A DNA stretch of 64,000 nt. It comes from an uncultured Clostridia bacterium (lineage in GTDB: Bacteria; Bacillota; Clostridia; Christensenellales; UBA1242). The stretch lies in contig CALWEW010000001.1 of NCBI GenBank assembly GCA_944377415.1, positions 35,604 through 99,603 on the forward strand, read 5' to 3'. Each line of letters starts with the position of its first letter. Within the stretch, counting starts at the first letter, position 1. Positions 1-64,000 of the stretch are shown one piece after another. The position numbers and the translations under genes were made by a program. The notes beneath the pieces are model-generated. The model had not been told where the DNA came from and did not search any database. It saw only the letters and a program-made list of their open reading frames with translations.

Positions 1-3000
1 GCTAATTGAATTAAATTGCAAAGGAATATTTGTTTGATAATAATAGTAGTACCCCTGTGCACAATAGAACTGTGCAATCTCGTCTGAATAAGTCGAACCA
101 AAAGTACAGTCGTTTTGATTGAATGTCGCCTGTACTGTTTCAAGACGAGGATAGAAGTAGAATGAATATACACCATTTGTGTATTCACTCGCCCAATCAC
201 TAGATACCCAGTTAAGAGAGTCCGCTCCGTCTGGCGCAACTGTGCGAATATCAATATCTATCCTACCACCATGGTATTGTCCACTTGAAATAGGCGTATC
301 CTCATTAATGAGTTCAAAAATTCGCTCATACAAACAGGTTATCTCATATAGATAAATGTCTTGATAAGTTGAGTAATCATAACGCGCTGTGTCTGTATCC
401 TTTCCACTAGAAAGCGCAGCCGAAAGCGCCGAAGCAAACGAACCGTTTGTAGTCGTGCCCGTTGTGTAATTTGTGCCCATTGTCGCATTTACATCACGGG
501 TATTTAGTGTAAATGTTGTCGACTTGTCGCCATACGAAAGTTTAATTTCGTATTGCGTGTTTGTATTTGTTGCGAGCATTCCATATTCAAAGGCCTGTCC
601 GCCGTTGCGCAAAAGTGTATCATACGAAGTATACATATACGGGTTGCCCGCAACACCTGCGTACTCAGCATTTGTTGCATTACTTACAAGGTTTGTGTAG
701 TAGTCTTGCCCATCGACAGTAATATACTGCATGTCATACATGTCGACAAGGTCAGCAGTCATGTCATCATACATAAGTTCAGCACGAGGCGCAGTGTATT
801 GCTTTCTAATAGTCAAGCAATCGCTTGAAGTGCTTGTTTCACTCGCAATATAATTACGCGTAATTTGCGTGCGGGTCGAATTTACAAGTCCTGTACTGTT
901 GTTTATTGTGTAGAACGAGTTTTGTTCGTTCTCTCCCCCTGTTGCAGAAGGATTACCAGTCTGCACTACCGTAAATCTAAATGAAAGAGTGTTCGGCAAA
1001 CTGCTGTCCATAGCCTCAAAGAGTGCTTGTGTCGAGCCACTGTGATGAATTTCTACATACGCACGCTTGCTATCTTCGTCATAATGAATATCAAGCGTAG
1101 CGGTATTAGAATTCCATGTGAATGAGTTTCCGCCATTACCTGTACCGCTCGAACCACCATCACTTAAATTGTAATCAGTGTATCCAACTTGAACATTTAT
1201 ACGCTTGTCCGCAATCATAAGCGGGTCAGTCGTGTAAACATTATCAAGCCAAATGCGGTAGTAGTACCCATAATTAGAGTCTGCGATAATATAACCGTCT
1301 GTCGCACCCACACTAGAAGCCCCGACATAATCATTCGAGCCATCTTCGTTGAGAATTTCAATACTATTTAGCGTAGGCTCTGCAAACCTAATATAATGGT
1401 TAAATGTGAAATAGAATGCAGGAATTAACGAGTTAAAGTCAAGATATTCAAGAGTGAATGCGTTGCCAGAAATCGTATTTACAATTTCTTGCACAAGTTC
1501 TTCATTCACGCTGCCGTCATCGTTGATTACAAACGGCACATTCTCTCTTACCCAACGCTCGCCGTAAATCAGCGAATCATCGTAATACTGCGTACCGTCT
1601 TCGAGTTCGGATACTGGCATATTCTGGTTTACGACATTGTTGTTTACCCAGGTTTTAATCTTACAATAATATGTGATAGGCGTGTAAACTTTGTCTAGGT
1701 CAGCCCCCTGCACAGAGTTAGGGTTACTCAAAAGTTCGGAAAGCGTAAGTTTGTCAAGCGTAATATTTCTGCCGTAAAGTGTGCCGACTTGTCGTGAGTA
1801 ATCCCACTCGCCCGAGCCAATTATTCTATCCTCATAATCGTACAAAATGTACAGCGGAACGGCTTGTGAACTATTATACTCGTTGTCGCGAGTACCAATT
1901 ATCCAGTGCGCAAGGTATGTGCCGTCTTGCTCTTGTAATTCTGTCCAATTAGTGTTTGTCGCAGCGCGAGGGTCTTGCGTGTTGTATACCCACAATTCAA
2001 ACGCGTTGTTATAATTGTCAGTCTGCGTACTTGTAATTGTGTAGTACTGCCCATTTTCAATATCTTTGTTTTCTAATGGATATAAACTGTCATCAGTAAT
2101 GGCCTGTTGCTGACTATTTTGATGCTTACCAGACATTGTAATATAAGTGTATTCTACACCAACCGAAGTATCACTGTTTAAGTAGTATTGCGAGTTTAAG
2201 TCTTGCTCCTCAACCGAGCCCGCATCAAAGTTCGGACGCGTTGTAGATAAGTAGATATAAACTTTATAGGTCTTATTCGGCTCTAAATTCCAGTTTACGA
2301 TGTTGTCCGCCTGTACGAAACATGTCCTTCCGTCTACTTCGCTAACCCCGTTGTAGTTTTCAAGATAAAGATTAGTCATAATGTTCGGGTTGTTTTCAGG
2401 GTTAAAGTAAATTTCTTGCATGTCCGCAGATAAGAATTCCTCTTGTTCCTCTGGCGTTAGACTATCATACAAAATCTCGTCAGCAAACTGCCCATTAATT
2501 TCTTCAAACGCAATCAAGTTTATGTTATATGAACATTGCGTGTTCACTTCATAAGTAAACGGGTTTGGAGTTAAAGTCCAGTTGATTACATAATTCGAGT
2601 AGTTCGAACCTGTGTAACTCAAACGAGGGTCAAGAATAGGTGTAGGAAGCACAACATAGTGGCAAACCTCAACATTCAACATGTACGGGTCGCCCGTCGG
2701 GCTACTGTCACCGACTTCGTCACCGTTAAGTATCCAGAAAATGTGGTATACACCAGCGTACGGGTTTTCATCGAAAAGTCCGTGAATGTCGATTGTAATT
2801 TTCGCACGAGTTGTATCAGGAGTTGTCGTACTGCCTTGATAACAACGCTCGATTGTTACATCGGGGTTCTCGGGGTCGGTATAAATGCCGTCAAGCCCAA
2901 GATTTGAGTACGCAGGAATGTTATAAGTCAATGTCTGCGTACGGTCGTTGTCGTAGTTAAGTCCGTTATATAATCTTGCTTCAACTGTGATTGTTTCGGG

Positions 3001-6000
3001 TATCATAACCTGAGCAACACCATCAACGGTACTTGTAATTGTGTTTACATAAATTGTGAGGCGTGCTTCTTTGTGGTCGATATTACCCCAATCCCTTGCA
3101 TTGTTGCCTTCTGGCTGTGCAGCAGAGTCTTGAGTTTTAGTAGTTAAATACTCACCAGTAATGCTTGCATCGTTTGTCGTACTGCGCCATACTTCGCGCA
3201 CCATTTTTTCGTGAACCACGGTACTACTTGTGTAGTACGAACTTGTGGTCGTAAGACTTACACGCAAGTAGTAGTATCCACCAGCGAGCGAGTCGCCACC
3301 AGACAACCAGTCACTGCCCGTAATAACGCCCGCATTAACAAGCGCATTAAGTTCATTTATTAGGTTAAAGTCGTATTCCGTCATGCCTCGATTATAAGTA
3401 ATATAGTTATTACTTGTTGCACTGCTCGGCTGGTCCCAAACAACTTCGATATATGCGTTATTTTCTTTCACATCATCGTAGTCAGCGTTCGGGTCGGGCT
3501 CGGGGTCGCCGACATGCCAGTCTGCAAGTTTAAGTAGACTTACCGTCATAAAGATTGAATCGCCGCTGCCAGTAATATCCTCGTAAACCGCAGAACTTAC
3601 ATCGTTTGTAAGTGTAATGTCAAATTGACGGTGGTCGTCCCAATCAACCGTAATTGTCGGCAAATCACTTGAATTTGCAAGGTTGTTTGTCGGTACTTCT
3701 ACCCACTCACTGTCGGTATAAAGCACGCGAATGCTTTCGTCCTCAACATTTGCGGTTGGCGAATTAGTGTAGATAAATACTGCATTTCTGCTACTACCAC
3801 CAGCGATTAGCATGTCGCTAATATCACAAGAGGTCAGTCCGCTAACCTGCCTTGTTGCATCGGTGTAGTCATCAGGCGAAGTACTCCATGTGCGCACAAC
3901 GATTGTAAAGTTCATTGTGTCGAGAGTGTCATAACCTAATTCATTCACCCCATAAATTGTGTCGTTGTAGTCCCATGTTACTAGCCCCTCACTAGACAAC
4001 TGCACATTTGTTGGCTGTTCGGGGAAAGGAACATCGCGATAAGTATACGGGTTGAAGTGCCCGAGCGAACCATAAGAAGCAGGGCTAAATATGCGAGTAT
4101 CAAACACCGCACCGTTTTTGTCAAGAGCCTCTGCCGAAAGCATGTATTCATAAGTTCCAGCAAGATAGTATGTACCATCACGAAGTGAAGTATCAATACG
4201 GGTTCTGTCCTCAAAGTACTCTTTCATGTCAAAAATTATACGGTTGTTTGGTTCGTCAAGAATGAAGCCGTCATCACTTGCTGAATTATCAAGCGAATAT
4301 GTATATTCAATCTCGCCCGTTTCATTTCGAGTTACCTCTATTGACAATAATGCCGAGTATTCTTTTTCGTGGCGAACAGTTTGAATTTTATCACCGAACG
4401 ATTGCGATAAGTCGCTCATCGTAACAGTGTAGCGAACTTTTATGCTATAAGGGTGAGTAGGCAAAGTCCAGTATAAAGTACCGTTTTGCGCATAGATGTC
4501 CCCTTCTTCTGCGTTTTGTTCGGTTACCTCGGTAACAAGACTATTTATGCTAGAATCGCCACCACGAGCAGGAGCAAAGTCCATGAGTTGAGTTTTGAAC
4601 TCGAATGTAGTCGGTGTTTGAATTGTATGACTGTTTAATTCGTACTCACCCACCGCTAGCGATTGAACGGTGAAGTAATACTCGTGCGGGCCGAATGTCG
4701 AAATGTAGTCATACATTGAAAGTCCCAAAGGCACGCCATCAGAGAAATTCTCATCTCTCATAGTCATGTCGACTGCATTTGCCGCAGTAAGAGTGTCACT
4801 GTTGTAGTGGTCGTAGTAGTACGGAGTTACTCGGTAAGTTGTACCGTTTTCCGCGTTGCTAAATACGATATTTACTCTGTTTACATTCGTACGAGTCGAA
4901 GTGTCAGAGTACCCTACACTTAATGATGTTTCATTAAGCGCGGGCGAAGCATTACGAGTATAAAGGTTGCGCTCGAAAATACTTTCTAGCACTGTCCCAG
5001 TCTCGCTTAATGGAGTTTCAACATTTCCGCTAACATAGAAGTAATATCTCTCATCGCCCCAAGGAACGAGTTTAATTTTATTTAAGCCCGCCCCCGCAAG
5101 AACTGCATTTTGCTGTTGCGTAAGGCTAAGTTTGTTTACCGTGTTTGCGATTGCCTCGTAAGTGAGTGCAGTCGCAACATTAGGAATATCACCAATGTAG
5201 TAGAAAATGTCTTGATTATTTTCATCAGTTCCAGTAGACAAGTAAACTTTGAAGTACTGTGCATATGAAACCGTGTCATCAGTAATGATTAAGTATTTGT
5301 CGTTGAAACTTAAATTCTGTTCGTACAATGCCAACTCATCGCTTGCTGAAGTTACTTCGTGATTTGATACTTCGTTTACAAACACATCAGGAGTAACCGC
5401 AATTATATCTTGCGTAACAGCAGATAGCGAGAATTTATTTGTATATGCCGCAGAAACAGGTTCAGAATCTGTGTAATATCCGCTAGCACACACAACTACA
5501 CTAATCGTGCCCTCACCCGCAATAATCGAACGCGAAATATCGTTACTGCTTCCGTCAAGATAATTTAAGGTGTAAAGCCCCAGTTCCCCAGTGCCAACAT
5601 TATAAGTAAATCTTTCGTCTGTACCAGCAGTCTGGTTTGTAATAATGTCGTGGCGGACACCTTCGCTGTCAGTAATGTAAACAGTGAATGCTGCACCCGC
5701 TGAATAGCGCCAAGTAATTACAGTTCTATAAGTCGAGTTAATAGGTGTCGTTTCTACACTTAAATTTGAAACCCCACCCGCTGCGGTATAGCGCGTGTAG
5801 TCAACACTTGCCTTGTCCGCAGTACTAGACACATAAACACCAGCGCTTGCATCTTCGCTAACTCTCACAACTACATAATATACCCCAGCATCAAGGCCGT
5901 CTATTAGTGCCGAAATATCGTAGCTTGTCGCGTTTGTCGTTGCGCTTCTGCTGTCAAAGACTTCGCCCCCCGCCGTTGTCGAAATGTAAATTTCGTACTG

Positions 6001-9000
6001 TGTCGCAAAGGTTACAGGTTGCCACGAAGCCACCGTGCCAGTTATTGTTAGATTTGTCGGAGCATCAGCGATTAAAACGGGGAATGTTACACTGCCCACA
6101 CTCGTTTGCTCGTTATATGCGATGTAGTTTTCTTCGTTGTAGTTATAGTATGTTGGGCTCGCGGTAATCGAGTAATTAACAGTTCTGCCACCGAGCAAAA
6201 TACGCGATATAATCTCGTCGCTTCCGCTAATTGTAACGGTTATTGTTTCGCCCGAAATGTCTACACTGCTCATGTCGACAGTGTAACCATTAAGGCTTAA
6301 ACTGTAAGTCGAGCCATTAAATGCCGTGCCGTTTTGCAAGGTGTTTGTCCATGTGAGCGTGTAGGTATTTGTTGACTTTTCGTAAGACACTGCAAAATCA
6401 TTAACAGCATCAAGGTCTTGCGTATTTATAAATACGCTTTCAACTATTGTGCTCGATACCCCTTCGCCGCTGTGCGATTGAAGATTAAAGTGAATTGCGT
6501 ATACGGCGCTGTCTGGCAATGCAAAAGTTATACTTTCACTTGTCGTTGTTAGGTCGAGTGATGCAGGACTGCCTGCGGTAAATGTGCCATTTTCTCCTAA
6601 AACTTGTGATGCACCATCAGCCCCGATAATCTCGACAGAGTATATATAGTTACGATTTTCGTAGTGAACGTCGCCCGTCCACGAAATTGTTACGTTCTGT
6701 CCGTCAAAACTTGCCACAATGTTCTCAGGGTCGTTCATCTGCCCTATTATAAAGTTATAGTTATATGAGCTCGTAGGTGCGAAAGTGAATTCGGTAAGCC
6801 CGCCACTAATCTCAGGCTCACAATCTACAGGAGTCGTAGCTGCGGTTATTGTTACATTGAATGTAGAATATGTTGTGCCCCACGCAGTTACAAAGTTATT
6901 AAATTCATTTTCTGCTTGCGTGTATTCATCGCTGCCTTCTTGATAATCGCCTACGAAATCAGCAAGACCGAAAGTAAATGTTCCAGTGATTCCGCTCTTT
7001 GTAAACGAACCTTGTGTGTCGCCGTTTGTGTAGTTGATAACTATAGTATATGTCGCGGCGCTCGCAAGACTCGGCAATTCTGCAAGGTTTAAATTTACGG
7101 TAAATTGAGCAGGCACACCCTCGCTTTCGGGAGTAAGGCTCATTCCAAAGTTATCGACCACGACAAAATTTTGCCCGTAGTAAACAACAAGCTCATCACT
7201 CCAAACGCTCGCGGCAAACTGCCCGTTTTGCGAAGAGCGGACATAAATCATATAAATTCCACGCTCTGTAAAGTGCGTTCCACCCTGCACAAGATATGTG
7301 CTACTTGCCCAGTTTAAGTTGTTGAATGTTTGACTGCTTGCAACCCCACCCGTGCTATCAAGCAAGTCTACACGCAAATCAAATCGTATTGCGCGCGGGT
7401 CGATGTTGCTAGCGAGAATTGACGCATCGCCTTCGTTTAAAATTGTTGAGTAGTAAGTACTGTCGCCAGTATTAAACGCAATTGTCGGTGCGGTAAGTTG
7501 CTCTTGATAAGAGAACCTTATAGAGCCAACGAAACTATCGAGCATCACACCATTTCCAAGCGCGGTAACTGAAATGTAGTAGTAACCGCTTGTCATGTTG
7601 CCGAGCCCGTTTTGGTCAGTTAGCGTAAATTCGGTGTCGTATACAGTGGTGCGCAAAATTTCATTAGGCTGCGAGCCTGTACTCGATGCGCTCGTTATCA
7701 CGAGCAAATATCCGTTCGGCGAAATTGTCACATACCCAGCTGTTCTGGTTGTCGCATCGCCCAAAACTTCGGCGCTCACATCATCCCACGAAATTTCGAC
7801 ACAACTATTCGTAAAATCTTGAAATGCGGTTACATCTGGCGTGTTAAAGCGTACATTCCAAGTGAATTTATATTCGGTCGCATCACTCGCTTGATAAACG
7901 CCCGTGTCGCGAGGGTTTGCAGTAACCAAGAATGTATACTCACCCGCAACAGCACTTGCAAGCGCACTTTCAAGGTTGTAGTAAACATAACCGCCATCGA
8001 CATAGTTAGCCTGCGCATTAATGCCTAAATCGCTATTTACAATTGAATAGTAGTCAACAAGGCTATTGTACAAAATTTGCAAATACCATTGATTGTTGCG
8101 CTGAACGGCGCTAACAACGGGCTTGTTTAACTTGTTGCTGAAATCCCATGTATGAGTAGCAGGCGCGCCGTCGTCGTAGTATCCACCAGATACCGCATGC
8201 GCGGTAATCACAAATGAGTACTGCCCTACTGCACTAAATACGCCTTGTGTGTTTAGGCGAAGAACTGTTTTGTATCCGCCATCGCCGTCAGACACGGTGT
8301 ATTCGCTAATTACAGGATTTGGAATAGACGAACCGTTAATACTTACAGAATAACTGTCAACATCAGAAATGTAATCCCATTGCAAATACGAATTGTCGTC
8401 TGCTTGAATAAAGTTTGTCGGAGTGCCTAGTGTTTTGCGAATTTCGAAAGCGCATGCATTTGTGTTTGATACAAGAGTATTAGACTCTGCCGAAACAGCG
8501 TACGCTTCAAAGCGGTACCCACCTACCAAAATGTTGTTGCCGTCATTGATTAAACTGTAATCGCGAAGTGAAAGTATGTATTCGCCGTTTACAAAATCAG
8601 ACATTGAAATAAAGTCAGAGTATGTAACACCAGTAGTACCGTTAAATGTCCATTCAATATTAGACACATAGTTTACAGACTGCTCGGACATTGTGATTTT
8701 AATCGTATAATCATCAGCATTGTATTCAAGTCCAGGAGTTTCAACCACAAGCAAGTTCATGTAGTTTTGTGTCCAATAGCAATTTGAAGTATCCAAATAC
8801 TCTTGCGATGTGTCCGCCCCCGTTCTACCAGGGTAAACAGTTATAGAAACATCAGTGTAAAGTGGCAGATATTCAAAACCTACTACCGCCACACCATCAG
8901 CGCCCGCTTCACAAGAAATCACAAGCGTGTGCCCTGTGCTAAATTCGAGATAGTACGATGTTACATAGCGGTTAAATGCAGGAATAGTAATTTGCACGCC

Positions 9001-11376
9001 TTCTTCGGTACCGTCTCCCGCAGGCACATAACTAAATTCAAGTGTCGAACTTCCGCTTAAAACATAGTTATATGTATAAGTCGTTTCGACATAATCACTG
9101 AAAAGATATAGTTGCCCCGAGTTCGCAGCACGCACCATGATTGTATTATTCGGCCCTAAAACGAGATAATTACTAATATCTGCTACTGTCGAACCGTCAA
9201 TTTCTTCGTTGTTAACCGTTCTGTCGTTGATAATTACTTCGTAAGTTCCGCCCGATTGAGTAACCGAGTAAACAGAATCCCACGAAAGTAGTACTACATT
9301 TGAGCCTTCGTTTTGTGTAACGGTTAAATTAGTCGGAGCAGCGTGCTTAAACGAGTTTACAAAGGTATAAGTTGTCGACTGTACACTGTTAATATAGCCG
9401 ACACTCTCACCCGAAGTAATCACCGCCTGCACGGTAATACGATATTGTTGCGGTTCATTAAATGAATTAATATAATTTGTAAATTGAGTTGTTTCGGTAA
9501 TTAGTTGATTTGCAGGAACTTCACTAGGCTGTGTTACTTGAAATGCCAGCACATTATTTATTCTTATATAATATACTTCGGCATTTTCAATGTAGTTCCA
9601 TGTGAGAGCGTAGGTATAATCATTCATGCCACCGCCCTCGACTGGTGTGCGAACTACACTTGAAATCGTCGGTGTCGGCAAACGCACTTGATAAGTAAAT
9701 GTCGCCATTTCACTTTCAGCCGAGTTTGTGTAGTACATAGAATTACTTGCCGCCATTACTGTTATACCATACGAACCAGGTTTAAGCCCTGCCGAATTCA
9801 TGTAATCGGTAATTGTAATTCTTGTTTCATAAACAGTTTGTGATAAACGCACAGAACCAACTTCGACCGTTCCATCAGGTTTAAGAACAACATCGTAAAC
9901 TCTCACAATGTAGCCCGCACTCGCATCTGAAATTGTATTCCAAGTTGCCGAATATACACCATCAGCAGGAACAAGCGTAACAGAAGGTGCAGGAAGTTGT
10001 GTAACAGCGCTATATTCGCTAGACAACTCACTATAAGCACTAGAAAGCACATATTCATAACTATTGTTGACCGCCTGCACACTCACACAGAAAGCACGCC
10101 CCGCGGTTTCTAAGTCGCTTAATGCGATTGTATAACTCGTTACGAGCAAGTTTTCAACAGTTGTATATAGATAGAACGAACTGCCTTCTTCATCGGGATA
10201 TGCGTTAGCATACAATCTAAGATTATATGAAGTCGCCATATAATAACTATTCGGGTCATATGGATTTACATCACGCACGGGGTTCCAAGTGATGACTAAA
10301 TTCGAGCCCTGTTTGCTTATCGACATTCCCGCGGTATCAGGAGCCGAAAGCGTGTGCCTTACGGTATAACTAATTTCATTACTTGTCTGCGAAGCAATGT
10401 CAAGTTGCCCATTATTTGTTTTTGGAAGCGCAGTAAGATATACCGTGTGCGCGCCTAGTGTATCAGCAATAGGCGTGCCGTTGACTGTCAAATCGTTTAA
10501 GTTTACAGAATATGTTTGCAAACCTTCAAGTTCGTCAGCGGTAACCGTCAAAGCGCGATAACCGTCAATATAGAGTTGATATTCCTCGACCGCGAAATCG
10601 ACATCCCAAGACACATTTTTCGCTGTCGCCTGCTCAATATCACTGCCAAAATCATATTTTAGATTTGGAGTATTAATCGACATCGTGCGATAAAAATAAC
10701 TTTCTTCACTATAATCACTGTCCAAAATGTAGGCATTTGACGAATCAGTTTCAAGGCTGTACGAACTTGCCTTAACGCTTATGCTAAAAAAGTTGTAAGC
10801 ATCAAGTTCGGGGTTGTTTGCAATGTATGACGAAAAGTTAAAACTATTCGGCGCAAGCGTAAAAGTACGATTATTGCTTGAACCGCTAATTTGATTTGAG
10901 AAGTTAATACTCAAAGTATAACTTTCAGCATATTGCACCTGCCCCCAATAGAGCGTACCATTATTCCAACTAAGATTTGTCGGCGCTAGCAAAGTTGTCG
11001 TGTTTGTTGCAGACACTACCCCACTGACATACGAGTTGTAGTCTGGAGTCGAGTGAATAGCCTGCACCGAAAAATCGTACACGCCGAAAGTGCTAATATA
11101 AGCCGACACATCGACAGTCGAACCTGTGGTAGAAAGCGTATAAGAGCCATTCATGCTGTTTATAAACACACGATAACTCTCGGCATTCGACACAGGACTA
11201 TACGACAGTATCCAGTTTTGGTCGTCTATGTGAAGATTTGTCGGAGTGTCAAGTCTCTGATTTAGAGAAGTACTCGGGCGGTCCTTAGGCATTAGCAAGA
11301 AAATCAAGCCGATAATACCTAGTACCAGCACAAGTGCCACCACGACAATAATAGTAATTTTTACCGCTTTTGACAT
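1..11376 (-). CDS. Giant (>3792 aa, 3' end outside window) membrane-anchored surface protein with about 20 FN3-like repeats
   Basis: ATG at 11376 preceded by GGGGG RBS. Translation starts MSKAVKITIIVVVALVLVLGIIGLIFLLMPKDRPSTSLNQRLDTPTNLHIDDQNWILSYSPVSNAESYRVFI (single N-terminal TM). Repeated L-x-(T/A)P-x-N-L...L-x-W...Y modules, e.g. LLAPTNLSWNNGTLYWGQVQYAES. Sampled segments down to base 1 are open (...AQGYYYYYQTNIPLQFNSIS). The track lists no ORF from this start, consistent with no stop before the edge. Confidence 0.93.
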   Translation of the reverse strand, partial: MSKAVKITIIVVVALVLVLGIIGLIFLLMPKDRPSTSLNQRLDTPTNLHIDDQNWILSYSPVSNAESYRVFINSMNGSYTLSTTGSTVDVSAYISTFGVYDFSVQAIHSTPDYNSYVSGVVSATNTTTLLAPTNLSWNNGTLYWGQVQYAESYTLSINFSNQISGSSNNRTFTLAPNSFNFSSYIANNPELDAYNFFSISVKASSYSLETDSSNAYILDSDYSEESYFYRTMSINTPNLKYDFGSDIEQATAKNVSWDVDFAVEEYQLYIDGYRALTVTADELEGLQTYSVNLNDLTVNGTPIADTLGAHTVYLTALPKTNNGQLDIASQTSNEISYTVRHTLSAPDTAGMSISKQGSNLVITWNPVRDVNPYDPNSYYMATSYNLRLYANAYPDEEGSSFYLYTTVENLLVTSYTIALSDLETAGRAFCVSVQAVNNSYEYVLSSAYSELSSEYSAVTQLPAPSVTLVPADGVYSATWNTISDASAGYIVRVYDVVLKPDGTVEVGSVRLSQTVYETRITITDYMNSAGLKPGSYGITVMAASNSMYYTNSAESEMATFTYQVRLPTPTISSVVRTPVEGGGMNDYTYALTWNYIENAEVYYIRINNVLAFQVTQPSEVPANQLITETTQFTNYINSFNEPQQYRITVQAVITSGESVGYINSVQSTTYTFVNSFKHAAPTNLTVTQNEGSNVVLLSWDSVYSVTQSGGTYEVIINDRTVNNEEIDGSTVADISNYLVLGPNNTIMVRAANSGQLYLFSDYVETTYTYNYVLSGSSTLEFSYVPAGDGTEEGVQITIPAFNRYVTSYYLEFSTGHTLVISCEAGADGVAVVGFEYLPLYTDVSITVYPGRTGADTSQEYLDTSNCYWTQNYMNLLVVETPGLEYNADDYTIKITMSEQSVNYVSNIEWTFNGTTGVTYSDFISMSDFVNGEYILSLRDYSLINDGNNILVGGYRFEAYAVSAESNTLVSNTNACAFEIRKTLGTPTNFIQADDNSYLQWDYISDVDSYSVSINGSSIPNPVISEYTVSDGDGGYKTVLRLNTQGVFSAVGQYSFVITAHAVSGGYYDDGAPATHTWDFSNKLNKPVVSAVQRNNQWYLQILYNSLVDYYSIVNSDLGINAQANYVDGGYVYYNLESALASAVAGEYTFLVTANPRDTGVYQASDATEYKFTWNVRFNTPDVTAFQDFTNSCVEISWDDVSAEVLGDATTRTAGYVTISPNGYLLVITSASSTGSQPNEILRTTVYDTEFTLTDQNGLGNMTSGYYYISVTALGNGVMLDSFVGSIRFSYQEQLTAPTIAFNTGDSTYYSTILNEGDASILASNIDPRAIRFDLRVDLLDSTGGVASSQTFNNLNWASSTYLVQGGTHFTERGIYMIYVRSSQNGQFAASVWSDELVVYYGQNFVVVDNFGMSLTPESEGVPAQFTVNLNLAELPSLASAATYTIVINYTNGDTQGSFTKSGITGTFTFGLADFVGDYQEGSDEYTQAENEFNNFVTAWGTTYSTFNVTITAATTPVDCEPEISGGLTEFTFAPTSSYNYNFIIGQMNDPENIVASFDGQNVTISWTGDVHYENRNYIYSVEIIGADGASQVLGENGTFTAGSPASLDLTTTSESITFALPDSAVYAIHFNLQSHSGEGVSSTIVESVFINTQDLDAVNDFAVSYEKSTNTYTLTWTNTLQNGTAFNGSTYSLSLNGYTVDMSSVDISGETITVTISGSDEIISRILLGGRTVNYSITASPTYYNYNEENYIAYNEQTSVGSVTFPVLIADAPTNLTITGTVASWQPVTFATQYEIYISTTAGGEVFDSRSATTNATSYDISALIDGLDAGVYYVVVRVSEDASAGVYVSSTADKASVDYTRYTAAGGVSNLSVETTPINSTYRTVITWRYSAGAAFTVYITDSEGVRHDIITNQTAGTDERFTYNVGTGELGLYTLNYLDGSSNDISRSIIAGEGTISVVVCASGYYTDSEPVSAAYTNKFSLSAVTQDIIAVTPDVFVNEVSNHEVTSASDELALYEQNLSFNDKYLIITDDTVSYAQYFKVYLSTGTDENNQDIFYYIGDIPNVATALTYEAIANTVNKLSLTQQQNAVLAGAGLNKIKLVPWGDERYYFYVSGNVETPLSETGTVLESIFERNLYTRNASPALNETSLSVGYSDTSTRTNVNRVNIVFSNAENGTTYRVTPYYYDHYNSDTLTAANAVDMTMRDENFSDGVPLGLSMYDYISTFGPHEYYFTVQSLAVGEYELNSHTIQTPTTFEFKTQLMDFAPARGGDSSINSLVTEVTEQNAEEGDIYAQNGTLYWTLPTHPYSIKVRYTVTMSDLSQSFGDKIQTVRHEKEYSALLSIEVTRNETGEIEYTYSLDNSASDDGFILDEPNNRIIFDMKEYFEDRTRIDTSLRDGTYYLAGTYEYMLSAEALDKNGAVFDTRIFSPASYGSLGHFNPYTYRDVPFPEQPTNVQLSSEGLVTWDYNDTIYGVNELGYDTLDTMNFTIVVRTWSTSPDDYTDATRQVSGLTSCDISDMLIAGGSSRNAVFIYTNSPTANVEDESIRVLYTDSEWVEVPTNNLANSSDLPTITVDWDDHRQFDITLTNDVSSAVYEDITGSGDSIFMTVSLLKLADWHVGDPEPDPNADYDDVKENNAYIEVVWDQPSSATSNNYITYNRGMTEYDFNLINELNALVNAGVITGSDWLSGGDSLAGGYYYLRVSLTTTSSYYTSSTVVHEKMVREVWRSTTNDASITGEYLTTKTQDSAAQPEGNNARDWGNIDHKEARLTIYVNTITSTVDGVAQVMIPETITVEARLYNGLNYDNDRTQTLTYNIPAYSNLGLDGIYTDPENPDVTIERCYQGSTTTPDTTRAKITIDIHGLFDENPYAGVYHIFWILNGDEVGDSSPTGDPYMLNVEVCHYVVLPTPILDPRLSYTGSNYSNYVINWTLTPNPFTYEVNTQCSYNINLIAFEEINGQFADEILYDSLTPEEQEEFLSADMQEIYFNPENNPNIMTNLYLENYNGVSEVDGRTCFVQADNIVNWNLEPNKTYKVYIYLSTTRPNFDAGSVEEQDLNSQYYLNSDTSVGVEYTYITMSGKHQNSQQQAITDDSLYPLENKDIENGQYYTITSTQTDNYNNAFELWVYNTQDPRAATNTNWTELQEQDGTYLAHWIIGTRDNEYNSSQAVPLYILYDYEDRIIGSGEWDYSRQVGTLYGRNITLDKLTLSELLSNPNSVQGADLDKVYTPITYYCKIKTWVNNNVVNQNMPVSELEDGTQYYDDSLIYGERWVRENVPFVINDDGSVNEELVQEIVNTISGNAFTLEYLDFNSLIPAFYFTFNHYIRFAEPTLNSIEILNEDGSNDYVGASSVGATDGYIIADSNYGYYYRIWLDNVYTTDPLMIADKRINVQVGYTDYNLSDGGSSGTGNGGNSFTWNSNTATLDIHYDEDSKRAYVEIHHSGSTQALFEAMDSSLPNTLSFRFTVVQTGNPSATGGENEQNSFYTINNSTGLVNSTRTQITRNYIASETSTSSDCLTIRKQYTAPRAELMYDDMTADLVDMYDMQYITVDGQDYYTNLVSNATNAEYAGVAGNPYMYTSYDTLLRNGGQAFEYGMLATNTNTQYEIKLSYGDKSTTFTLNTRDVNATMGTNYTTGTTTNGSFASALSAALSSGKDTDTARYDYSTYQDIYLYEITCLYERIFELINEDTPISSGQYHGGRIDIDIRTVAPDGADSLNWVSSDWASEYTNGVYSFYFYPRLETVQATFNQNDCTFGSTYSDEIAQFYCAQGYYYYYQTNIPLQFNSIS

Positions 11377-11389
11377 AAAAGAACCCCCA

Positions 11390-11414
11390 TATTTGACACG
11401 ATTTGTGTCAAATA
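11390..11414. promoter_or_regulatory. Perfect palindrome just upstream of the RBS of the giant gene (operator or hairpin)
   Basis: TATTTGACAC-gattt-GTGTCAAATA, 10-bp perfect arms, 14 nt from the start codon. Confidence 0.45.
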
Positions 11415-11510
11415 AATTAGCAGTTAGTAATTTTTTCTTTCCACACAATGTTGAAATGTGGAAAACTTTCGGGCAAATTCGGGCAACAACAAAGAAGTTT
11501 TAAAGAATTT

Positions 11511-11590
11511 TGCCTTGGAGTGCTCTATGAGCACGGAAAGCCAGCCGCATGTAACGACTATAGCAAGTAATATGCTCTCGGCTGCAAGAC
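11511..11590 (-). ncRNA. Putative structured 5' leader RNA of the giant gene (family unknown)
   Basis: GC-rich island in an AT-rich spacer with hairpins GTGCTC-ata-GAGCAC and CAGCCG...CGGCTG. I could not match it to a known riboswitch consensus. Confidence 0.3.
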
Positions 11591-11758
11591 AAATGAAATA
11601 ATGTAATAGTTATTAATGCTTGCTTGCGCATAACTTAATAACTAACTAATTTTTAGATATTTCAAAATTTCCTAGTATAAAGTACATTTAAACAGTATTG
11701 GTGGATGAAAATTTTGTCCTTAATTCAAAATTCAAAATTCCTAATTCAAAATTGCGCT

Positions 11759-14700
11759 TTAAGCGCCTGCGCTAACAAACTCAATTTTGGGGTTCTCACC
11801 CAACACAATAGTAAATTGAGCATATTTACCGTCGTGAGTTTCAACGATTGTGCTTACATAGTCGCCATTAATATCAATTTCTTCTTGATTTATGTTAAGG
11901 AATAGGTCACTTTCAATCGTAGTAAACAATTCGGTGTGATTGTTATTTCCGTCAGTCATTCCGCCCTCGTAGTTTCCAGCGACAGCGTTTGATTGGTTAA
12001 TTACACTACCCTCACGACTGTATTCGTAAACATTGTTTTGAACAAAGTAGTTATAGAAGACATTTCCGCCGTTTGCAAGACCTAAAATATTACCCGCAAC
12101 CGCACTTGTCGGCGTTGTGCCTACCGAACCATAGTATTGATTGTATCTAACATCACCGATATTTACATTGCTCAATACATACGAACCAGTGTTAATCGCA
12201 CCAGTAATTCCACCGAGTGCAACATTTATACCGTTTGTCGTAACAGTTCCGTAGTTCATGTTATATGTCACAAAACCACGGAAGATTTGACTGACGATAC
12301 CACCAGCCGTTGAGTATGTCGACGAGCCAGAAAGCATAATGCTAGTAGTTGTTACAACGCCATAGTTCGTACAACCGCTCACATAACCGTAGCGATAAGT
12401 TGTAGTATCACCTGTGCCAGTGCCTATTTCGATACTATTTAATAGACCGACAATACCACCTGCACGGTATGCAGTAATTTCACCTTGATTATTCACGCTT
12501 GCCATATCACTAGAACCATTATTGCTACCTATAATATAGCCCGCAACATTGTGTCCAGCAATACCACCGACATAAACTTCAAAGTTTTGAGTATCTGCAC
12601 GAGTTAAGTTTATATTTAGCATGTTTGTAGAGTTTTCGATACGCCCATCACCTGCGTATTCAACTAATGATGAACCGTCAGGAGTGTATGAGTAAATACC
12701 GACATAACCAGCAATACCACCGATATAAACATTACTATTTGAAACAGTACCACTTACAACTTCAACAGCCTGGCTTTCTTCGTCATATTTGTCTGCACCG
12801 TTAGAAGTACAATTCATAATCAAACCATAGTTTTGTTCGGCAAAAAGCCCGCTGTAACTGCCTTCCGCTAAACTTGAAACATCAATACTGTATGCTTCAA
12901 GCGTAAGGTCAGCAATCACACCACCGCGAGAACCAAAGTCGTTTTCGCCTATTTCGTAATCCTCGTCAAGTAAGTCATTGTGTGATACTTCGGTATCGGT
13001 AACCGTCCTCCACCAGCCGTAACTTGTAGCACCATTTCCAACAACAATATTAGAAATCGTGTGTCCGTTTCCGTCAAAACCACCTGTCAAGTTGCGAGAT
13101 TTGTAAACATCGCTAACCGCACTTGAATTGAAGTCAACAGGAACTGGGAAGTTTGAAGTTGCCGAAGGGTTATTTATTGCCACATTCGTTATGTCATCAA
13201 GCACTATGTCTTCGTTTAATTCAAAGTACACTTCGGGCAACCAGTACACAAGTTCAAGTTGATATAGAGCCGAGAACGAGTCATGACTTTCAATTACGAA
13301 AGGTTCTTCAATCGTACCTTTACCAGACTTAAAGTAGTTGAAGTTTACATTATCAATAGTAATAGTATCACTACCAAAGGCATTTCCATCACTACTCAAA
13401 ACTGTGAACCTAATCTCGTCAAATGTAGCAACATTCCACAAAGCGATATCGTCAATCAAGTCGCTTGAAATCTTCTTGTATTGAAGTTGTGTGCTACCGT
13501 TCTCGCGGTATGTAAACAGAACTACATCACCATCGACAGTAACATTACCAGTACCAGGCACAAAACCTTCTACCGAACAATTTGAAATATCCCATTCAAG
13601 ACGAACGCCAGGACCATTCACTTCATCAAGTCCAAACGAAGTTGCATCGTTTAACTTGTATGCCGAGCAGTCATAAGTATCACTGTTTAGGTAAATTGTT
13701 CCGTTTTGCGAACTTGTAGTCGTTTCGTCAACTGTTCCTTGAACATAACCCGATAGCGTATATGTCAAAATTCCCGTAGTGTCTGGATATCCGTGAGGAT
13801 TACCCGCCTGCGCCATTGCTGCGGCGATATCCTCTTCGCTTATAGGCACTGTCGTTACTTCGAGATAGTTTCCATAAGTCGAGCCCGAACCATCAGCAGC
13901 ACGAGCAACATTCCAACCATCTGCCCTACCGCCGACCGACACGCCTAAATATGTGATATTTAGAGTAAGATGCATGTTAAGGTCAGTTAAATTCTCAAAG
14001 CCACCAGTATTATAGTTTGCGCCATAACGCCAAGCAAGTTGTCCCCAATCATTAATGTAAAGTTCGTCATTGTAAACTGAACTAAACTCAATATCAGGAA
14101 GTTTCACAACATTATTAAGGCTTTCAGACCATGAAGTATTTACATACCCTTGATATGCGCCTTGTGTAGTTAAAGGCGTACCTGTGTGGCGTACGCGAAT
14201 GTAGTTGAATGTTGAGCCTTTTGCATCGCCATCACCGTCAAATGAATAGGTATTTGTGTCAAGGTGGCGACTTAAAACTTCGCTATCCGAGCCTGTGTAT
14301 TGATATTCAATATCATAACCAGCAGTTGAGCCGTTTGCTGCCTGTGTCCAATTTAATAAACCATTTGCGACATTAAGGTCATCAATCTTTCCGCCATAAA
14401 TTATAGTAAATGAATTGTAAGCATCACTTGTGAGATAAATTGTTTCGGTACTTGCGCCTGTCCATGTGTTACCTACTGAATAAAGTGTAATCACATATCT
14501 TCCAGCATCGATTAAGTATTCTTTTGCATCAAAATATTGCGCTGTGCCGTCAAGTTTATAAGTAATTGTGCTTTCGCCATCAATCGCCAAAATATAAGCC
14601 GTTGCACCAGTGTTATCAATCCAAACACCGTCTTCATCGCGCACACCAAAGTCAAATTCACCGTTCACGATTCTTGAATATGAATTTTCTCTACCAGAAA

Positions 14701-17700
14701 CACTATAATCATTTGGTGCAGAAAGTTTTGTAAACGCTTGTTTGCTTGAAATCGCACTTGTAACATAACCGATTAGATATGTTCCATTGTCGCCTTCAAT
14801 TTTAATTTCTGTCGTGCTTGCGCCACCAACTAATGTGAATTGAAGGTAATATGTTCCAGCATTTAAGTCGCTAATTCCGCTCGAATAACGAGTAACATCA
14901 GCAGAACTATTTATGCTAAATGCCGTACGAGATATTGTGTCGTCATAGTTAGTAAGCAAACCATCATAACGAGTTACGCCTTCAACTGCATTCCAGTAAA
15001 TTGTACCGTCTTTTGTGTACCAGCCGTTCAACTCGTCTTCGTTTGTGATAGTTTCGCCATCCATTACCGCAGAAACAGTATTTGTCGAGAATGTTTCAAG
15101 GCGCTGTACCAAATACAAGCAATTTTCAAACTCACTTTCAATTAAGTTGCTCGAATTACCGAGCGCCTTCGTTTGAACATGATACAACACCCCTGCTTCA
15201 AGGCGTGAGTCGCTCATGTCAAAAGTATTTACACCCGAAGCAAGTTGAATTGTAATCGCCGCACCTGTGTCAAGTGAGTATGTGCCTGCGCTATTATTTA
15301 CAGGTGTGAATATTAGTTGCGTACCGCGGTCAAATTGATTTGATTTATTGAGTGCGATTATACCATCACTACCGATTGTAATTGAAGGTGCTTGATATAC
15401 ATACGCACTGTATACAGAACTTGGTTGACCGTAAAGCAAGTGGATTGTTTTGCCATCACCAACATAAGTAGGCGTGTCATTTAAAAGCACGGCTTGCACA
15501 TAAATTCGAAGCGTACCAGCAGAGAAGTTCTCTATGTCGACTTCGCCACCATTTATATCATACGCCTTTCCATTAAGATTTAATGAATAAGTCGTCGTAA
15601 TTGCATTTGCGGGCATGTAATAAGTGTAAGTTTGAGTGTTACCCCCACTTGCCCAAACAATATCAATGCGGAATCGCATATTATCGCTTGTATTAAGAAT
15701 AGACCATGTTAATACTGGGTCGCCTTGCCCACCATTTGAGCGAGTCATGGTAACACCCACAGGAGATGCAAAACGCTCCAAATATACGGGTTCGGAAATC
15801 TTGCTATCAAGCCAAGCGTTTAATCCACTTTCAAAGCCTCTGCGCAAAATCTGTACATAATAATTTCCACTTTCCAACTCTGGAATTTGTACCGAAGTTG
15901 TTGTCGAAGTCAAAGTCGTACGCAATGTCGCGTTTTGTGGAGTTGAGTTGTCATATTTATATATATAGATAATATAATTTGTCGAACTGCCGCCCTCCTC
16001 TGTCCAAGATAGCGTCATACCCTCGACCGACACATTTGAAACAGCAACTTGCGCGGGCTTTTGTACGATAAATTCGCGGTCATCATCAGGAAGCGATGTC
16101 GACGGGCGCATATAAGGCGCGCTGATTTCACTATCAAACACGCGGTCATAACTGCTTACCGCTTTTATAGTAATTGTAAGAGGAGTATTATAGAACGCAG
16201 ACGGCAAATCATCAAGTGTCGTAGATGATGCATCGTTTACTGTAATTTGATATGTTTCAGTACCTGCGTTTTCACCCAACGAACGAGTTACATAAATTAT
16301 GTAACTATTAATTCTGTTCGAAGTCCCGTTGAGTTCGCTGTATACATAGTTCCATCTTACCATACCGTTATCAACATCAAGTGTCGGCGTGTCAAGTTTG
16401 TAGATTTCGACATAACTTGAAGCATAACTTGTCAAATACCCATACGAAGACGAAGTATTGTTTGCATCATAATTTGTGCCGATTGCGTATATTACAAATT
16501 GATATGCCCCAGCACTCAAAACATCTTGAACGCTATTATTTAATGAGAAGTCCCATGATGGACTGTTCGGATTTTGCGGAGTAACCATTTGAGTTATGAT
16601 AGGCTCATCTTCACGAGTACGGTTTCCACTTGTCGCATCAACATTAATTCTATACAACTCAATTCGGTATTGATTAAGGCTTGAATTGCTTGCCGTCCAG
16701 TAAAGTGTCGTATCACGAACGGTTACATTTGACGGTGTAGCGAGTTGTCGAACATTAAAGGCTTCACTGAAACCTGAGTTTATAATATAGACATCGTCTT
16801 CACCCAAAATTGTCGTTCCGTACCCGCCCGAAAGTTCGTGCTGAATTGTCACTTGCAAACTAATTCCATAAGTTACAGTATTTGCAGTAAGCCCAGTAAT
16901 CACAGCACTTGTCGAATTAATATCAAGTACAGGGCTACCATTCACACCGTATTCTTGCGAACCAACTCGAAGTACATATCTAATGCCCGAGTGATTAGGT
17001 GCGATATTCTCGTCGATAAACGGGTCCCACATAATCACACCGTTTTCAATGCGCACATTAGTAGGAGTATTTAACTGGTATGTCATGATTGAATCTGACC
17101 AATCACCATTTATATACGGTCCCGAAGAATTATTAATCGCACGCACACGGAATACAAAATATCTATCAGTCGAAACAACATCATTTAAGCGTTCGTCAAG
17201 ATTTAGCGGGCGTTCACTTGTCGTAAATTCAGGAATTACAGTTTCGCCGTTACGGTTTGTAATTTGCACTTCGACATATTTTGTGTTAATTGAATTATCA
17301 CCATCGCGGAAATCCCATGTAAGTTCACCATTTTCTACGCGCAAGTTTGACGGCGCACCAAAACGCGTAAGTTCGAGCGAAGTTGTTGGCGCACTATCTA
17401 TTGTATTATTTTCCTCACTCAAGGCAACAACATAGACAAAGTACGAGGTCGAAGATTGTGGCATTTGCTCTGCCGTAGGCTCAAAACTATACTGCGTTAC
17501 ACCTATTTCGGCAGGAATTACTGCCATAGTATTTTCATCATTAAAGTATATACGGTATTCAGTCGCATCATCAACAGCATCCCACACAAGCGAGCCTTGC
17601 GAAATGCTGAAATCCTCGGGAGTTGCAAGTTTTATTAAATTCTCATTACATAATGTAGGTTCCGAAGAAATATATCTATCAGCATCATCACCACTCGGTA

Positions 17701-19300
17701 ATGCCACAATTTTTATGTAATTCTCTCCTACCAGTAATTTTTCATCATCAAAGGATATAGACAAACTAAAACTTGAAGTAGGCTCAAAGGCTCTGTCTGT
17801 TGAAGAAATTGTACTGTTTCCATTAGAACTTAAATAAACCACATATGTAGAGGCATTATCTACAGCAACCCATCTAACTTCATAACCTGTGCCATCGTTA
17901 TTGAGGTCTACACTAAAACTTCCCTTGTCGACAGACTCTAATTGTTGTTGTGCAGGCACATCACTTTGCGCGCTATCAAGATAATAGGTGTTACTTACAG
18001 TAGTGTCAGCCCCGAGCGCGTACATGTAAATCTCAAAACTCGTGTAAGTATCTTCTGCTGGTGGATTTTCCAAATTAGCAAAATCAAACATTGTCGGAGT
18101 TGCACTATTTGCGCTCACGATAACCGTGCGTTCAAAAGTCCCGCCTCCGCTCGCTACCGTAGCATTGTATTTAATCAAGATTTTATACGCAGTCGCGTAT
18201 GGTACCGAACTCCATGTAAGTTGCGCGGTATCACCAACATGACGATAACTCAAATTTGTCGGTGCAGATAGACGCGTAAGTCTAATTGTCGAAGTTGACT
18301 CCGAAGCGAAGTAATTTTTCTCATTATCGCCTTTTGTCGAAACTCTCAAACCATACAGCGTTTCACTCAAATCGCTCGGCACCCTTACATACGCATATCC
18401 ATCTTCCTTATCGGTGTCAATATTGCTAAAAGCCTCTTCCCATTTACTAATATCTTCCTCGCCACCAAAACCACTTAAATTTGTAAACGAAAGAGTGTAA
18501 TCATCTTTTTCGGGTGCAAGGTTTGAAAGTTTAAATCTCAAATAGTATGTACGGTCGCCGCTTTCAGCATCACCTTCGCTTACAAGTTCAAATTCGCTAG
18601 GAACTGCCATTTGTGCGAAAGTGTAACTTGCTGTCGGCTCGGAATCGTCATACATAACACCATTACCGAGAGCCGTAACAGTTACCGTATATTCAACATC
18701 GGGCAAAATTTCATTGTATGCATTTGTCGAAACAATCGTACTGCTCGTAGCCCCAGCGATTGTGAAGTCAAGACGGTATGACGGCACATAAGAACTATTT
18801 GACACGGTTACCGCGTCCCAAACAAGATTGCCCGTTGTTGCATCATAACGAACATTCGTAGGAGTTGACAACTGTTCTGCACTAGCAAAAACATCAACAC
18901 GAATGTTAGAAATATATACATCACTTCTGTCTTTCGAAGTAATCGTGATAACCGACGAGCCAACCGAAACAGCGGTAACTACACCGTTTTCATTAACGGT
19001 AGCAACGCGCTCATTAGCAGACGAAAATTCAACATCTTTGTTAGTCGCGTTTGAAGGCATAACCTGCCATTCTAGTTGATATGTTGCTCCCGATTCGAGC
19101 GACATCGCCACAACAAAAGGGCTATCTGAATTCCAAACTTCATTTGTCTCGGGATTAATGATATCAATGAACCCCGCCGAAACATAGTTTTGAGTGTTGT
19201 CTTCGCCACACGCAACAAAGCAAAGAGGCGCGAGAATTACGACAAAAACCGCCCAAATCCAATTTTTCAAATGCATACTCTTCTGCATAGTGTACCTCAC
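11759..19300 (-). CDS. 2513-aa surface lipoprotein: Big_2 domain, about 15-17 FN3-like repeats, C-terminal GLUG-motif region
   Basis: Lipobox ...LCFVAC-GE. Big_2 signature (VMPSNATNKDVEFSSANERVATVNENGVVTAVSVG). Repeats such as LSTPTNVRY..LVWDAV and LATPEDFSISQGSLVWDAV. C-terminal GGFDGNGHTISNI, VYIGGIAG and AGGIVG motifs. Confidence 0.9.
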   Translation of the reverse strand: MRYTMQKSMHLKNWIWAVFVVILAPLCFVACGEDNTQNYVSAGFIDIINPETNEVWNSDSPFVVAMSLESGATYQLEWQVMPSNATNKDVEFSSANERVATVNENGVVTAVSVGSSVITITSKDRSDVYISNIRVDVFASAEQLSTPTNVRYDATTGNLVWDAVTVSNSSYVPSYRLDFTIAGATSSTIVSTNAYNEILPDVEYTVTVTALGNGVMYDDSEPTASYTFAQMAVPSEFELVSEGDAESGDRTYYLRFKLSNLAPEKDDYTLSFTNLSGFGGEEDISKWEEAFSNIDTDKEDGYAYVRVPSDLSETLYGLRVSTKGDNEKNYFASESTSTIRLTRLSAPTNLSYRHVGDTAQLTWSSVPYATAYKILIKYNATVASGGGTFERTVIVSANSATPTMFDFANLENPPAEDTYTSFEIYMYALGADTTVSNTYYLDSAQSDVPAQQQLESVDKGSFSVDLNNDGTGYEVRWVAVDNASTYVVYLSSNGNSTISSTDRAFEPTSSFSLSISFDDEKLLVGENYIKIVALPSGDDADRYISSEPTLCNENLIKLATPEDFSISQGSLVWDAVDDATEYRIYFNDENTMAVIPAEIGVTQYSFEPTAEQMPQSSTSYFVYVVALSEENNTIDSAPTTSLELTRFGAPSNLRVENGELTWDFRDGDNSINTKYVEVQITNRNGETVIPEFTTSERPLNLDERLNDVVSTDRYFVFRVRAINNSSGPYINGDWSDSIMTYQLNTPTNVRIENGVIMWDPFIDENIAPNHSGIRYVLRVGSQEYGVNGSPVLDINSTSAVITGLTANTVTYGISLQVTIQHELSGGYGTTILGEDDVYIINSGFSEAFNVRQLATPSNVTVRDTTLYWTASNSSLNQYRIELYRINVDATSGNRTREDEPIITQMVTPQNPNSPSWDFSLNNSVQDVLSAGAYQFVIYAIGTNYDANNTSSSYGYLTSYASSYVEIYKLDTPTLDVDNGMVRWNYVYSELNGTSNRINSYIIYVTRSLGENAGTETYQITVNDASSTTLDDLPSAFYNTPLTITIKAVSSYDRVFDSEISAPYMRPSTSLPDDDREFIVQKPAQVAVSNVSVEGMTLSWTEEGGSSTNYIIYIYKYDNSTPQNATLRTTLTSTTTSVQIPELESGNYYVQILRRGFESGLNAWLDSKISEPVYLERFASPVGVTMTRSNGGQGDPVLTWSILNTSDNMRFRIDIVWASGGNTQTYTYYMPANAITTTYSLNLNGKAYDINGGEVDIENFSAGTLRIYVQAVLLNDTPTYVGDGKTIHLLYGQPSSVYSAYVYQAPSITIGSDGIIALNKSNQFDRGTQLIFTPVNNSAGTYSLDTGAAITIQLASGVNTFDMSDSRLEAGVLYHVQTKALGNSSNLIESEFENCLYLVQRLETFSTNTVSAVMDGETITNEDELNGWYTKDGTIYWNAVEGVTRYDGLLTNYDDTISRTAFSINSSADVTRYSSGISDLNAGTYYLQFTLVGGASTTEIKIEGDNGTYLIGYVTSAISSKQAFTKLSAPNDYSVSGRENSYSRIVNGEFDFGVRDEDGVWIDNTGATAYILAIDGESTITYKLDGTAQYFDAKEYLIDAGRYVITLYSVGNTWTGASTETIYLTSDAYNSFTIIYGGKIDDLNVANGLLNWTQAANGSTAGYDIEYQYTGSDSEVLSRHLDTNTYSFDGDGDAKGSTFNYIRVRHTGTPLTTQGAYQGYVNTSWSESLNNVVKLPDIEFSSVYNDELYINDWGQLAWRYGANYNTGGFENLTDLNMHLTLNITYLGVSVGGRADGWNVARAADGSGSTYGNYLEVTTVPISEEDIAAAMAQAGNPHGYPDTTGILTYTLSGYVQGTVDETTTSSQNGTIYLNSDTYDCSAYKLNDATSFGLDEVNGPGVRLEWDISNCSVEGFVPGTGNVTVDGDVVLFTYRENGSTQLQYKKISSDLIDDIALWNVATFDEIRFTVLSSDGNAFGSDTITIDNVNFNYFKSGKGTIEEPFVIESHDSFSALYQLELVYWLPEVYFELNEDIVLDDITNVAINNPSATSNFPVPVDFNSSAVSDVYKSRNLTGGFDGNGHTISNIVVGNGATSYGWWRTVTDTEVSHNDLLDEDYEIGENDFGSRGGVIADLTLEAYSIDVSSLAEGSYSGLFAEQNYGLIMNCTSNGADKYDEESQAVEVVSGTVSNSNVYIGGIAGYVGIYSYTPDGSSLVEYAGDGRIENSTNMLNINLTRADTQNFEVYVGGIAGHNVAGYIIGSNNGSSDMASVNNQGEITAYRAGGIVGLLNSIEIGTGTGDTTTYRYGYVSGCTNYGVVTTTSIMLSGSSTYSTAGGIVSQIFRGFVTYNMNYGTVTTNGINVALGGITGAINTGSYVLSNVNIGDVRYNQYYGSVGTTPTSAVAGNILGLANGGNVFYNYFVQNNVYEYSREGSVINQSNAVAGNYEGGMTDGNNNHTELFTTIESDLFLNINQEEIDINGDYVSTIVETHDGKYAQFTIVLGENPKIEFVSAGA

Positions 19301-19617
19301 AATTTTTTATTAGACAGCATAATACTAAAACTTATGTTTTGCCTAATTTCGTAAATTAAACAAAAAAACGAAAGAATTTTGTCTAAATTTGTAAAAATAT
19401 TTATACTCACGCAAACGCCAATTCGCACGCGCGCGTATTGCCCGAAAATCCTAGTCGATTAATTATATCTTAAAAGCAAATTTAAAGTCAAATAATATTA
19501 AGACTTTTTCAGCCTTTTTTCTACATTTTTTAAGTATTTTTCTACACTTTTATACAAGCAAAAAATTGCCCTTTTATCGCGCTTACCCTCCTTTTCCAAA
19601 ACTCTATAAAAAACAAA

Positions 19618-19643
19618 AAAATAGCCGATTAAACGGCTATTTT
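19618..19643 (-). terminator. Intrinsic terminator overlapping the degV stop
   Basis: AAAATAGCCG-attaaa-CGGCTATTTT with a T-run on the minus strand. Confidence 0.7.
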
Positions 19644-20485
19644 GTGTAGTATAAAATTCCAATAGTGTTTGGGCCACAGTGCGTACCAACAGTACACCCC
19701 GCATCTGTTTCGATTACTTCGTCAAATATATTCTTAATTCGCTCACGGATACCATCAACAATTTCATTCTTTATCGGTGTGTGCGTGATAAAACAGCGGG
19801 TGCGGTCTATATTCGGGAAGTTTAGCAAAATGTAGTCAACATACTTAGGCACTATTTTTTCGAACTTGCCCATCAGTTTGCTTCCGACCTTCATTTCGCC
19901 ATCGCGCAAAACAATAATCGGCTTAATTTGAAGAAGTGATGCGCTAAATTTTGCCACCCCAGAACAGCGCCCGCCTTTGTGAAGGTAGTCCAACTTGTCA
20001 ATCACAAAACTTGCTTGCACAGCCCCTCTGCGTTCTTTCACTTTTTCAAATACCTCAGCCGCAGAAAGCCCCTTGTCGACAAGTTCTTTTGCGTAGAGCA
20101 TTTGAAGCCCTACACCAGTCGAAAGTGATAGCGAGTCGATGACAAAAACCTTGTCCGCAAACAACTGCGCAGCGGTCAAAGCATTTTGATAAAGCGTACT
20201 AAATTTAGACGAAATTGCAAAGTGAATAATGGCATCATATCCGCCATCACTTGATAACTGTTCACGGAAAAACTCCTCAAACTCAACAGGGTTGTTTGCC
20301 GAAGTTTTTGGCAAAACTGGGTTCTCTTTTAGGAATTTGTAAAACTCGTCTTGCGATATATCACGGGCATCACTGTATTCCTTATCCCCCAAAGTAATAT
20401 GTACTGGCAAAATCGCAAAATTGTTCTTTTCAATCAGCGCACGACTAAGATCGCAACTTGAATCGGCTGTGATTTTGATTTTCAT
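19637..20485 (-). CDS. degV: DegV family fatty-acid-binding protein
   Basis: KIKITADSSCDL start, SSKFSTLYQ, IDSLSLSTG, LDYLHKGGR, HCGPNTIGI; 282 aa. Confidence 0.95.
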   Translation of the reverse strand: MKIKITADSSCDLSRALIEKNNFAILPVHITLGDKEYSDARDISQDEFYKFLKENPVLPKTSANNPVEFEEFFREQLSSDGGYDAIIHFAISSKFSTLYQNALTAAQLFADKVFVIDSLSLSTGVGLQMLYAKELVDKGLSAAEVFEKVKERRGAVQASFVIDKLDYLHKGGRCSGVAKFSASLLQIKPIIVLRDGEMKVGSKLMGKFEKIVPKYVDYILLNFPNIDRTRCFITHTPIKNEIVDGIRERIKNIFDEVIETDAGCTVGTHCGPNTIGILYYTK

Positions 20486-20597
20486 AGGCTCACTCCTGCA
20501 AATATTTAGTTTTAATAACTAAATTATACCTAAAAATACAAAAAAAATCAAATAAAAAAAGAAAATAAAGTAAAATTTATTCTCTTTTAATTATATT

Positions 20598-22004
20598 TTA
20601 ACCATAAATTTTGTCATGCAAATAGTCTTTTAGTTCTGCAATTTTTACGCGTTCTTGTACCATTGTATCACGGTCGCGAACAGTTACACACCCGTCGACC
20701 GCGCTGTCGAAATCAAATGTAACACAATATGGTGTGCCGATTTCATCTTGACGGCGGTAACGCTTACCGATTGAACCTGTTGTATCATATTCACAACGGA
20801 AGTGCTTGTTCAAATCTTTGTATAAATTAAAAGCAAGTTCTTCTAATTTCTTGCTCAAAGGCAATACCGCTACTTTTATAGGCGCGATTTTCGGCTTAAA
20901 GCCCATTACAACACGCTCATCGCCGTCATCAAGTTTTTCAACACGGTATGCACTGCAAAGTGTAGCAAGTAGCATACGGTCAACCCCGACACTCGGTTCA
21001 ACCACATAAGGAATGTAAGTTTCGTTTGTATACGGGTCAGTATAACTTAAATCTTCCCCACTAAATTCAGCATGACGCGAAAGGTCATAATTTGTGCGGT
21101 TTGCAATTCCCCACAACTCGCCCCAGCCAAAAGGATACTTAAATTCTATATCAGTAGTCGCCGCCGAATAGAATACGAGTTCTTCGGGACTGTGGTCGCG
21201 GAAGCGCAAAGCATCTTGCTCGATACCGATGTCGACTAAAAAGTCAAAACATGCTTGACGATAATATTTGTGCCACTCGGGCGCACTCTTTGGCTCACAG
21301 AAAAACTCCATTTCCATTTGCTCAAATTCACGCGTGCGGAAAATAAAGTTACCAGGAGTAATTTCGTTACGGAATGCCTTACCGATTTGACAAATACCCA
21401 TAGGCAACTTGCTGCGGGTTGCGCGTTGCACATTTTTAAAGTTAACGAAAATTCCACCAGCAGTTTCAGGACGCAAGTAAACAGTGTTTGTATTGTCTTC
21501 TGTAACACCGATAAAAGTCTTGAACATAAGATTAAACTTGCGAATAGGTGTAAAGTCGCAGTGCTTGCAGTCAGGACAAGGAATCTTATTTTCTTTAATG
21601 AAGTTTTCCATTTCGGTTTGGCTCATCGCCTCGACACTGCCGACTTCGTTTTTAATTCCTGCCAACTCGCGATTGTGAAGCCATTCTTCAATTAACTTGT
21701 CTGCTCTGTGGCGCGTGTGGCAGTTACGACAATCGATGAGCGGGTCGCTGAAACCAGAAATGTGGCCACTTGCTTCCCAAACACGCGGGTTCATAATAAT
21801 TGCGCTATCAAGTCCAACATTGTGCGGCTCCTGTTGCACAAATCTCTCCCACCACGCATTTTTCAAATTGTTTTTCAACTCGACACCAAGCGGGCCATAG
21901 TCCCAACTATTGCTAAGCCCACCATAAATCTCACTACCAGCAAAAATAAAACCACGATTTTTGCAAAGTGAAATAATTTCCGTCATGTTTAAGTCGTCTT
22001 TCAT
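20598..22004 (-). CDS. glyQS: Glycine--tRNA ligase, homodimeric class IIa type
   Basis: [59 protein letters not shown]. Confidence 0.97.
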
Positions 22005-22199
22005 GATTTGTAAAATCCTTTTAGAAGTAAATAATTCAAAATATTGCTTTAAATATTATCATATTCTTGCCATTATTTCAAGCGGTTTTGCATAATTTAA
22101 AATATGTATTAAAGCCCCGTTTCCACCCTATATCGAATTATTTAATTAATTATTTTTACTTGTTAATTATTTTTACTTGAAATTATACAAAAAACAAAT

Positions 22200-22333
22200 T
22201 GCATAATACCCATGTTTCTAAATATAAAAACCACCTCAAACCGAGTTGCATAGTACCGTTTTTGCGAATAATTTATATGCATAATACTTTATTTTTGCTT
22301 TTAACAATCTTGCATAGTATTTATGCATAGTAC
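22200..22333 (+). repeat. Cluster of five direct copies of the TGCATA(G/A)TA(C/T) motif
   Basis: Copies start at 22200, 22247, 22278, 22311 and 22324. Confidence 0.85.
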
Positions 22334-22367
22334 CGTTTTATTAATGGTTTTGCGTATACAAAAAAAC

Positions 22368-22439
22368 AAAAACACTCTACCAATCAAGCACCCCCACTTT
22401 TTGAAGGGTATGCACTTAAATAATTAGTAGAGTGTTTTT
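22368..22439. terminator. Long hairpin flanked by A/T runs (likely terminator of the 22536 ORF)
   Basis: AAAAACACTCTAC (22368-22380) ... GTAGAGTGTTTTT (22427-22439). Confidence 0.55.
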
Positions 22440-22535
22440 TTATTTCAAATAAACAAATATTCATCAAATTTAATTAATTATTCTGTTTAATTATTCTGTT
22501 TTTTGCACTTATTAATTAATTCATTCAATAGTTGC

Positions 22536-23204
22536 TTACTTGTCCATAGTGTTTTCGAAAAAGTCCTTTATGTTCTCATCAGCTTCATCACGGTGAGATT
22601 GCAGACCAGGGTAAAGGTCGCGATACTTTGATGCAAGGCGTACAAGTTGTTTCATTTCTTTACGCTGGTTTGCTTTATAATGCTCGGCTTTTTTCGGTTG
22701 CATTTCGGCAGTGTCAACAGCCTCAAACGCGATTTCAGTTTTCAATTTATCAGTATATTCTTTGCCAAATTTTGCCATATTATAAGCACGCCACTTTGTG
22801 TTCATCTCGTTGTCTGTTCCTACTTCATGAACAAACGGAACAGTCGGGTTTGTGATTTCATAAGTGTTACTAATACCATAGTCATTAATTTGCCATGTGT
22901 GGCAAAGACCGTCCTTGTGTCTAAATGTAAAATTCAAAGCATCAGGAATACGAACTAACTGGTTGTTTACATTATATTGTTCTTGTGAAACCATGTTGTA
23001 TTCTGGATATACGGCCTCTATCCCATTGTAGTCGTAACCGCATTCGTTAAAGAATTCCAAAAGTTCTGCAAAATGTGTCTGTGTAAAAACTAACTCGATA
23101 CTGTCTGGTAATCTGCCTGTCTTTTTGCTACGCAAGTTCGATTTTTCGCTAAATTTCTGCCCATCGCGGAAAAGGTACTCAATACTACTAATTTTTCTAG
23201 CCAT
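22536..23204 (-). CDS. Hypothetical cytoplasmic protein (about 222 aa)
   Basis: Long ORF. The likely start is MARKISS at 23204 after GAGAGG, not the track start at 23249. No motif recognised. Confidence 0.75.
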   Translation of the reverse strand: MARKISSIEYLFRDGQKFSEKSNLRSKKTGRLPDSIELVFTQTHFAELLEFFNECGYDYNGIEAVYPEYNMVSQEQYNVNNQLVRIPDALNFTFRHKDGLCHTWQINDYGISNTYEITNPTVPFVHEVGTDNEMNTKWRAYNMAKFGKEYTDKLKTEIAFEAVDTAEMQPKKAEHYKANQRKEMKQLVRLASKYRDLYPGLQSHRDEADENIKDFFENTMDK

Positions 23205-23408
23205 TTTAACTTCCTCTCTTTTATTTGATTTAACTAAATTATACCACAAAAAAACTAATTATTCAATACCAAAATTTAAATTAATACCGAATATTTGCCT
23301 ACAAAAGACCACAATCAATAGACAATTTTTGTAAATTTTGCTATAATACACAAGAGATTTTGCACTTGTAAAACTCACTTTAAATTATAAAAACTTTTTG
23401 GAGGAATT

Positions 23409-24080
23409 ATGGAAGAAAACTATAAAATGCCTTTAATCGGCGATGATGCACCGGCTTTTAGCGCGGTTACAACACAAGGAAATATCAACTTCCCAGAAGA
23501 CTTTAAAGGCAAATGGGTAATTCTATTTTCGCACCCTGCCGACTTTACTCCCGTTTGCACAACAGAATTTATGACATTTGGTTCAATGATGAAAGAATTT
23601 GAAGAACTTAATGTTCAACTTTTGGGGCTTTCAGTTGATTCGCTTTATTCACACATCGCATGGCTCCGCAAAATTCAAGAAATTGAATGGAAAGGAATGA
23701 AAAATATCGAAGTAACTTTTCCATTAATTGAGGACATTCGTATGGAAGTTGCAAAGAAGTACGGCATGATACAGCCAAATGCTTCAAATACACAAGCCGT
23801 GCGCGCAGTTTTCATTATCGACCCCGAAGCAAAAATTCGCACAATTCTTTACTACCCACTCTCAACTGGACGCAATTTTGACGAAATAAAAAGAATTGTA
23901 ATAGCACTACAAAAAGCAGATAAAGACAATGTTGCAACTCCTGCTGACTGGCGCCCTGGTGAAGATGTAATCGTGCCGACCGCTGGTTCATGTGGCACTG
24001 CAAAAGAACGCATGGAAAATCAAACTGACGAACAATACTGCCTTGACTGGTTCTTGTGTTTCCGCCGCGAGAAAAAATAA
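23409..24080 (+). CDS. Peroxiredoxin, Prx6 subfamily
   Basis: HPADFTPVCTTE (Prx6 signature), RAVFIIDP, YPLSTGRNFDE, ATPADWRPG; GGAGG RBS. Confidence 0.95.
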   Translation: MEENYKMPLIGDDAPAFSAVTTQGNINFPEDFKGKWVILFSHPADFTPVCTTEFMTFGSMMKEFEELNVQLLGLSVDSLYSHIAWLRKIQEIEWKGMKNIEVTFPLIEDIRMEVAKKYGMIQPNASNTQAVRAVFIIDPEAKIRTILYYPLSTGRNFDEIKRIVIALQKADKDNVATPADWRPGEDVIVPTAGSCGTAKERMENQTDEQYCLDWFLCFRREKK

Positions 24081-24102
24081 AGAAAAATATTAAAAAATTA
24101 GC

Positions 24103-24131
24103 AAAAATGACCTAAAAATTAGGTCATTTTT
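24103..24131. terminator. Bidirectional terminator between convergent genes
   Basis: AAAAATGACCTAA-aaa-TTAGGTCATTTTT. Confidence 0.8.
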
Positions 24132-24155
24132 TGCATAGTACCGTAAGCATAGTAC
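24132..24155 (+). repeat. Two tandem GCATAGTAC motifs abutting the terminator
   Basis: TGCATAGTACCGTAAGCATAGTACCAT. Confidence 0.85.
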
Positions 24156-24179
24156 CATAAAATTTGTAAATTCTGCAAA

Positions 24180-25229
24180 TTAAATATTATTAAATTTAAC
24201 TTGCTCCTTGATGTCTTTGCCTAAAATTTCAGCACGCTTTTTATTAATTTCAGCGCGAGCATTTTCCAAATTTTCTATTTTTACATTATATTTTTTCAAC
24301 TCATTATAAAGCCCGACATCAAGTTCAAAATACAAATTTCTCTTTAAAAATTTTTCATTTTTAATTAATTCCTTCAACTCCCCCGAAACGCTTATTTCTC
24401 CATACGGCGCAGACGAATTTTTATACTTCTTTTTAAAGTAATCGGCAAAATGTTCTGCCATGTCCTGTTTTTCTTCTTCGTTTAATTCAGCGTAATGTTT
24501 TACAAGGTCGTTTGAATTTTGTCGGTATAAAAACTCGGCAACTTCGGCATTAATTTTTTCAACTAAATTCTTTTTCATTTGAGAGTGAAGATAAAGGGTA
24601 ACCACTTCCCCTTTTTTGCGAAATACAGGGGTTGCAATTAAATTCAAATCTTCATAATTAATCGTTACATCTGGCAAATCATTTAACTCATCGCGAGTAT
24701 CATTTTCAATTACATTCCCAGAATAAATTTCATTAAGCGATGCCGTGCGCAAGCCTCTTTCTGTAACCTTGAAAGCAATTGAGTTCGAAAAATCGTAAAA
24801 AATTTTGGTATAATTAAAATCTTTTAATTTTTCATAATCATACATGCTAAAAGTTATCGTATTTTCTAGCTTGCGAATTTTTTTAAATTTAGGATAAAAA
24901 TACACAAAAAAATATACAAGATACAACGCACATAACGAAAAAATAGCCGCAATAAATAGCAAAGAATTGTGCAAAATTATTTGAATTATTACAAGTACGA
25001 GCCCAACGCCCAAAAATAGTGCTAAATCAATCCAAAAACGGCGCATTAAAATATTAGTTTCGGGCAAAATCGACCTTGTAAACTGCTTTTCTTTTAAAAA
25101 AGAAATGTAATCTATTTTGCGATTTTTTAAAACAATTTCATCTTTTAGAAATTCGCTTTTAGCTTCATTTTCTTTTATTTTTTCTTTGCTTTTTTGTTTA
25201 TTCTTTTCTATTTTTTTGTGATTTTTCAT
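24180..25229 (-). CDS. Hypothetical membrane protein (2 TM), 349 aa
   Basis: Lys-rich N-terminus, then FWIDLALFLGVGLVLVIIQIIL and LLFIAAIFSLCALYLVYFFVYF hydrophobic segments. Confidence 0.75.
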   Translation of the reverse strand: MKNHKKIEKNKQKSKEKIKENEAKSEFLKDEIVLKNRKIDYISFLKEKQFTRSILPETNILMRRFWIDLALFLGVGLVLVIIQIILHNSLLFIAAIFSLCALYLVYFFVYFYPKFKKIRKLENTITFSMYDYEKLKDFNYTKIFYDFSNSIAFKVTERGLRTASLNEIYSGNVIENDTRDELNDLPDVTINYEDLNLIATPVFRKKGEVVTLYLHSQMKKNLVEKINAEVAEFLYRQNSNDLVKHYAELNEEEKQDMAEHFADYFKKKYKNSSAPYGEISVSGELKELIKNEKFLKRNLYFELDVGLYNELKKYNVKIENLENARAEINKKRAEILGKDIKEQVKFNNI

Positions 25230-25566
25230 ATTTCACTCTCTTTCGTTTTTGCGTGATTTGATTCTATTATTCTTGCAAATAAAAATCAAATCTCAAATCC
25301 ATTTAAAATTGCATATGTATTCTTTTTATTTGCAAAAAACTATTTTTAATTTTAACTTCAATTAAAATAAGTTTTAACTTTGTACCATTTAATTATATAA
25401 TACTATTTAATTATATCATATGAAAATGTTGTATTTCAATACAGTGGTTCAAAAATTATTAAGATTTTAAATTAATAAATCTCATAAAAAGTTTTATTGC
25501 GCTCAATCAACACAGTACTACGCGTATTGAAATGCTAGAAATTGTTAAAAATAAACCAAATATTAA

Positions 25567-25576
25567 GTATTATGCA
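25567..25576 (-). repeat. Single TGCATAATAC motif copy
   Basis: GTATTATGCA on the plus strand. Confidence 0.6.
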
Positions 25577-25671
25577 TATTTATCACAGCGCCATCTTTAA
25601 ATCGTACCTTTTATTTAAATCAACTTAATATCATATTACGCAAATAAATGAACTATAAAATATATTATATA

Positions 25672-25708
25672 AAAAAACAAAGAGCGGTGGTTTTGCTCTT
25701 TGTTTTTT
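25672..25708 (-). terminator. Intrinsic terminator downstream of the 4817-aa gene
   Basis: AAAAAACAAAGAGC-ggtggtttt-GCTCTTTGTTTTTT. Confidence 0.75.
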
Positions 25709-25854
25709 ATGAAGTTACATAATACCCAACTAGGTTGCTTTTGCGTGCCTTGTTTAACAAATCATAGAAAGAGATACTTTTACTTCTTCATTTGATAACT
25801 GCAATACAATTAGAATTTAAAATCTAGCCAAAGTTATCAAAAAGTTTTTTCCGC

Positions 25855-28800
25855 TTACGGTGTCGGTTCTGGCTCGGGTTCAGGTTCTGGCTCTGGCTCG
25901 GGTTCAGGTTCAGGTTCGACTGTTGGAGTTGTAACATTTTCGATTGTACCACTACCTGCCACCGCCACAACATCGCTAGCAACGCCATTTATAGTACCCG
26001 TAATCGTAATATTAGAAATCGTTCCATTATTCGTATTTGCAATAAAGCCGATTGAAGTACCTGTAAGCGTAGCATTCAATGTTCCGCCCGTAATGCTTCC
26101 GTCATTTATATACACTATTCCGCCCGAATTATCGCCTGCACCCGTTATGTTAAGCGTGCCTATATTAATAATTCCCGAAGCCGAATTTGTATGCGCAATC
26201 AATCCTGAATTATTTAGGTTTGCCGAATTTGTGTATGTTCCGTTTACTGTAAGAGTTCCATTATTTGTTACAACCAAAGCACCATTTATAGCGGCATTAA
26301 GGTTTGTAATATTAAGCGACAGTGTGCCACTGTTGGTGCCAACGAGTGAACTAAATGCATCTGCCGTCATTCCCGAAATCGTAACATTTACGGTCGATGC
26401 CCCAGCGATAGTATTTGTAATGCCAACAGGTGTTACGCCATCAGGAGTAATTACAGTAACATTTGTAATGTTTACATTAATAGTCTTTGCTTGCTCAAAT
26501 GCACCGATTACAAGAGCCGAATTGCTTGATACCGAAATAACCGCATTATTAATTGTAAGCGTTGTTCCGTCATCAAACTTTTGCGAAGTCGAACCGAATA
26601 CGCTTGTGCTACCGAGAACCATGCCGACATTTTCGACACCGCTAACATTATTGTTTGAAAGCGAAGTCGTAAAGTCGCCACTTCCCGTGCGTATAATAAG
26701 TCCGTTTGTTATAGTGTCGCAATCAAGAACAATGTTATTCAATGTTTCTAATGCTTTGTGTTCGAGGTCAAGAATATCGCCATTTACGGTTACATTATAT
26801 GTTCCGCCAGCCATTCTAGAGTATTCTATCACGCGTGAAAGTTGGTCAACTGTATCAATTAAGTACACTCCTCCAACATTCGATACCGATACGCCAAATG
26901 GTGTATTCGTGCCTACAACTTCGACAAATTCGCGAAGTTCATAAGCGTTTGTTCCGTCTACCGTTCTGCCTGTAAATGCCCAAATATCACTATCAAGAAC
27001 ACTTAAATCAGTCGGGTAATTAGTATAACAATTTACTGCATTCGCACCGAATGTCGCGCCGTTTGAAAGGGCGTTTTCTATATTTCCACTGTTTACAACT
27101 GCACCAGTTGTCGCATCAGTCATCACGAGTGTTGCGCTTCCTGAAATCGTGTCAGCAAGAATTACACTCGCAGTCGCTCCATTTAGTTTTAGGCTCGAAA
27201 TATCACCTGAAACATCAGTAAACAGAGTTGTAGAAATATTGTCGATTGAGAATGTATTTCCGTCAAGGTTTCCTGCAAACGCACGCGCGGTGTAGCCACT
27301 AGAAATTAGCGAGAAGTCAATGTCATTATTAAGAATATAGTACGAGTTGCCATTTTCAAGAGCCCACAGAAGTTGTCCAGCCGAGTTAATCACATAAGGC
27401 GAAGAAGCCGTACCATTTCCAGTGCTACTTAATGCCGAAACATCATCAAGCCAACTCAAATACGGCAAACCGTAGTTATAAGCGTTGTCCGTTGTGAATG
27501 CACTACCAAGCGCGAGTTTTTGGCTTGTGTCTGCCCCGCGTTGTGCAGATATACTAAATGCTGTAAAGTATTCATTATTTGAAAGAGTCATCGATGTATC
27601 ATAGTAAACGCCGTTTGCATTTGTCGCTCCACCGTTGCGGTTAGCGACTACGGAATTTACAACCGCAGAGCCTGTATAATCGCGAAGAACAACTGCGGTA
27701 TAACAGTTTTCATTGTAGAAGCCGAGCGAGTTTCCGCTTTCGTCTGCAACTCTGCCGACAAAGCCCGAAATATAGACATTTTGCGCAGAGTTATAGTTTA
27801 AAATACTGCCAACTGCGTAACTATCAATAAGAGTTAATCGCGTGTCTACATTATTACTCCAACCTACAAGCGCACCAGCATTTACCGCTCCGCCCGTGCC
27901 GAGCGAGTTTCCATCAAGGTCAACAGCACCGTAAATTCTCATATCCGCATTTACGGCACTACCGATAATTTGTCCCGAGTTAATGCCCGCAATTCCACCG
28001 ATATTTACTGAACCACTTTCGACACCCAAATCAATTTTACCTGTAACATAAACGCCAAATACTTTTGCGTTGCTTGTGAGATTTCCAACCGCAGCACCAA
28101 ATGTCGAGCCATCACCAATTTTTGTGGAAACATTGACATTAATCACTGCTCCCGAAAGAATTGAGCCACGGGTTTCACCGCTAACTTCGACATCACCGAG
28201 TGTTGCGAACAGTCCGTAATTTGTATTAGTCGCAGGAGTAAATCCGTCATATTCAAGAGTTTGATAAACGGCGTTTATCGTATTTCCACCTGCATTATAC
28301 CAGCCGTATAGCGTACGGTTAAGGTCAAGGTCTACTGGAGTTGTGAGCGAAGTCGTCTGCAAGTAGTAAAGGTAATTTTCCCCACTTGTGTCGATTAAAC
28401 TGTAAAAGTCAGAGTAAGATGAAATCGTAATAGGGGCGCGCTTTGTGTCGCCTGTAACAACTTTTTGTGAGTAAAGTGCCGCATACCTAGTCGGCGCAGC
28501 CGAGAATGACGACCATTCGGCAGTATCAAGACGAGCATAAGCATAAGTGCTACCAGTCGGGCGAACAAGTCCGTCATAAGTACGCGAAATAATGTTTACA
28601 CTCGTTGTGCCGACATTATTTGAATCGCGTGCCGTAAGCCCGAGATAAGTATCGCAGTAAACTGAAGTGTAGCCAAGAGTACCAGAGTAGACAGACAAAT
28701 CAATATTTGTAAATCGAGTATTGTTAAATATTGAAGCAATCGAATAACCCGTCTGCATTGTTCCGCCCGAAATCGTGCCAGCAATACCACCGAGCGCATG

Positions 28801-31800
28801 TGCGCCTGTGGCAACATCTATATTATAAGTACCATTTAATGTAATGTCGCCACTATTTACTATGCCAACAACTGTTCCGCCAGACATAGTACCGATAAAG
28901 CCACCAGCCGAGAATGAATTTGCCGAAATATTGAGTAAATCAAAGGTCAAATTACTTGCGCTGTCAACTTGTGTTAAGTCTATCTCGTTGCCGAGCCCGA
29001 TAAATCCGCCCGCAACAGTGTTTTGCTGTACATTATTTAGTGTAATTTCAAAGTTGCTTGCCGCGCTGTTTACGACAACCGAAGTCGCACTACCGATGAA
29101 CCCACCCACATAGTGCGAGATTGTCGAAAGGTTTGCAAGGTTGTATTCCACATTCATGTTACCTTCGACAAACACTCGCGAAATGCTCGTGTTTTCGCCT
29201 GTTGCCTGCCCAGCAAAACCGCCGACATTTGCTGTCGTTTCACGCGCAGAGTAGACATTGTCAGTTGCATTTATATCAATAGAAATATATGCATCAGTTA
29301 CCGAAGTTACTCCGTTTGCATCAGAGTAAACGCGACCAAACATTCCGCCAACATTATTTGAATTTGTTGTAATTCCATGATACGAGCCTTCAAGAGAAGC
29401 ATCACTTGTAATGTTTACGCGGTCAACTGTCGTGTTGCGTGCCACACCTATTAACCCACCGACATAAGTGGTAAGGTCTTCGCTTAAATTAGTTGAGATA
29501 TAAAGGTTTACAATATTTACATTTCGAATAGTTGCCCCGTCAGTTGCACCGAATAGCCCTACATTCATAGCCCCCGAACGAACAATTGGCACATTATATA
29601 ATGTGTGTCCATTACCGTTGAACGAGCCTGTGAAAGGCGCACTTGTCGAGCCTACTGGCGCAAGCGCAGTCGACTCCGCCAAAAAGTCAAGGTCAGTATT
29701 TAAAATGTATTCTTTGTCGGGGTGCCAGTACATAATTTTGTAATCAGCCACCGAATTTATATAAATCGTGTCAGGCACATCTTGAATGTCAATATCAGGC
29801 ATTCCGCCACTAGTATCAATGCTATAACCGTCCCATTGTCCAAAGATTACATCAAGGTTATTAATCATATAACCGCGAGTTTCACCTTCGGCAATGTTGA
29901 TATTTGCTTCCGAATTACCAACAGCACGCAGATTTATTACATTCTCGCCCGTCTGTTCGTCAATTACAGAATTGAGTACAACACGATTGTAAATTTGATT
30001 TACATAGAAGTTAATTGAATTTAGAAGTTGTGAGTATGGCTCGTCAGGGTCGCCCGCCCCCGTTGTATGAGTCGTGTAAATTAGGCTCGGGTCAACACAA
30101 TAACCAACCAACCCACCTTGCGCACCAGCGCGAACTTGAGTTTCGGCTTGGCTAATTTCGTAGTAGTAGTTATAGTCGCTAGCAAGATAGTTATTGAGTG
30201 CGACCACATAATCAAGTGTAGTCATAGCAGATACATTTGTGCCGAACGGGTTCGAAATTTCGGTTAAATTACCGCCTGCCGAGAAGTCGTCGATATAACC
30301 AACAATTCCACCTAGGTTTGCAGTTCTGTTGCCGTAAATACTACCTGTCGAGAATACTGCTCGAATGTCGCCACCGTACGCAATTCCTACAATACCGCCG
30401 ACATTCGCACCATTTGAATTACGCACGCGAACTTTACTTGACGAATAGTAAATCGCACCGCTAGCCCAGCCATCGCTGGTGTAACCTATGTTAATACCCG
30501 CAATTCCACCCGTACCTAGCGTGCTTTGTCCGTTATCAAATAGAACATTATTAACGGTTATGCTTTCGCCGTCAAGGTTAAGTGTCGTATCTTCACCAGT
30601 ATTTGCAGCATCAACAGCCTCTTGTACATCATCGGTGTAAACAACATTACTATATCTTATTACACCGTTGTTCTGCCCAACAAGTCCGCCCGCAAAGGTT
30701 ATACCGCGAATTGTTGTTTCGGTGTCGACTACCTTTTCGGCATAATTTAGAACGGTATGCACGCCTAATACGCCGACAACACCACCTGCAATTTTACCAA
30801 CAATGCTTGCCTGCCCAGTGCTGTAAATATAGTTTAGAGCCGCTTCGTTTGCATTTGTAGTCGTGTTGACCGTGTCAAATTGAGTAAGGTCAGCAATACC
30901 AAACACACCACCAGCAAAGCCGAGCACGCCGATATTATTTGCGGCAGCGCTACTTCCCGAGGCAGCAAGCAAGTCTGCGTTATATAGTAAGTTCGTGTCT
31001 GCGCGGTAGTTTGAAGTAACACCGACTTCGCTTGTAATATTGCTAGCGCGCGAAGTCCCAGAAATCAAGCCCACCGCACCGCCGACAGCATTATTACCGA
31101 TTACGCGCGAGTTCTGCCCAGTAATGTTAATATTATAGATATTACCATTTTCGACTACACCAGCAAGCGCGCCGACATAAGCAACTTGCGAACATGAAAC
31201 CGCAGTAACCGAGATGTTTAAATTTTTGATAGTTCCTGTGTGAACAGTTCCATCACTTGTTGTTTCACTAGTAACCGTGCCGAGTAGTCCATATCTCGAA
31301 ACGCTCGCATCGTTCACCGCAAGATTGAGATTTTCAAATGTAAAGCCGTTACCTTCGAACACACCCGCGTATGTTGCAAGAGGACTGTTTAGCGTAGCAG
31401 TCGAGGAAATGTCGCTCTGGTCAATATTGCGAGCAAGACGAATATCATCAGTAATTACATACGAAGTATTCGCAAAAGCCGAATTAAACTGTGCCGCTGT
31501 CGTAATTGCAACAGGGTTAAAGGAATAGTCCGTGCCATAAATCGTGTTTGTCGTCTTTACAAAGTACGGAACAAACTGCTCGGTGTAAACATACCTTACA
31601 ACCCCAGTGTCCTCGTCAACAGTTGTGTTCTCTTCGTCAAGGTTCATTCTCGGTGTTGCAATCAAACTTGCAGACACGAGTTTAGGGCCTAGATTCATTT
31701 GGTTACGCGAATTTAGATTTGTTGTGAAGCGGTCAGGCGTAAAGTAAAGGTTATCTGGAGTTGTAAATGTCCACACGCCCGTAAATTCACTACCATCACT

Positions 31801-34800
31801 ACCCTCTCGCGAGAAGGTGTACCCTTCAAACATTGAGTAACCCGAGTTGCCTAAAAATTGTTCAAGAGTTAATTCAGTCGCATCTTCAAGGCGAAGTGCA
31901 TTAGTACTAAATCCAGTATTTAAGAAATAACAGTTCACAATTCCATCAGGGTTTGCGTTATTGTTTTCAGTAGAAGAAGTGCTTTCAACACCGATAAACG
32001 GCATAGAAAGGCTAGTTACTCCCGACTCGCCTGTGTCTGATAGAACGGATACAGAGTAACAACGCTCAATTTCTCCGTTCTCCGAATTTGAGTACACAAA
32101 ACCACTTGCTTCAATTGCCCAAATTCGCATTGCCGAATAAGAATCAGAAATCGAACCGTAGTTTGCGTATACAAAGCCTGCTGTTCTCACACCCGAAAGT
32201 ATGAGCGCATCGCGAGTATTTGCTAAACTTGAAACTTGCGTATTTTGTCCGCTTTTAGCATTGTATTCAGTGTATGCACCACCAGTAAACGAGCCGAAAA
32301 TCGTAGCGCCGTATGCATTTTCAACGACAAGTCCAGCAGTTGCAACATTGTTTGCTGTCGAAGTTGCAACATTCGTAATCGTGCCACCTGTGTAGTAACT
32401 TGATGCTATTACACCCGAGTTTGACGACACAAGTCCAGCAAGTCTGCCGAAGCCCGTCAAGTTTACATATTCGACACGACTATTTGAAATTGCACCGCTC
32501 TCACTGTTTGTACCTACAAGACCCGCAATATAGAACGATGCTGTCGTATCTGTTGGCGTAGGAACTGTTATTCCACGAACGGCATTATTAGTCCAACCAT
32601 TTACGACACAGTTGTAAACTGTACCATTATTTACACCAGCGATTGCACCAAAGTTAAGTGAAGTCGTGCTTGACACCGTTTCAGGAAGTGTTAGACCGTC
32701 AGTATTAAGTGAAACGGTTAAGTTTTTGATTACCATATTTTCGCTAATCGTGTCAAAAAGTCCATAATTCGAAGATGACGAATAAAGCGTGCGCGGTAGA
32801 TAAATTGTATATCCGTTACCATTTAGACTTGCAATTTCAGTCGTGAGCGCTGTCCAGTTGCTTGTAATCGAAATATCGTTCATAAGGATATAGTCGATAC
32901 CCGATTCCATATTGAGTAAATCGCGCTCGGTGTAGACAGGTTGCGCATGCTCTTGCGAAGTCATTTGATAAAATTCAATAGTAAGTTCCGCAGTCGAAAA
33001 ACCACGAGCATTATTATCAATTTCGTTACGAGTAATTAACTTAAATTCGCCGTTTTCATAAGTATAATACAAGTCGTATCTTATTCGCGATGATGACGAA
33101 ACGCCATTACCTTCTATACGGTATCCCGTGTACCCATCGCCTCCAACATCACAGTAGAATCGATAGTTTGAGTCGAGCCACTCGCCTTCGCTTCCTGTCG
33201 TAATAGGCGCAAGTTGCGACCAGCCATAACTGCCGTTGCTGTCAGGCAAATAACCGTACCAACCTAAATAACGCTGACTGCCGATACCGTTTAGAGTATT
33301 AATCACTTCTAAAATGTGTTCACGAAGAGTGCTATTTGTCGGGTCAAAAGTAATAGCCGAAATAGTGTCGAGATTTTCGAGTGTCGCACCGTCAAAAATT
33401 CTCAAATCATACAATGAATCGCGAATGTACGGATAGCGAAGATTTGTCGATTGTGATGCACCGTTTACAAGCCCGTCTTGAATACTGCTGATATAGAAGT
33501 CAACAACCAAAAAGTCAAGTGTGCGAGTAACAGTATTAATTAGCCCCGACATATTCTGTCGCCCCGACAGAGTAACAGTTATTTCCGTACCTACGGGGGC
33601 GGTGCCTGTGTATAGGTAATATCTTCCGTTTTCGCTGACTATTGCGACATTATAACTATTTGTTACATCGGTTCCGCTACTGTCACGAGCAACTACCGAA
33701 AGAGAGTAATCCATGTATGACGAGCCGACAACGACATTCAATTCATTTGCATTTTGCTCTAATGTAGTCGTTCCTATTCTGTAACCCGTACCCGCGGCAA
33801 CATATGCAGTGTTAGTATTTGAATTGTAATTATCATACGAAAGCGAAAGTGTATCTTGCGTGTAAACCGTCATCGTAAGGCTTTCGGTATAAGTAGTGTC
33901 GCCTTGATAAATTGTAACCGTAACGGTAAATTGCGCGCCTACTGGTTGCGCTGACGACACAAGCGTGCGCACATAATAATTTCCGTCAAAAGTACCGTCA
34001 TAATTTGATACGCGGTAAAGGCTGATACCGCCCTCAATAATTTCGACACCTGTCTGCCAACTGTAATATGTCGCGATATCGTTTTCGTAGCGCAAAATTC
34101 TCTGGTCAAACATTACGCGCTCATTATTTGTAACCGCACTTGTAATCTCAATGCGGTCGTAATATGCGTAATCTGGCGAAACACGAATTTGTAGCAAACC
34201 ATACTGTCCTGCAATCATCGTGTTAGTTGGTAGCCCACCTGCTTGTTCAAGTTTCGAACCATTATTTACCGCATCACTGTAATGCGACATATCAATATGA
34301 TTTATACGCTGAGGCAAGAAAGTAAATTCAAGAGTTACAGTCATCGAATACACAAAGTCGCCATTTGTATCAGTGTACCCTATCGGGTCGCCATTCTCAT
34401 CAAGTGCCCAGAATGTTATTGTGTAAGTAGTCGCAGTTTTTAATTCGTTGCGCGCAAGATTTGTCAAACTTACGCTAAACGGAATAGTTAATCTATTTTC
34501 GCTTGCTGTATATTCGAGTGTTCCAAACGACACGCGAATATCGTTACTTTCGATGTCGTCTTCCGTGTTAATAGCATCGCTATCAGCACCGTTTAGGCGT
34601 AGAGAGTAGCCGATGTGGTCAAGCACATTGTCGCCTTCTTCAAAGTTATCAGTAATCAAGGTTACCGAACTTGTAAGGCTATCTCCCGCATAAACGCTTG
34701 TGTCATTTGCAATGCCTAGTCCTATTGACGAAGCCCCTTTATAAACAACGGTGTTATATACGAGCGCGCATTCAGTATTATCAATATCAATGCGGTATAC

Positions 34801-37800
34801 ACTCGCCGCCCCCGTTGCTTTTCCATTCTCGTCTAGCGTATAGAACGAAGCATCAAAGAAAGGTGAAACCGAAACCGTAAGCGCAGGTGTCGCGTTTTTA
34901 GCAACAAAAGTAATTGAAGAATCGCCCATTAAATAGTAGTAATATTCACCATTTTCGCCTTCTGTCCATTCCGCAAGTCCTAGTGAAATTATGCTAGAAT
35001 CGTCAACACTAAATCTTAACCCACCGCTAACGTTTCCAGCCGAAACAGCACTACCCTCGCTCAAATACTCAACGAATGCTTGTGAGTTTTCGCCATTTTT
35101 AATACGAATTTCGCTCAAAGGGTCAGTATTTTCTATTATGTTTTCAGGCGACATATCGCTGCCTGAATAAAGATTATATTCTTCGAACCCATTAATTACC
35201 GCGATTTGCACGAAGTCGCGAGCCGTAGTATTTTGACTACTTGTAATTGAAAGAATTACCGTACCCGTGCCAACAATGCGTAGGCTTGTTGTGCTGAATG
35301 TAGTACCAGCAACTACTTGAATTACGCTAGTATTTGACACACTAAACGCAACGCGCACATTCGCGGGGTCGAGTTCAGGGTCGCTGGCAAAGTCGAATAA
35401 ATCACTAAGTCGAATATCCTGCCCACTATTTGAATAGAATAGAACTAATTTTTTAGTGTCAAGAGTGTTTGAGGTGTAGATATTCTGCACACCACTAATA
35501 TTATTACCACTCACGCGCTCAAATGTTTTAGCCGATAGCATAATGCTATTTGGCACAATTCGAATGAACGCTTCCCCGTTTCGTAATAGGTGCGGATAGC
35601 CGTCATTAATCACACTAGCCTGCGCCCAAACCGAAACACTAAATCCGTTTTGCGCGTAATAATTTAAATTCAAAGCATCTGCGCTTGTCTTGTCAAGATA
35701 AATGATATTTGCATCGCTACTTGAAAGCGAACTTTCAGGGGTTACAAGAATTATAATTTTTTGCGTGCTTGTAATCAAGTTGCCCGAGCCTACTGCGCTT
35801 AAATCATTTGCGAGTTCGGCATAGACGGCATTTACACCAGTGTTGTTGTCCGTGCTACCTACAATCGCGCCGACATTAGCAGTCGCACCTGTGTCGGTCG
35901 AGTTTGTCGAAACGAAGCCACGAGCATAGGCATCAGCAATATTCACAGTACCCGATGAATTTCCAAGCAGTCCGCCTACATTAAGCACTCCGCTTGTACT
36001 GTCGCCCGAAACTGTGCCTGAAATGCCAATATTTGCAAACGACCTAGAAATGTTTACCACTGCCGAAGTCTGCGCAAAACCAACAATTCCACCAAGGTTT
36101 AGCGTAGAATTTTCGGCATCAACACTGCCTAAAATGTTCGGGTTGCTCTCGTCAATATTGTACCCTTGCGCAATGGCGTATTGAATACTTCCGCCTGTCA
36201 TAAGTCCTACAATACCGCCAACATTTCCACTTCCCGAAATTCCGCAGTTCGTAGACGAAAGCGCGTATACTTCATAAGCAACATTATTTATTGTTCCGCT
36301 TGAAACGCCCGCAATTCCGCCGAGCGAACCATTTGCTCTTAATACAGCAGACGACATTGACGAAACTATGCTACCTGCATTTTCACCTGCAATTCCGCCG
36401 AGCGTATTATTCGAATAACCACTTAAATCAAGCGTACCATCAGTACTAATTCCATAAGCACTAGCGCTTGTGGCATTTACACCGATTGCACTTCCTAAAA
36501 TTGCCTTTGTAATCGTGCTATTTAGGTTCGTGTCGCGATTCGCAATAGACACATTTGCTACAACTGAATTTGTATAATTTTCTGTTGCAGACGAGCCAAT
36601 TAGTCCAGCATTTTCACCAGCCAGCCCACCAAAATGCACTGGCATATCGTCGCTAGAAAGTCGAGCGGAAATAGATACAGTCATGTTATCAACTGTCGTG
36701 TTTGCACCGACATAACCAACTGCACCTAGATTAAAGTGCAAGTAATTTAGATTTGTCGAAGTATTGTTATAGTTGTATGTTACATTCGAGCAAGACACTG
36801 TTACATGGTCAAGCACACCAGAACGCGTTATTCCGCCCGAAACGGTCGAACTTAACTCGCCGACCAGCAGTCCATAATTATACGAGTGCGCAACATTAGG
36901 GTTTTCGTTATCAAGGTCAAGACGCGCAGTCGTTTGAATTATCGTATACGAATTAATATAGAAATTTACATACCGAATTTCACCCGTAACTACACCAAAA
37001 ATTCCGTAATACATGGTGTGCGCGGGGTCATCGTTCGGGTTTGTTTGAGTTAAATCTTTTCTCAAAGTCCAGCCGATTATACTTAAAGCCGTTCCCCCGT
37101 TTTCATCACAGCCCATCGAAGTAATTGTACCACTAAAAGGCGTAGTGCGGTTGCCGATAGGAGTCCAGTCAGGGTTGCGCGCAAGGTAATTACTCATGTC
37201 AATCGTGTTCATTAAGTAGTAATTACTGCGCAAACCTAATTCGCTCGCGCCAATGTTTGCAACATCTTCGGCATCATAAAGCCTAAACGGCACAGATTGT
37301 CCGTCAGCAACAGTGATTAAAATTCTGCGCATACTCGATGAGTCAGACGGGTTCTGCATTTGCGAAGTAAGTTCGTAAATAGTTGTAATATCTTGCGCCA
37401 AAATGTCTTGCGGAATTATAAACATGAACGCATAACCTGCCCGACTAGGCACAACCGAATACAAATTGTGCGATGCATCATATTCAAGCGTTGCGGTATC
37501 ACATTCGTACTGCGACATGTCCGCCGAGCGCGTTTCTACACGGTAGTAATCGTAAACAGTGCGGTTATTTTCACGGCGCCCCGTATCAATTCGAATTATA
37601 TTATTGCCGAGCGACCCTGTATAGTCAGTGCCTAAATATTCGGCATCAAATAAAATATATTCAACATTTTTGTTTGTTGCGTTTGATGGTTCAATCGTCA
37701 AGTTCAAATCGAAACTAGAATTTTCGTACAATTCAAAGTACAAGCCGTCAGTATCGTTGTCGGGTATACCATCGATTAGAATATCAGTTACGCGCGTAAT

Positions 37801-40308
37801 TTTAGTAATTGTTACATGTACTGTTTGAGTAAACACGATTCCGTTAATATCAGTAACAGACACTATGACATCAACCGAGATATAATTATCTGTACTACTC
37901 AAAGGTTGGGCGGTTATATTTATGCTTGCGCCCGCCGTGCTCGACAGCGTAAGTCTTGTTGACGAAGCAGGGTTTTTTGTCCATGTCGCGCTACTTGCCT
38001 TTACTTCTGATTCAGACGGATAAACACTAACTTCAAGTGTTGTCGTGTTGCGTTGCGTATCGTAATAAGACTGGTTACCAGTAGTCGATGCAAGCAATTC
38101 TACATTTGACTGGTTAACCGAGATTCGACTAATCGGCACAAATACATGAATTGTAAAATCTCGAGTAACAGTCGCGCGCTCAACTAGCCCACCCGCGCCT
38201 ATGCGGTAGTACGCAACGGACATTGTAAAGGTTACATCACCGCGCGACATTGTCTGTAATAAAATGCTTGTATTTCCTTGCGCGCGTGCATACGCGATAT
38301 CCTCGGCATTTGATGTGATATCAATACTCAAAACCGATGACGAAGCATTACTCGGGAATAGCGTGTTATTTAGATGTACACTCTGTCCTTGCGCAATAAA
38401 CGCGTAATCGAGAGTTTCGACATCGCTCCCACCGACATTAATTGTCGTATATGCGTAAGGTCCCAAATTCGAGCCCGAAATGTCAGAGCCTAGCGAAATC
38501 GCAAAGTTATTAAATGCCGTTAGAACGCGAACTGTAACCGTGCGCACTGCCCCACTCGCTGATTCAAGCGTAATAGTTGCACTGCCTGCCGAAGCGGCGG
38601 TTAATATAAATCGTGTAGGCGATTGCGCCGATTTTTCAACAGTTACAATATTTGGATTGCTTGAACGCACCGAAACGGTATCCGCATTTGCAGTCGCAGG
38701 TGTTACGGTAAAGTCGACAGTTTTAGTCGAATAAGTCGACAATCCGTATTCGTCATATTCAAGCACAATGGCATTTAGTGTCGGGTCAACAAAAGCATCG
38801 CTAACAGTTATATCAGTTACACCCTGTTGCAAGTTAATCACAAGCCTGCGTGTCAGCGTATCACCAAAAAGTGCAGTATCTGTTGCTGTTACATCAAGCG
38901 TGATTGTTCCCGTTCCCCCACTGCTGCGGAAGTACAATGTGTCGCCAGCATGGAAAGTGTATTCACCATTAAAGATTTCACCGTTTATGCGTAAGTTTTG
39001 TATTAAGGCGGCATCGCTTTCATTTAGTACGACATTAAGGCTCATGTTGTTGTAGACATTACTGTATGGAGTTGTTCCAAAAACGACTTGCGCCCCCGAA
39101 GTTGCACCGCTCTCACGGTAGCGGTCGAATACATCAAGGTAATATATGTCAGTTGTGCTGTCGCCATTTATAATAATCGCAGTTGGCACATCAACGATAC
39201 GAATATCAAGCGGAAGCACCATTTCGCGAGCATCACTCACGCCTGCAACTTTGACAACGATTTCAAGGCGTGTCCATTCGTCAAGCGATTCAAGACCTGT
39301 TATTGTGATTTGATTTGTATTTGCATTTACTTCTGCATAAATGTAATTGTCAATCAAGCCATTAGGGTCGCGAATTTCAACAGTTACACTCTCATAATTC
39401 GGCACCGCCACATTTACACGCGCGGTATTTGATGACGAGTTTTTCACAAGTTCGAGAGAAGTAATCACATTCGCAACCGAACCAGAATAAAGATATGTAT
39501 TTTCTGCTGTGAGTGCAGTATATACGCGCACATCTTCCATCACGACAGTAAGCGCAGCGAGTTCTTCATCTGTATAATTTTGAATATCGCGCGGGTATGC
39601 CGTAATATCTACCGCACTGCCAACTGAAGTATCAAGAATAAAAGGTTCTTTAGAGTTGTATAATTCCCCGTTGATATTGAATACATAATCAGGTACTGTC
39701 GCATTTGCGGGAGTAAAATCAAAAAGCGTGCGCGGGTCAAGAATGTATTCCTGCCCTGCTGGTATTCCAAAACTCGTCATATCAGCAGAGAGTGTCGCGC
39801 CCGTCGGCTTCACAATTACTTCGACAATCAGTGTCGCTGCAACTTCATTCGTTTCGATACTAAACGCAGTTACTCGCGCCTCCGTTGTCGCAGAAAGCCC
39901 TGTGATAATTACTTCGGTACCTGCGGAATTTTGCAAATCAATGCGCAGCAAAGTATCATTATAATTCCACACAACATCACCGAGCAAATCGCCAGACAGC
40001 CCTGTAACTTCGGCGGTTACAAGAGCTGAATCCGAGCCAAGAGGCGCTTCTGCATTCGGGGCGTTCGGGTCGGTGGCTTGCTCATCATCAGCGTTGCCAT
40101 CGATTGTGAGTGTTAGATAATATGTACCGTCAACTTCGGTTACACTTTCTCCCGAAAGGGTAATGCGCAAGTTATCAAGCGGATTACCACACCCCGCGAG
40201 TATTCCCAGTGTCGCAAGCAATATTGCCAACACGCCAAAAAACATTGCGCCTATACGCGCGCGCGTGCTAGTTTTGTTTTCATTCAAAAAAGTTTTGTGT
40301 ACTCCCAT
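25855..40308 (-). CDS. 4817-aa giant surface lipoprotein with Big_2/Ig-like domains and multiple GLUG/Zmp-N-terminal-like modules
   Basis: Lipobox LGILAGC-GN. Big_2-like segments (VDFTVTPATANADTVSVRSSNPNIVTV; LTIEPSNATNKNVEY). About 7 modules of type P-x-x-I...L...Y-x-L-x-x-DID...F-x-G-x-F-x-GNG-x-T(I/L). Many VGGLxG/GGIAG GLUG motifs. No HExxH found. Confidence 0.92.
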   Translation of the reverse strand: MGVHKTFLNENKTSTRARIGAMFFGVLAILLATLGILAGCGNPLDNLRITLSGESVTEVDGTYYLTLTIDGNADDEQATDPNAPNAEAPLGSDSALVTAEVTGLSGDLLGDVVWNYNDTLLRIDLQNSAGTEVIITGLSATTEARVTAFSIETNEVAATLIVEVIVKPTGATLSADMTSFGIPAGQEYILDPRTLFDFTPANATVPDYVFNINGELYNSKEPFILDTSVGSAVDITAYPRDIQNYTDEELAALTVVMEDVRVYTALTAENTYLYSGSVANVITSLELVKNSSSNTARVNVAVPNYESVTVEIRDPNGLIDNYIYAEVNANTNQITITGLESLDEWTRLEIVVKVAGVSDAREMVLPLDIRIVDVPTAIIINGDSTTDIYYLDVFDRYRESGATSGAQVVFGTTPYSNVYNNMSLNVVLNESDAALIQNLRINGEIFNGEYTFHAGDTLYFRSSGGTGTITLDVTATDTALFGDTLTRRLVINLQQGVTDITVSDAFVDPTLNAIVLEYDEYGLSTYSTKTVDFTVTPATANADTVSVRSSNPNIVTVEKSAQSPTRFILTAASAGSATITLESASGAVRTVTVRVLTAFNNFAISLGSDISGSNLGPYAYTTINVGGSDVETLDYAFIAQGQSVHLNNTLFPSNASSSVLSIDITSNAEDIAYARAQGNTSILLQTMSRGDVTFTMSVAYYRIGAGGLVERATVTRDFTIHVFVPISRISVNQSNVELLASTTGNQSYYDTQRNTTTLEVSVYPSESEVKASSATWTKNPASSTRLTLSSTAGASINITAQPLSSTDNYISVDVIVSVTDINGIVFTQTVHVTITKITRVTDILIDGIPDNDTDGLYFELYENSSFDLNLTIEPSNATNKNVEYILFDAEYLGTDYTGSLGNNIIRIDTGRRENNRTVYDYYRVETRSADMSQYECDTATLEYDASHNLYSVVPSRAGYAFMFIIPQDILAQDITTIYELTSQMQNPSDSSSMRRILITVADGQSVPFRLYDAEDVANIGASELGLRSNYYLMNTIDMSNYLARNPDWTPIGNRTTPFSGTITSMGCDENGGTALSIIGWTLRKDLTQTNPNDDPAHTMYYGIFGVVTGEIRYVNFYINSYTIIQTTARLDLDNENPNVAHSYNYGLLVGELSSTVSGGITRSGVLDHVTVSCSNVTYNYNNTSTNLNYLHFNLGAVGYVGANTTVDNMTVSISARLSSDDMPVHFGGLAGENAGLIGSSATENYTNSVVANVSIANRDTNLNSTITKAILGSAIGVNATSASAYGISTDGTLDLSGYSNNTLGGIAGENAGSIVSSMSSAVLRANGSLGGIAGVSSGTINNVAYEVYALSSTNCGISGSGNVGGIVGLMTGGSIQYAIAQGYNIDESNPNILGSVDAENSTLNLGGIVGFAQTSAVVNISRSFANIGISGTVSGDSTSGVLNVGGLLGNSSGTVNIADAYARGFVSTNSTDTGATANVGAIVGSTDNNTGVNAVYAELANDLSAVGSGNLITSTQKIIILVTPESSLSSSDANIIYLDKTSADALNLNYYAQNGFSVSVWAQASVINDGYPHLLRNGEAFIRIVPNSIMLSAKTFERVSGNNISGVQNIYTSNTLDTKKLVLFYSNSGQDIRLSDLFDFASDPELDPANVRVAFSVSNTSVIQVVAGTTFSTTSLRIVGTGTVILSITSSQNTTARDFVQIAVINGFEEYNLYSGSDMSPENIIENTDPLSEIRIKNGENSQAFVEYLSEGSAVSAGNVSGGLRFSVDDSSIISLGLAEWTEGENGEYYYYLMGDSSITFVAKNATPALTVSVSPFFDASFYTLDENGKATGAASVYRIDIDNTECALVYNTVVYKGASSIGLGIANDTSVYAGDSLTSSVTLITDNFEEGDNVLDHIGYSLRLNGADSDAINTEDDIESNDIRVSFGTLEYTASENRLTIPFSVSLTNLARNELKTATTYTITFWALDENGDPIGYTDTNGDFVYSMTVTLEFTFLPQRINHIDMSHYSDAVNNGSKLEQAGGLPTNTMIAGQYGLLQIRVSPDYAYYDRIEITSAVTNNERVMFDQRILRYENDIATYYSWQTGVEIIEGGISLYRVSNYDGTFDGNYYVRTLVSSAQPVGAQFTVTVTIYQGDTTYTESLTMTVYTQDTLSLSYDNYNSNTNTAYVAAGTGYRIGTTTLEQNANELNVVVGSSYMDYSLSVVARDSSGTDVTNSYNVAIVSENGRYYLYTGTAPVGTEITVTLSGRQNMSGLINTVTRTLDFLVVDFYISSIQDGLVNGASQSTNLRYPYIRDSLYDLRIFDGATLENLDTISAITFDPTNSTLREHILEVINTLNGIGSQRYLGWYGYLPDSNGSYGWSQLAPITTGSEGEWLDSNYRFYCDVGGDGYTGYRIEGNGVSSSSRIRYDLYYTYENGEFKLITRNEIDNNARGFSTAELTIEFYQMTSQEHAQPVYTERDLLNMESGIDYILMNDISITSNWTALTTEIASLNGNGYTIYLPRTLYSSSSNYGLFDTISENMVIKNLTVSLNTDGLTLPETVSSTTSLNFGAIAGVNNGTVYNCVVNGWTNNAVRGITVPTPTDTTASFYIAGLVGTNSESGAISNSRVEYVNLTGFGRLAGLVSSNSGVIASSYYTGGTITNVATSTANNVATAGLVVENAYGATIFGSFTGGAYTEYNAKSGQNTQVSSLANTRDALILSGVRTAGFVYANYGSISDSYSAMRIWAIEASGFVYSNSENGEIERCYSVSVLSDTGESGVTSLSMPFIGVESTSSTENNNANPDGIVNCYFLNTGFSTNALRLEDATELTLEQFLGNSGYSMFEGYTFSREGSDGSEFTGVWTFTTPDNLYFTPDRFTTNLNSRNQMNLGPKLVSASLIATPRMNLDEENTTVDEDTGVVRYVYTEQFVPYFVKTTNTIYGTDYSFNPVAITTAAQFNSAFANTSYVITDDIRLARNIDQSDISSTATLNSPLATYAGVFEGNGFTFENLNLAVNDASVSRYGLLGTVTSETTSDGTVHTGTIKNLNISVTAVSCSQVAYVGALAGVVENGNIYNINITGQNSRVIGNNAVGGAVGLISGTSRASNITSEVGVTSNYRADTNLLYNADLLAASGSSAAANNIGVLGFAGGVFGIADLTQFDTVNTTTNANEAALNYIYSTGQASIVGKIAGGVVGVLGVHTVLNYAEKVVDTETTIRGITFAGGLVGQNNGVIRYSNVVYTDDVQEAVDAANTGEDTTLNLDGESITVNNVLFDNGQSTLGTGGIAGINIGYTSDGWASGAIYYSSSKVRVRNSNGANVGGIVGIAYGGDIRAVFSTGSIYGNRTANLGGIVGYIDDFSAGGNLTEISNPFGTNVSAMTTLDYVVALNNYLASDYNYYYEISQAETQVRAGAQGGLVGYCVDPSLIYTTHTTGAGDPDEPYSQLLNSINFYVNQIYNRVVLNSVIDEQTGENVINLRAVGNSEANINIAEGETRGYMINNLDVIFGQWDGYSIDTSGGMPDIDIQDVPDTIYINSVADYKIMYWHPDKEYILNTDLDFLAESTALAPVGSTSAPFTGSFNGNGHTLYNVPIVRSGAMNVGLFGATDGATIRNVNIVNLYISTNLSEDLTTYVGGLIGVARNTTVDRVNITSDASLEGSYHGITTNSNNVGGMFGRVYSDANGVTSVTDAYISIDINATDNVYSARETTANVGGFAGQATGENTSISRVFVEGNMNVEYNLANLSTISHYVGGFIGSATSVVVNSAASNFEITLNNVQQNTVAGGFIGLGNEIDLTQVDSASNLTFDLLNISANSFSAGGFIGTMSGGTVVGIVNSGDITLNGTYNIDVATGAHALGGIAGTISGGTMQTGYSIASIFNNTRFTNIDLSVYSGTLGYTSVYCDTYLGLTARDSNNVGTTSVNIISRTYDGLVRPTGSTYAYARLDTAEWSSFSAAPTRYAALYSQKVVTGDTKRAPITISSYSDFYSLIDTSGENYLYYLQTTSLTTPVDLDLNRTLYGWYNAGGNTINAVYQTLEYDGFTPATNTNYGLFATLGDVEVSGETRGSILSGAVINVNVSTKIGDGSTFGAAVGNLTSNAKVFGVYVTGKIDLGVESGSVNIGGIAGINSGQIIGSAVNADMRIYGAVDLDGNSLGTGGAVNAGALVGWSNNVDTRLTLIDSYAVGSILNYNSAQNVYISGFVGRVADESGNSLGFYNENCYTAVVLRDYTGSAVVNSVVANRNGGATNANGVYYDTSMTLSNNEYFTAFSISAQRGADTSQKLALGSAFTTDNAYNYGLPYLSWLDDVSALSSTGNGTASSPYVINSAGQLLWALENGNSYYILNNDIDFSLISSGYTARAFAGNLDGNTFSIDNISTTLFTDVSGDISSLKLNGATASVILADTISGSATLVMTDATTGAVVNSGNIENALSNGATFGANAVNCYTNYPTDLSVLDSDIWAFTGRTVDGTNAYELREFVEVVGTNTPFGVSVSNVGGVYLIDTVDQLSRVIEYSRMAGGTYNVTVNGDILDLEHKALETLNNIVLDCDTITNGLIIRTGSGDFTTSLSNNNVSGVENVGMVLGSTSVFGSTSQKFDDGTTLTINNAVISVSSNSALVIGAFEQAKTINVNITNVTVITPDGVTPVGITNTIAGASTVNVTISGMTADAFSSLVGTNSGTLSLNITNLNAAINGALVVTNNGTLTVNGTYTNSANLNNSGLIAHTNSASGIINIGTLNITGAGDNSGGIVYINDGSITGGTLNATLTGTSIGFIANTNNGTISNITITGTINGVASDVVAVAGSGTIENVTTPTVEPEPEPEPEPEPEPEPEPTP
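25864..25917 (-). repeat. (Glu-Pro)9 tandem repeat at the extreme C-terminus
   Basis: Encodes VEPEPEPEPEPEPEPEPEPTP*. Confidence 0.95.
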
Positions 40309-40740
40309 TTTTTCGCCCTTTGTACTTTATTTTGTTTCTTTTTCGATTTTTTATTAATTTAAAGTAAAAATTTAGTATACTTTAAACAGAGTGCATTTAC
40401 AACAACGCAAAATTTTAAACTAGAAATCAGGTCATAGGCAAACCATGCCTTAATAACTAATTACTAATTGAGAATTTTACCTTTTTAGTATACCATACAC
40501 GCACACAATTTAACAACTTAATGGCGCGATTTTTTCACTTTTTTATAATATTTTTTACTATTTTTAATTATTTCCTTTTAAAGTAATTAACCACAAAAAA
40601 TAAATCAGTAAATTTTACAAAATTCTTTGCCATTTTTATGCAAAATTGCAGTAAATACTATAAAAACAAAACGCAGTTTAGCATAAAATTCAAACATATT
40701 AAACAAATTTTTATTTCACAATTAAAAAGAAAAAAGGACT

Positions 40741-41490
40741 TTACATAGTCCTTGTATCTTCAAGCACGCGCTCCGTCAATTTCGCACTCATTCCGTATCG
40801 ATAATGTTTCAAAATTCCCTCCACTTTTGCCTCTCCGCAATCATCTAACGGCACGCAGTCAAGCGCAAATCCAGAGTCTTTCAAATCATAACAAAATCGC
40901 AACGCTTTTGCTTTTACCGCACGCACATCACGCAAATAATTCCTATCATATTTAAACGGCGCCATATACATGATACGCTCATCACCAAGTTTAAGCAAGT
41001 CTATATAACATCTATCAGTAATTATACCTTGTTCGTGCAATTTTTGTCTAACTACCTTTAAATTTTCGCATTCTTTCTCACCTTGCCCAAGAACAAGTTT
41101 AGCAATAGGAATATGTCCGTGCGGAGCTATCCTACCTTTTTTATCAATACAATAAGCATCAAAGTTCGAATTTTTTGATATTTCTTCAACTCTATCAAAA
41201 ATGCGCGAAGCACCACGAATAAAATCTTCAATCTTTTGCTCGGCATCAGTAAAAAATACAAAATCGCCATTTCTTTCATCTTCATCATTTAAACGAACAA
41301 TTCTCACAGAACGCCCGCTTTCCTTTCCGCGCATAAGACGAATTAAACGACTACACAAAATATCACCCAAATTTTGCACATAGTAAATAGGTATAAACCC
41401 CTCTTGCTCTTGCAAAACTGGGTACTTTTCAACTAAATCTGCATAATTCTCAAATGTTTTGATTGACACTCTATCTTTCTCTCTTTCCAT
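40741..41490 (-). CDS. Hypothetical protein, 249 aa
   Basis: Long ORF with a GAGGGAG RBS; no motif recognised. Confidence 0.75.
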   Translation of the reverse strand: MEREKDRVSIKTFENYADLVEKYPVLQEQEGFIPIYYVQNLGDILCSRLIRLMRGKESGRSVRIVRLNDEDERNGDFVFFTDAEQKIEDFIRGASRIFDRVEEISKNSNFDAYCIDKKGRIAPHGHIPIAKLVLGQGEKECENLKVVRQKLHEQGIITDRCYIDLLKLGDERIMYMAPFKYDRNYLRDVRAVKAKALRFCYDLKDSGFALDCVPLDDCGEAKVEGILKHYRYGMSAKLTERVLEDTRTM

Positions 41491-41687
41491 GGCTCCCTCT
41501 CTTTAATATAAAAAGTATATCACAAAACAAAAATAAAATCAATACTTACCACAAAGCCCCCATTTCAAAGCAATTCAATACAGTCATTTATAAAACAAAC
41601 ATTTGCTTATAACAAAGAAAAAACAGGCATTTTGCCTGTCTTTCAACGTTTTTGTGATTATCATTATTATTTTCTTTCGTAATCGAA

Positions 41688-41822
41688 ATGCGGTTTTTTG
41701 TTCGCACATTAAACATTGCATCAGCCACAGCATTTCAAGAGAATAACCGCCACTACCGTAAACGAATACGCAAACTCGAAGCCGAAAAAGCAAAACAACA
41801 ATCCACCAATAGTGAAACTTAA
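41688..41822 (+). pseudogene. Possible small ORF or gene remnant (MRFFVRTLNIASATAFQENNRHYRKRIRKLEAEKAKQQSTNSET)
   Basis: Protein-like charged C-terminus ending directly before a terminator. The upstream in-frame hydrophobic stretch is broken by TGA at 41655. No clear RBS. Confidence 0.25.
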
Positions 41823-41828
41823 AAAACA

Positions 41829-41854
41829 AAAAAGCCCTTTACAAAGGGCTTTTT
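41829..41854. terminator. Bidirectional terminator downstream of tRNA-Asn
   Basis: AAAAAGCCCTTT-ac-AAAGGGCTTTTT. Confidence 0.8.
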
Positions 41855-41905
41855 CTAAATTTTCAACACCAGCACGAACTCAAAACGGTTCGGATACTGG
41901 AACAC

Positions 41906-41981
41906 TGGCTCCCCAAGCAGGACTTGAACCTGCGACCTGCCGGTTAACAGCCGGACGCTCTACCGACTGAGCTATTGGGGA
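41906..41981 (-). tRNA. tRNA-Asn (GTT)
   Basis: TCCCCAATAGCTCAGTCGGTAGAGCGTCCGGCTGTTAACCGGCAGGTCGCAGGTTCAAGTCCTGCTTGGGGAGCCA; 76 nt, encoded CCA. Confidence 0.97.
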
Positions 41982-41984
41982 ATA

Positions 41985-42088
41985 TGTCTGCCTTGGAGTA
42001 TTTTAGCATTACTAAAAGCAATACTAAAAATTGGTGAAGGGAATTGGTCAATAAAAGGAAGATTCTTTTTTATTGATTTCTCCAAGAC
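41985..42088 (-). other. Three-way-junction-like structured leader upstream of tRNA-Asn
   Basis: Outer stem GTCTTGGAG/CTCCAAGGC (GU wobble only on the minus strand) enclosing two hairpins; TTGACA promoter candidate near 42124-42129. Confidence 0.35.
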
Positions 42089-42223
42089 TAGAACGCTATT
42101 AGTTTAGCAAAGATAAATTACTATGTCAACCATTTTTTTGAAAAAAATCTAAAAATTTTATACTCAAAATTTTATTTCTTAAATTTCCTTTATTTTATAT
42201 TGAAAAAGTATTAAAATATTTTT

Positions 42224-51679: not shown

Positions 51680-51708
51680 TTGCTATAAATAAAACTTTAT
51701 GATATAAT
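51680..51708 (+). promoter_or_regulatory. Sigma-A promoter of tRNA-Leu
   Basis: TTGCTA-17 bp-TATAAT. Confidence 0.7.
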
Positions 51709-51722
51709 GAATTTATAAGCAT

Positions 51723-51809
51723 GCCGAAGTGGCGAAATTGGCAGACGCAGCAGACTCAAAATCTGCCGAGAGCAATCTCATGTCGGTTCGAGTCCGACCT
51801 TCGGCACCA
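51723..51809 (+). tRNA. tRNA-Leu (CAA)
   Basis: GCCGAAG acceptor, GCAGA-CTCAAAA-TCTGC anticodon arm, long variable arm, encoded CCA; 87 nt. Confidence 0.96.
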
Positions 51810-51815
51810 ATAAGC

Positions 51816-51840
51816 AAAAGCCTTTAAATTAAGGGCTTTT
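51816..51840 (+). terminator. tRNA-Leu terminator
   Basis: AAAAGCCTTT-aaatt-AAGGGCTTTT. Confidence 0.75.
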
Positions 51841-52089
51841 TTACTTATTAAATTTTAGGTGCAGTTTAGGTGCACAAAATAATCTAAAACTTTGAACAAT
51901 GATTTTTTGTTTACACTCTGTTTGTTCATTTTTTCACTTTCTCAATTGCAAATTTATTACTTCTATCTGGTTTACGAATATTTTTTCGTAACACAAAATC
52001 AAAAATAAGTAAAGGATTCTTTTGTTCTAGTTTTTTACATCAAACAACAATAAAATATGATTGGAAAAGAGAAGCCAAATCATAACAAA

Positions 52090-52545
52090 TTATCTTATAA
52101 CTCCACAGGCAATGCGCGTTCCACTATCCCCTGCGGGTTGTGAACGAAAATCATCTGCTTGTGAATGAATTATAACAGTTTTACCAGCGATTTCACGAAT
52201 AGAGAACTTATTAATTAACACAGCGCTTAGCGCATGACCGCTATTAGAATAAAGCGGAGGCAAATCACCCGCATGATTTGGATGCTGCGCATTTTTAGGA
52301 TTGTAATGAGCGCCTGCGTTTGCAAAATTATTTGGCGAAGTGCAACTTCCATTTTCATGAATATGTAATCCCAAAAACTTATTTGGCGGCAAACCGAAAA
52401 CATCAAATAAACAAATTACACCGTACTTTGTACCCCAAAAATACGCATTTCCATCTATCTTATCGCCTTCAATTTTAGCAGTTAAATCAGATTTAGAGCG
52501 AATTTTTGCCAAAATCTGCATAGTTTCCAAATTAACCATAACCAC
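52090..52545 (-). CDS. sodC: Cu/Zn superoxide dismutase without signal peptide
   Basis: GLHIHE, AGAHYNP, QHPNHAGDLP, VIIHS..DD, GDSGTRIACGVI; all expected metal ligands present. Confidence 0.93.
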   Translation of the reverse strand: MVMVNLETMQILAKIRSKSDLTAKIEGDKIDGNAYFWGTKYGVICLFDVFGLPPNKFLGLHIHENGSCTSPNNFANAGAHYNPKNAQHPNHAGDLPPLYSNSGHALSAVLINKFSIREIAGKTVIIHSQADDFRSQPAGDSGTRIACGVIR

Positions 52546-52669
52546 CCCTACAAGAATGTTTATATGAAAAAACTTTCTAAACTGTGCTTAGTTGTATATA
52601 TGCGCAATGACTTTTATTAAATAAAATATGTAAAAAAAGATAAATGCAAATAACATTTATCAAAATACT

Positions 52670-53818
52670 TTATTTCTCCTGCTCTTGAAAATCAAAACTG
52701 TTTGTCATCACTTTTTTATTTGTTGAAAATTTATTTTTTACATAATTTTGCATAACTTGTAAAAAATCTAAACCTAACACAGCATGGCAAGCACTATCAA
52801 CATTTAATGTGTGGGTATTATCCAAATAATCTTGAAACTTATCAAGCATCGCAACTTGCTTATGCGCATCAGCTTTCTCAAATTCACGCATCCACTGGTC
52901 AGCAACAACTCGACCTACAACATACCTAAACATATATGAGCTATCTCTTGAACTACCATTCATCCTGTTTAGTCGCTCAATTAGTTTGTTTCGTTCACTA
53001 CCACTTGAATTTTCTACTAAATCATTCAAATTTTCAGCTGTCACAGGTCGGTTTAAAACTTTTAAAATTTCTTGCTCTTCAGTAATCAGTGTGGTTTCAT
53101 TAAGCAAACTATTCACTTGCCCGTTTTTATAATTTAATAAATCGTTTTCGTTGTAAATTCCTTTTGCAAGCAAATATCTATTAAGCAAACCTTCGACTAT
53201 TAAACTTTCGATTTCAACTATACCGTCGCGCTCAAAATCTTTTTTTGAATATTCGTTAATTTCCGCATCGGACTCTCCCGTGCGACAAAGTTCTGCGAAT
53301 TTTTCATTATGAGAACTGAGTGCATGAGCCAATTCATGTGCCGTTACTCTAATGTCATCAACAGAATCACGCAAAACAACCTTAAAGTCTAGGCAAGAAT
53401 TTCGCCCACGGTGCCCAACATAACTACCCGAATCATCTTTGCTTGCATACTCAAATTTAACATGAGAATTACCATCACTATCTATAAAATAAGGATGCTT
53501 CTGCTCTAATATTAATTTAACTTCGGGCGCTTTTTTAGGCAAATAAGTTGAGTAAAATTCATTCAAATATTGAGCAATAATTTTCTCATCAAGAAACAAT
53601 TCCTTTTCTGGCTTGCATTGTTCAAAATTTAAACTTTTTTGAATCCCTTTAACAAGGTCTAATTTAGATAAATTACTTGAATCTTTCTGCGTTATAAATT
53701 TAGAGAATTCAGCGGCCTTGCTAATTTCAAGCTTTCGTTCTAAATTTTTTGCAAATTCGTCATCAAAAGCAAATTTTACCTCATCATTGTCTTTGCTTCT
53801 TTTTAAAAAACTAAACAT
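52670..53818 (-). CDS. Putative gluzincin metallopeptidase (divergent M3/PepF-like)
   Basis: TAHELAHALS (HExxH), downstream VEIESLIVE, and late YMFRYVVG. Confidence 0.55.
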   Translation of the reverse strand: MFSFLKRSKDNDEVKFAFDDEFAKNLERKLEISKAAEFSKFITQKDSSNLSKLDLVKGIQKSLNFEQCKPEKELFLDEKIIAQYLNEFYSTYLPKKAPEVKLILEQKHPYFIDSDGNSHVKFEYASKDDSGSYVGHRGRNSCLDFKVVLRDSVDDIRVTAHELAHALSSHNEKFAELCRTGESDAEINEYSKKDFERDGIVEIESLIVEGLLNRYLLAKGIYNENDLLNYKNGQVNSLLNETTLITEEQEILKVLNRPVTAENLNDLVENSSGSERNKLIERLNRMNGSSRDSSYMFRYVVGRVVADQWMREFEKADAHKQVAMLDKFQDYLDNTHTLNVDSACHAVLGLDFLQVMQNYVKNKFSTNKKVMTNSFDFQEQEK

Positions 53819-53968
53819 ATTAATGTTTATCCCCTTAACAAAAGATTTACTACCAACAAGGCGTATAATTGTGAAGAATTTTGTTATTATAAATATTTTA
53901 AATTACAAAAAATTTAAACTTATAAATAATGAAAGCAAATTAAATATTTATTTAAACTAAAATTATAA

Positions 53969-54012
53969 TGGTGTTCCCGGCGGGAATCGAACCCACATTT
54001 GTCACTTAGGAG
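53969..54012 (-). repeat. att core duplication (3' 44 nt of tRNA-Arg, anticodon loop to CCA)
   Basis: TGGTGTTCCCGGCGGGAATCGAACCCACATTTGTCACTTAGGAG, identical to 59463-59506. Confidence 0.96.
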
Positions 54013-54215
54013 AACTCACTCTACCTGAGGGGCTTGAACAAACTTTGTATTATCTTACATTTTGTTTAATAGTTTTTGTGTGTCGACTGGTTGTTTTTGC
54101 GATTGTTTTCAATAACTTTTGTATCTTGCAATAATTTTCATAAAAAACTATTGATAAATTATTGATAAAATAGTATTTGTCCTTTTAAAAATTAAAATAA
54201 AAAGGAGCAAAAGTT

Positions 54216-54686
54216 ATGAATAATCAACAAATCAAAACTACACAAGAAATGAAACTACCACACGAGCAAGCAAGGGACTTGTTTATGTCGATACAAAAAC
54301 AAAGCGGAGCAGCAATAAAACCTATTGGAGTGTTTCAATTCTTTTATAACTATATCACAACTATTTCAAAAAGTAAAATGAATAGAGTAAAAGCAAGAAA
54401 TATTGCCGATGTCTATTGTGTACTGCAAAATGAATTCTTTATTACAAATGGTAGTAAGAAACCACACGAATGGTTTTATATGACACAATCTCGCTGGGAT
54501 AAATATGGACTTGGTCGAAAGGCAATTCAAAATAGTGTAAAATTTTTAAGTGAGAATATGTTTATTGAAACCACTGTAAGAACACACCCCTACATTCCAC
54601 AAAATAAACTTAGATGGTATAAACTGGATTTGGAATGGCTCAAATATATTGCAGATTATACTGAAAATAACAACCCTAAAAATTAG
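54216..54686 (+). CDS. Putative winged-helix replication initiator (phage/plasmid Rep N-terminal-like), possibly truncated
   Basis: WFYMTQSRW..YGLGRKAIQNSVKFL...FIET...P..K.RWYKLD resembles phage replication-initiator wHTH domains; AAGGAG RBS. Confidence 0.5.
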   Translation: MNNQQIKTTQEMKLPHEQARDLFMSIQKQSGAAIKPIGVFQFFYNYITTISKSKMNRVKARNIADVYCVLQNEFFITNGSKKPHEWFYMTQSRWDKYGLGRKAIQNSVKFLSENMFIETTVRTHPYIPQNKLRWYKLDLEWLKYIADYTENNNPKN

Positions 54687-54999
54687 TGTTAGCAACAAGG
54701 AGCAAGAAACTAAATTAGAGACTAGTTATTATTTGCACGCTACTTGTAGACACCTAGCATACAAAAGATTGTTATATGCATCTTGTAAAAAACAAGGTGC
54801 ATAAAGAAAGAGAAATAAGAGAAGTAATTACTTGCAAGCCTCTTGTTGAAAACAAGGGGCTTCTATACTTTATCTATATGTTGTCTATACTAGTTAGAAC
54901 TACAGATTTACTCGTTGCTACCCCATTGCAACCACAAAATATAAAGTTTTAATATACTCATCTACTAGTATATGCTACTACAGTTGAACTACAGATTTA
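54684..54999. repeat. Iteron-like repeats (putative origin)
   Basis: 20-mers TCTTGTAAAAAACAAGGTGC (54781) and TCTTGTTGAAAACAAGGGGC (54841), a degenerate copy at 54684, and a 14-bp direct repeat GAACTACAGATTTA at 54897 and 54986. Confidence 0.5.
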
Positions 55000-55080
55000 G
55001 TCAAGTAAAACATTTGTTCTATAGGTTTGACTTTAAATTAAAAATATGGTATATTATAAAAATAAAGGAGATAGGACAGA

Positions 55081-55461
55081 ATGACAACAAATGAAGTAAA
55101 CAACAACTTAAAGGAAGTTTTAAAGCAAATAGATAAAAAAGATAAGGAGCAATTTAGAAAAGACTTACAGGCAATAAATAAAAAAGCTGACAAATTGGAT
55201 TCTATTTTTAAAAATATTTCCGATTGGTTTGGTTTATTTTTTTCAATTGGAATTGATAATAAAATTACTAAAATTATTAATGATATAGCTGAAAATATTG
55301 AAAATCCTAAGCTTGATAGTTCGATTAAAGAAGAGATAGAAAATCTAATTTCAAAGTTTTTAGATAAAGGGACACCAGAAACTAAAAATTTAAATCTTTC
55401 AAATACAAATCAAGGAAAAAATTTATGGGAAGAGACAAAAAAAGTGAGAAAAGCCCTGTAA
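55081..55461 (+). CDS. Hypothetical coiled-coil-like protein, 126 aa (element cargo)
   Basis: AAGGAG RBS, TTGACT/TATATT promoter candidate upstream. Confidence 0.7.
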   Translation: MTTNEVNNNLKEVLKQIDKKDKEQFRKDLQAINKKADKLDSIFKNISDWFGLFFSIGIDNKITKIINDIAENIENPKLDSSIKEEIENLISKFLDKGTPETKNLNLSNTNQGKNLWEETKKVRKAL

Positions 55462-55960
55462 GAAAAACTTTCAATAAAAAGACAATAATTGTATTTAAAG
55501 TTATAGCAGTCATTTTAGCTCCAATAATTTATGAACTACTAGTTTTTGGAATAAGTAAACTAAGTCTCGGCACAGCCTGGGAAGAAATGATGAATTTAAA
55601 TTTAACCCCAAGCACTATGTGGCAATTTTTAAGTACAAACTTTTGGACATATTTTTCATTAGTTTTATGTAGAATTATTATTTATACATTGCCCGCAATC
55701 CTATTTTTTCCTTTTACTTTTATTAAGAGAGACAAAAGAAAAAGCATATTCAAAACTTTTTAAAATGCTTAAATTTACAATTCTTAGGATATTTAATTTA
55801 TCAAGGTTTAGCAGTTATATTTGCCCTTGATTATTTGATTGGGCTTGAGCCATTTTCAAACATAGCAATTTTTATGTCAATGTTTGGTTATATTGCAACC
55901 GTATCAAGAAATAAAAATAACGATGTAGAATTTGGCAAAATTAATGATAACGAATTTTAA
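55425..55960 (+). pseudogene. Frameshifted multi-TM membrane protein (element cargo)
   Basis: The ORF 55425-55763 continues in another frame from 55727 (ERQKKKHIQNFLKCLNLQFLGYLIYQGLAVIFALDYLIGLEPFSNIAIFMSMFGYIATVSRNK...*, stop 55958-55960); one added base at ATTAAGAGAG restores it. Confidence 0.65.
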
Positions 55961-56008
55961 ACATTGTAAGGGTTTTCTACAATGTTTATTTTTTAATTGC
56001 AAGATTTC

Positions 56009-56038
56009 TTGACTTTTTAAATATAAAAGTGCTATCAT
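56009..56038 (+). promoter_or_regulatory. Sigma-A promoter driving the structured leader and GIY-YIG gene
   Basis: TTGACT-18 bp-TATCAT with extended -10 TG. Confidence 0.65.
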
Positions 56039-56041
56039 AAA

Positions 56042-56190
56042 GTTGCGACACAATTGAATAATTTATACCCAAAGAGTGAAAGATTTTTTTGCTATTCATA
56101 CAAATTCTTCCACACCCTTTGGGTTCAATTGTGTCGCAACAATTGGAAGGTTTGTTCTTGGATAGACTGTGCCTTCCGTTTGGGAGGCAC
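56042..56190 (+). ncRNA. Structured leader RNA upstream of the GIY-YIG nuclease
   Basis: Perfect 17-bp inverted repeat (56042-56058 / 56124-56140), inner ACCCAAAG/CTTTGGGT, then hairpin GTGCCTTCC-gttt-GGGAGGCAC that hides the SD. Confidence 0.55.
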
Positions 56191-56199
56191 TTTTATTTT

Positions 56200-56856
56200 A
56201 TGGATAAGAAAGGTTTTGTTTATATTTTAACCAACCCTTGTTTCAAAGAAAATTGGGTAAAGATTGGGCAAACAGACAATTTAGATAGAAGAATTTGGGA
56301 ACTTTCACAAGCAACAGGAATACCTTTGCCCTTTGAAATGTATGCAGTATTAAAAACTACTAAATATAAACAAGCTGAACATATGATACATAGACTTATT
56401 GGTAAACTTGCACCAGACAAACGCATCAACCCCAAAAGAGAATTTTTTAATATTGAGCCAGAAGATGCGGTTTCAATTATGAAAGATATTGCAAGTCTTA
56501 TTGATGACGCTGAAATTATTTACAATGAAAAAATAACTACTGAAATAACAACAGAAAAACAACACGGAAAGAAAGCTCCACGAAAAACTTTTTATAGTAT
56601 GGGTATCAAAAATGGAGATATTATAGAATTCACTCTTGACCCACAATACAAAGCAACAGTATGCGGAGAAAGAACAGTAATGTTTGAGAACAAAGAATAC
56701 TTTTTAACACCTCTTGGTATTTTACTATTACAAAGAGTTGGGCACAGCGAAGAACAAGCAAGACAACTTGGAAGCGGTTTTGGAGTTTTCAAATTTGATA
56801 GCCAAGACAACAACCTTTATGATCGTTGGGAAAGGCTAAACGGAAACAAATATTAA
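56200..56856 (+). CDS. GIY-YIG family nuclease (T5orf172-like) with an extra C-terminal domain, 218 aa
   Basis: Start MDKKGFVYILTNP at 56200; WVKIGQT, RRIWEL..ATGIPLPFE, AEHMIH, KREFF. Confidence 0.85.
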   Translation: MDKKGFVYILTNPCFKENWVKIGQTDNLDRRIWELSQATGIPLPFEMYAVLKTTKYKQAEHMIHRLIGKLAPDKRINPKREFFNIEPEDAVSIMKDIASLIDDAEIIYNEKITTEITTEKQHGKKAPRKTFYSMGIKNGDIIEFTLDPQYKATVCGERTVMFENKEYFLTPLGILLLQRVGHSEEQARQLGSGFGVFKFDSQDNNLYDRWERLNGNKY

Positions 56857-57050
56857 GCAATTTATCGCTTGCCCTCGTTGCTTTATCGTTGCTCACTCAA
56901 TTTGTATCAACTCAATAAAACATACCACAAAAATAAAAAGACACCGCCAAGCAAAGATTTGAGAAAGCAAAAAAAGTTTAGTTCGTAAGGCTTTACAACA
57001 CAAAAATGCTTTTTTATAATAATCAAAATTTATTAAAAGGAGAAAAAATT

Positions 57051-57266
57051 ATGAAATGGATAAAATGGCTTAATCTTGCTCAAACAATTTTACTAGTTAT
57101 TGTTGGCATTTTACTTGCTAATTTTAAAACTATCACAGAAGCGGGAATGATAGTATTTGAAATTTTCGTTATACTATCACTTGTTTTGTCAATCGTAATG
57201 TTAGTTATGCACTTTAAGAAAAACAAAAAGCAAAAGCAAGAAGAAAAAAAGAACGAAGAAAAGTAA
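57051..57266 (+). CDS. Small 2-TM membrane protein with Lys/Glu-rich tail, 71 aa
   Basis: AAAGGAG RBS before the ATG at 57051; two hydrophobic helices, then HFKKNKKQKQEEKKNEEK. Confidence 0.7.
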   Translation: MKWIKWLNLAQTILLVIVGILLANFKTITEAGMIVFEIFVILSLVLSIVMLVMHFKKNKKQKQEEKKNEEK

Positions 57267-57671
57267 AAAGTTTTGATTTTCTAGGTCGCTGCACTTTACT
57301 TTGAAAAATGCTTATACTACAATATTGCTATGAAACAAGCAATTCCACCAAAGATAGATTTTTTAATAAAAATGCCGAAAGACACTCTCAAAAAGGGTGT
57401 CTTTTTTAGTTTTTTCAAAAAAAATTCAACTTTTTTAAAAAAATTTTATCAAAATGCCCATTTTAGGACTGCAAATCGCTATAATATATATAGGAGGGTT
57501 TTTCAAAAAACCACCCAACTAAAGATTTTTAGCAAACGCAAAGCCAACAGGCAGCAACTGCTTTTATATATAAATAATTTAAAATCGATTGCTTTTCGCT
57601 ATCTTTTTCTTTCGTGCGTGAGTGCAACCACAAAGAAGCCCAAATTAAATTTAAAAGGAGGGTTTCTTTTT

Positions 57672-57938
57672 ATGCGTTCATTTATAGATTCAACCATAAG
57701 GAAACAATACAAAACACAAAACTGTGATACTCAAAAGATAAGAGAAAACTCTGCAAGATATAGAACAATCAATGCCACTGTAAAAGAATTAAAGGAGATA
57801 GACCCAAACACTTGCATATCTACCTATTTTATTCGCTGTCTTTGCAATTCTAAAAAAGTTCTTTCTCTAACTGCTGGAAACAAAGTTTTAGTCAATTTTG
57901 ATGACCTTCTAAACTATTTACAAAAAGGAGAAGGATAA
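57672..57938 (+). CDS. Excisionase/Xis-like DNA-binding protein, 88 aa
   Basis: AAGGAGG RBS before the ATG at 57672; RTINATVKELKEIDPNTCISTYFIRCLCNSKKVLSLTAGNKVLVNFDDLLNYL; ends 1 nt before the integrase start. Confidence 0.7.
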   Translation: MRSFIDSTIRKQYKTQNCDTQKIRENSARYRTINATVKELKEIDPNTCISTYFIRCLCNSKKVLSLTAGNKVLVNFDDLLNYLQKGEG

Positions 57939-57939
57939 T

Positions 57940-59352
57940 ATGGCAAGTATACCTAAAAAACCAAGAATTAAAAAAGATGGGACAGAAGTTTATGACATTC
58001 AAGTTTATGTTAAGGATTCAAAGCAAAAGATATTTTACAAAACATATACTCGTGAGCAAGGCATAACCGAAAACGAGAATAGAAGAAGATTAAATGCTTT
58101 TGCAGTAAACTTTGAAAACGAAGTGCGAAACAAAATTGCAGAACAAAAACAAGCATTTCTTCGCAATAAACAAGAAATAACTTTTAAAGAATTCTCTTTA
58201 AAATGGTTAAGAAGAAGCGAACAAAAGGACTCAAAAACATCAGTTGTAAGAAACACAAAAATTGTGGAAGATTTAAATGCTTTAATAGGAAATCTTAAAA
58301 TGAAAGAAATTCAGCCACTCGATATTCAAGAAATTTTAGACTATCTAAACAGCAAGAAAATCATAAAAGAAACAGCAGTTTTAAGGAAATCAATTGATGA
58401 AATAATAAAACATACAAATGTTGATAAACTTTGCAGAGAAAATGATTTTAGCACTTGCACAATTTTCTATGCAAAGAAAGGACAAACTATTCAATGGATA
58501 AATGCAGTTAAAATTTGTAATGCTTTAAAACTCAATGTAAACGAATACTTTATAAAGAAAGTAGAAGAAAAACCATATTCTAAAGGCAGTAAGTTAGTTT
58601 ATCGCAAAGTTTTAAACGCAATTTTCAACTTTGCAATAGAAACAGATTTGATAGATAAAAACCCTTGTAAGTTTGTTTTAAAACCAAACAATCTAAGTGG
58701 CGAGATAAAAGAGAAAGATATCTTATCACTTGAAGAAACAAAACAATTACAAAACACTTTAAAATCAATGAATAATGTTGAAGATTTAAAAAAGAAAACA
58801 GTGGTGGCAATGTTTTTAGCACTAGGTCTAAGACAAGGTGAACTTGTTGGTCTTCAATGGAAAGATATAAATTGGGATACGAAAAAGATTACAATCAACA
58901 GAAGTTCAACCTATACTGGCTCAAAATATGGCATAGTCACCAAAACACCTAAAACAAAAACATCTATCAGAACGCTCCCTATTCCACAAAGTTTAATGGA
59001 AATCATACTAGAATACAAAAATTGGTATGATAACGAACACAACAGATTTTATGAAATATGGGATAATGAAAATGAATGAGTGTTTGTAAAAACAACAGGG
59101 CAACAAATATTTCCACGCACAACAACTGGGTGGCTTGACTATGTTTTAAATAAAGGTGGTATTAGACATATTGGTTGTCATTCATTAAGACATACCTTTA
59201 TTACAACATTACTAAGAAAAAAAGTGCCAGTCAAAGTTGTGGCAAAATTTGCTGGACACGCAAACCCAAATGTGACTTTATCAACTTATGCACATTTCTT
59301 AGACGAAGATAATGACGAGGCTTCACAAGTTATGGACGAATTTTTGAAATAA
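57940..59352 (+). pseudogene. Tyrosine integrase interrupted by one in-frame TGA (59077-59079)
   Basis: R in LGLRQGEL and K in KTPKTK lie before the stop; HSLRH, GHA and TYAH lie after it in the same frame. 470 aa if read through. Confidence 0.9.
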
Positions 59353-59433
59353 CCATACAAAAAACATACTTTTTAGGTATGTAATCTTTTTATGGCAAGT
59401 TTAGAAAAAGGAGAAAAATATGTATTATTATAG

Positions 59434-59458
59434 AAAAAGACCACCTTAAATGGTGGTC
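59434..59458 (-). terminator. Terminator downstream of tRNA-Arg (inside the element)
   Basis: GACCACC-ttaaat-GGTGGTC with an A-run on the plus strand. Confidence 0.7.
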
Positions 59459-59462
59459 AGTT

Positions 59463-59537
59463 TGGTGTTCCCGGCGGGAATCGAACCCACATTTGTCACT
59501 TAGGAGGCGACTGTTCTATCCTTTGAACTACGAGAAC
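59463..59537 (-). tRNA. tRNA-Arg (CCT), integration target
   Basis: GTTCTCGTAGTTCAAAGGATAGAACAGTCGCCTCCTAAGTGACAAATGTGGGTTCGATTCCCGCCGGGAACACCA; 75 nt, A20 present. Confidence 0.96.
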
Positions 59538-59667
59538 ATAAAATGCATGATTTATCATACATTTTTTATTTTCAACTTCATTTTTAGTGTTTTTAAACTT
59601 ATATTTTAAGGTTAATACTCCAATTTTTCACCAATTTAATTTGTAAACGAATAATTTTTCATTATTA

Positions 59668-64000: not shown

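Follow-up and report, generated by a model that had tools for sequence, protein, structure and literature searches.

We have identified three giant genes, g1, g2 and g3, on the minus strand of a 64,000-nucleotide stretch (the window) of the genome of an uncultured gut Clostridia bacterium. According to the open reading frame (ORF) list, the three ORFs are intact and together take up 33.4 kb, or 52% of the window, with g1 and g2 adjacent, as the original prediction had described (Table 1). The window covers the N-terminal ~3,790 aa of g1, and the remaining 2.4 kb lie past the window start, giving a protein of 4,582 aa in total (C1:33231-46979 in the genome). The longest g1 frame (1..11448) begins with TTG, and the likely real start is the ATG at 11376, which has a GGGGG Shine-Dalgarno sequence ahead of it. 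The true start of g2 is possibly the ATG at 19276. Internal stops are absent from orthologues of all three genes in nearly all genomes of the genus. The host genome measures a mere 1.26 Mb (96% completeness), and its genus has genomes of about 1.1 Mb (0.8-1.4 Mb across the 17 assemblies searched).

Table 1. Features of the giant-gene locus (window positions), with the basis of each assignment
Feature	Position	Strand	Basis and remarks
g1	1..11376	-	ORF list and translation; predicted TM-anchored giant surface protein
g1 seven contiguous FN3-like beta-sandwich domains (aa 66-798)	9055..11253	-	AF2, Foldseek, own HMM, hhalign
g1 hydrophobic signal-anchor helix ITIIVVVALVLVLGIIGLIFLL	11293..11358	-	Read from sequence; K3 and K6 before it
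g2-g1 spacer	11377..11758	-	382 nt; contents limited to an AATTCAA heptamer repeat and, at the g2 stop, a weak hairpin
g2	11759..19300	-	2,513 aa; predicted lipoprotein with Big_2, FN3-like stalk and C-terminal beta-helix head
g2 GLUG-type right-handed beta-helix head (about aa 1994-2458), cap LTGGFDGNGHTI	11927..13321	-	AF2, Foldseek
g2 FN3-like stalk, nine detectable domains (aa 144-1178)	15767..18871	-	Own HMM, hhalign
g2 Big_2 (aa 67-127)	18920..19102	-	Pfam PF02368, 53.9 bits vs cut-off 22.8
g2 lipobox F-V-A-C (Cys31)	19208..19219	-	Read from sequence
Promoter-like TTGACT-18-TATAAT, upstream of g2	19491-19462	-	Consensus scan only
Terminator-like hairpin, 3' of DegV	19618..19643	-	Consensus scan only
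Five genes separating g3 from g2	19637..25229	.	Pfam scan and ORF list
g3	25855..40308	-	4,817 aa; predicted lipoprotein with Ig/Big_2-like regions, several GLUG-type beta-helix modules and (EP)n tail
g3 (EP)n low-complexity C-terminal tail	25858..25920	-	Translation, TRF
g3 GLUG-type module, cap FTGSFNGNGHTL (aa ~3518-3850)	28759..29757	-	hhalign 95.8%, 291 columns; Pfam
g3 GLUG-type module, cap YAGVFEGNGFTF (aa ~2936-3398)	30115..31503	-	hhalign 84.8%; motif scan
g3 GLUG-type beta-helix module 1 (aa ~1227-1472)	35893..36630	-	hhalign vs g2 head 89.7%; GGxxG cluster
g3 Big_2-like domain (aa 530-595)	38524..38721	-	hhalign vs g2 Big_2 profile
g3 lipobox L-A-G-C (Cys40)	40189..40200	-	Read from sequence; K/R-rich n-region ahead

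Ahead of g2, consensus scans placed a strong terminator together with a promoter-like site of its own. The genes between g3 and g2 encode DegV, GlyRS, a 237-aa ORF, a peroxiredoxin (on the plus strand, opposite to the giants) and a 349-aa lysine-rich membrane protein; neither the 237-aa nor the 349-aa ORF had a Pfam match. A TraX-family gene is found 1.9 kb upstream of g3, and downstream of g1 are a convergent 154-aa ORF and an M23-like peptidase, with no same-strand small immunity-like ORF. The Pfam scan found no assembly, chaperone, secretion or sorting genes at the locus, and no T4SS gene within the window. The shared orientation of g1, g2 and g3 is uninformative, because GC skew is negative over the entire window and the flanking housekeeping genes for DegV and GlyRS occupy the same strand.

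All three giants are very acidic and nearly lysine-free. Serine, threonine, asparagine and tyrosine make up 35-36% of each, in keeping with the enrichment that had been predicted, and lysine accounts for 1.0-1.8% versus a background of 7.3%. Arginine is only mildly low (about 3% versus 4%), so the earlier description of the proteins as poor in lysine and arginine mainly holds for lysine. The GC content of the giant genes is 42%, as opposed to 28-40% over non-giant stretches in 2-kb windows; for bases 40309-64000 it is 36.3%. Horizontal transfer is not favored as the source of the higher GC, given that the orthologues show synteny and do not occur outside the genus, and that lysine depletion itself raises GC. 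Roughly 20 lysine-poor giant proteins are scattered over many loci of the host genome, where lysine-poor ORFs of at least 800 aa hold 8.2% of the bases. Among them is a 5,009-aa paralogue of g3, located on contig C3 and 25% identical to it over about 3,000 aa. The wide scatter of such proteins speaks against one three-component system.

On the basis of their N-terminal sequences, all three proteins are predicted to be membrane-tethered at that end, by the one TM anchor and two lipoboxes originally proposed. The g1 N-terminus reads MSKAVKITIIVVVALVLVLGIIGLIFLLMPKDRP and contains an uncleaved-looking signal-anchor helix, with neither a lipobox nor an obvious AxA cleavage site; the helix is kept in orthologues, both in the consensus and in the divergent G003 homologue. 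Position -3 of the g2 lipobox is occupied by an unusual Phe, and its Cys31, along with Pro25, is invariant among 13 sequences. An x-G-C-G lipobox occurs in 8/8 g3 orthologues. Lgt and LspA are encoded in the host genome, as are PBPs, and no sortase was found there. Motif scans of g1, g2 and g3 detected no LPxTG, as expected from the first reading of the DNA, and no HExxH.

Pfam was run on the whole proteins and on 600-1,000-aa pieces (E<=1), and the only matches at or above cut-off across the three giants were Big_2, one fn3 and a marginal Glug. No Pfam family reached cut-off in g1, and its profile found no PDB sequence match. AF2 modeling of g1 aa 60-679 gave six beta-sandwiches in 620 aa (pLDDT 89.4), with Foldseek matches to gp130, the leptin receptor, fibronectin FN3 arrays and GhpA fragments at E values down to 7e-14. 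Single-sequence phmmer repeat detection was abandoned because the repeats are too diverged, and was replaced by our own FN3 HMM. Built from the AF2-defined g1 domains, this HMM recovered 10 domains in g1, nine in g2 and none in g3, and found the FN3-type domain in no other protein of the host genome. Three of the g1 copies lie beyond the contiguous array, at aa 1007-1108, 1201-1317 and 1795-1889. No recognizable binding head was seen in g1, for which the structure model covers aa 60-679.

The FN3-like stalks predicted to be common to two of the giants are therefore those of g1 and g2, and BLASTP also aligned g1 138-397 with g2 329-582 (25% identity, E 4e-6). The single Pfam fn3 match above cut-off is at g2 aa 1081-1149 (27.5 bits), and more diverged FN3-like beads of g2 probably continue to about aa 1950. 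PDB chains with Big_2 matched the g2 profile at E values down to 9e-11; these and weak FN3 matches were all that the PDB sequence search returned. The g2 head had no Pfam Glug match and is assigned by fold. Its AF2 model (pLDDT 78.8, pTM 0.81) best matched PDB 3n6z in Foldseek (E 7.5e-6, probability 1.0, TM 0.54 on the target), followed by the N-domains of the IgA1 proteases 7uvk and 6xja, such that its nearest solved structures are non-catalytic protease parts or unannotated proteins.

In g3, whose beta-helix modules alternate with Ig-like regions, three segments are profile-homologous to the g2 head (hhalign probability 85-96%), and Pfam Glug PF07581 matched aa 3301-4000 in three stretches at 20.5 bits, exactly the cut-off. 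The GLUG-type modules foreseen in two of the giants are thus recovered in g2 and g3 by fold and profile homology, as is a Big_2 domain in both; the g3 copy is under Pfam cut-offs and was identified by hhalign (probability 91.6%, E 8e-7). Tandem stalk domains were demonstrated for g1 and g2, and a single Big_2-like domain for g3. A PDB sequence search with g3 found no match, and the sole trace of M26 in Pfam was Peptidase_M26_N at 12.3 bits.

All three families are restricted to one genus of gut Clostridia. Orthologues of g1 occur in 13 genus genomes (4,203-4,612 aa) and those of g3 in 12 other genus genomes (4,661-5,276 aa). For g2 there are twelve full-length orthologues (32-57% identity), of 2,488-2,571 aa apart from one truncated-looking copy of 2,330 aa; a g2 search at E<=1e-30 retrieved 27 representatives that match in their C-terminal region, nearly all of 2,200-2,600 aa and three of them shorter. 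Orthologue lengths stay within about 5-10% despite identities of 31-60%. The bodies of the giants are 35-60% identical, and conservation is lowest at the extreme C-terminal ends: over the last ~200 aa, identity is 10-18% in g1 (with >40% gaps), 23% in g2 and 26-35% in g3, whose orthologues finish in P/E/T-rich tails of different sequence. The giants also evolve faster than their neighbors, at 57-61% identity to the closest relative compared with 83% for GlyRS and 81% for DegV. Literature searches on giant proteins in Christensenellales and on GLUG adhesins did not turn up these families, and nothing was found on UBA4651, the isolate name of one relative.

We consider it somewhat more probable than not that g1, g2 and g3 are separate, sortase-independent, fibrillar adhesin-like surface proteins with an N-terminal anchor and a C-terminal head, judging from sequence features and structure models. 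Fibrillar adhesins, which in Gram-positives include SasG, Embp and CshA (PMC9210967; bioRxiv 10.1101/2020.12.07.414375), are recognized by their length, stalk, adhesive region and anchor (PMC9210967). The giants are 4,582, 2,513 and 4,817 aa long, with at least 10 FN3-like domains in tandem in g1 and at least nine in g2; the g2 beta-helix head and the g3 modules are candidate adhesive regions, and a surface anchor of a type other than LPxTG is predicted. The original idea of bead stalks bearing GLUG-type modules survives to the extent that the architecture resembles that of fibrillar adhesins, with the module distal in g2 and present several times in g3. Following Sec export, the giants would remain membrane-tethered, as fibers that traverse the peptidoglycan and hold their C-termini well away from the cell. 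The reach would be some 60-70 nm for g2 and, should g1 consist of beads along its whole length, at most about 150 nm for that protein. The distal beta-helix heads and variable tips would then bind a ligand, for which mucus or dietary glycan, the host surface or another microbe are candidates. The acidic, lysine-poor make-up may hold the fibers extended and resist Lys-directed gut proteases.

The original prediction had gone further and joined the three proteins into one contact apparatus, and the synteny of relatives bears directly on this. The order g2 then g1, in adjacency, is found in 9/17 genus genomes, including a divergent pair in G003, with junctions of 20-470 nt in orthologous loci (20 nt in L003/L008). 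The two are separated in 4/17, a sub-clade (G008, G010, G013 and G015) in which they lie on different contigs, contig breaks interrupt the arrangement in 3/17, and both are missing from G014. In four loci (L005, L017, L019 and L020), g2 occurs without g1 within 10 kb. Linkage of g3 to g2 and g1 is seen in 2/13 genomes having g3, namely this one and its closest relative; in a 3-contig genome, a contig boundary and a distance of at least about 246 kb separate g3 from them. The three-part machine is not supported, because only g2 and g1 make a conserved gene pair: g3 lies five genes from g2, beyond the terminator and promoter-like site, and is single and unlinked in relatives other than the closest one, as are g2 and g1 in the one sub-clade. 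This is the pattern that the original prediction had itself named as refuting. What survives of the apparatus is the g2-g1 pair. This conserved pair, of common descent, is probably regulated together, and its products may serve as one short and one long fiber, although its persistence inside one genus could be plain inheritance without functional coupling. g3 stands apart as a member of a second family and is nearby only in the host species and its sister.

A stronger version of the pairing, which we regard as unlikely, is that g2 and g1 assemble sideways through their homologous membrane-proximal FN3 arrays into a composite long-reach organelle, possibly with g3 as a third part. The conserved order, the confinement of the FN3-type domain to these two proteins and the same genus-restricted distribution of their families, down to the absence of both in one genome, are consistent with it. 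However, the genomes that carry the two genes on different contigs, the loci with g2 alone, the nearly universal lack of linkage of g3 and the absence of chaperone, assembly and secretion genes at the locus all argue for fibers that are separate.

Another reading is that the giants form a protective or spacing coat, an acidic, protease-resistant brush against phages, immune factors or neighboring cells that involves no specific adhesion. The extreme lysine depletion and net negative charge, the abundance of such proteins in the genome, the strict length conservation and the lack of a recognizable binding head in g1 would all suit a brush. Conserved heads would be needless for a pure spacer, however, and distal beta-helix modules with hypervariable tips are typical of ligand-binding adhesins, which makes a coat quite unlikely. 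We also consider, as a speculative idea that is probably wrong, that the g2-g1 pair is a dedicated two-fiber organelle for docking, in a genus whose cells live obligately attached as epibionts or on particles, in which a short, beta-helix-headed fiber and a long, swappable-tip fiber, both of fixed length, are joined via their FN3 arrays. Under this same speculation, the swappable g1 tip would in some species be a DnaJ-like CxxCxGxG zinc knuckle, and the commitment of ~8% of the genome to lysine-free giants would be the mark of a life that depends on a partner, with the pair as the Firmicute equivalent of episymbiont attachment systems.

A role as cell-cell contact proteins for DNA or protein transfer (mating-pair stabilizers) appears very unlikely. 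It is suggested by the g3 paralogue on the other contig, which neighbors a type IV secretion-like ATPase cluster and is ~18 kb from a P-loop ATPase of VirB4/TraG type (AAA_10, P-loop_TraG), and by the TraX-family gene near g3, but g3 is just 25% identical to that paralogue, the window holds no T4SS gene, and TraX-family acyltransferases are common outside conjugation. It is hardly credible that the giants are surface-displayed enzymes (beta-helix glycan lyases or IgA-type proteases) or contact-dependent polymorphic toxins with variable C-terminal warheads: the g2 head matched polygalacturonases and a fucoidan lyase weakly (Foldseek probability 0.1 or less), the IgA1 protease part among its best matches is the non-catalytic N-domain, and IgA-protease identity is rejected on the missing HExxH and Peptidase_M26 catalytic domain, just as toxin identity, despite the hypervariable tips, is rejected on the lack of any toxin family in Pfam and of a same-strand immunity-like ORF after g1.

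If the adhesin-like reading is true, a genus with very small genomes spends about 3% of its DNA on these three genes and about 8% on lysine-poor giants overall, and surface contact would be central to its lifestyle. The families are invisible to domain databases, so that gut metagenome annotation probably undercounts such proteins. Their sortase-free, N-anchored, C-headed layout and fixed lengths would provide handles for finding a ligand or partner, and perhaps for enrichment or culture.

Several known systems share parts of this design. The modules resemble BACOVA_03286 (3n6z) and the M26 IgA1 protease N-domain (6xja, 7uvk) in their right-handed beta-helix, GG[ILV]xG rungs and FxGxFDGNGHTI-type cap. 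Unlike the M26 IgA1 proteases (ZmpA/B/C), the giants have no M26 catalytic domain and no HExxH, and unlike in GLUG proteins, the module ends a 2,000-aa stalk (g2) or recurs several times (g3). Periscope proteins likewise have a long stalk that sets the distance of the functional tip from the cell surface, and their length varies through near-identical tandem repeats (PMC9704523); such variation is ruled out here, as TRF found no DNA repeats in the stalks and orthologue lengths are steady. Aureispira GhpA (9fly, 9flv, 9g8b, 9flu) is also a giant of tandem Ig/FN3-like domains with fragments among the top g1 stalk matches, a likeness that concerns only the generic fold of the beads; no evidence was found of hook assembly, predation or a type IX/VI partner system as in GhpA.

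Giant1-5 of Apilactobacillus kunkeei are extracellular proteins of 3,000-8,000 aa that carry a beta-solenoid module at one end, encoded by consecutive genes in a 1.5 Mb genome (PMC12863079). Our giants have no detectable sequence relationship to them and are alike in that a small genome devotes several per cent of its DNA to lineage-restricted proteins with no dedicated transporter nearby. Giant1-5 have an N-terminal solenoid, C-terminal SH3b-like attachment and mostly alpha-helical rods (PMC12863079), whereas the proteins described here have a predicted N-terminal lipid/TM anchor and beta-sandwich beads, and conserved pairing holds for just two of the three genes. Fibrillar adhesins usually have a C-terminal LPxTG/sortase anchor and an N-terminal head, the reverse of the N-terminal lipid/TM anchor and C-terminal head predicted here, and the stalk domains of the giants are so diverged that Pfam detects almost none. 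The two nonetheless share great length, a tandem Ig/FN3-like rod, a distinct distal module, surface attachment (predicted for the giants) and fast evolution. The giants open no new mechanistic category; they are new families of an already known kind of protein.

The three giant minus-strand genes g1, g2 and g3, which encode putative surface proteins, are listed below with neighboring features. The source genome, of which the window is C1:35604-99603, comprises 1.26 Mb in 52 contigs and is 96% complete. Read in the genome, g1 exceeds the window, ending at C1:33231 and encoding 4,582 aa counted from the ATG. The three genes occupy 33.4 kb (52%) of the window; their full lengths add up to 35.7 kb, which is 2.8% of the genome. 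Their co-orientation calls for no particular explanation, since the whole window has negative GC skew and DegV and GlyRS, housekeeping genes located between g2 and g3, are encoded on the same strand.

Giant genes and neighboring features of the window
Feature	Coordinates	Strand	Basis or remarks
g1	1..11448 from TTG; likely real start ATG 11376	-	ORF list; GGGGG Shine-Dalgarno ahead of ATG
AATTCAA heptamer, x4.6	11722-11753		GAATTTT on coding strand; directly 3' of g2 stop, within 382-nt g2-g1 spacer
g2	11759..19300	-	ORF list
237-aa ORF	22536-23249		Between g3 and GlyRS; no Pfam match
349-aa protein	24180-25229		Between g3 and GlyRS; lysine-rich, TM segments, no Pfam match
g3	25855..40308	-	ORF list
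TraX-family membrane protein gene	42224-43210	opposite to giants	PF05857, E 4e-40; lies 1.9 kb upstream of g3; two genes for FAD oxidoreductases and one HTH regulator gene come after it
tRNA-Pro	48508-48584		AGG (A34) anticodon, unusual for bacteria; called by ARAGORN and Rfam

Between g3 and GlyRS, ORFs of 217 and 254 aa, likewise without Pfam match, are present in the closest relative; the counterpart of the 237-aa ORF shows 51% identity.

The original prediction treated the three genes as one locus for a possible multi-component attachment apparatus. Among 41 related genomes searched, g1 and g2 were found only in the window's own genus (17 genomes, 0.9-1.4 Mb), as were full-length g3 orthologues. 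By their titles, the related contigs belong to gut MAGs (human, deer and others) of uncultured Clostridia or 'Christensenella sp.'. One clear g2 orthologue (CAVEBU010000008.1, locus L017) is on a contig titled 'Alistipes finegoldii', probably a mislabelled or mis-binned MAG, since all other carriers are labelled uncultured Clostridia or Christensenella MAG or plain 'bacterium'.

The synteny expected in relatives held in part. Adjacency of g2 and g1 was seen in 9 of the 17 genomes, eight with the order kept (G000, G001, G002, G004, G006, G009, G011, G016) and one in divergent form with a 10,058-aa ORF as partner (G003), but the two genes occupy separate contigs in four (G008, G010, G013, G015) and g3 is generally unlinked. 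A contig break falls exactly between g2 and g1 in three genomes (G005, G007, G012), and G014 has neither gene. Both states were confirmed at independent loci, and the junction measures 20-470 nt. Proximity of g3 to g2/g1 is limited to this genome and its closest relative (G016, loci L001/L007); in G006, assembled in 3 contigs, g3 is on another contig at least ~246 kb away, and in G015 it still adjoins GlyRS, with g2 and g1 located elsewhere. In the window, g3 and g2 have five genes between them, with a strong terminator-like hairpin after DegV and a good promoter-like site ahead of g2. On these genomic comparisons, the grouping of all three genes is thus a juxtaposition particular to the lineage rather than one conserved locus; what is conserved is the g2-g1 pair, of which g3 is independent.

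The same type of bead, a common descent and distribution and, for the most part, a common position link g2 and g1, which are probably co-regulated and may cooperate. That they build a composite organelle is unlikely: their pairing speaks for it, the genomes that keep them apart against it. Variants of the pair were also observed. In G003 (C7:~182000-217600; L034, L035) a g2-like gene of 2,496 aa precedes the 10,058-aa frame, a single open frame whose N-terminus is g1-like (27% identity) and shares the MSK...TM start. Genes of g1 type are duplicated in G011 (C1, C18), G015 (C4:27900-57400) and G008 (C1, C4); the two copies in G015 are ~7 kb apart on one contig, and the second in G011 is at a contig start.

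The giant proteins are strongly acidic, and S+T+N+Y make up ~35-36% of residues. They were predicted to be poor in lysine and arginine, which holds for lysine (1.0-1.8% vs 7.3% in the genome's ordinary ORFs), but arginine is only mildly low. The lysine depletion entails a loss of AAA/AAG codons, and this loss probably contributes to the raised GC of the giant genes (40-45% vs 28-40% in 2-kb windows of non-giant stretches). About 20 ORFs of 800 aa or longer that are lysine-poor (0.9-2%), rich in S/T/N/Y and equipped with hydrophobic segments at the N-terminus account for 8.2% of genome bases. Other large, N-terminally hydrophobic ORFs with K-rich C-terminal tails contain 4-7% lysine, and surface proteins of this genome seem to fall into two compositional classes. 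A protective brush, to which such a make-up might be suited, is slightly less probable still than the organelle.

Among the lysine-poor giants is a 5,009-aa g3 paralogue (25% identity) ~18 kb from a VirB4/TraG-type ATPase. Contact proteins serving a T4SS, a role this neighbor might suggest for the giants, are improbable.

In g2 the Pfam matches above cut-off were Big_2 (residues 67-127) and a single fn3. In g3 Glug scored exactly at the cut-off, and for g1 no family came up to it; profile searches of PDB sequences gave no match for g1 or g3. Structures were predicted for g1 aa 60-679 and the last 620 aa of g2. The g1 piece forms six beta-sandwich domains (pLDDT 89.4) resembling tandem FN3 arrays of gp130, leptin receptor, fibronectin 7-10, LAR and Aureispira grappling-hook protein fragments. 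An HMM built from these domains identified 10 copies in g1, extending to aa 1889, and 9 within aa 144-1178 of g2, with which hhalign concurs; g3 and the genome's other giant ORFs gave none. The g2 piece, or head, is a predicted right-handed beta-helix with a cap (pLDDT 78.8, pTM 0.81), to which three g3 segments are profile-homologous (probabilities 85-96%); the Big_2 domain of g2 likewise has a Big_2-like homologue in g3. Pfam hits, models, HMM and profile comparisons thus agree with the predicted modules: FN3-like in g1 and g2, Big_2 and GLUG-type beta-helix in g2 and g3. The closest structural match of the head is PDB 3n6z (Bacteroides 'putative IgA1 protease', E 7.5e-6), followed by IgA1 proteases 7uvk and 6xja; HExxH is absent from all three giants, so they are not M26 proteases. 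Enzymes or toxins are the least credible reading.

All three proteins appear N-terminally anchored, as predicted. At the g1 N-terminus, which orthologues keep, MSKAVK precedes a hydrophobic helix of 22 residues; neither a lipobox nor an obvious cleavage site is seen in its sequence. A lipobox F-V-A-C occurs in g2 (Cys31 and Pro25 invariant in 13 sequences) and L-A-G-C (Cys40) in g3, after a K/R-rich n-region; x-G-C-G is kept in 8/8 g3 orthologues fetched. The genome encodes Lgt, LspA and two PBP-type transpeptidases. The anchoring thus has support at the level of sequence, and the organism has a cell wall. No sortase was found in the genome, and a motif scan of g1-g3 confirmed the absence of LPxTG.

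Orthologues are collinear (g1, 4,203-4,612 aa; g2, 2,488-2,571 aa, with one seemingly truncated 2,330-aa copy; g3, 4,661-5,276 aa), and length is maintained across 27-65% identity. At E<=1e-30 the g2 head profile retrieved 27 representative proteins; in nearly all of them the length is 2,200-2,600 aa and the match is C-terminal. At the DNA level the stalks lack tandem repeats. Identity to the closest relative is 57-61% for the giants vs 83% for GlyRS and 81% for DegV; by this sequence measure, evolution of the giants is much faster than that of the neighboring genes. The extreme C-terminus, or tip, is the least conserved part of each. The last ~65 aa of g1 (C1:33231-33430, outside the window), presumably extracellular, carry CSNCGGTG, CPNCDGKG, CTSCGGSG and CSVCSGKG, which follow the DnaJ-type zinc-knuckle pattern CxxCxGxG; Pfam matches are weak (DUF7895, E 0.0024; DnaJ_CXXCXGXG, E 0.07). 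These motifs are kept in the G002, G010 and G015 orthologues and missing from seven others.

We propose that the giants, with predicted export via Sec, would be tethered by lipid or a TM helix, and that the beta-helix heads or variable tips at their C-termini could reach tens to ~150 nm from the membrane and bind a putative ligand. The acidic, lysine-poor make-up may confer extension and resistance to Lys-directed proteases. Literature searches found no published description of these families, which are new and database-dark, although the kind of protein is already known and no new kind of system is involved. In anatomy they agree with the fibrillar adhesins, an operational class defined by great length, stalk, distal module and anchor (PMC9210967), with polarity opposite to that of classic sortase-anchored Gram-positive adhesins. 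As regards lifestyle, the Apilactobacillus kunkeei Giant1-5 cluster (PMC12863079) is the closest analogue so far described, although fold, polarity and anchor all differ.

Follow-up and report, generated by a model that had tools for sequence, protein, structure and literature searches.

A hairpin leader before a GIY-YIG nuclease gene as a probable transcription attenuator of an RNA family absent from Rfam

Regulation by a chain of RNA segments with alternative pairing partners is known from the PyrR-dependent pyr operon of Bacillus subtilis and from the trp/his-type attenuators, where segments pair 1:2, 2:3, 3:4 or 4:5 and a choice made upstream sets the terminator. The leader described here, which lies between a promoter and a putative nuclease gene on an integrated island in an uncultured Clostridia bacterium, is alike in this respect. 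However, it differs from the trp/his-type attenuators in having no conserved leader peptide, and from PyrR leaders in having no PyrR site at threshold (19 bits, with the gathering score set at 54). Moreover, the sensor in this case is a hairpin of ~100 nt predicted to start at about +1, and is found on phages and islands before unrelated accessory genes. Transcriptional riboswitches provide a second parallel, in that a conserved promoter-proximal domain is followed by a competing antiterminator and terminator, and in that multiple copies precede varied genes; by contrast, conservation in the leader is highest in a long Watson-Crick helix, not in a junction or pocket, and the leader has no match in Rfam.

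Two further parallels come from mobile elements. The type III system ToxIN consists of a promoter, a structured RNA, a terminator and a nuclease, and, as with the abiF-associated RNA, the structured RNA and terminator stand before a possibly harmful defence gene. Unlike these systems, the leader has no tandem RNA repeats and no Rfam match, and leader and nuclease are separable. The lambda PR'-6S RNA-tR' region, where Q acts in antitermination, and the HK022 put RNAs share the order of phage promoter, short structured RNA, terminator and protein genes. The leader differs from both in possessing a built-in antiterminator that covaries with the terminator; no Q-like or other protein is common to its contexts, and single, variable cargo genes lie downstream.

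The leader represents a new subtype within an RNA family for which Rfam has no entry, and it would work like known multi-helix attenuators. The reading that it is a cis-acting transcription attenuator belonging to a large family is assigned a probability of roughly 0.7, and the four competing explanations weighed below all rank lower.

Promoter, sensor hairpin and terminator of the leader

The window (the whole stretch of 64,000 nucleotides that was analysed) carries the leader and its gene on the plus strand. A sigma-70-type promoter spans 56009-56038, with the -35 element TTGACT at 56009-56014, an 18-nt spacer, and the extended -10 element TGcTATCAT at 56030-56038. With a score of 10/12 plus the TG extension, it ranks near the top of the promoter-like sites over the 5.7 kb scanned, and the extended -10 is kept in 10 homologous loci and in all family members with upstream sequence inspected. 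The distance from the -10 element to the start of the hairpin is four bases. The sensor hairpin itself (56042-56140, ~100 nt) consists of P1, a perfect 17-bp helix of 56042-56058 with 56124-56140 and with the core UGCGACACAAUU; a 5' A/U-rich internal loop, or hinge loop, at 56059-56066; P2, formed by 56067-56074 with 56117-56124 and paired in all variants despite differing sequence; and an apical part at 56075-56116. The 171-nt leader folds at -63.5 kcal/mol, compared with -34.1 +/- 3.9 kcal/mol for 200 dinucleotide shuffles (z = -7.45), with none of the 200 as good.

The hairpin is followed by a linker (56141-56168), in which a conserved ACAAU is joined to the purine box GGAAGG (56145-56150), and by an intrinsic terminator (56169-56199). 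The terminator has a 9-bp stem of GTGCCTTCC with GGGAGGCAC (56169-56177 with 56182-56190) closed by the loop GTTT, and a U-tract at 56191-56199, such that the stem is followed by TTTTATTTT and then directly by the ATG at 56200, with 0 nt between the U-tract and the start codon. The Shine-Dalgarno sequence (SD) GGGAGG at 56182-56187 thus lies inside the 3' arm of the terminator and pairs with CCTTCC at 56172-56177. A preliminary description of this DNA had proposed that this stem sequesters the SD, which is borne out; it had not remarked that the same stem is an intrinsic terminator, and the top terminator-like site in the 5.7 kb scanned. The coordinates that it gave all hold, and its placing of a nuclease gene behind the leader stands; the start codon lies at 56200 and not at 56202.

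The purine box GGAAGG (56145-56150) can also pair with CCTTCC (56172-56177), and an RNA ending at 56181 folds in this way. The preliminary description had postulated this alternative pairing and two mutually exclusive folds; both are confirmed, and the alternative is an antiterminator that covaries across relatives. The terminator state is calculated at -56.7 kcal/mol and the forced antiterminator state at -51.8 kcal/mol. In addition, a third complementarity exists in the window between UGGAAGGUUUGU at 56144-56155 in the linker and ACAAAUUCUUCCA at 56100-56112, the 3' strand of the apical part (-12.1 kcal/mol), making the latter a candidate anti-antiterminator partner.

These pairings suggest a sequence of events. 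Transcription would start within a few nucleotides of UGCGACAC, from a promoter that looks constitutive, and the first ~100 nt would fold into the long hairpin of P1, hinge loop, P2 and apical hairpin. The linker (ACAAU, GGAAGG and UUUGUU) could then pair with the next segment, GUGCCUUCC, to form the antiterminator; alternatively, GUGCCUUCC could pair with GGGAGGCAC to form the terminator, in which case RNA polymerase would stop in the U-tract just before the ATG. The state of the sensor hairpin would decide whether the linker is available, and pairing of the linker with the apical 3' strand could keep it from the antiterminator, giving a logic of anti-antiterminator, antiterminator and terminator. 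Because the SD is inside the terminator 3' arm, the terminator choice would also hide or free the ribosome-binding site, and in the window subtype a single choice may thus set read-through and the accessibility of the SD in the read-through mRNA. The point at which transcription starts, the actual occurrence of termination and the default state are, for their part, predicted from the DNA sequence.

Two other accounts of the region can be rejected. The leader is present as a single copy in its own genome of 1.26 Mb, and a repeat element is ruled out. A leader peptide is likewise ruled out, the in-frame upstream TTG ORFs being unconserved (L187 has a stop, and L008 lacks the start).

Relatives of the leader in bacterial and phage genomes

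Comparison of the regions upstream of T5orf172 homologues, as advocated in the preliminary description, reveals a conserved structure in the form of 13 distinct leader variants, which stand before homologues of about 60-99% identity and have compensatory changes in P2 and the terminator. The L113 nuclease (about 60-63% identity) is preceded by a leader of equal architecture and quite different sequence. Other homologues have no leader. Upstream of those in L112, L114, L115, L116 and L196 there is just a short region of the usual kind, and in the case of the L195 T5orf172 gene only GGAGGGCACTTTT (960-996), the 3' half of the terminator, is left behind a different promoter adjoining a tRNA; these leaderless homologues are of 53-67% identity, and the nuclease can therefore be maintained without the leader RNA. 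Among more distant nuclease homologues, a leader is found upstream in none of ~170 loci. As far as can be told from these loci, the leader travels with one nuclease clade and not with the nuclease family as a whole. The L195 contig also carries an RNA of the family at 573-713 on the minus strand (111.7 bits), directed away from the T5orf172 gene and towards a 191-aa gene, and the arrangement resembles a scar left within the switch by recombination.

The leader is not confined to nuclease genes. A pattern search with the two P1 halves (GCGACACAMTT, 55-85 nt, ATTGTGTCGC) matches 18 IMG/VR viral contigs, all of which have the extended -10 promoter, the hairpin, an (A/G)CAAU linker, the purine box and the terminator, followed by differing genes. 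Of 399 species sampled from the window's class, 82 carry the family according to covariance model R1; these belong to 50 of the 217 genera covered, and a genome may have up to five copies. A 301-genome sample of the phylum gives matches only in the window's genome and in two others of the same class. A further 29 genomic units were inspected, and each has its own promoter, most with an SD and start codon within about 15-50 nt. The family promoter is of sigma-70 type with an extended -10 ending about 5-7 nt ahead of the RNA. Sequence conservation is strong in the P1 core and in the linker, and the P1 halves are spaced from 55 to over 100 nt apart.

The window leader shares most of these features. 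Its promoter is of the family type, its P1 (56044-56058 with 56124-56138) fits the family core UGCGACACAA / UUGUGUCGCA, its AUA-containing hinge loop is AAUAAUUUAU, and it has the (A/G)CAAU linker with purine box, an antiterminator formed with the terminator 5' arm, and the U-tract terminator. The family-type apical hairpin, with a loop of the UUGGUAAAAG type followed by GUGUUUUCUC, is replaced by UUUUUUUGCUAUUCAUACAAAUUCUUCC, an apical subtype that is shared with L197, L216 and L224. Rfam 15 contains no family for the window leader or for the phage-type copies at the gathering threshold and E <= 10; the best sub-threshold scores of 13-24 bits are noise, with abiF, T-box and riboswitch classes all below gathering. 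Searches of GenBank phages (INPHARED) by blastn in distant mode with both leader subtypes gave no match, and no paper was found in the literature on the leader RNA, on the P1 sequence, or on a moron combined with an attenuator.

The genes behind the leader are diverse. Phage copies precede a DUF6591 lipoprotein, a PASTA-domain membrane protein or an uncharacterised family of 340-380 aa, and on the phage contig L197 a leader of the window subtype stands before a 129-aa membrane protein. Genomic copies precede small acidic proteins, Cys-rich miniproteins, zinc-ribbon or Sel1 membrane proteins, and DUF4230. Two small-protein families recur as cargo, one of 35-70 aa whose members start in the manner of M-x-x-YKKLY (L231, L235, L236, L248 and L249) and one of 77-83 aa beginning MNIKLELL (L239, L243 and L245), neither with a Pfam match in the representatives scanned. 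PADLOC returned one weak match among seven other cargo proteins and otherwise nothing. In the flanks that were sampled, loci of the island and phage types have no protein family in common, and a host factor or metabolite is therefore mildly favoured as the input of the switch.

In phages, the variable gene is followed on its 3' side by a conserved block that includes a 908-aa protein matching phrog_4291. This conserved protein, of 900-908 aa, is located ~2 kb downstream in L201, L203, L204, L207, L212, L213 and L215 (in the last at 11501-14227); it matches phrog_4291 ('RNA-dependent RNA polymerase') with E = 0, has a C-terminal HTH, and is presumably a YonO-like single-subunit RNA polymerase. 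On the L197 contig, an Rfam RT-18 RNA (6223-6300, minus strand, 57.9 bits) adjoins a reverse transcriptase and a tail-fibre gene, a locus that looks like a diversity-generating retroelement.

About one in five of the sampled species of the class, together with their phages, thus carry a cassette of promoter and switch before poorly understood accessory genes. Once its input is found, the switch would bear on the timing of lysogenic-conversion, exclusion and defence genes in gut phages and islands, and would offer a compact and portable regulatory part. The window provides a clean test case, in that the switch runs directly into the ATG of a putative defence nuclease gene whose ribosome-binding site is inside the terminator, and natural controls exist in the nuclease gene without leader and the leader with other genes.

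Covariation of the helices and competing explanations

In 27 CM-aligned sequences, P1 and the terminator are 99.7% paired, and changes on both sides are found in 16 of 22 pairs, compared with 4.5 +/- 1.3 in shuffles, the slid controls being 37-61% paired; CM alignments are fitted to the structure of the model, and such counts lean towards it. Nine of the 13 P1 pairs have changed on both sides in this set, related sequences not being independent events. The terminator is 100% paired, with both-side changes in 3/9 pairs, and in 7/9 in the wider set of 27. For the antiterminator, the columns of a MAFFT alignment of 22 sequences are 86% paired with three pairs changed on both sides (L216, with GGAAAG/CUUUCC, provides one such change), and none of 500 shuffles is as good. 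Individual loci give further instances of compensation, for example in P2, where an A-U pair in L187 is G-C in L192 and where the window, L007 and L111 all differ, and in the terminator, where GUGCC/GGCAC becomes GAGCC/GGCUC in L111.

Fixed-column covariation failed for P2 and for the antiterminators of divergent members because MAFFT registers shift, and folding sequence by sequence and energy tests of cognate against non-cognate strands were therefore used. When 3' parts are ended before the terminator 3' arm, 18 of 18 representatives fold an antiterminator that uses the terminator 5' arm. When linkers and terminator arms are swapped among 15 types, the cognate partner has a mean rank of 2.6/15, with 0 of 20,000 permutations as good, although 7 of the 15 cognate pairs are outside rank 1 or 2, the purine and pyrimidine boxes being of low complexity and pairing promiscuously. 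Judged by these comparisons, the hairpin, terminator and antiterminator helices are kept beyond chance in relatives, with changes on both sides. The switch postulated in the preliminary description is accordingly supported, in that terminator and antiterminator exclude each other and both covary, with the SD in the terminator 3' arm.

The third complementarity is also found elsewhere in the family, reaching 14 bp between linker and apical 3' strand in divergent members, and cognate pairs have a mean rank of 2.7/15 among the 15 family types (0/20,000 permutations as good). It suggests an anti-antiterminator, and thus an attenuator with three states. In a nested fold, the state in which the linker pairs with the apical strand is 15 kcal/mol worse than the hairpin, and on this model its formation would need either a fold-back at the hinge loop (a pseudoknot) or an outside factor on the 5' strand. 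Alternatively, the complementarity could have arisen if the antiterminator were a paralogue of the apical hairpin, for instance as two sites for one protein.

The leader could instead be a stand-alone small RNA, a promoter-to-terminator transcript of ~150 nt that acts in trans and beyond which genes are carried as cargo and expressed by leak-through. Every unit with inspected flanks does have its own promoter and terminator, two or three units stand in tandem in L240 (1266-1897), L218 (1248-1648) and L220 (1501-1871), each with promoter and terminator and with upstream copies that have no gene of their own, and the strong sequence conservation of the P1 core and linker would suit an RNA of this kind. 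Yet a plain small-RNA terminator has no need of an antiterminator that covaries with its arm. Moreover, with the gap of 0 nt between U-tract and ATG and the SD in the terminator, the nuclease gene would be expressible only through the leader, and most of the 29 genomic units likewise have an SD and start codon ~15-50 nt on. A small RNA acting in trans is, on balance, unlikely, although it fares best among the alternatives.

The high conservation of P1 could also reflect a function in DNA. In this case TGCGACACAATT, where transcription would start, and an inverted copy of it ~80 bp further on would serve as operators for a looping repressor, the RNA folds being secondary. The P1 core is far more conserved in sequence than P2, and in divergent members a change in one half is matched in the other, a pattern that co-evolving half-sites would give as well; the first half also overlaps with the probable site of initiation. 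However, only selection on RNA explains why G-U pairs and compensatory changes preserve pairing in P2 and the apical hairpin as well as in antiterminator and terminator, and the variable spacing of the P1 halves, from 55 to over 100 nt, together with the lack of a DNA-binding protein common to the contexts, makes the operator explanation improbable.

Control of the pT181 type follows a countertranscript logic of five segments, and a small antisense RNA on the 5' strand of the leader could in principle force the terminator, since removal of this strand would leave the apical 3' strand available for pairing with the linker. On the minus strand, a single promoter-like site (56222-56195) is directed into the leader; it is weak, at 9/12, and consists of the complement of the U-tract. 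Neither the window nor the members inspected have a minus-strand T-run after the hairpin, which renders an antisense RNA very improbable. Least credible of all is a type III-like antitoxin or addiction module specific to the T5orf172 nuclease, an antitoxin being one of the two roles that the preliminary description had proposed for the RNA. In such a module the nuclease would be neutralised by the leader RNA, and the terminator would fix how much antitoxin is made per toxin. The order of promoter, structured RNA, terminator and putative nuclease is indeed that of ToxIN, and the module is carried by a mobile island. However, the leader family also precedes unrelated non-nuclease genes, close homologues lack it (L112, L114-L116, L195 and L196), no tandem repeats are present at 55800-56200, no toxin-associated Rfam motif (abiF included) is matched, and the GIY-YIG fold would suggest a nuclease acting on DNA, whereas a type III toxin is an endoribonuclease that binds and cuts its own antitoxin RNA.

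The putative nuclease and its island

The gene behind the leader (56200-56856, plus strand) encodes a protein of 218 aa that matches Pfam T5orf172 with E = 2.5e-14. It consists of an N-terminal nuclease domain (residues ~5-108), a disordered linker (111-124) and a C-terminal beta/alpha domain (~130-218), and the AF2 (AlphaFold) model has two domains and a pLDDT of 82.6. The catalytic Tyr, Arg, Glu and Asn correspond to Y8, R31, E81 and N84, none of which varies among 33 homologues. The best fold matches of the N-terminal domain are to Slx1 GIY-YIG nucleases, with a probability of 0.99-1.0 but with E >= 6.6e-3, and a match to HIGLE is likewise weak by E-value. No clear fold match is obtained for the C-terminal domain, and a sequence search of the PDB with the nuclease family returned nothing.

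An anti-phage function for the nuclease is suggested by a full-length match to the PADLOC entry PDC-S57 (E = 2.3e-51), PDC denoting a candidate defence system only. No paper naming PDC-S57 was found in the literature, and we know of no experimental defence phenotype for it. ICP1 Odn and PLE CapR are reportedly T5orf172/GIY-YIG proteins of mobile elements, and the nuclease is like them in its domain and in its carriage on a small integrative element. It is possible, if rather doubtful, that the family as a whole represents a new class of riboregulator through which the flexible genome of gut Clostridia responds to signals, the hairpin reading a metabolite, a second messenger of the host or a factor linked to infection; on the island, a double lock of transcription and translation would then free a defence nuclease only on signal, as an RNA-gated immune effector.

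The leader and nuclease are carried by an integrated island of 5.5 kb (53969-59506). Its two ends are copies of a 44-nt sequence in direct repeat without mismatch, 53969-54012 being identical to 59463-59506. The repeat is the 3' half of a tRNA-Arg(cct) at 59463-59537 on the minus strand. The tyrosine integrase of the island (57940-59352, plus strand) is interrupted by an in-frame TGA at 59077-59079, a position at which the intact 470-aa orthologues of L005 and L007 have W. A TGA-recoding genome is ruled out, as the giant ORFs already read through without stops in table 11, and the integrase is alone in gaining from table 4. The TGA is therefore a nonsense mutation, and the island is probably immobilised in this genome. 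A search of four island proteins against NCBIfam found nothing. Islands with the leader also share a protein of ~150 aa (54216-54686 in the window), which is conserved upstream of the leaders in L111, L113, L190, L192 and L194 and has no Pfam, NCBIfam, PHROG or PADLOC match; the islands that carry it have either a tyrosine integrase or a serine recombinase.

Elsewhere in the window, three giant ORFs are present on the minus strand at 1-11448, 11759-19300 and 25855-40308, encoding proteins of more than 3816, 2513 and 4817 aa, respectively. ARAGORN places a tRNA-Pro at 48508-48584 with the anticodon AGG, which is unusual for bacteria.
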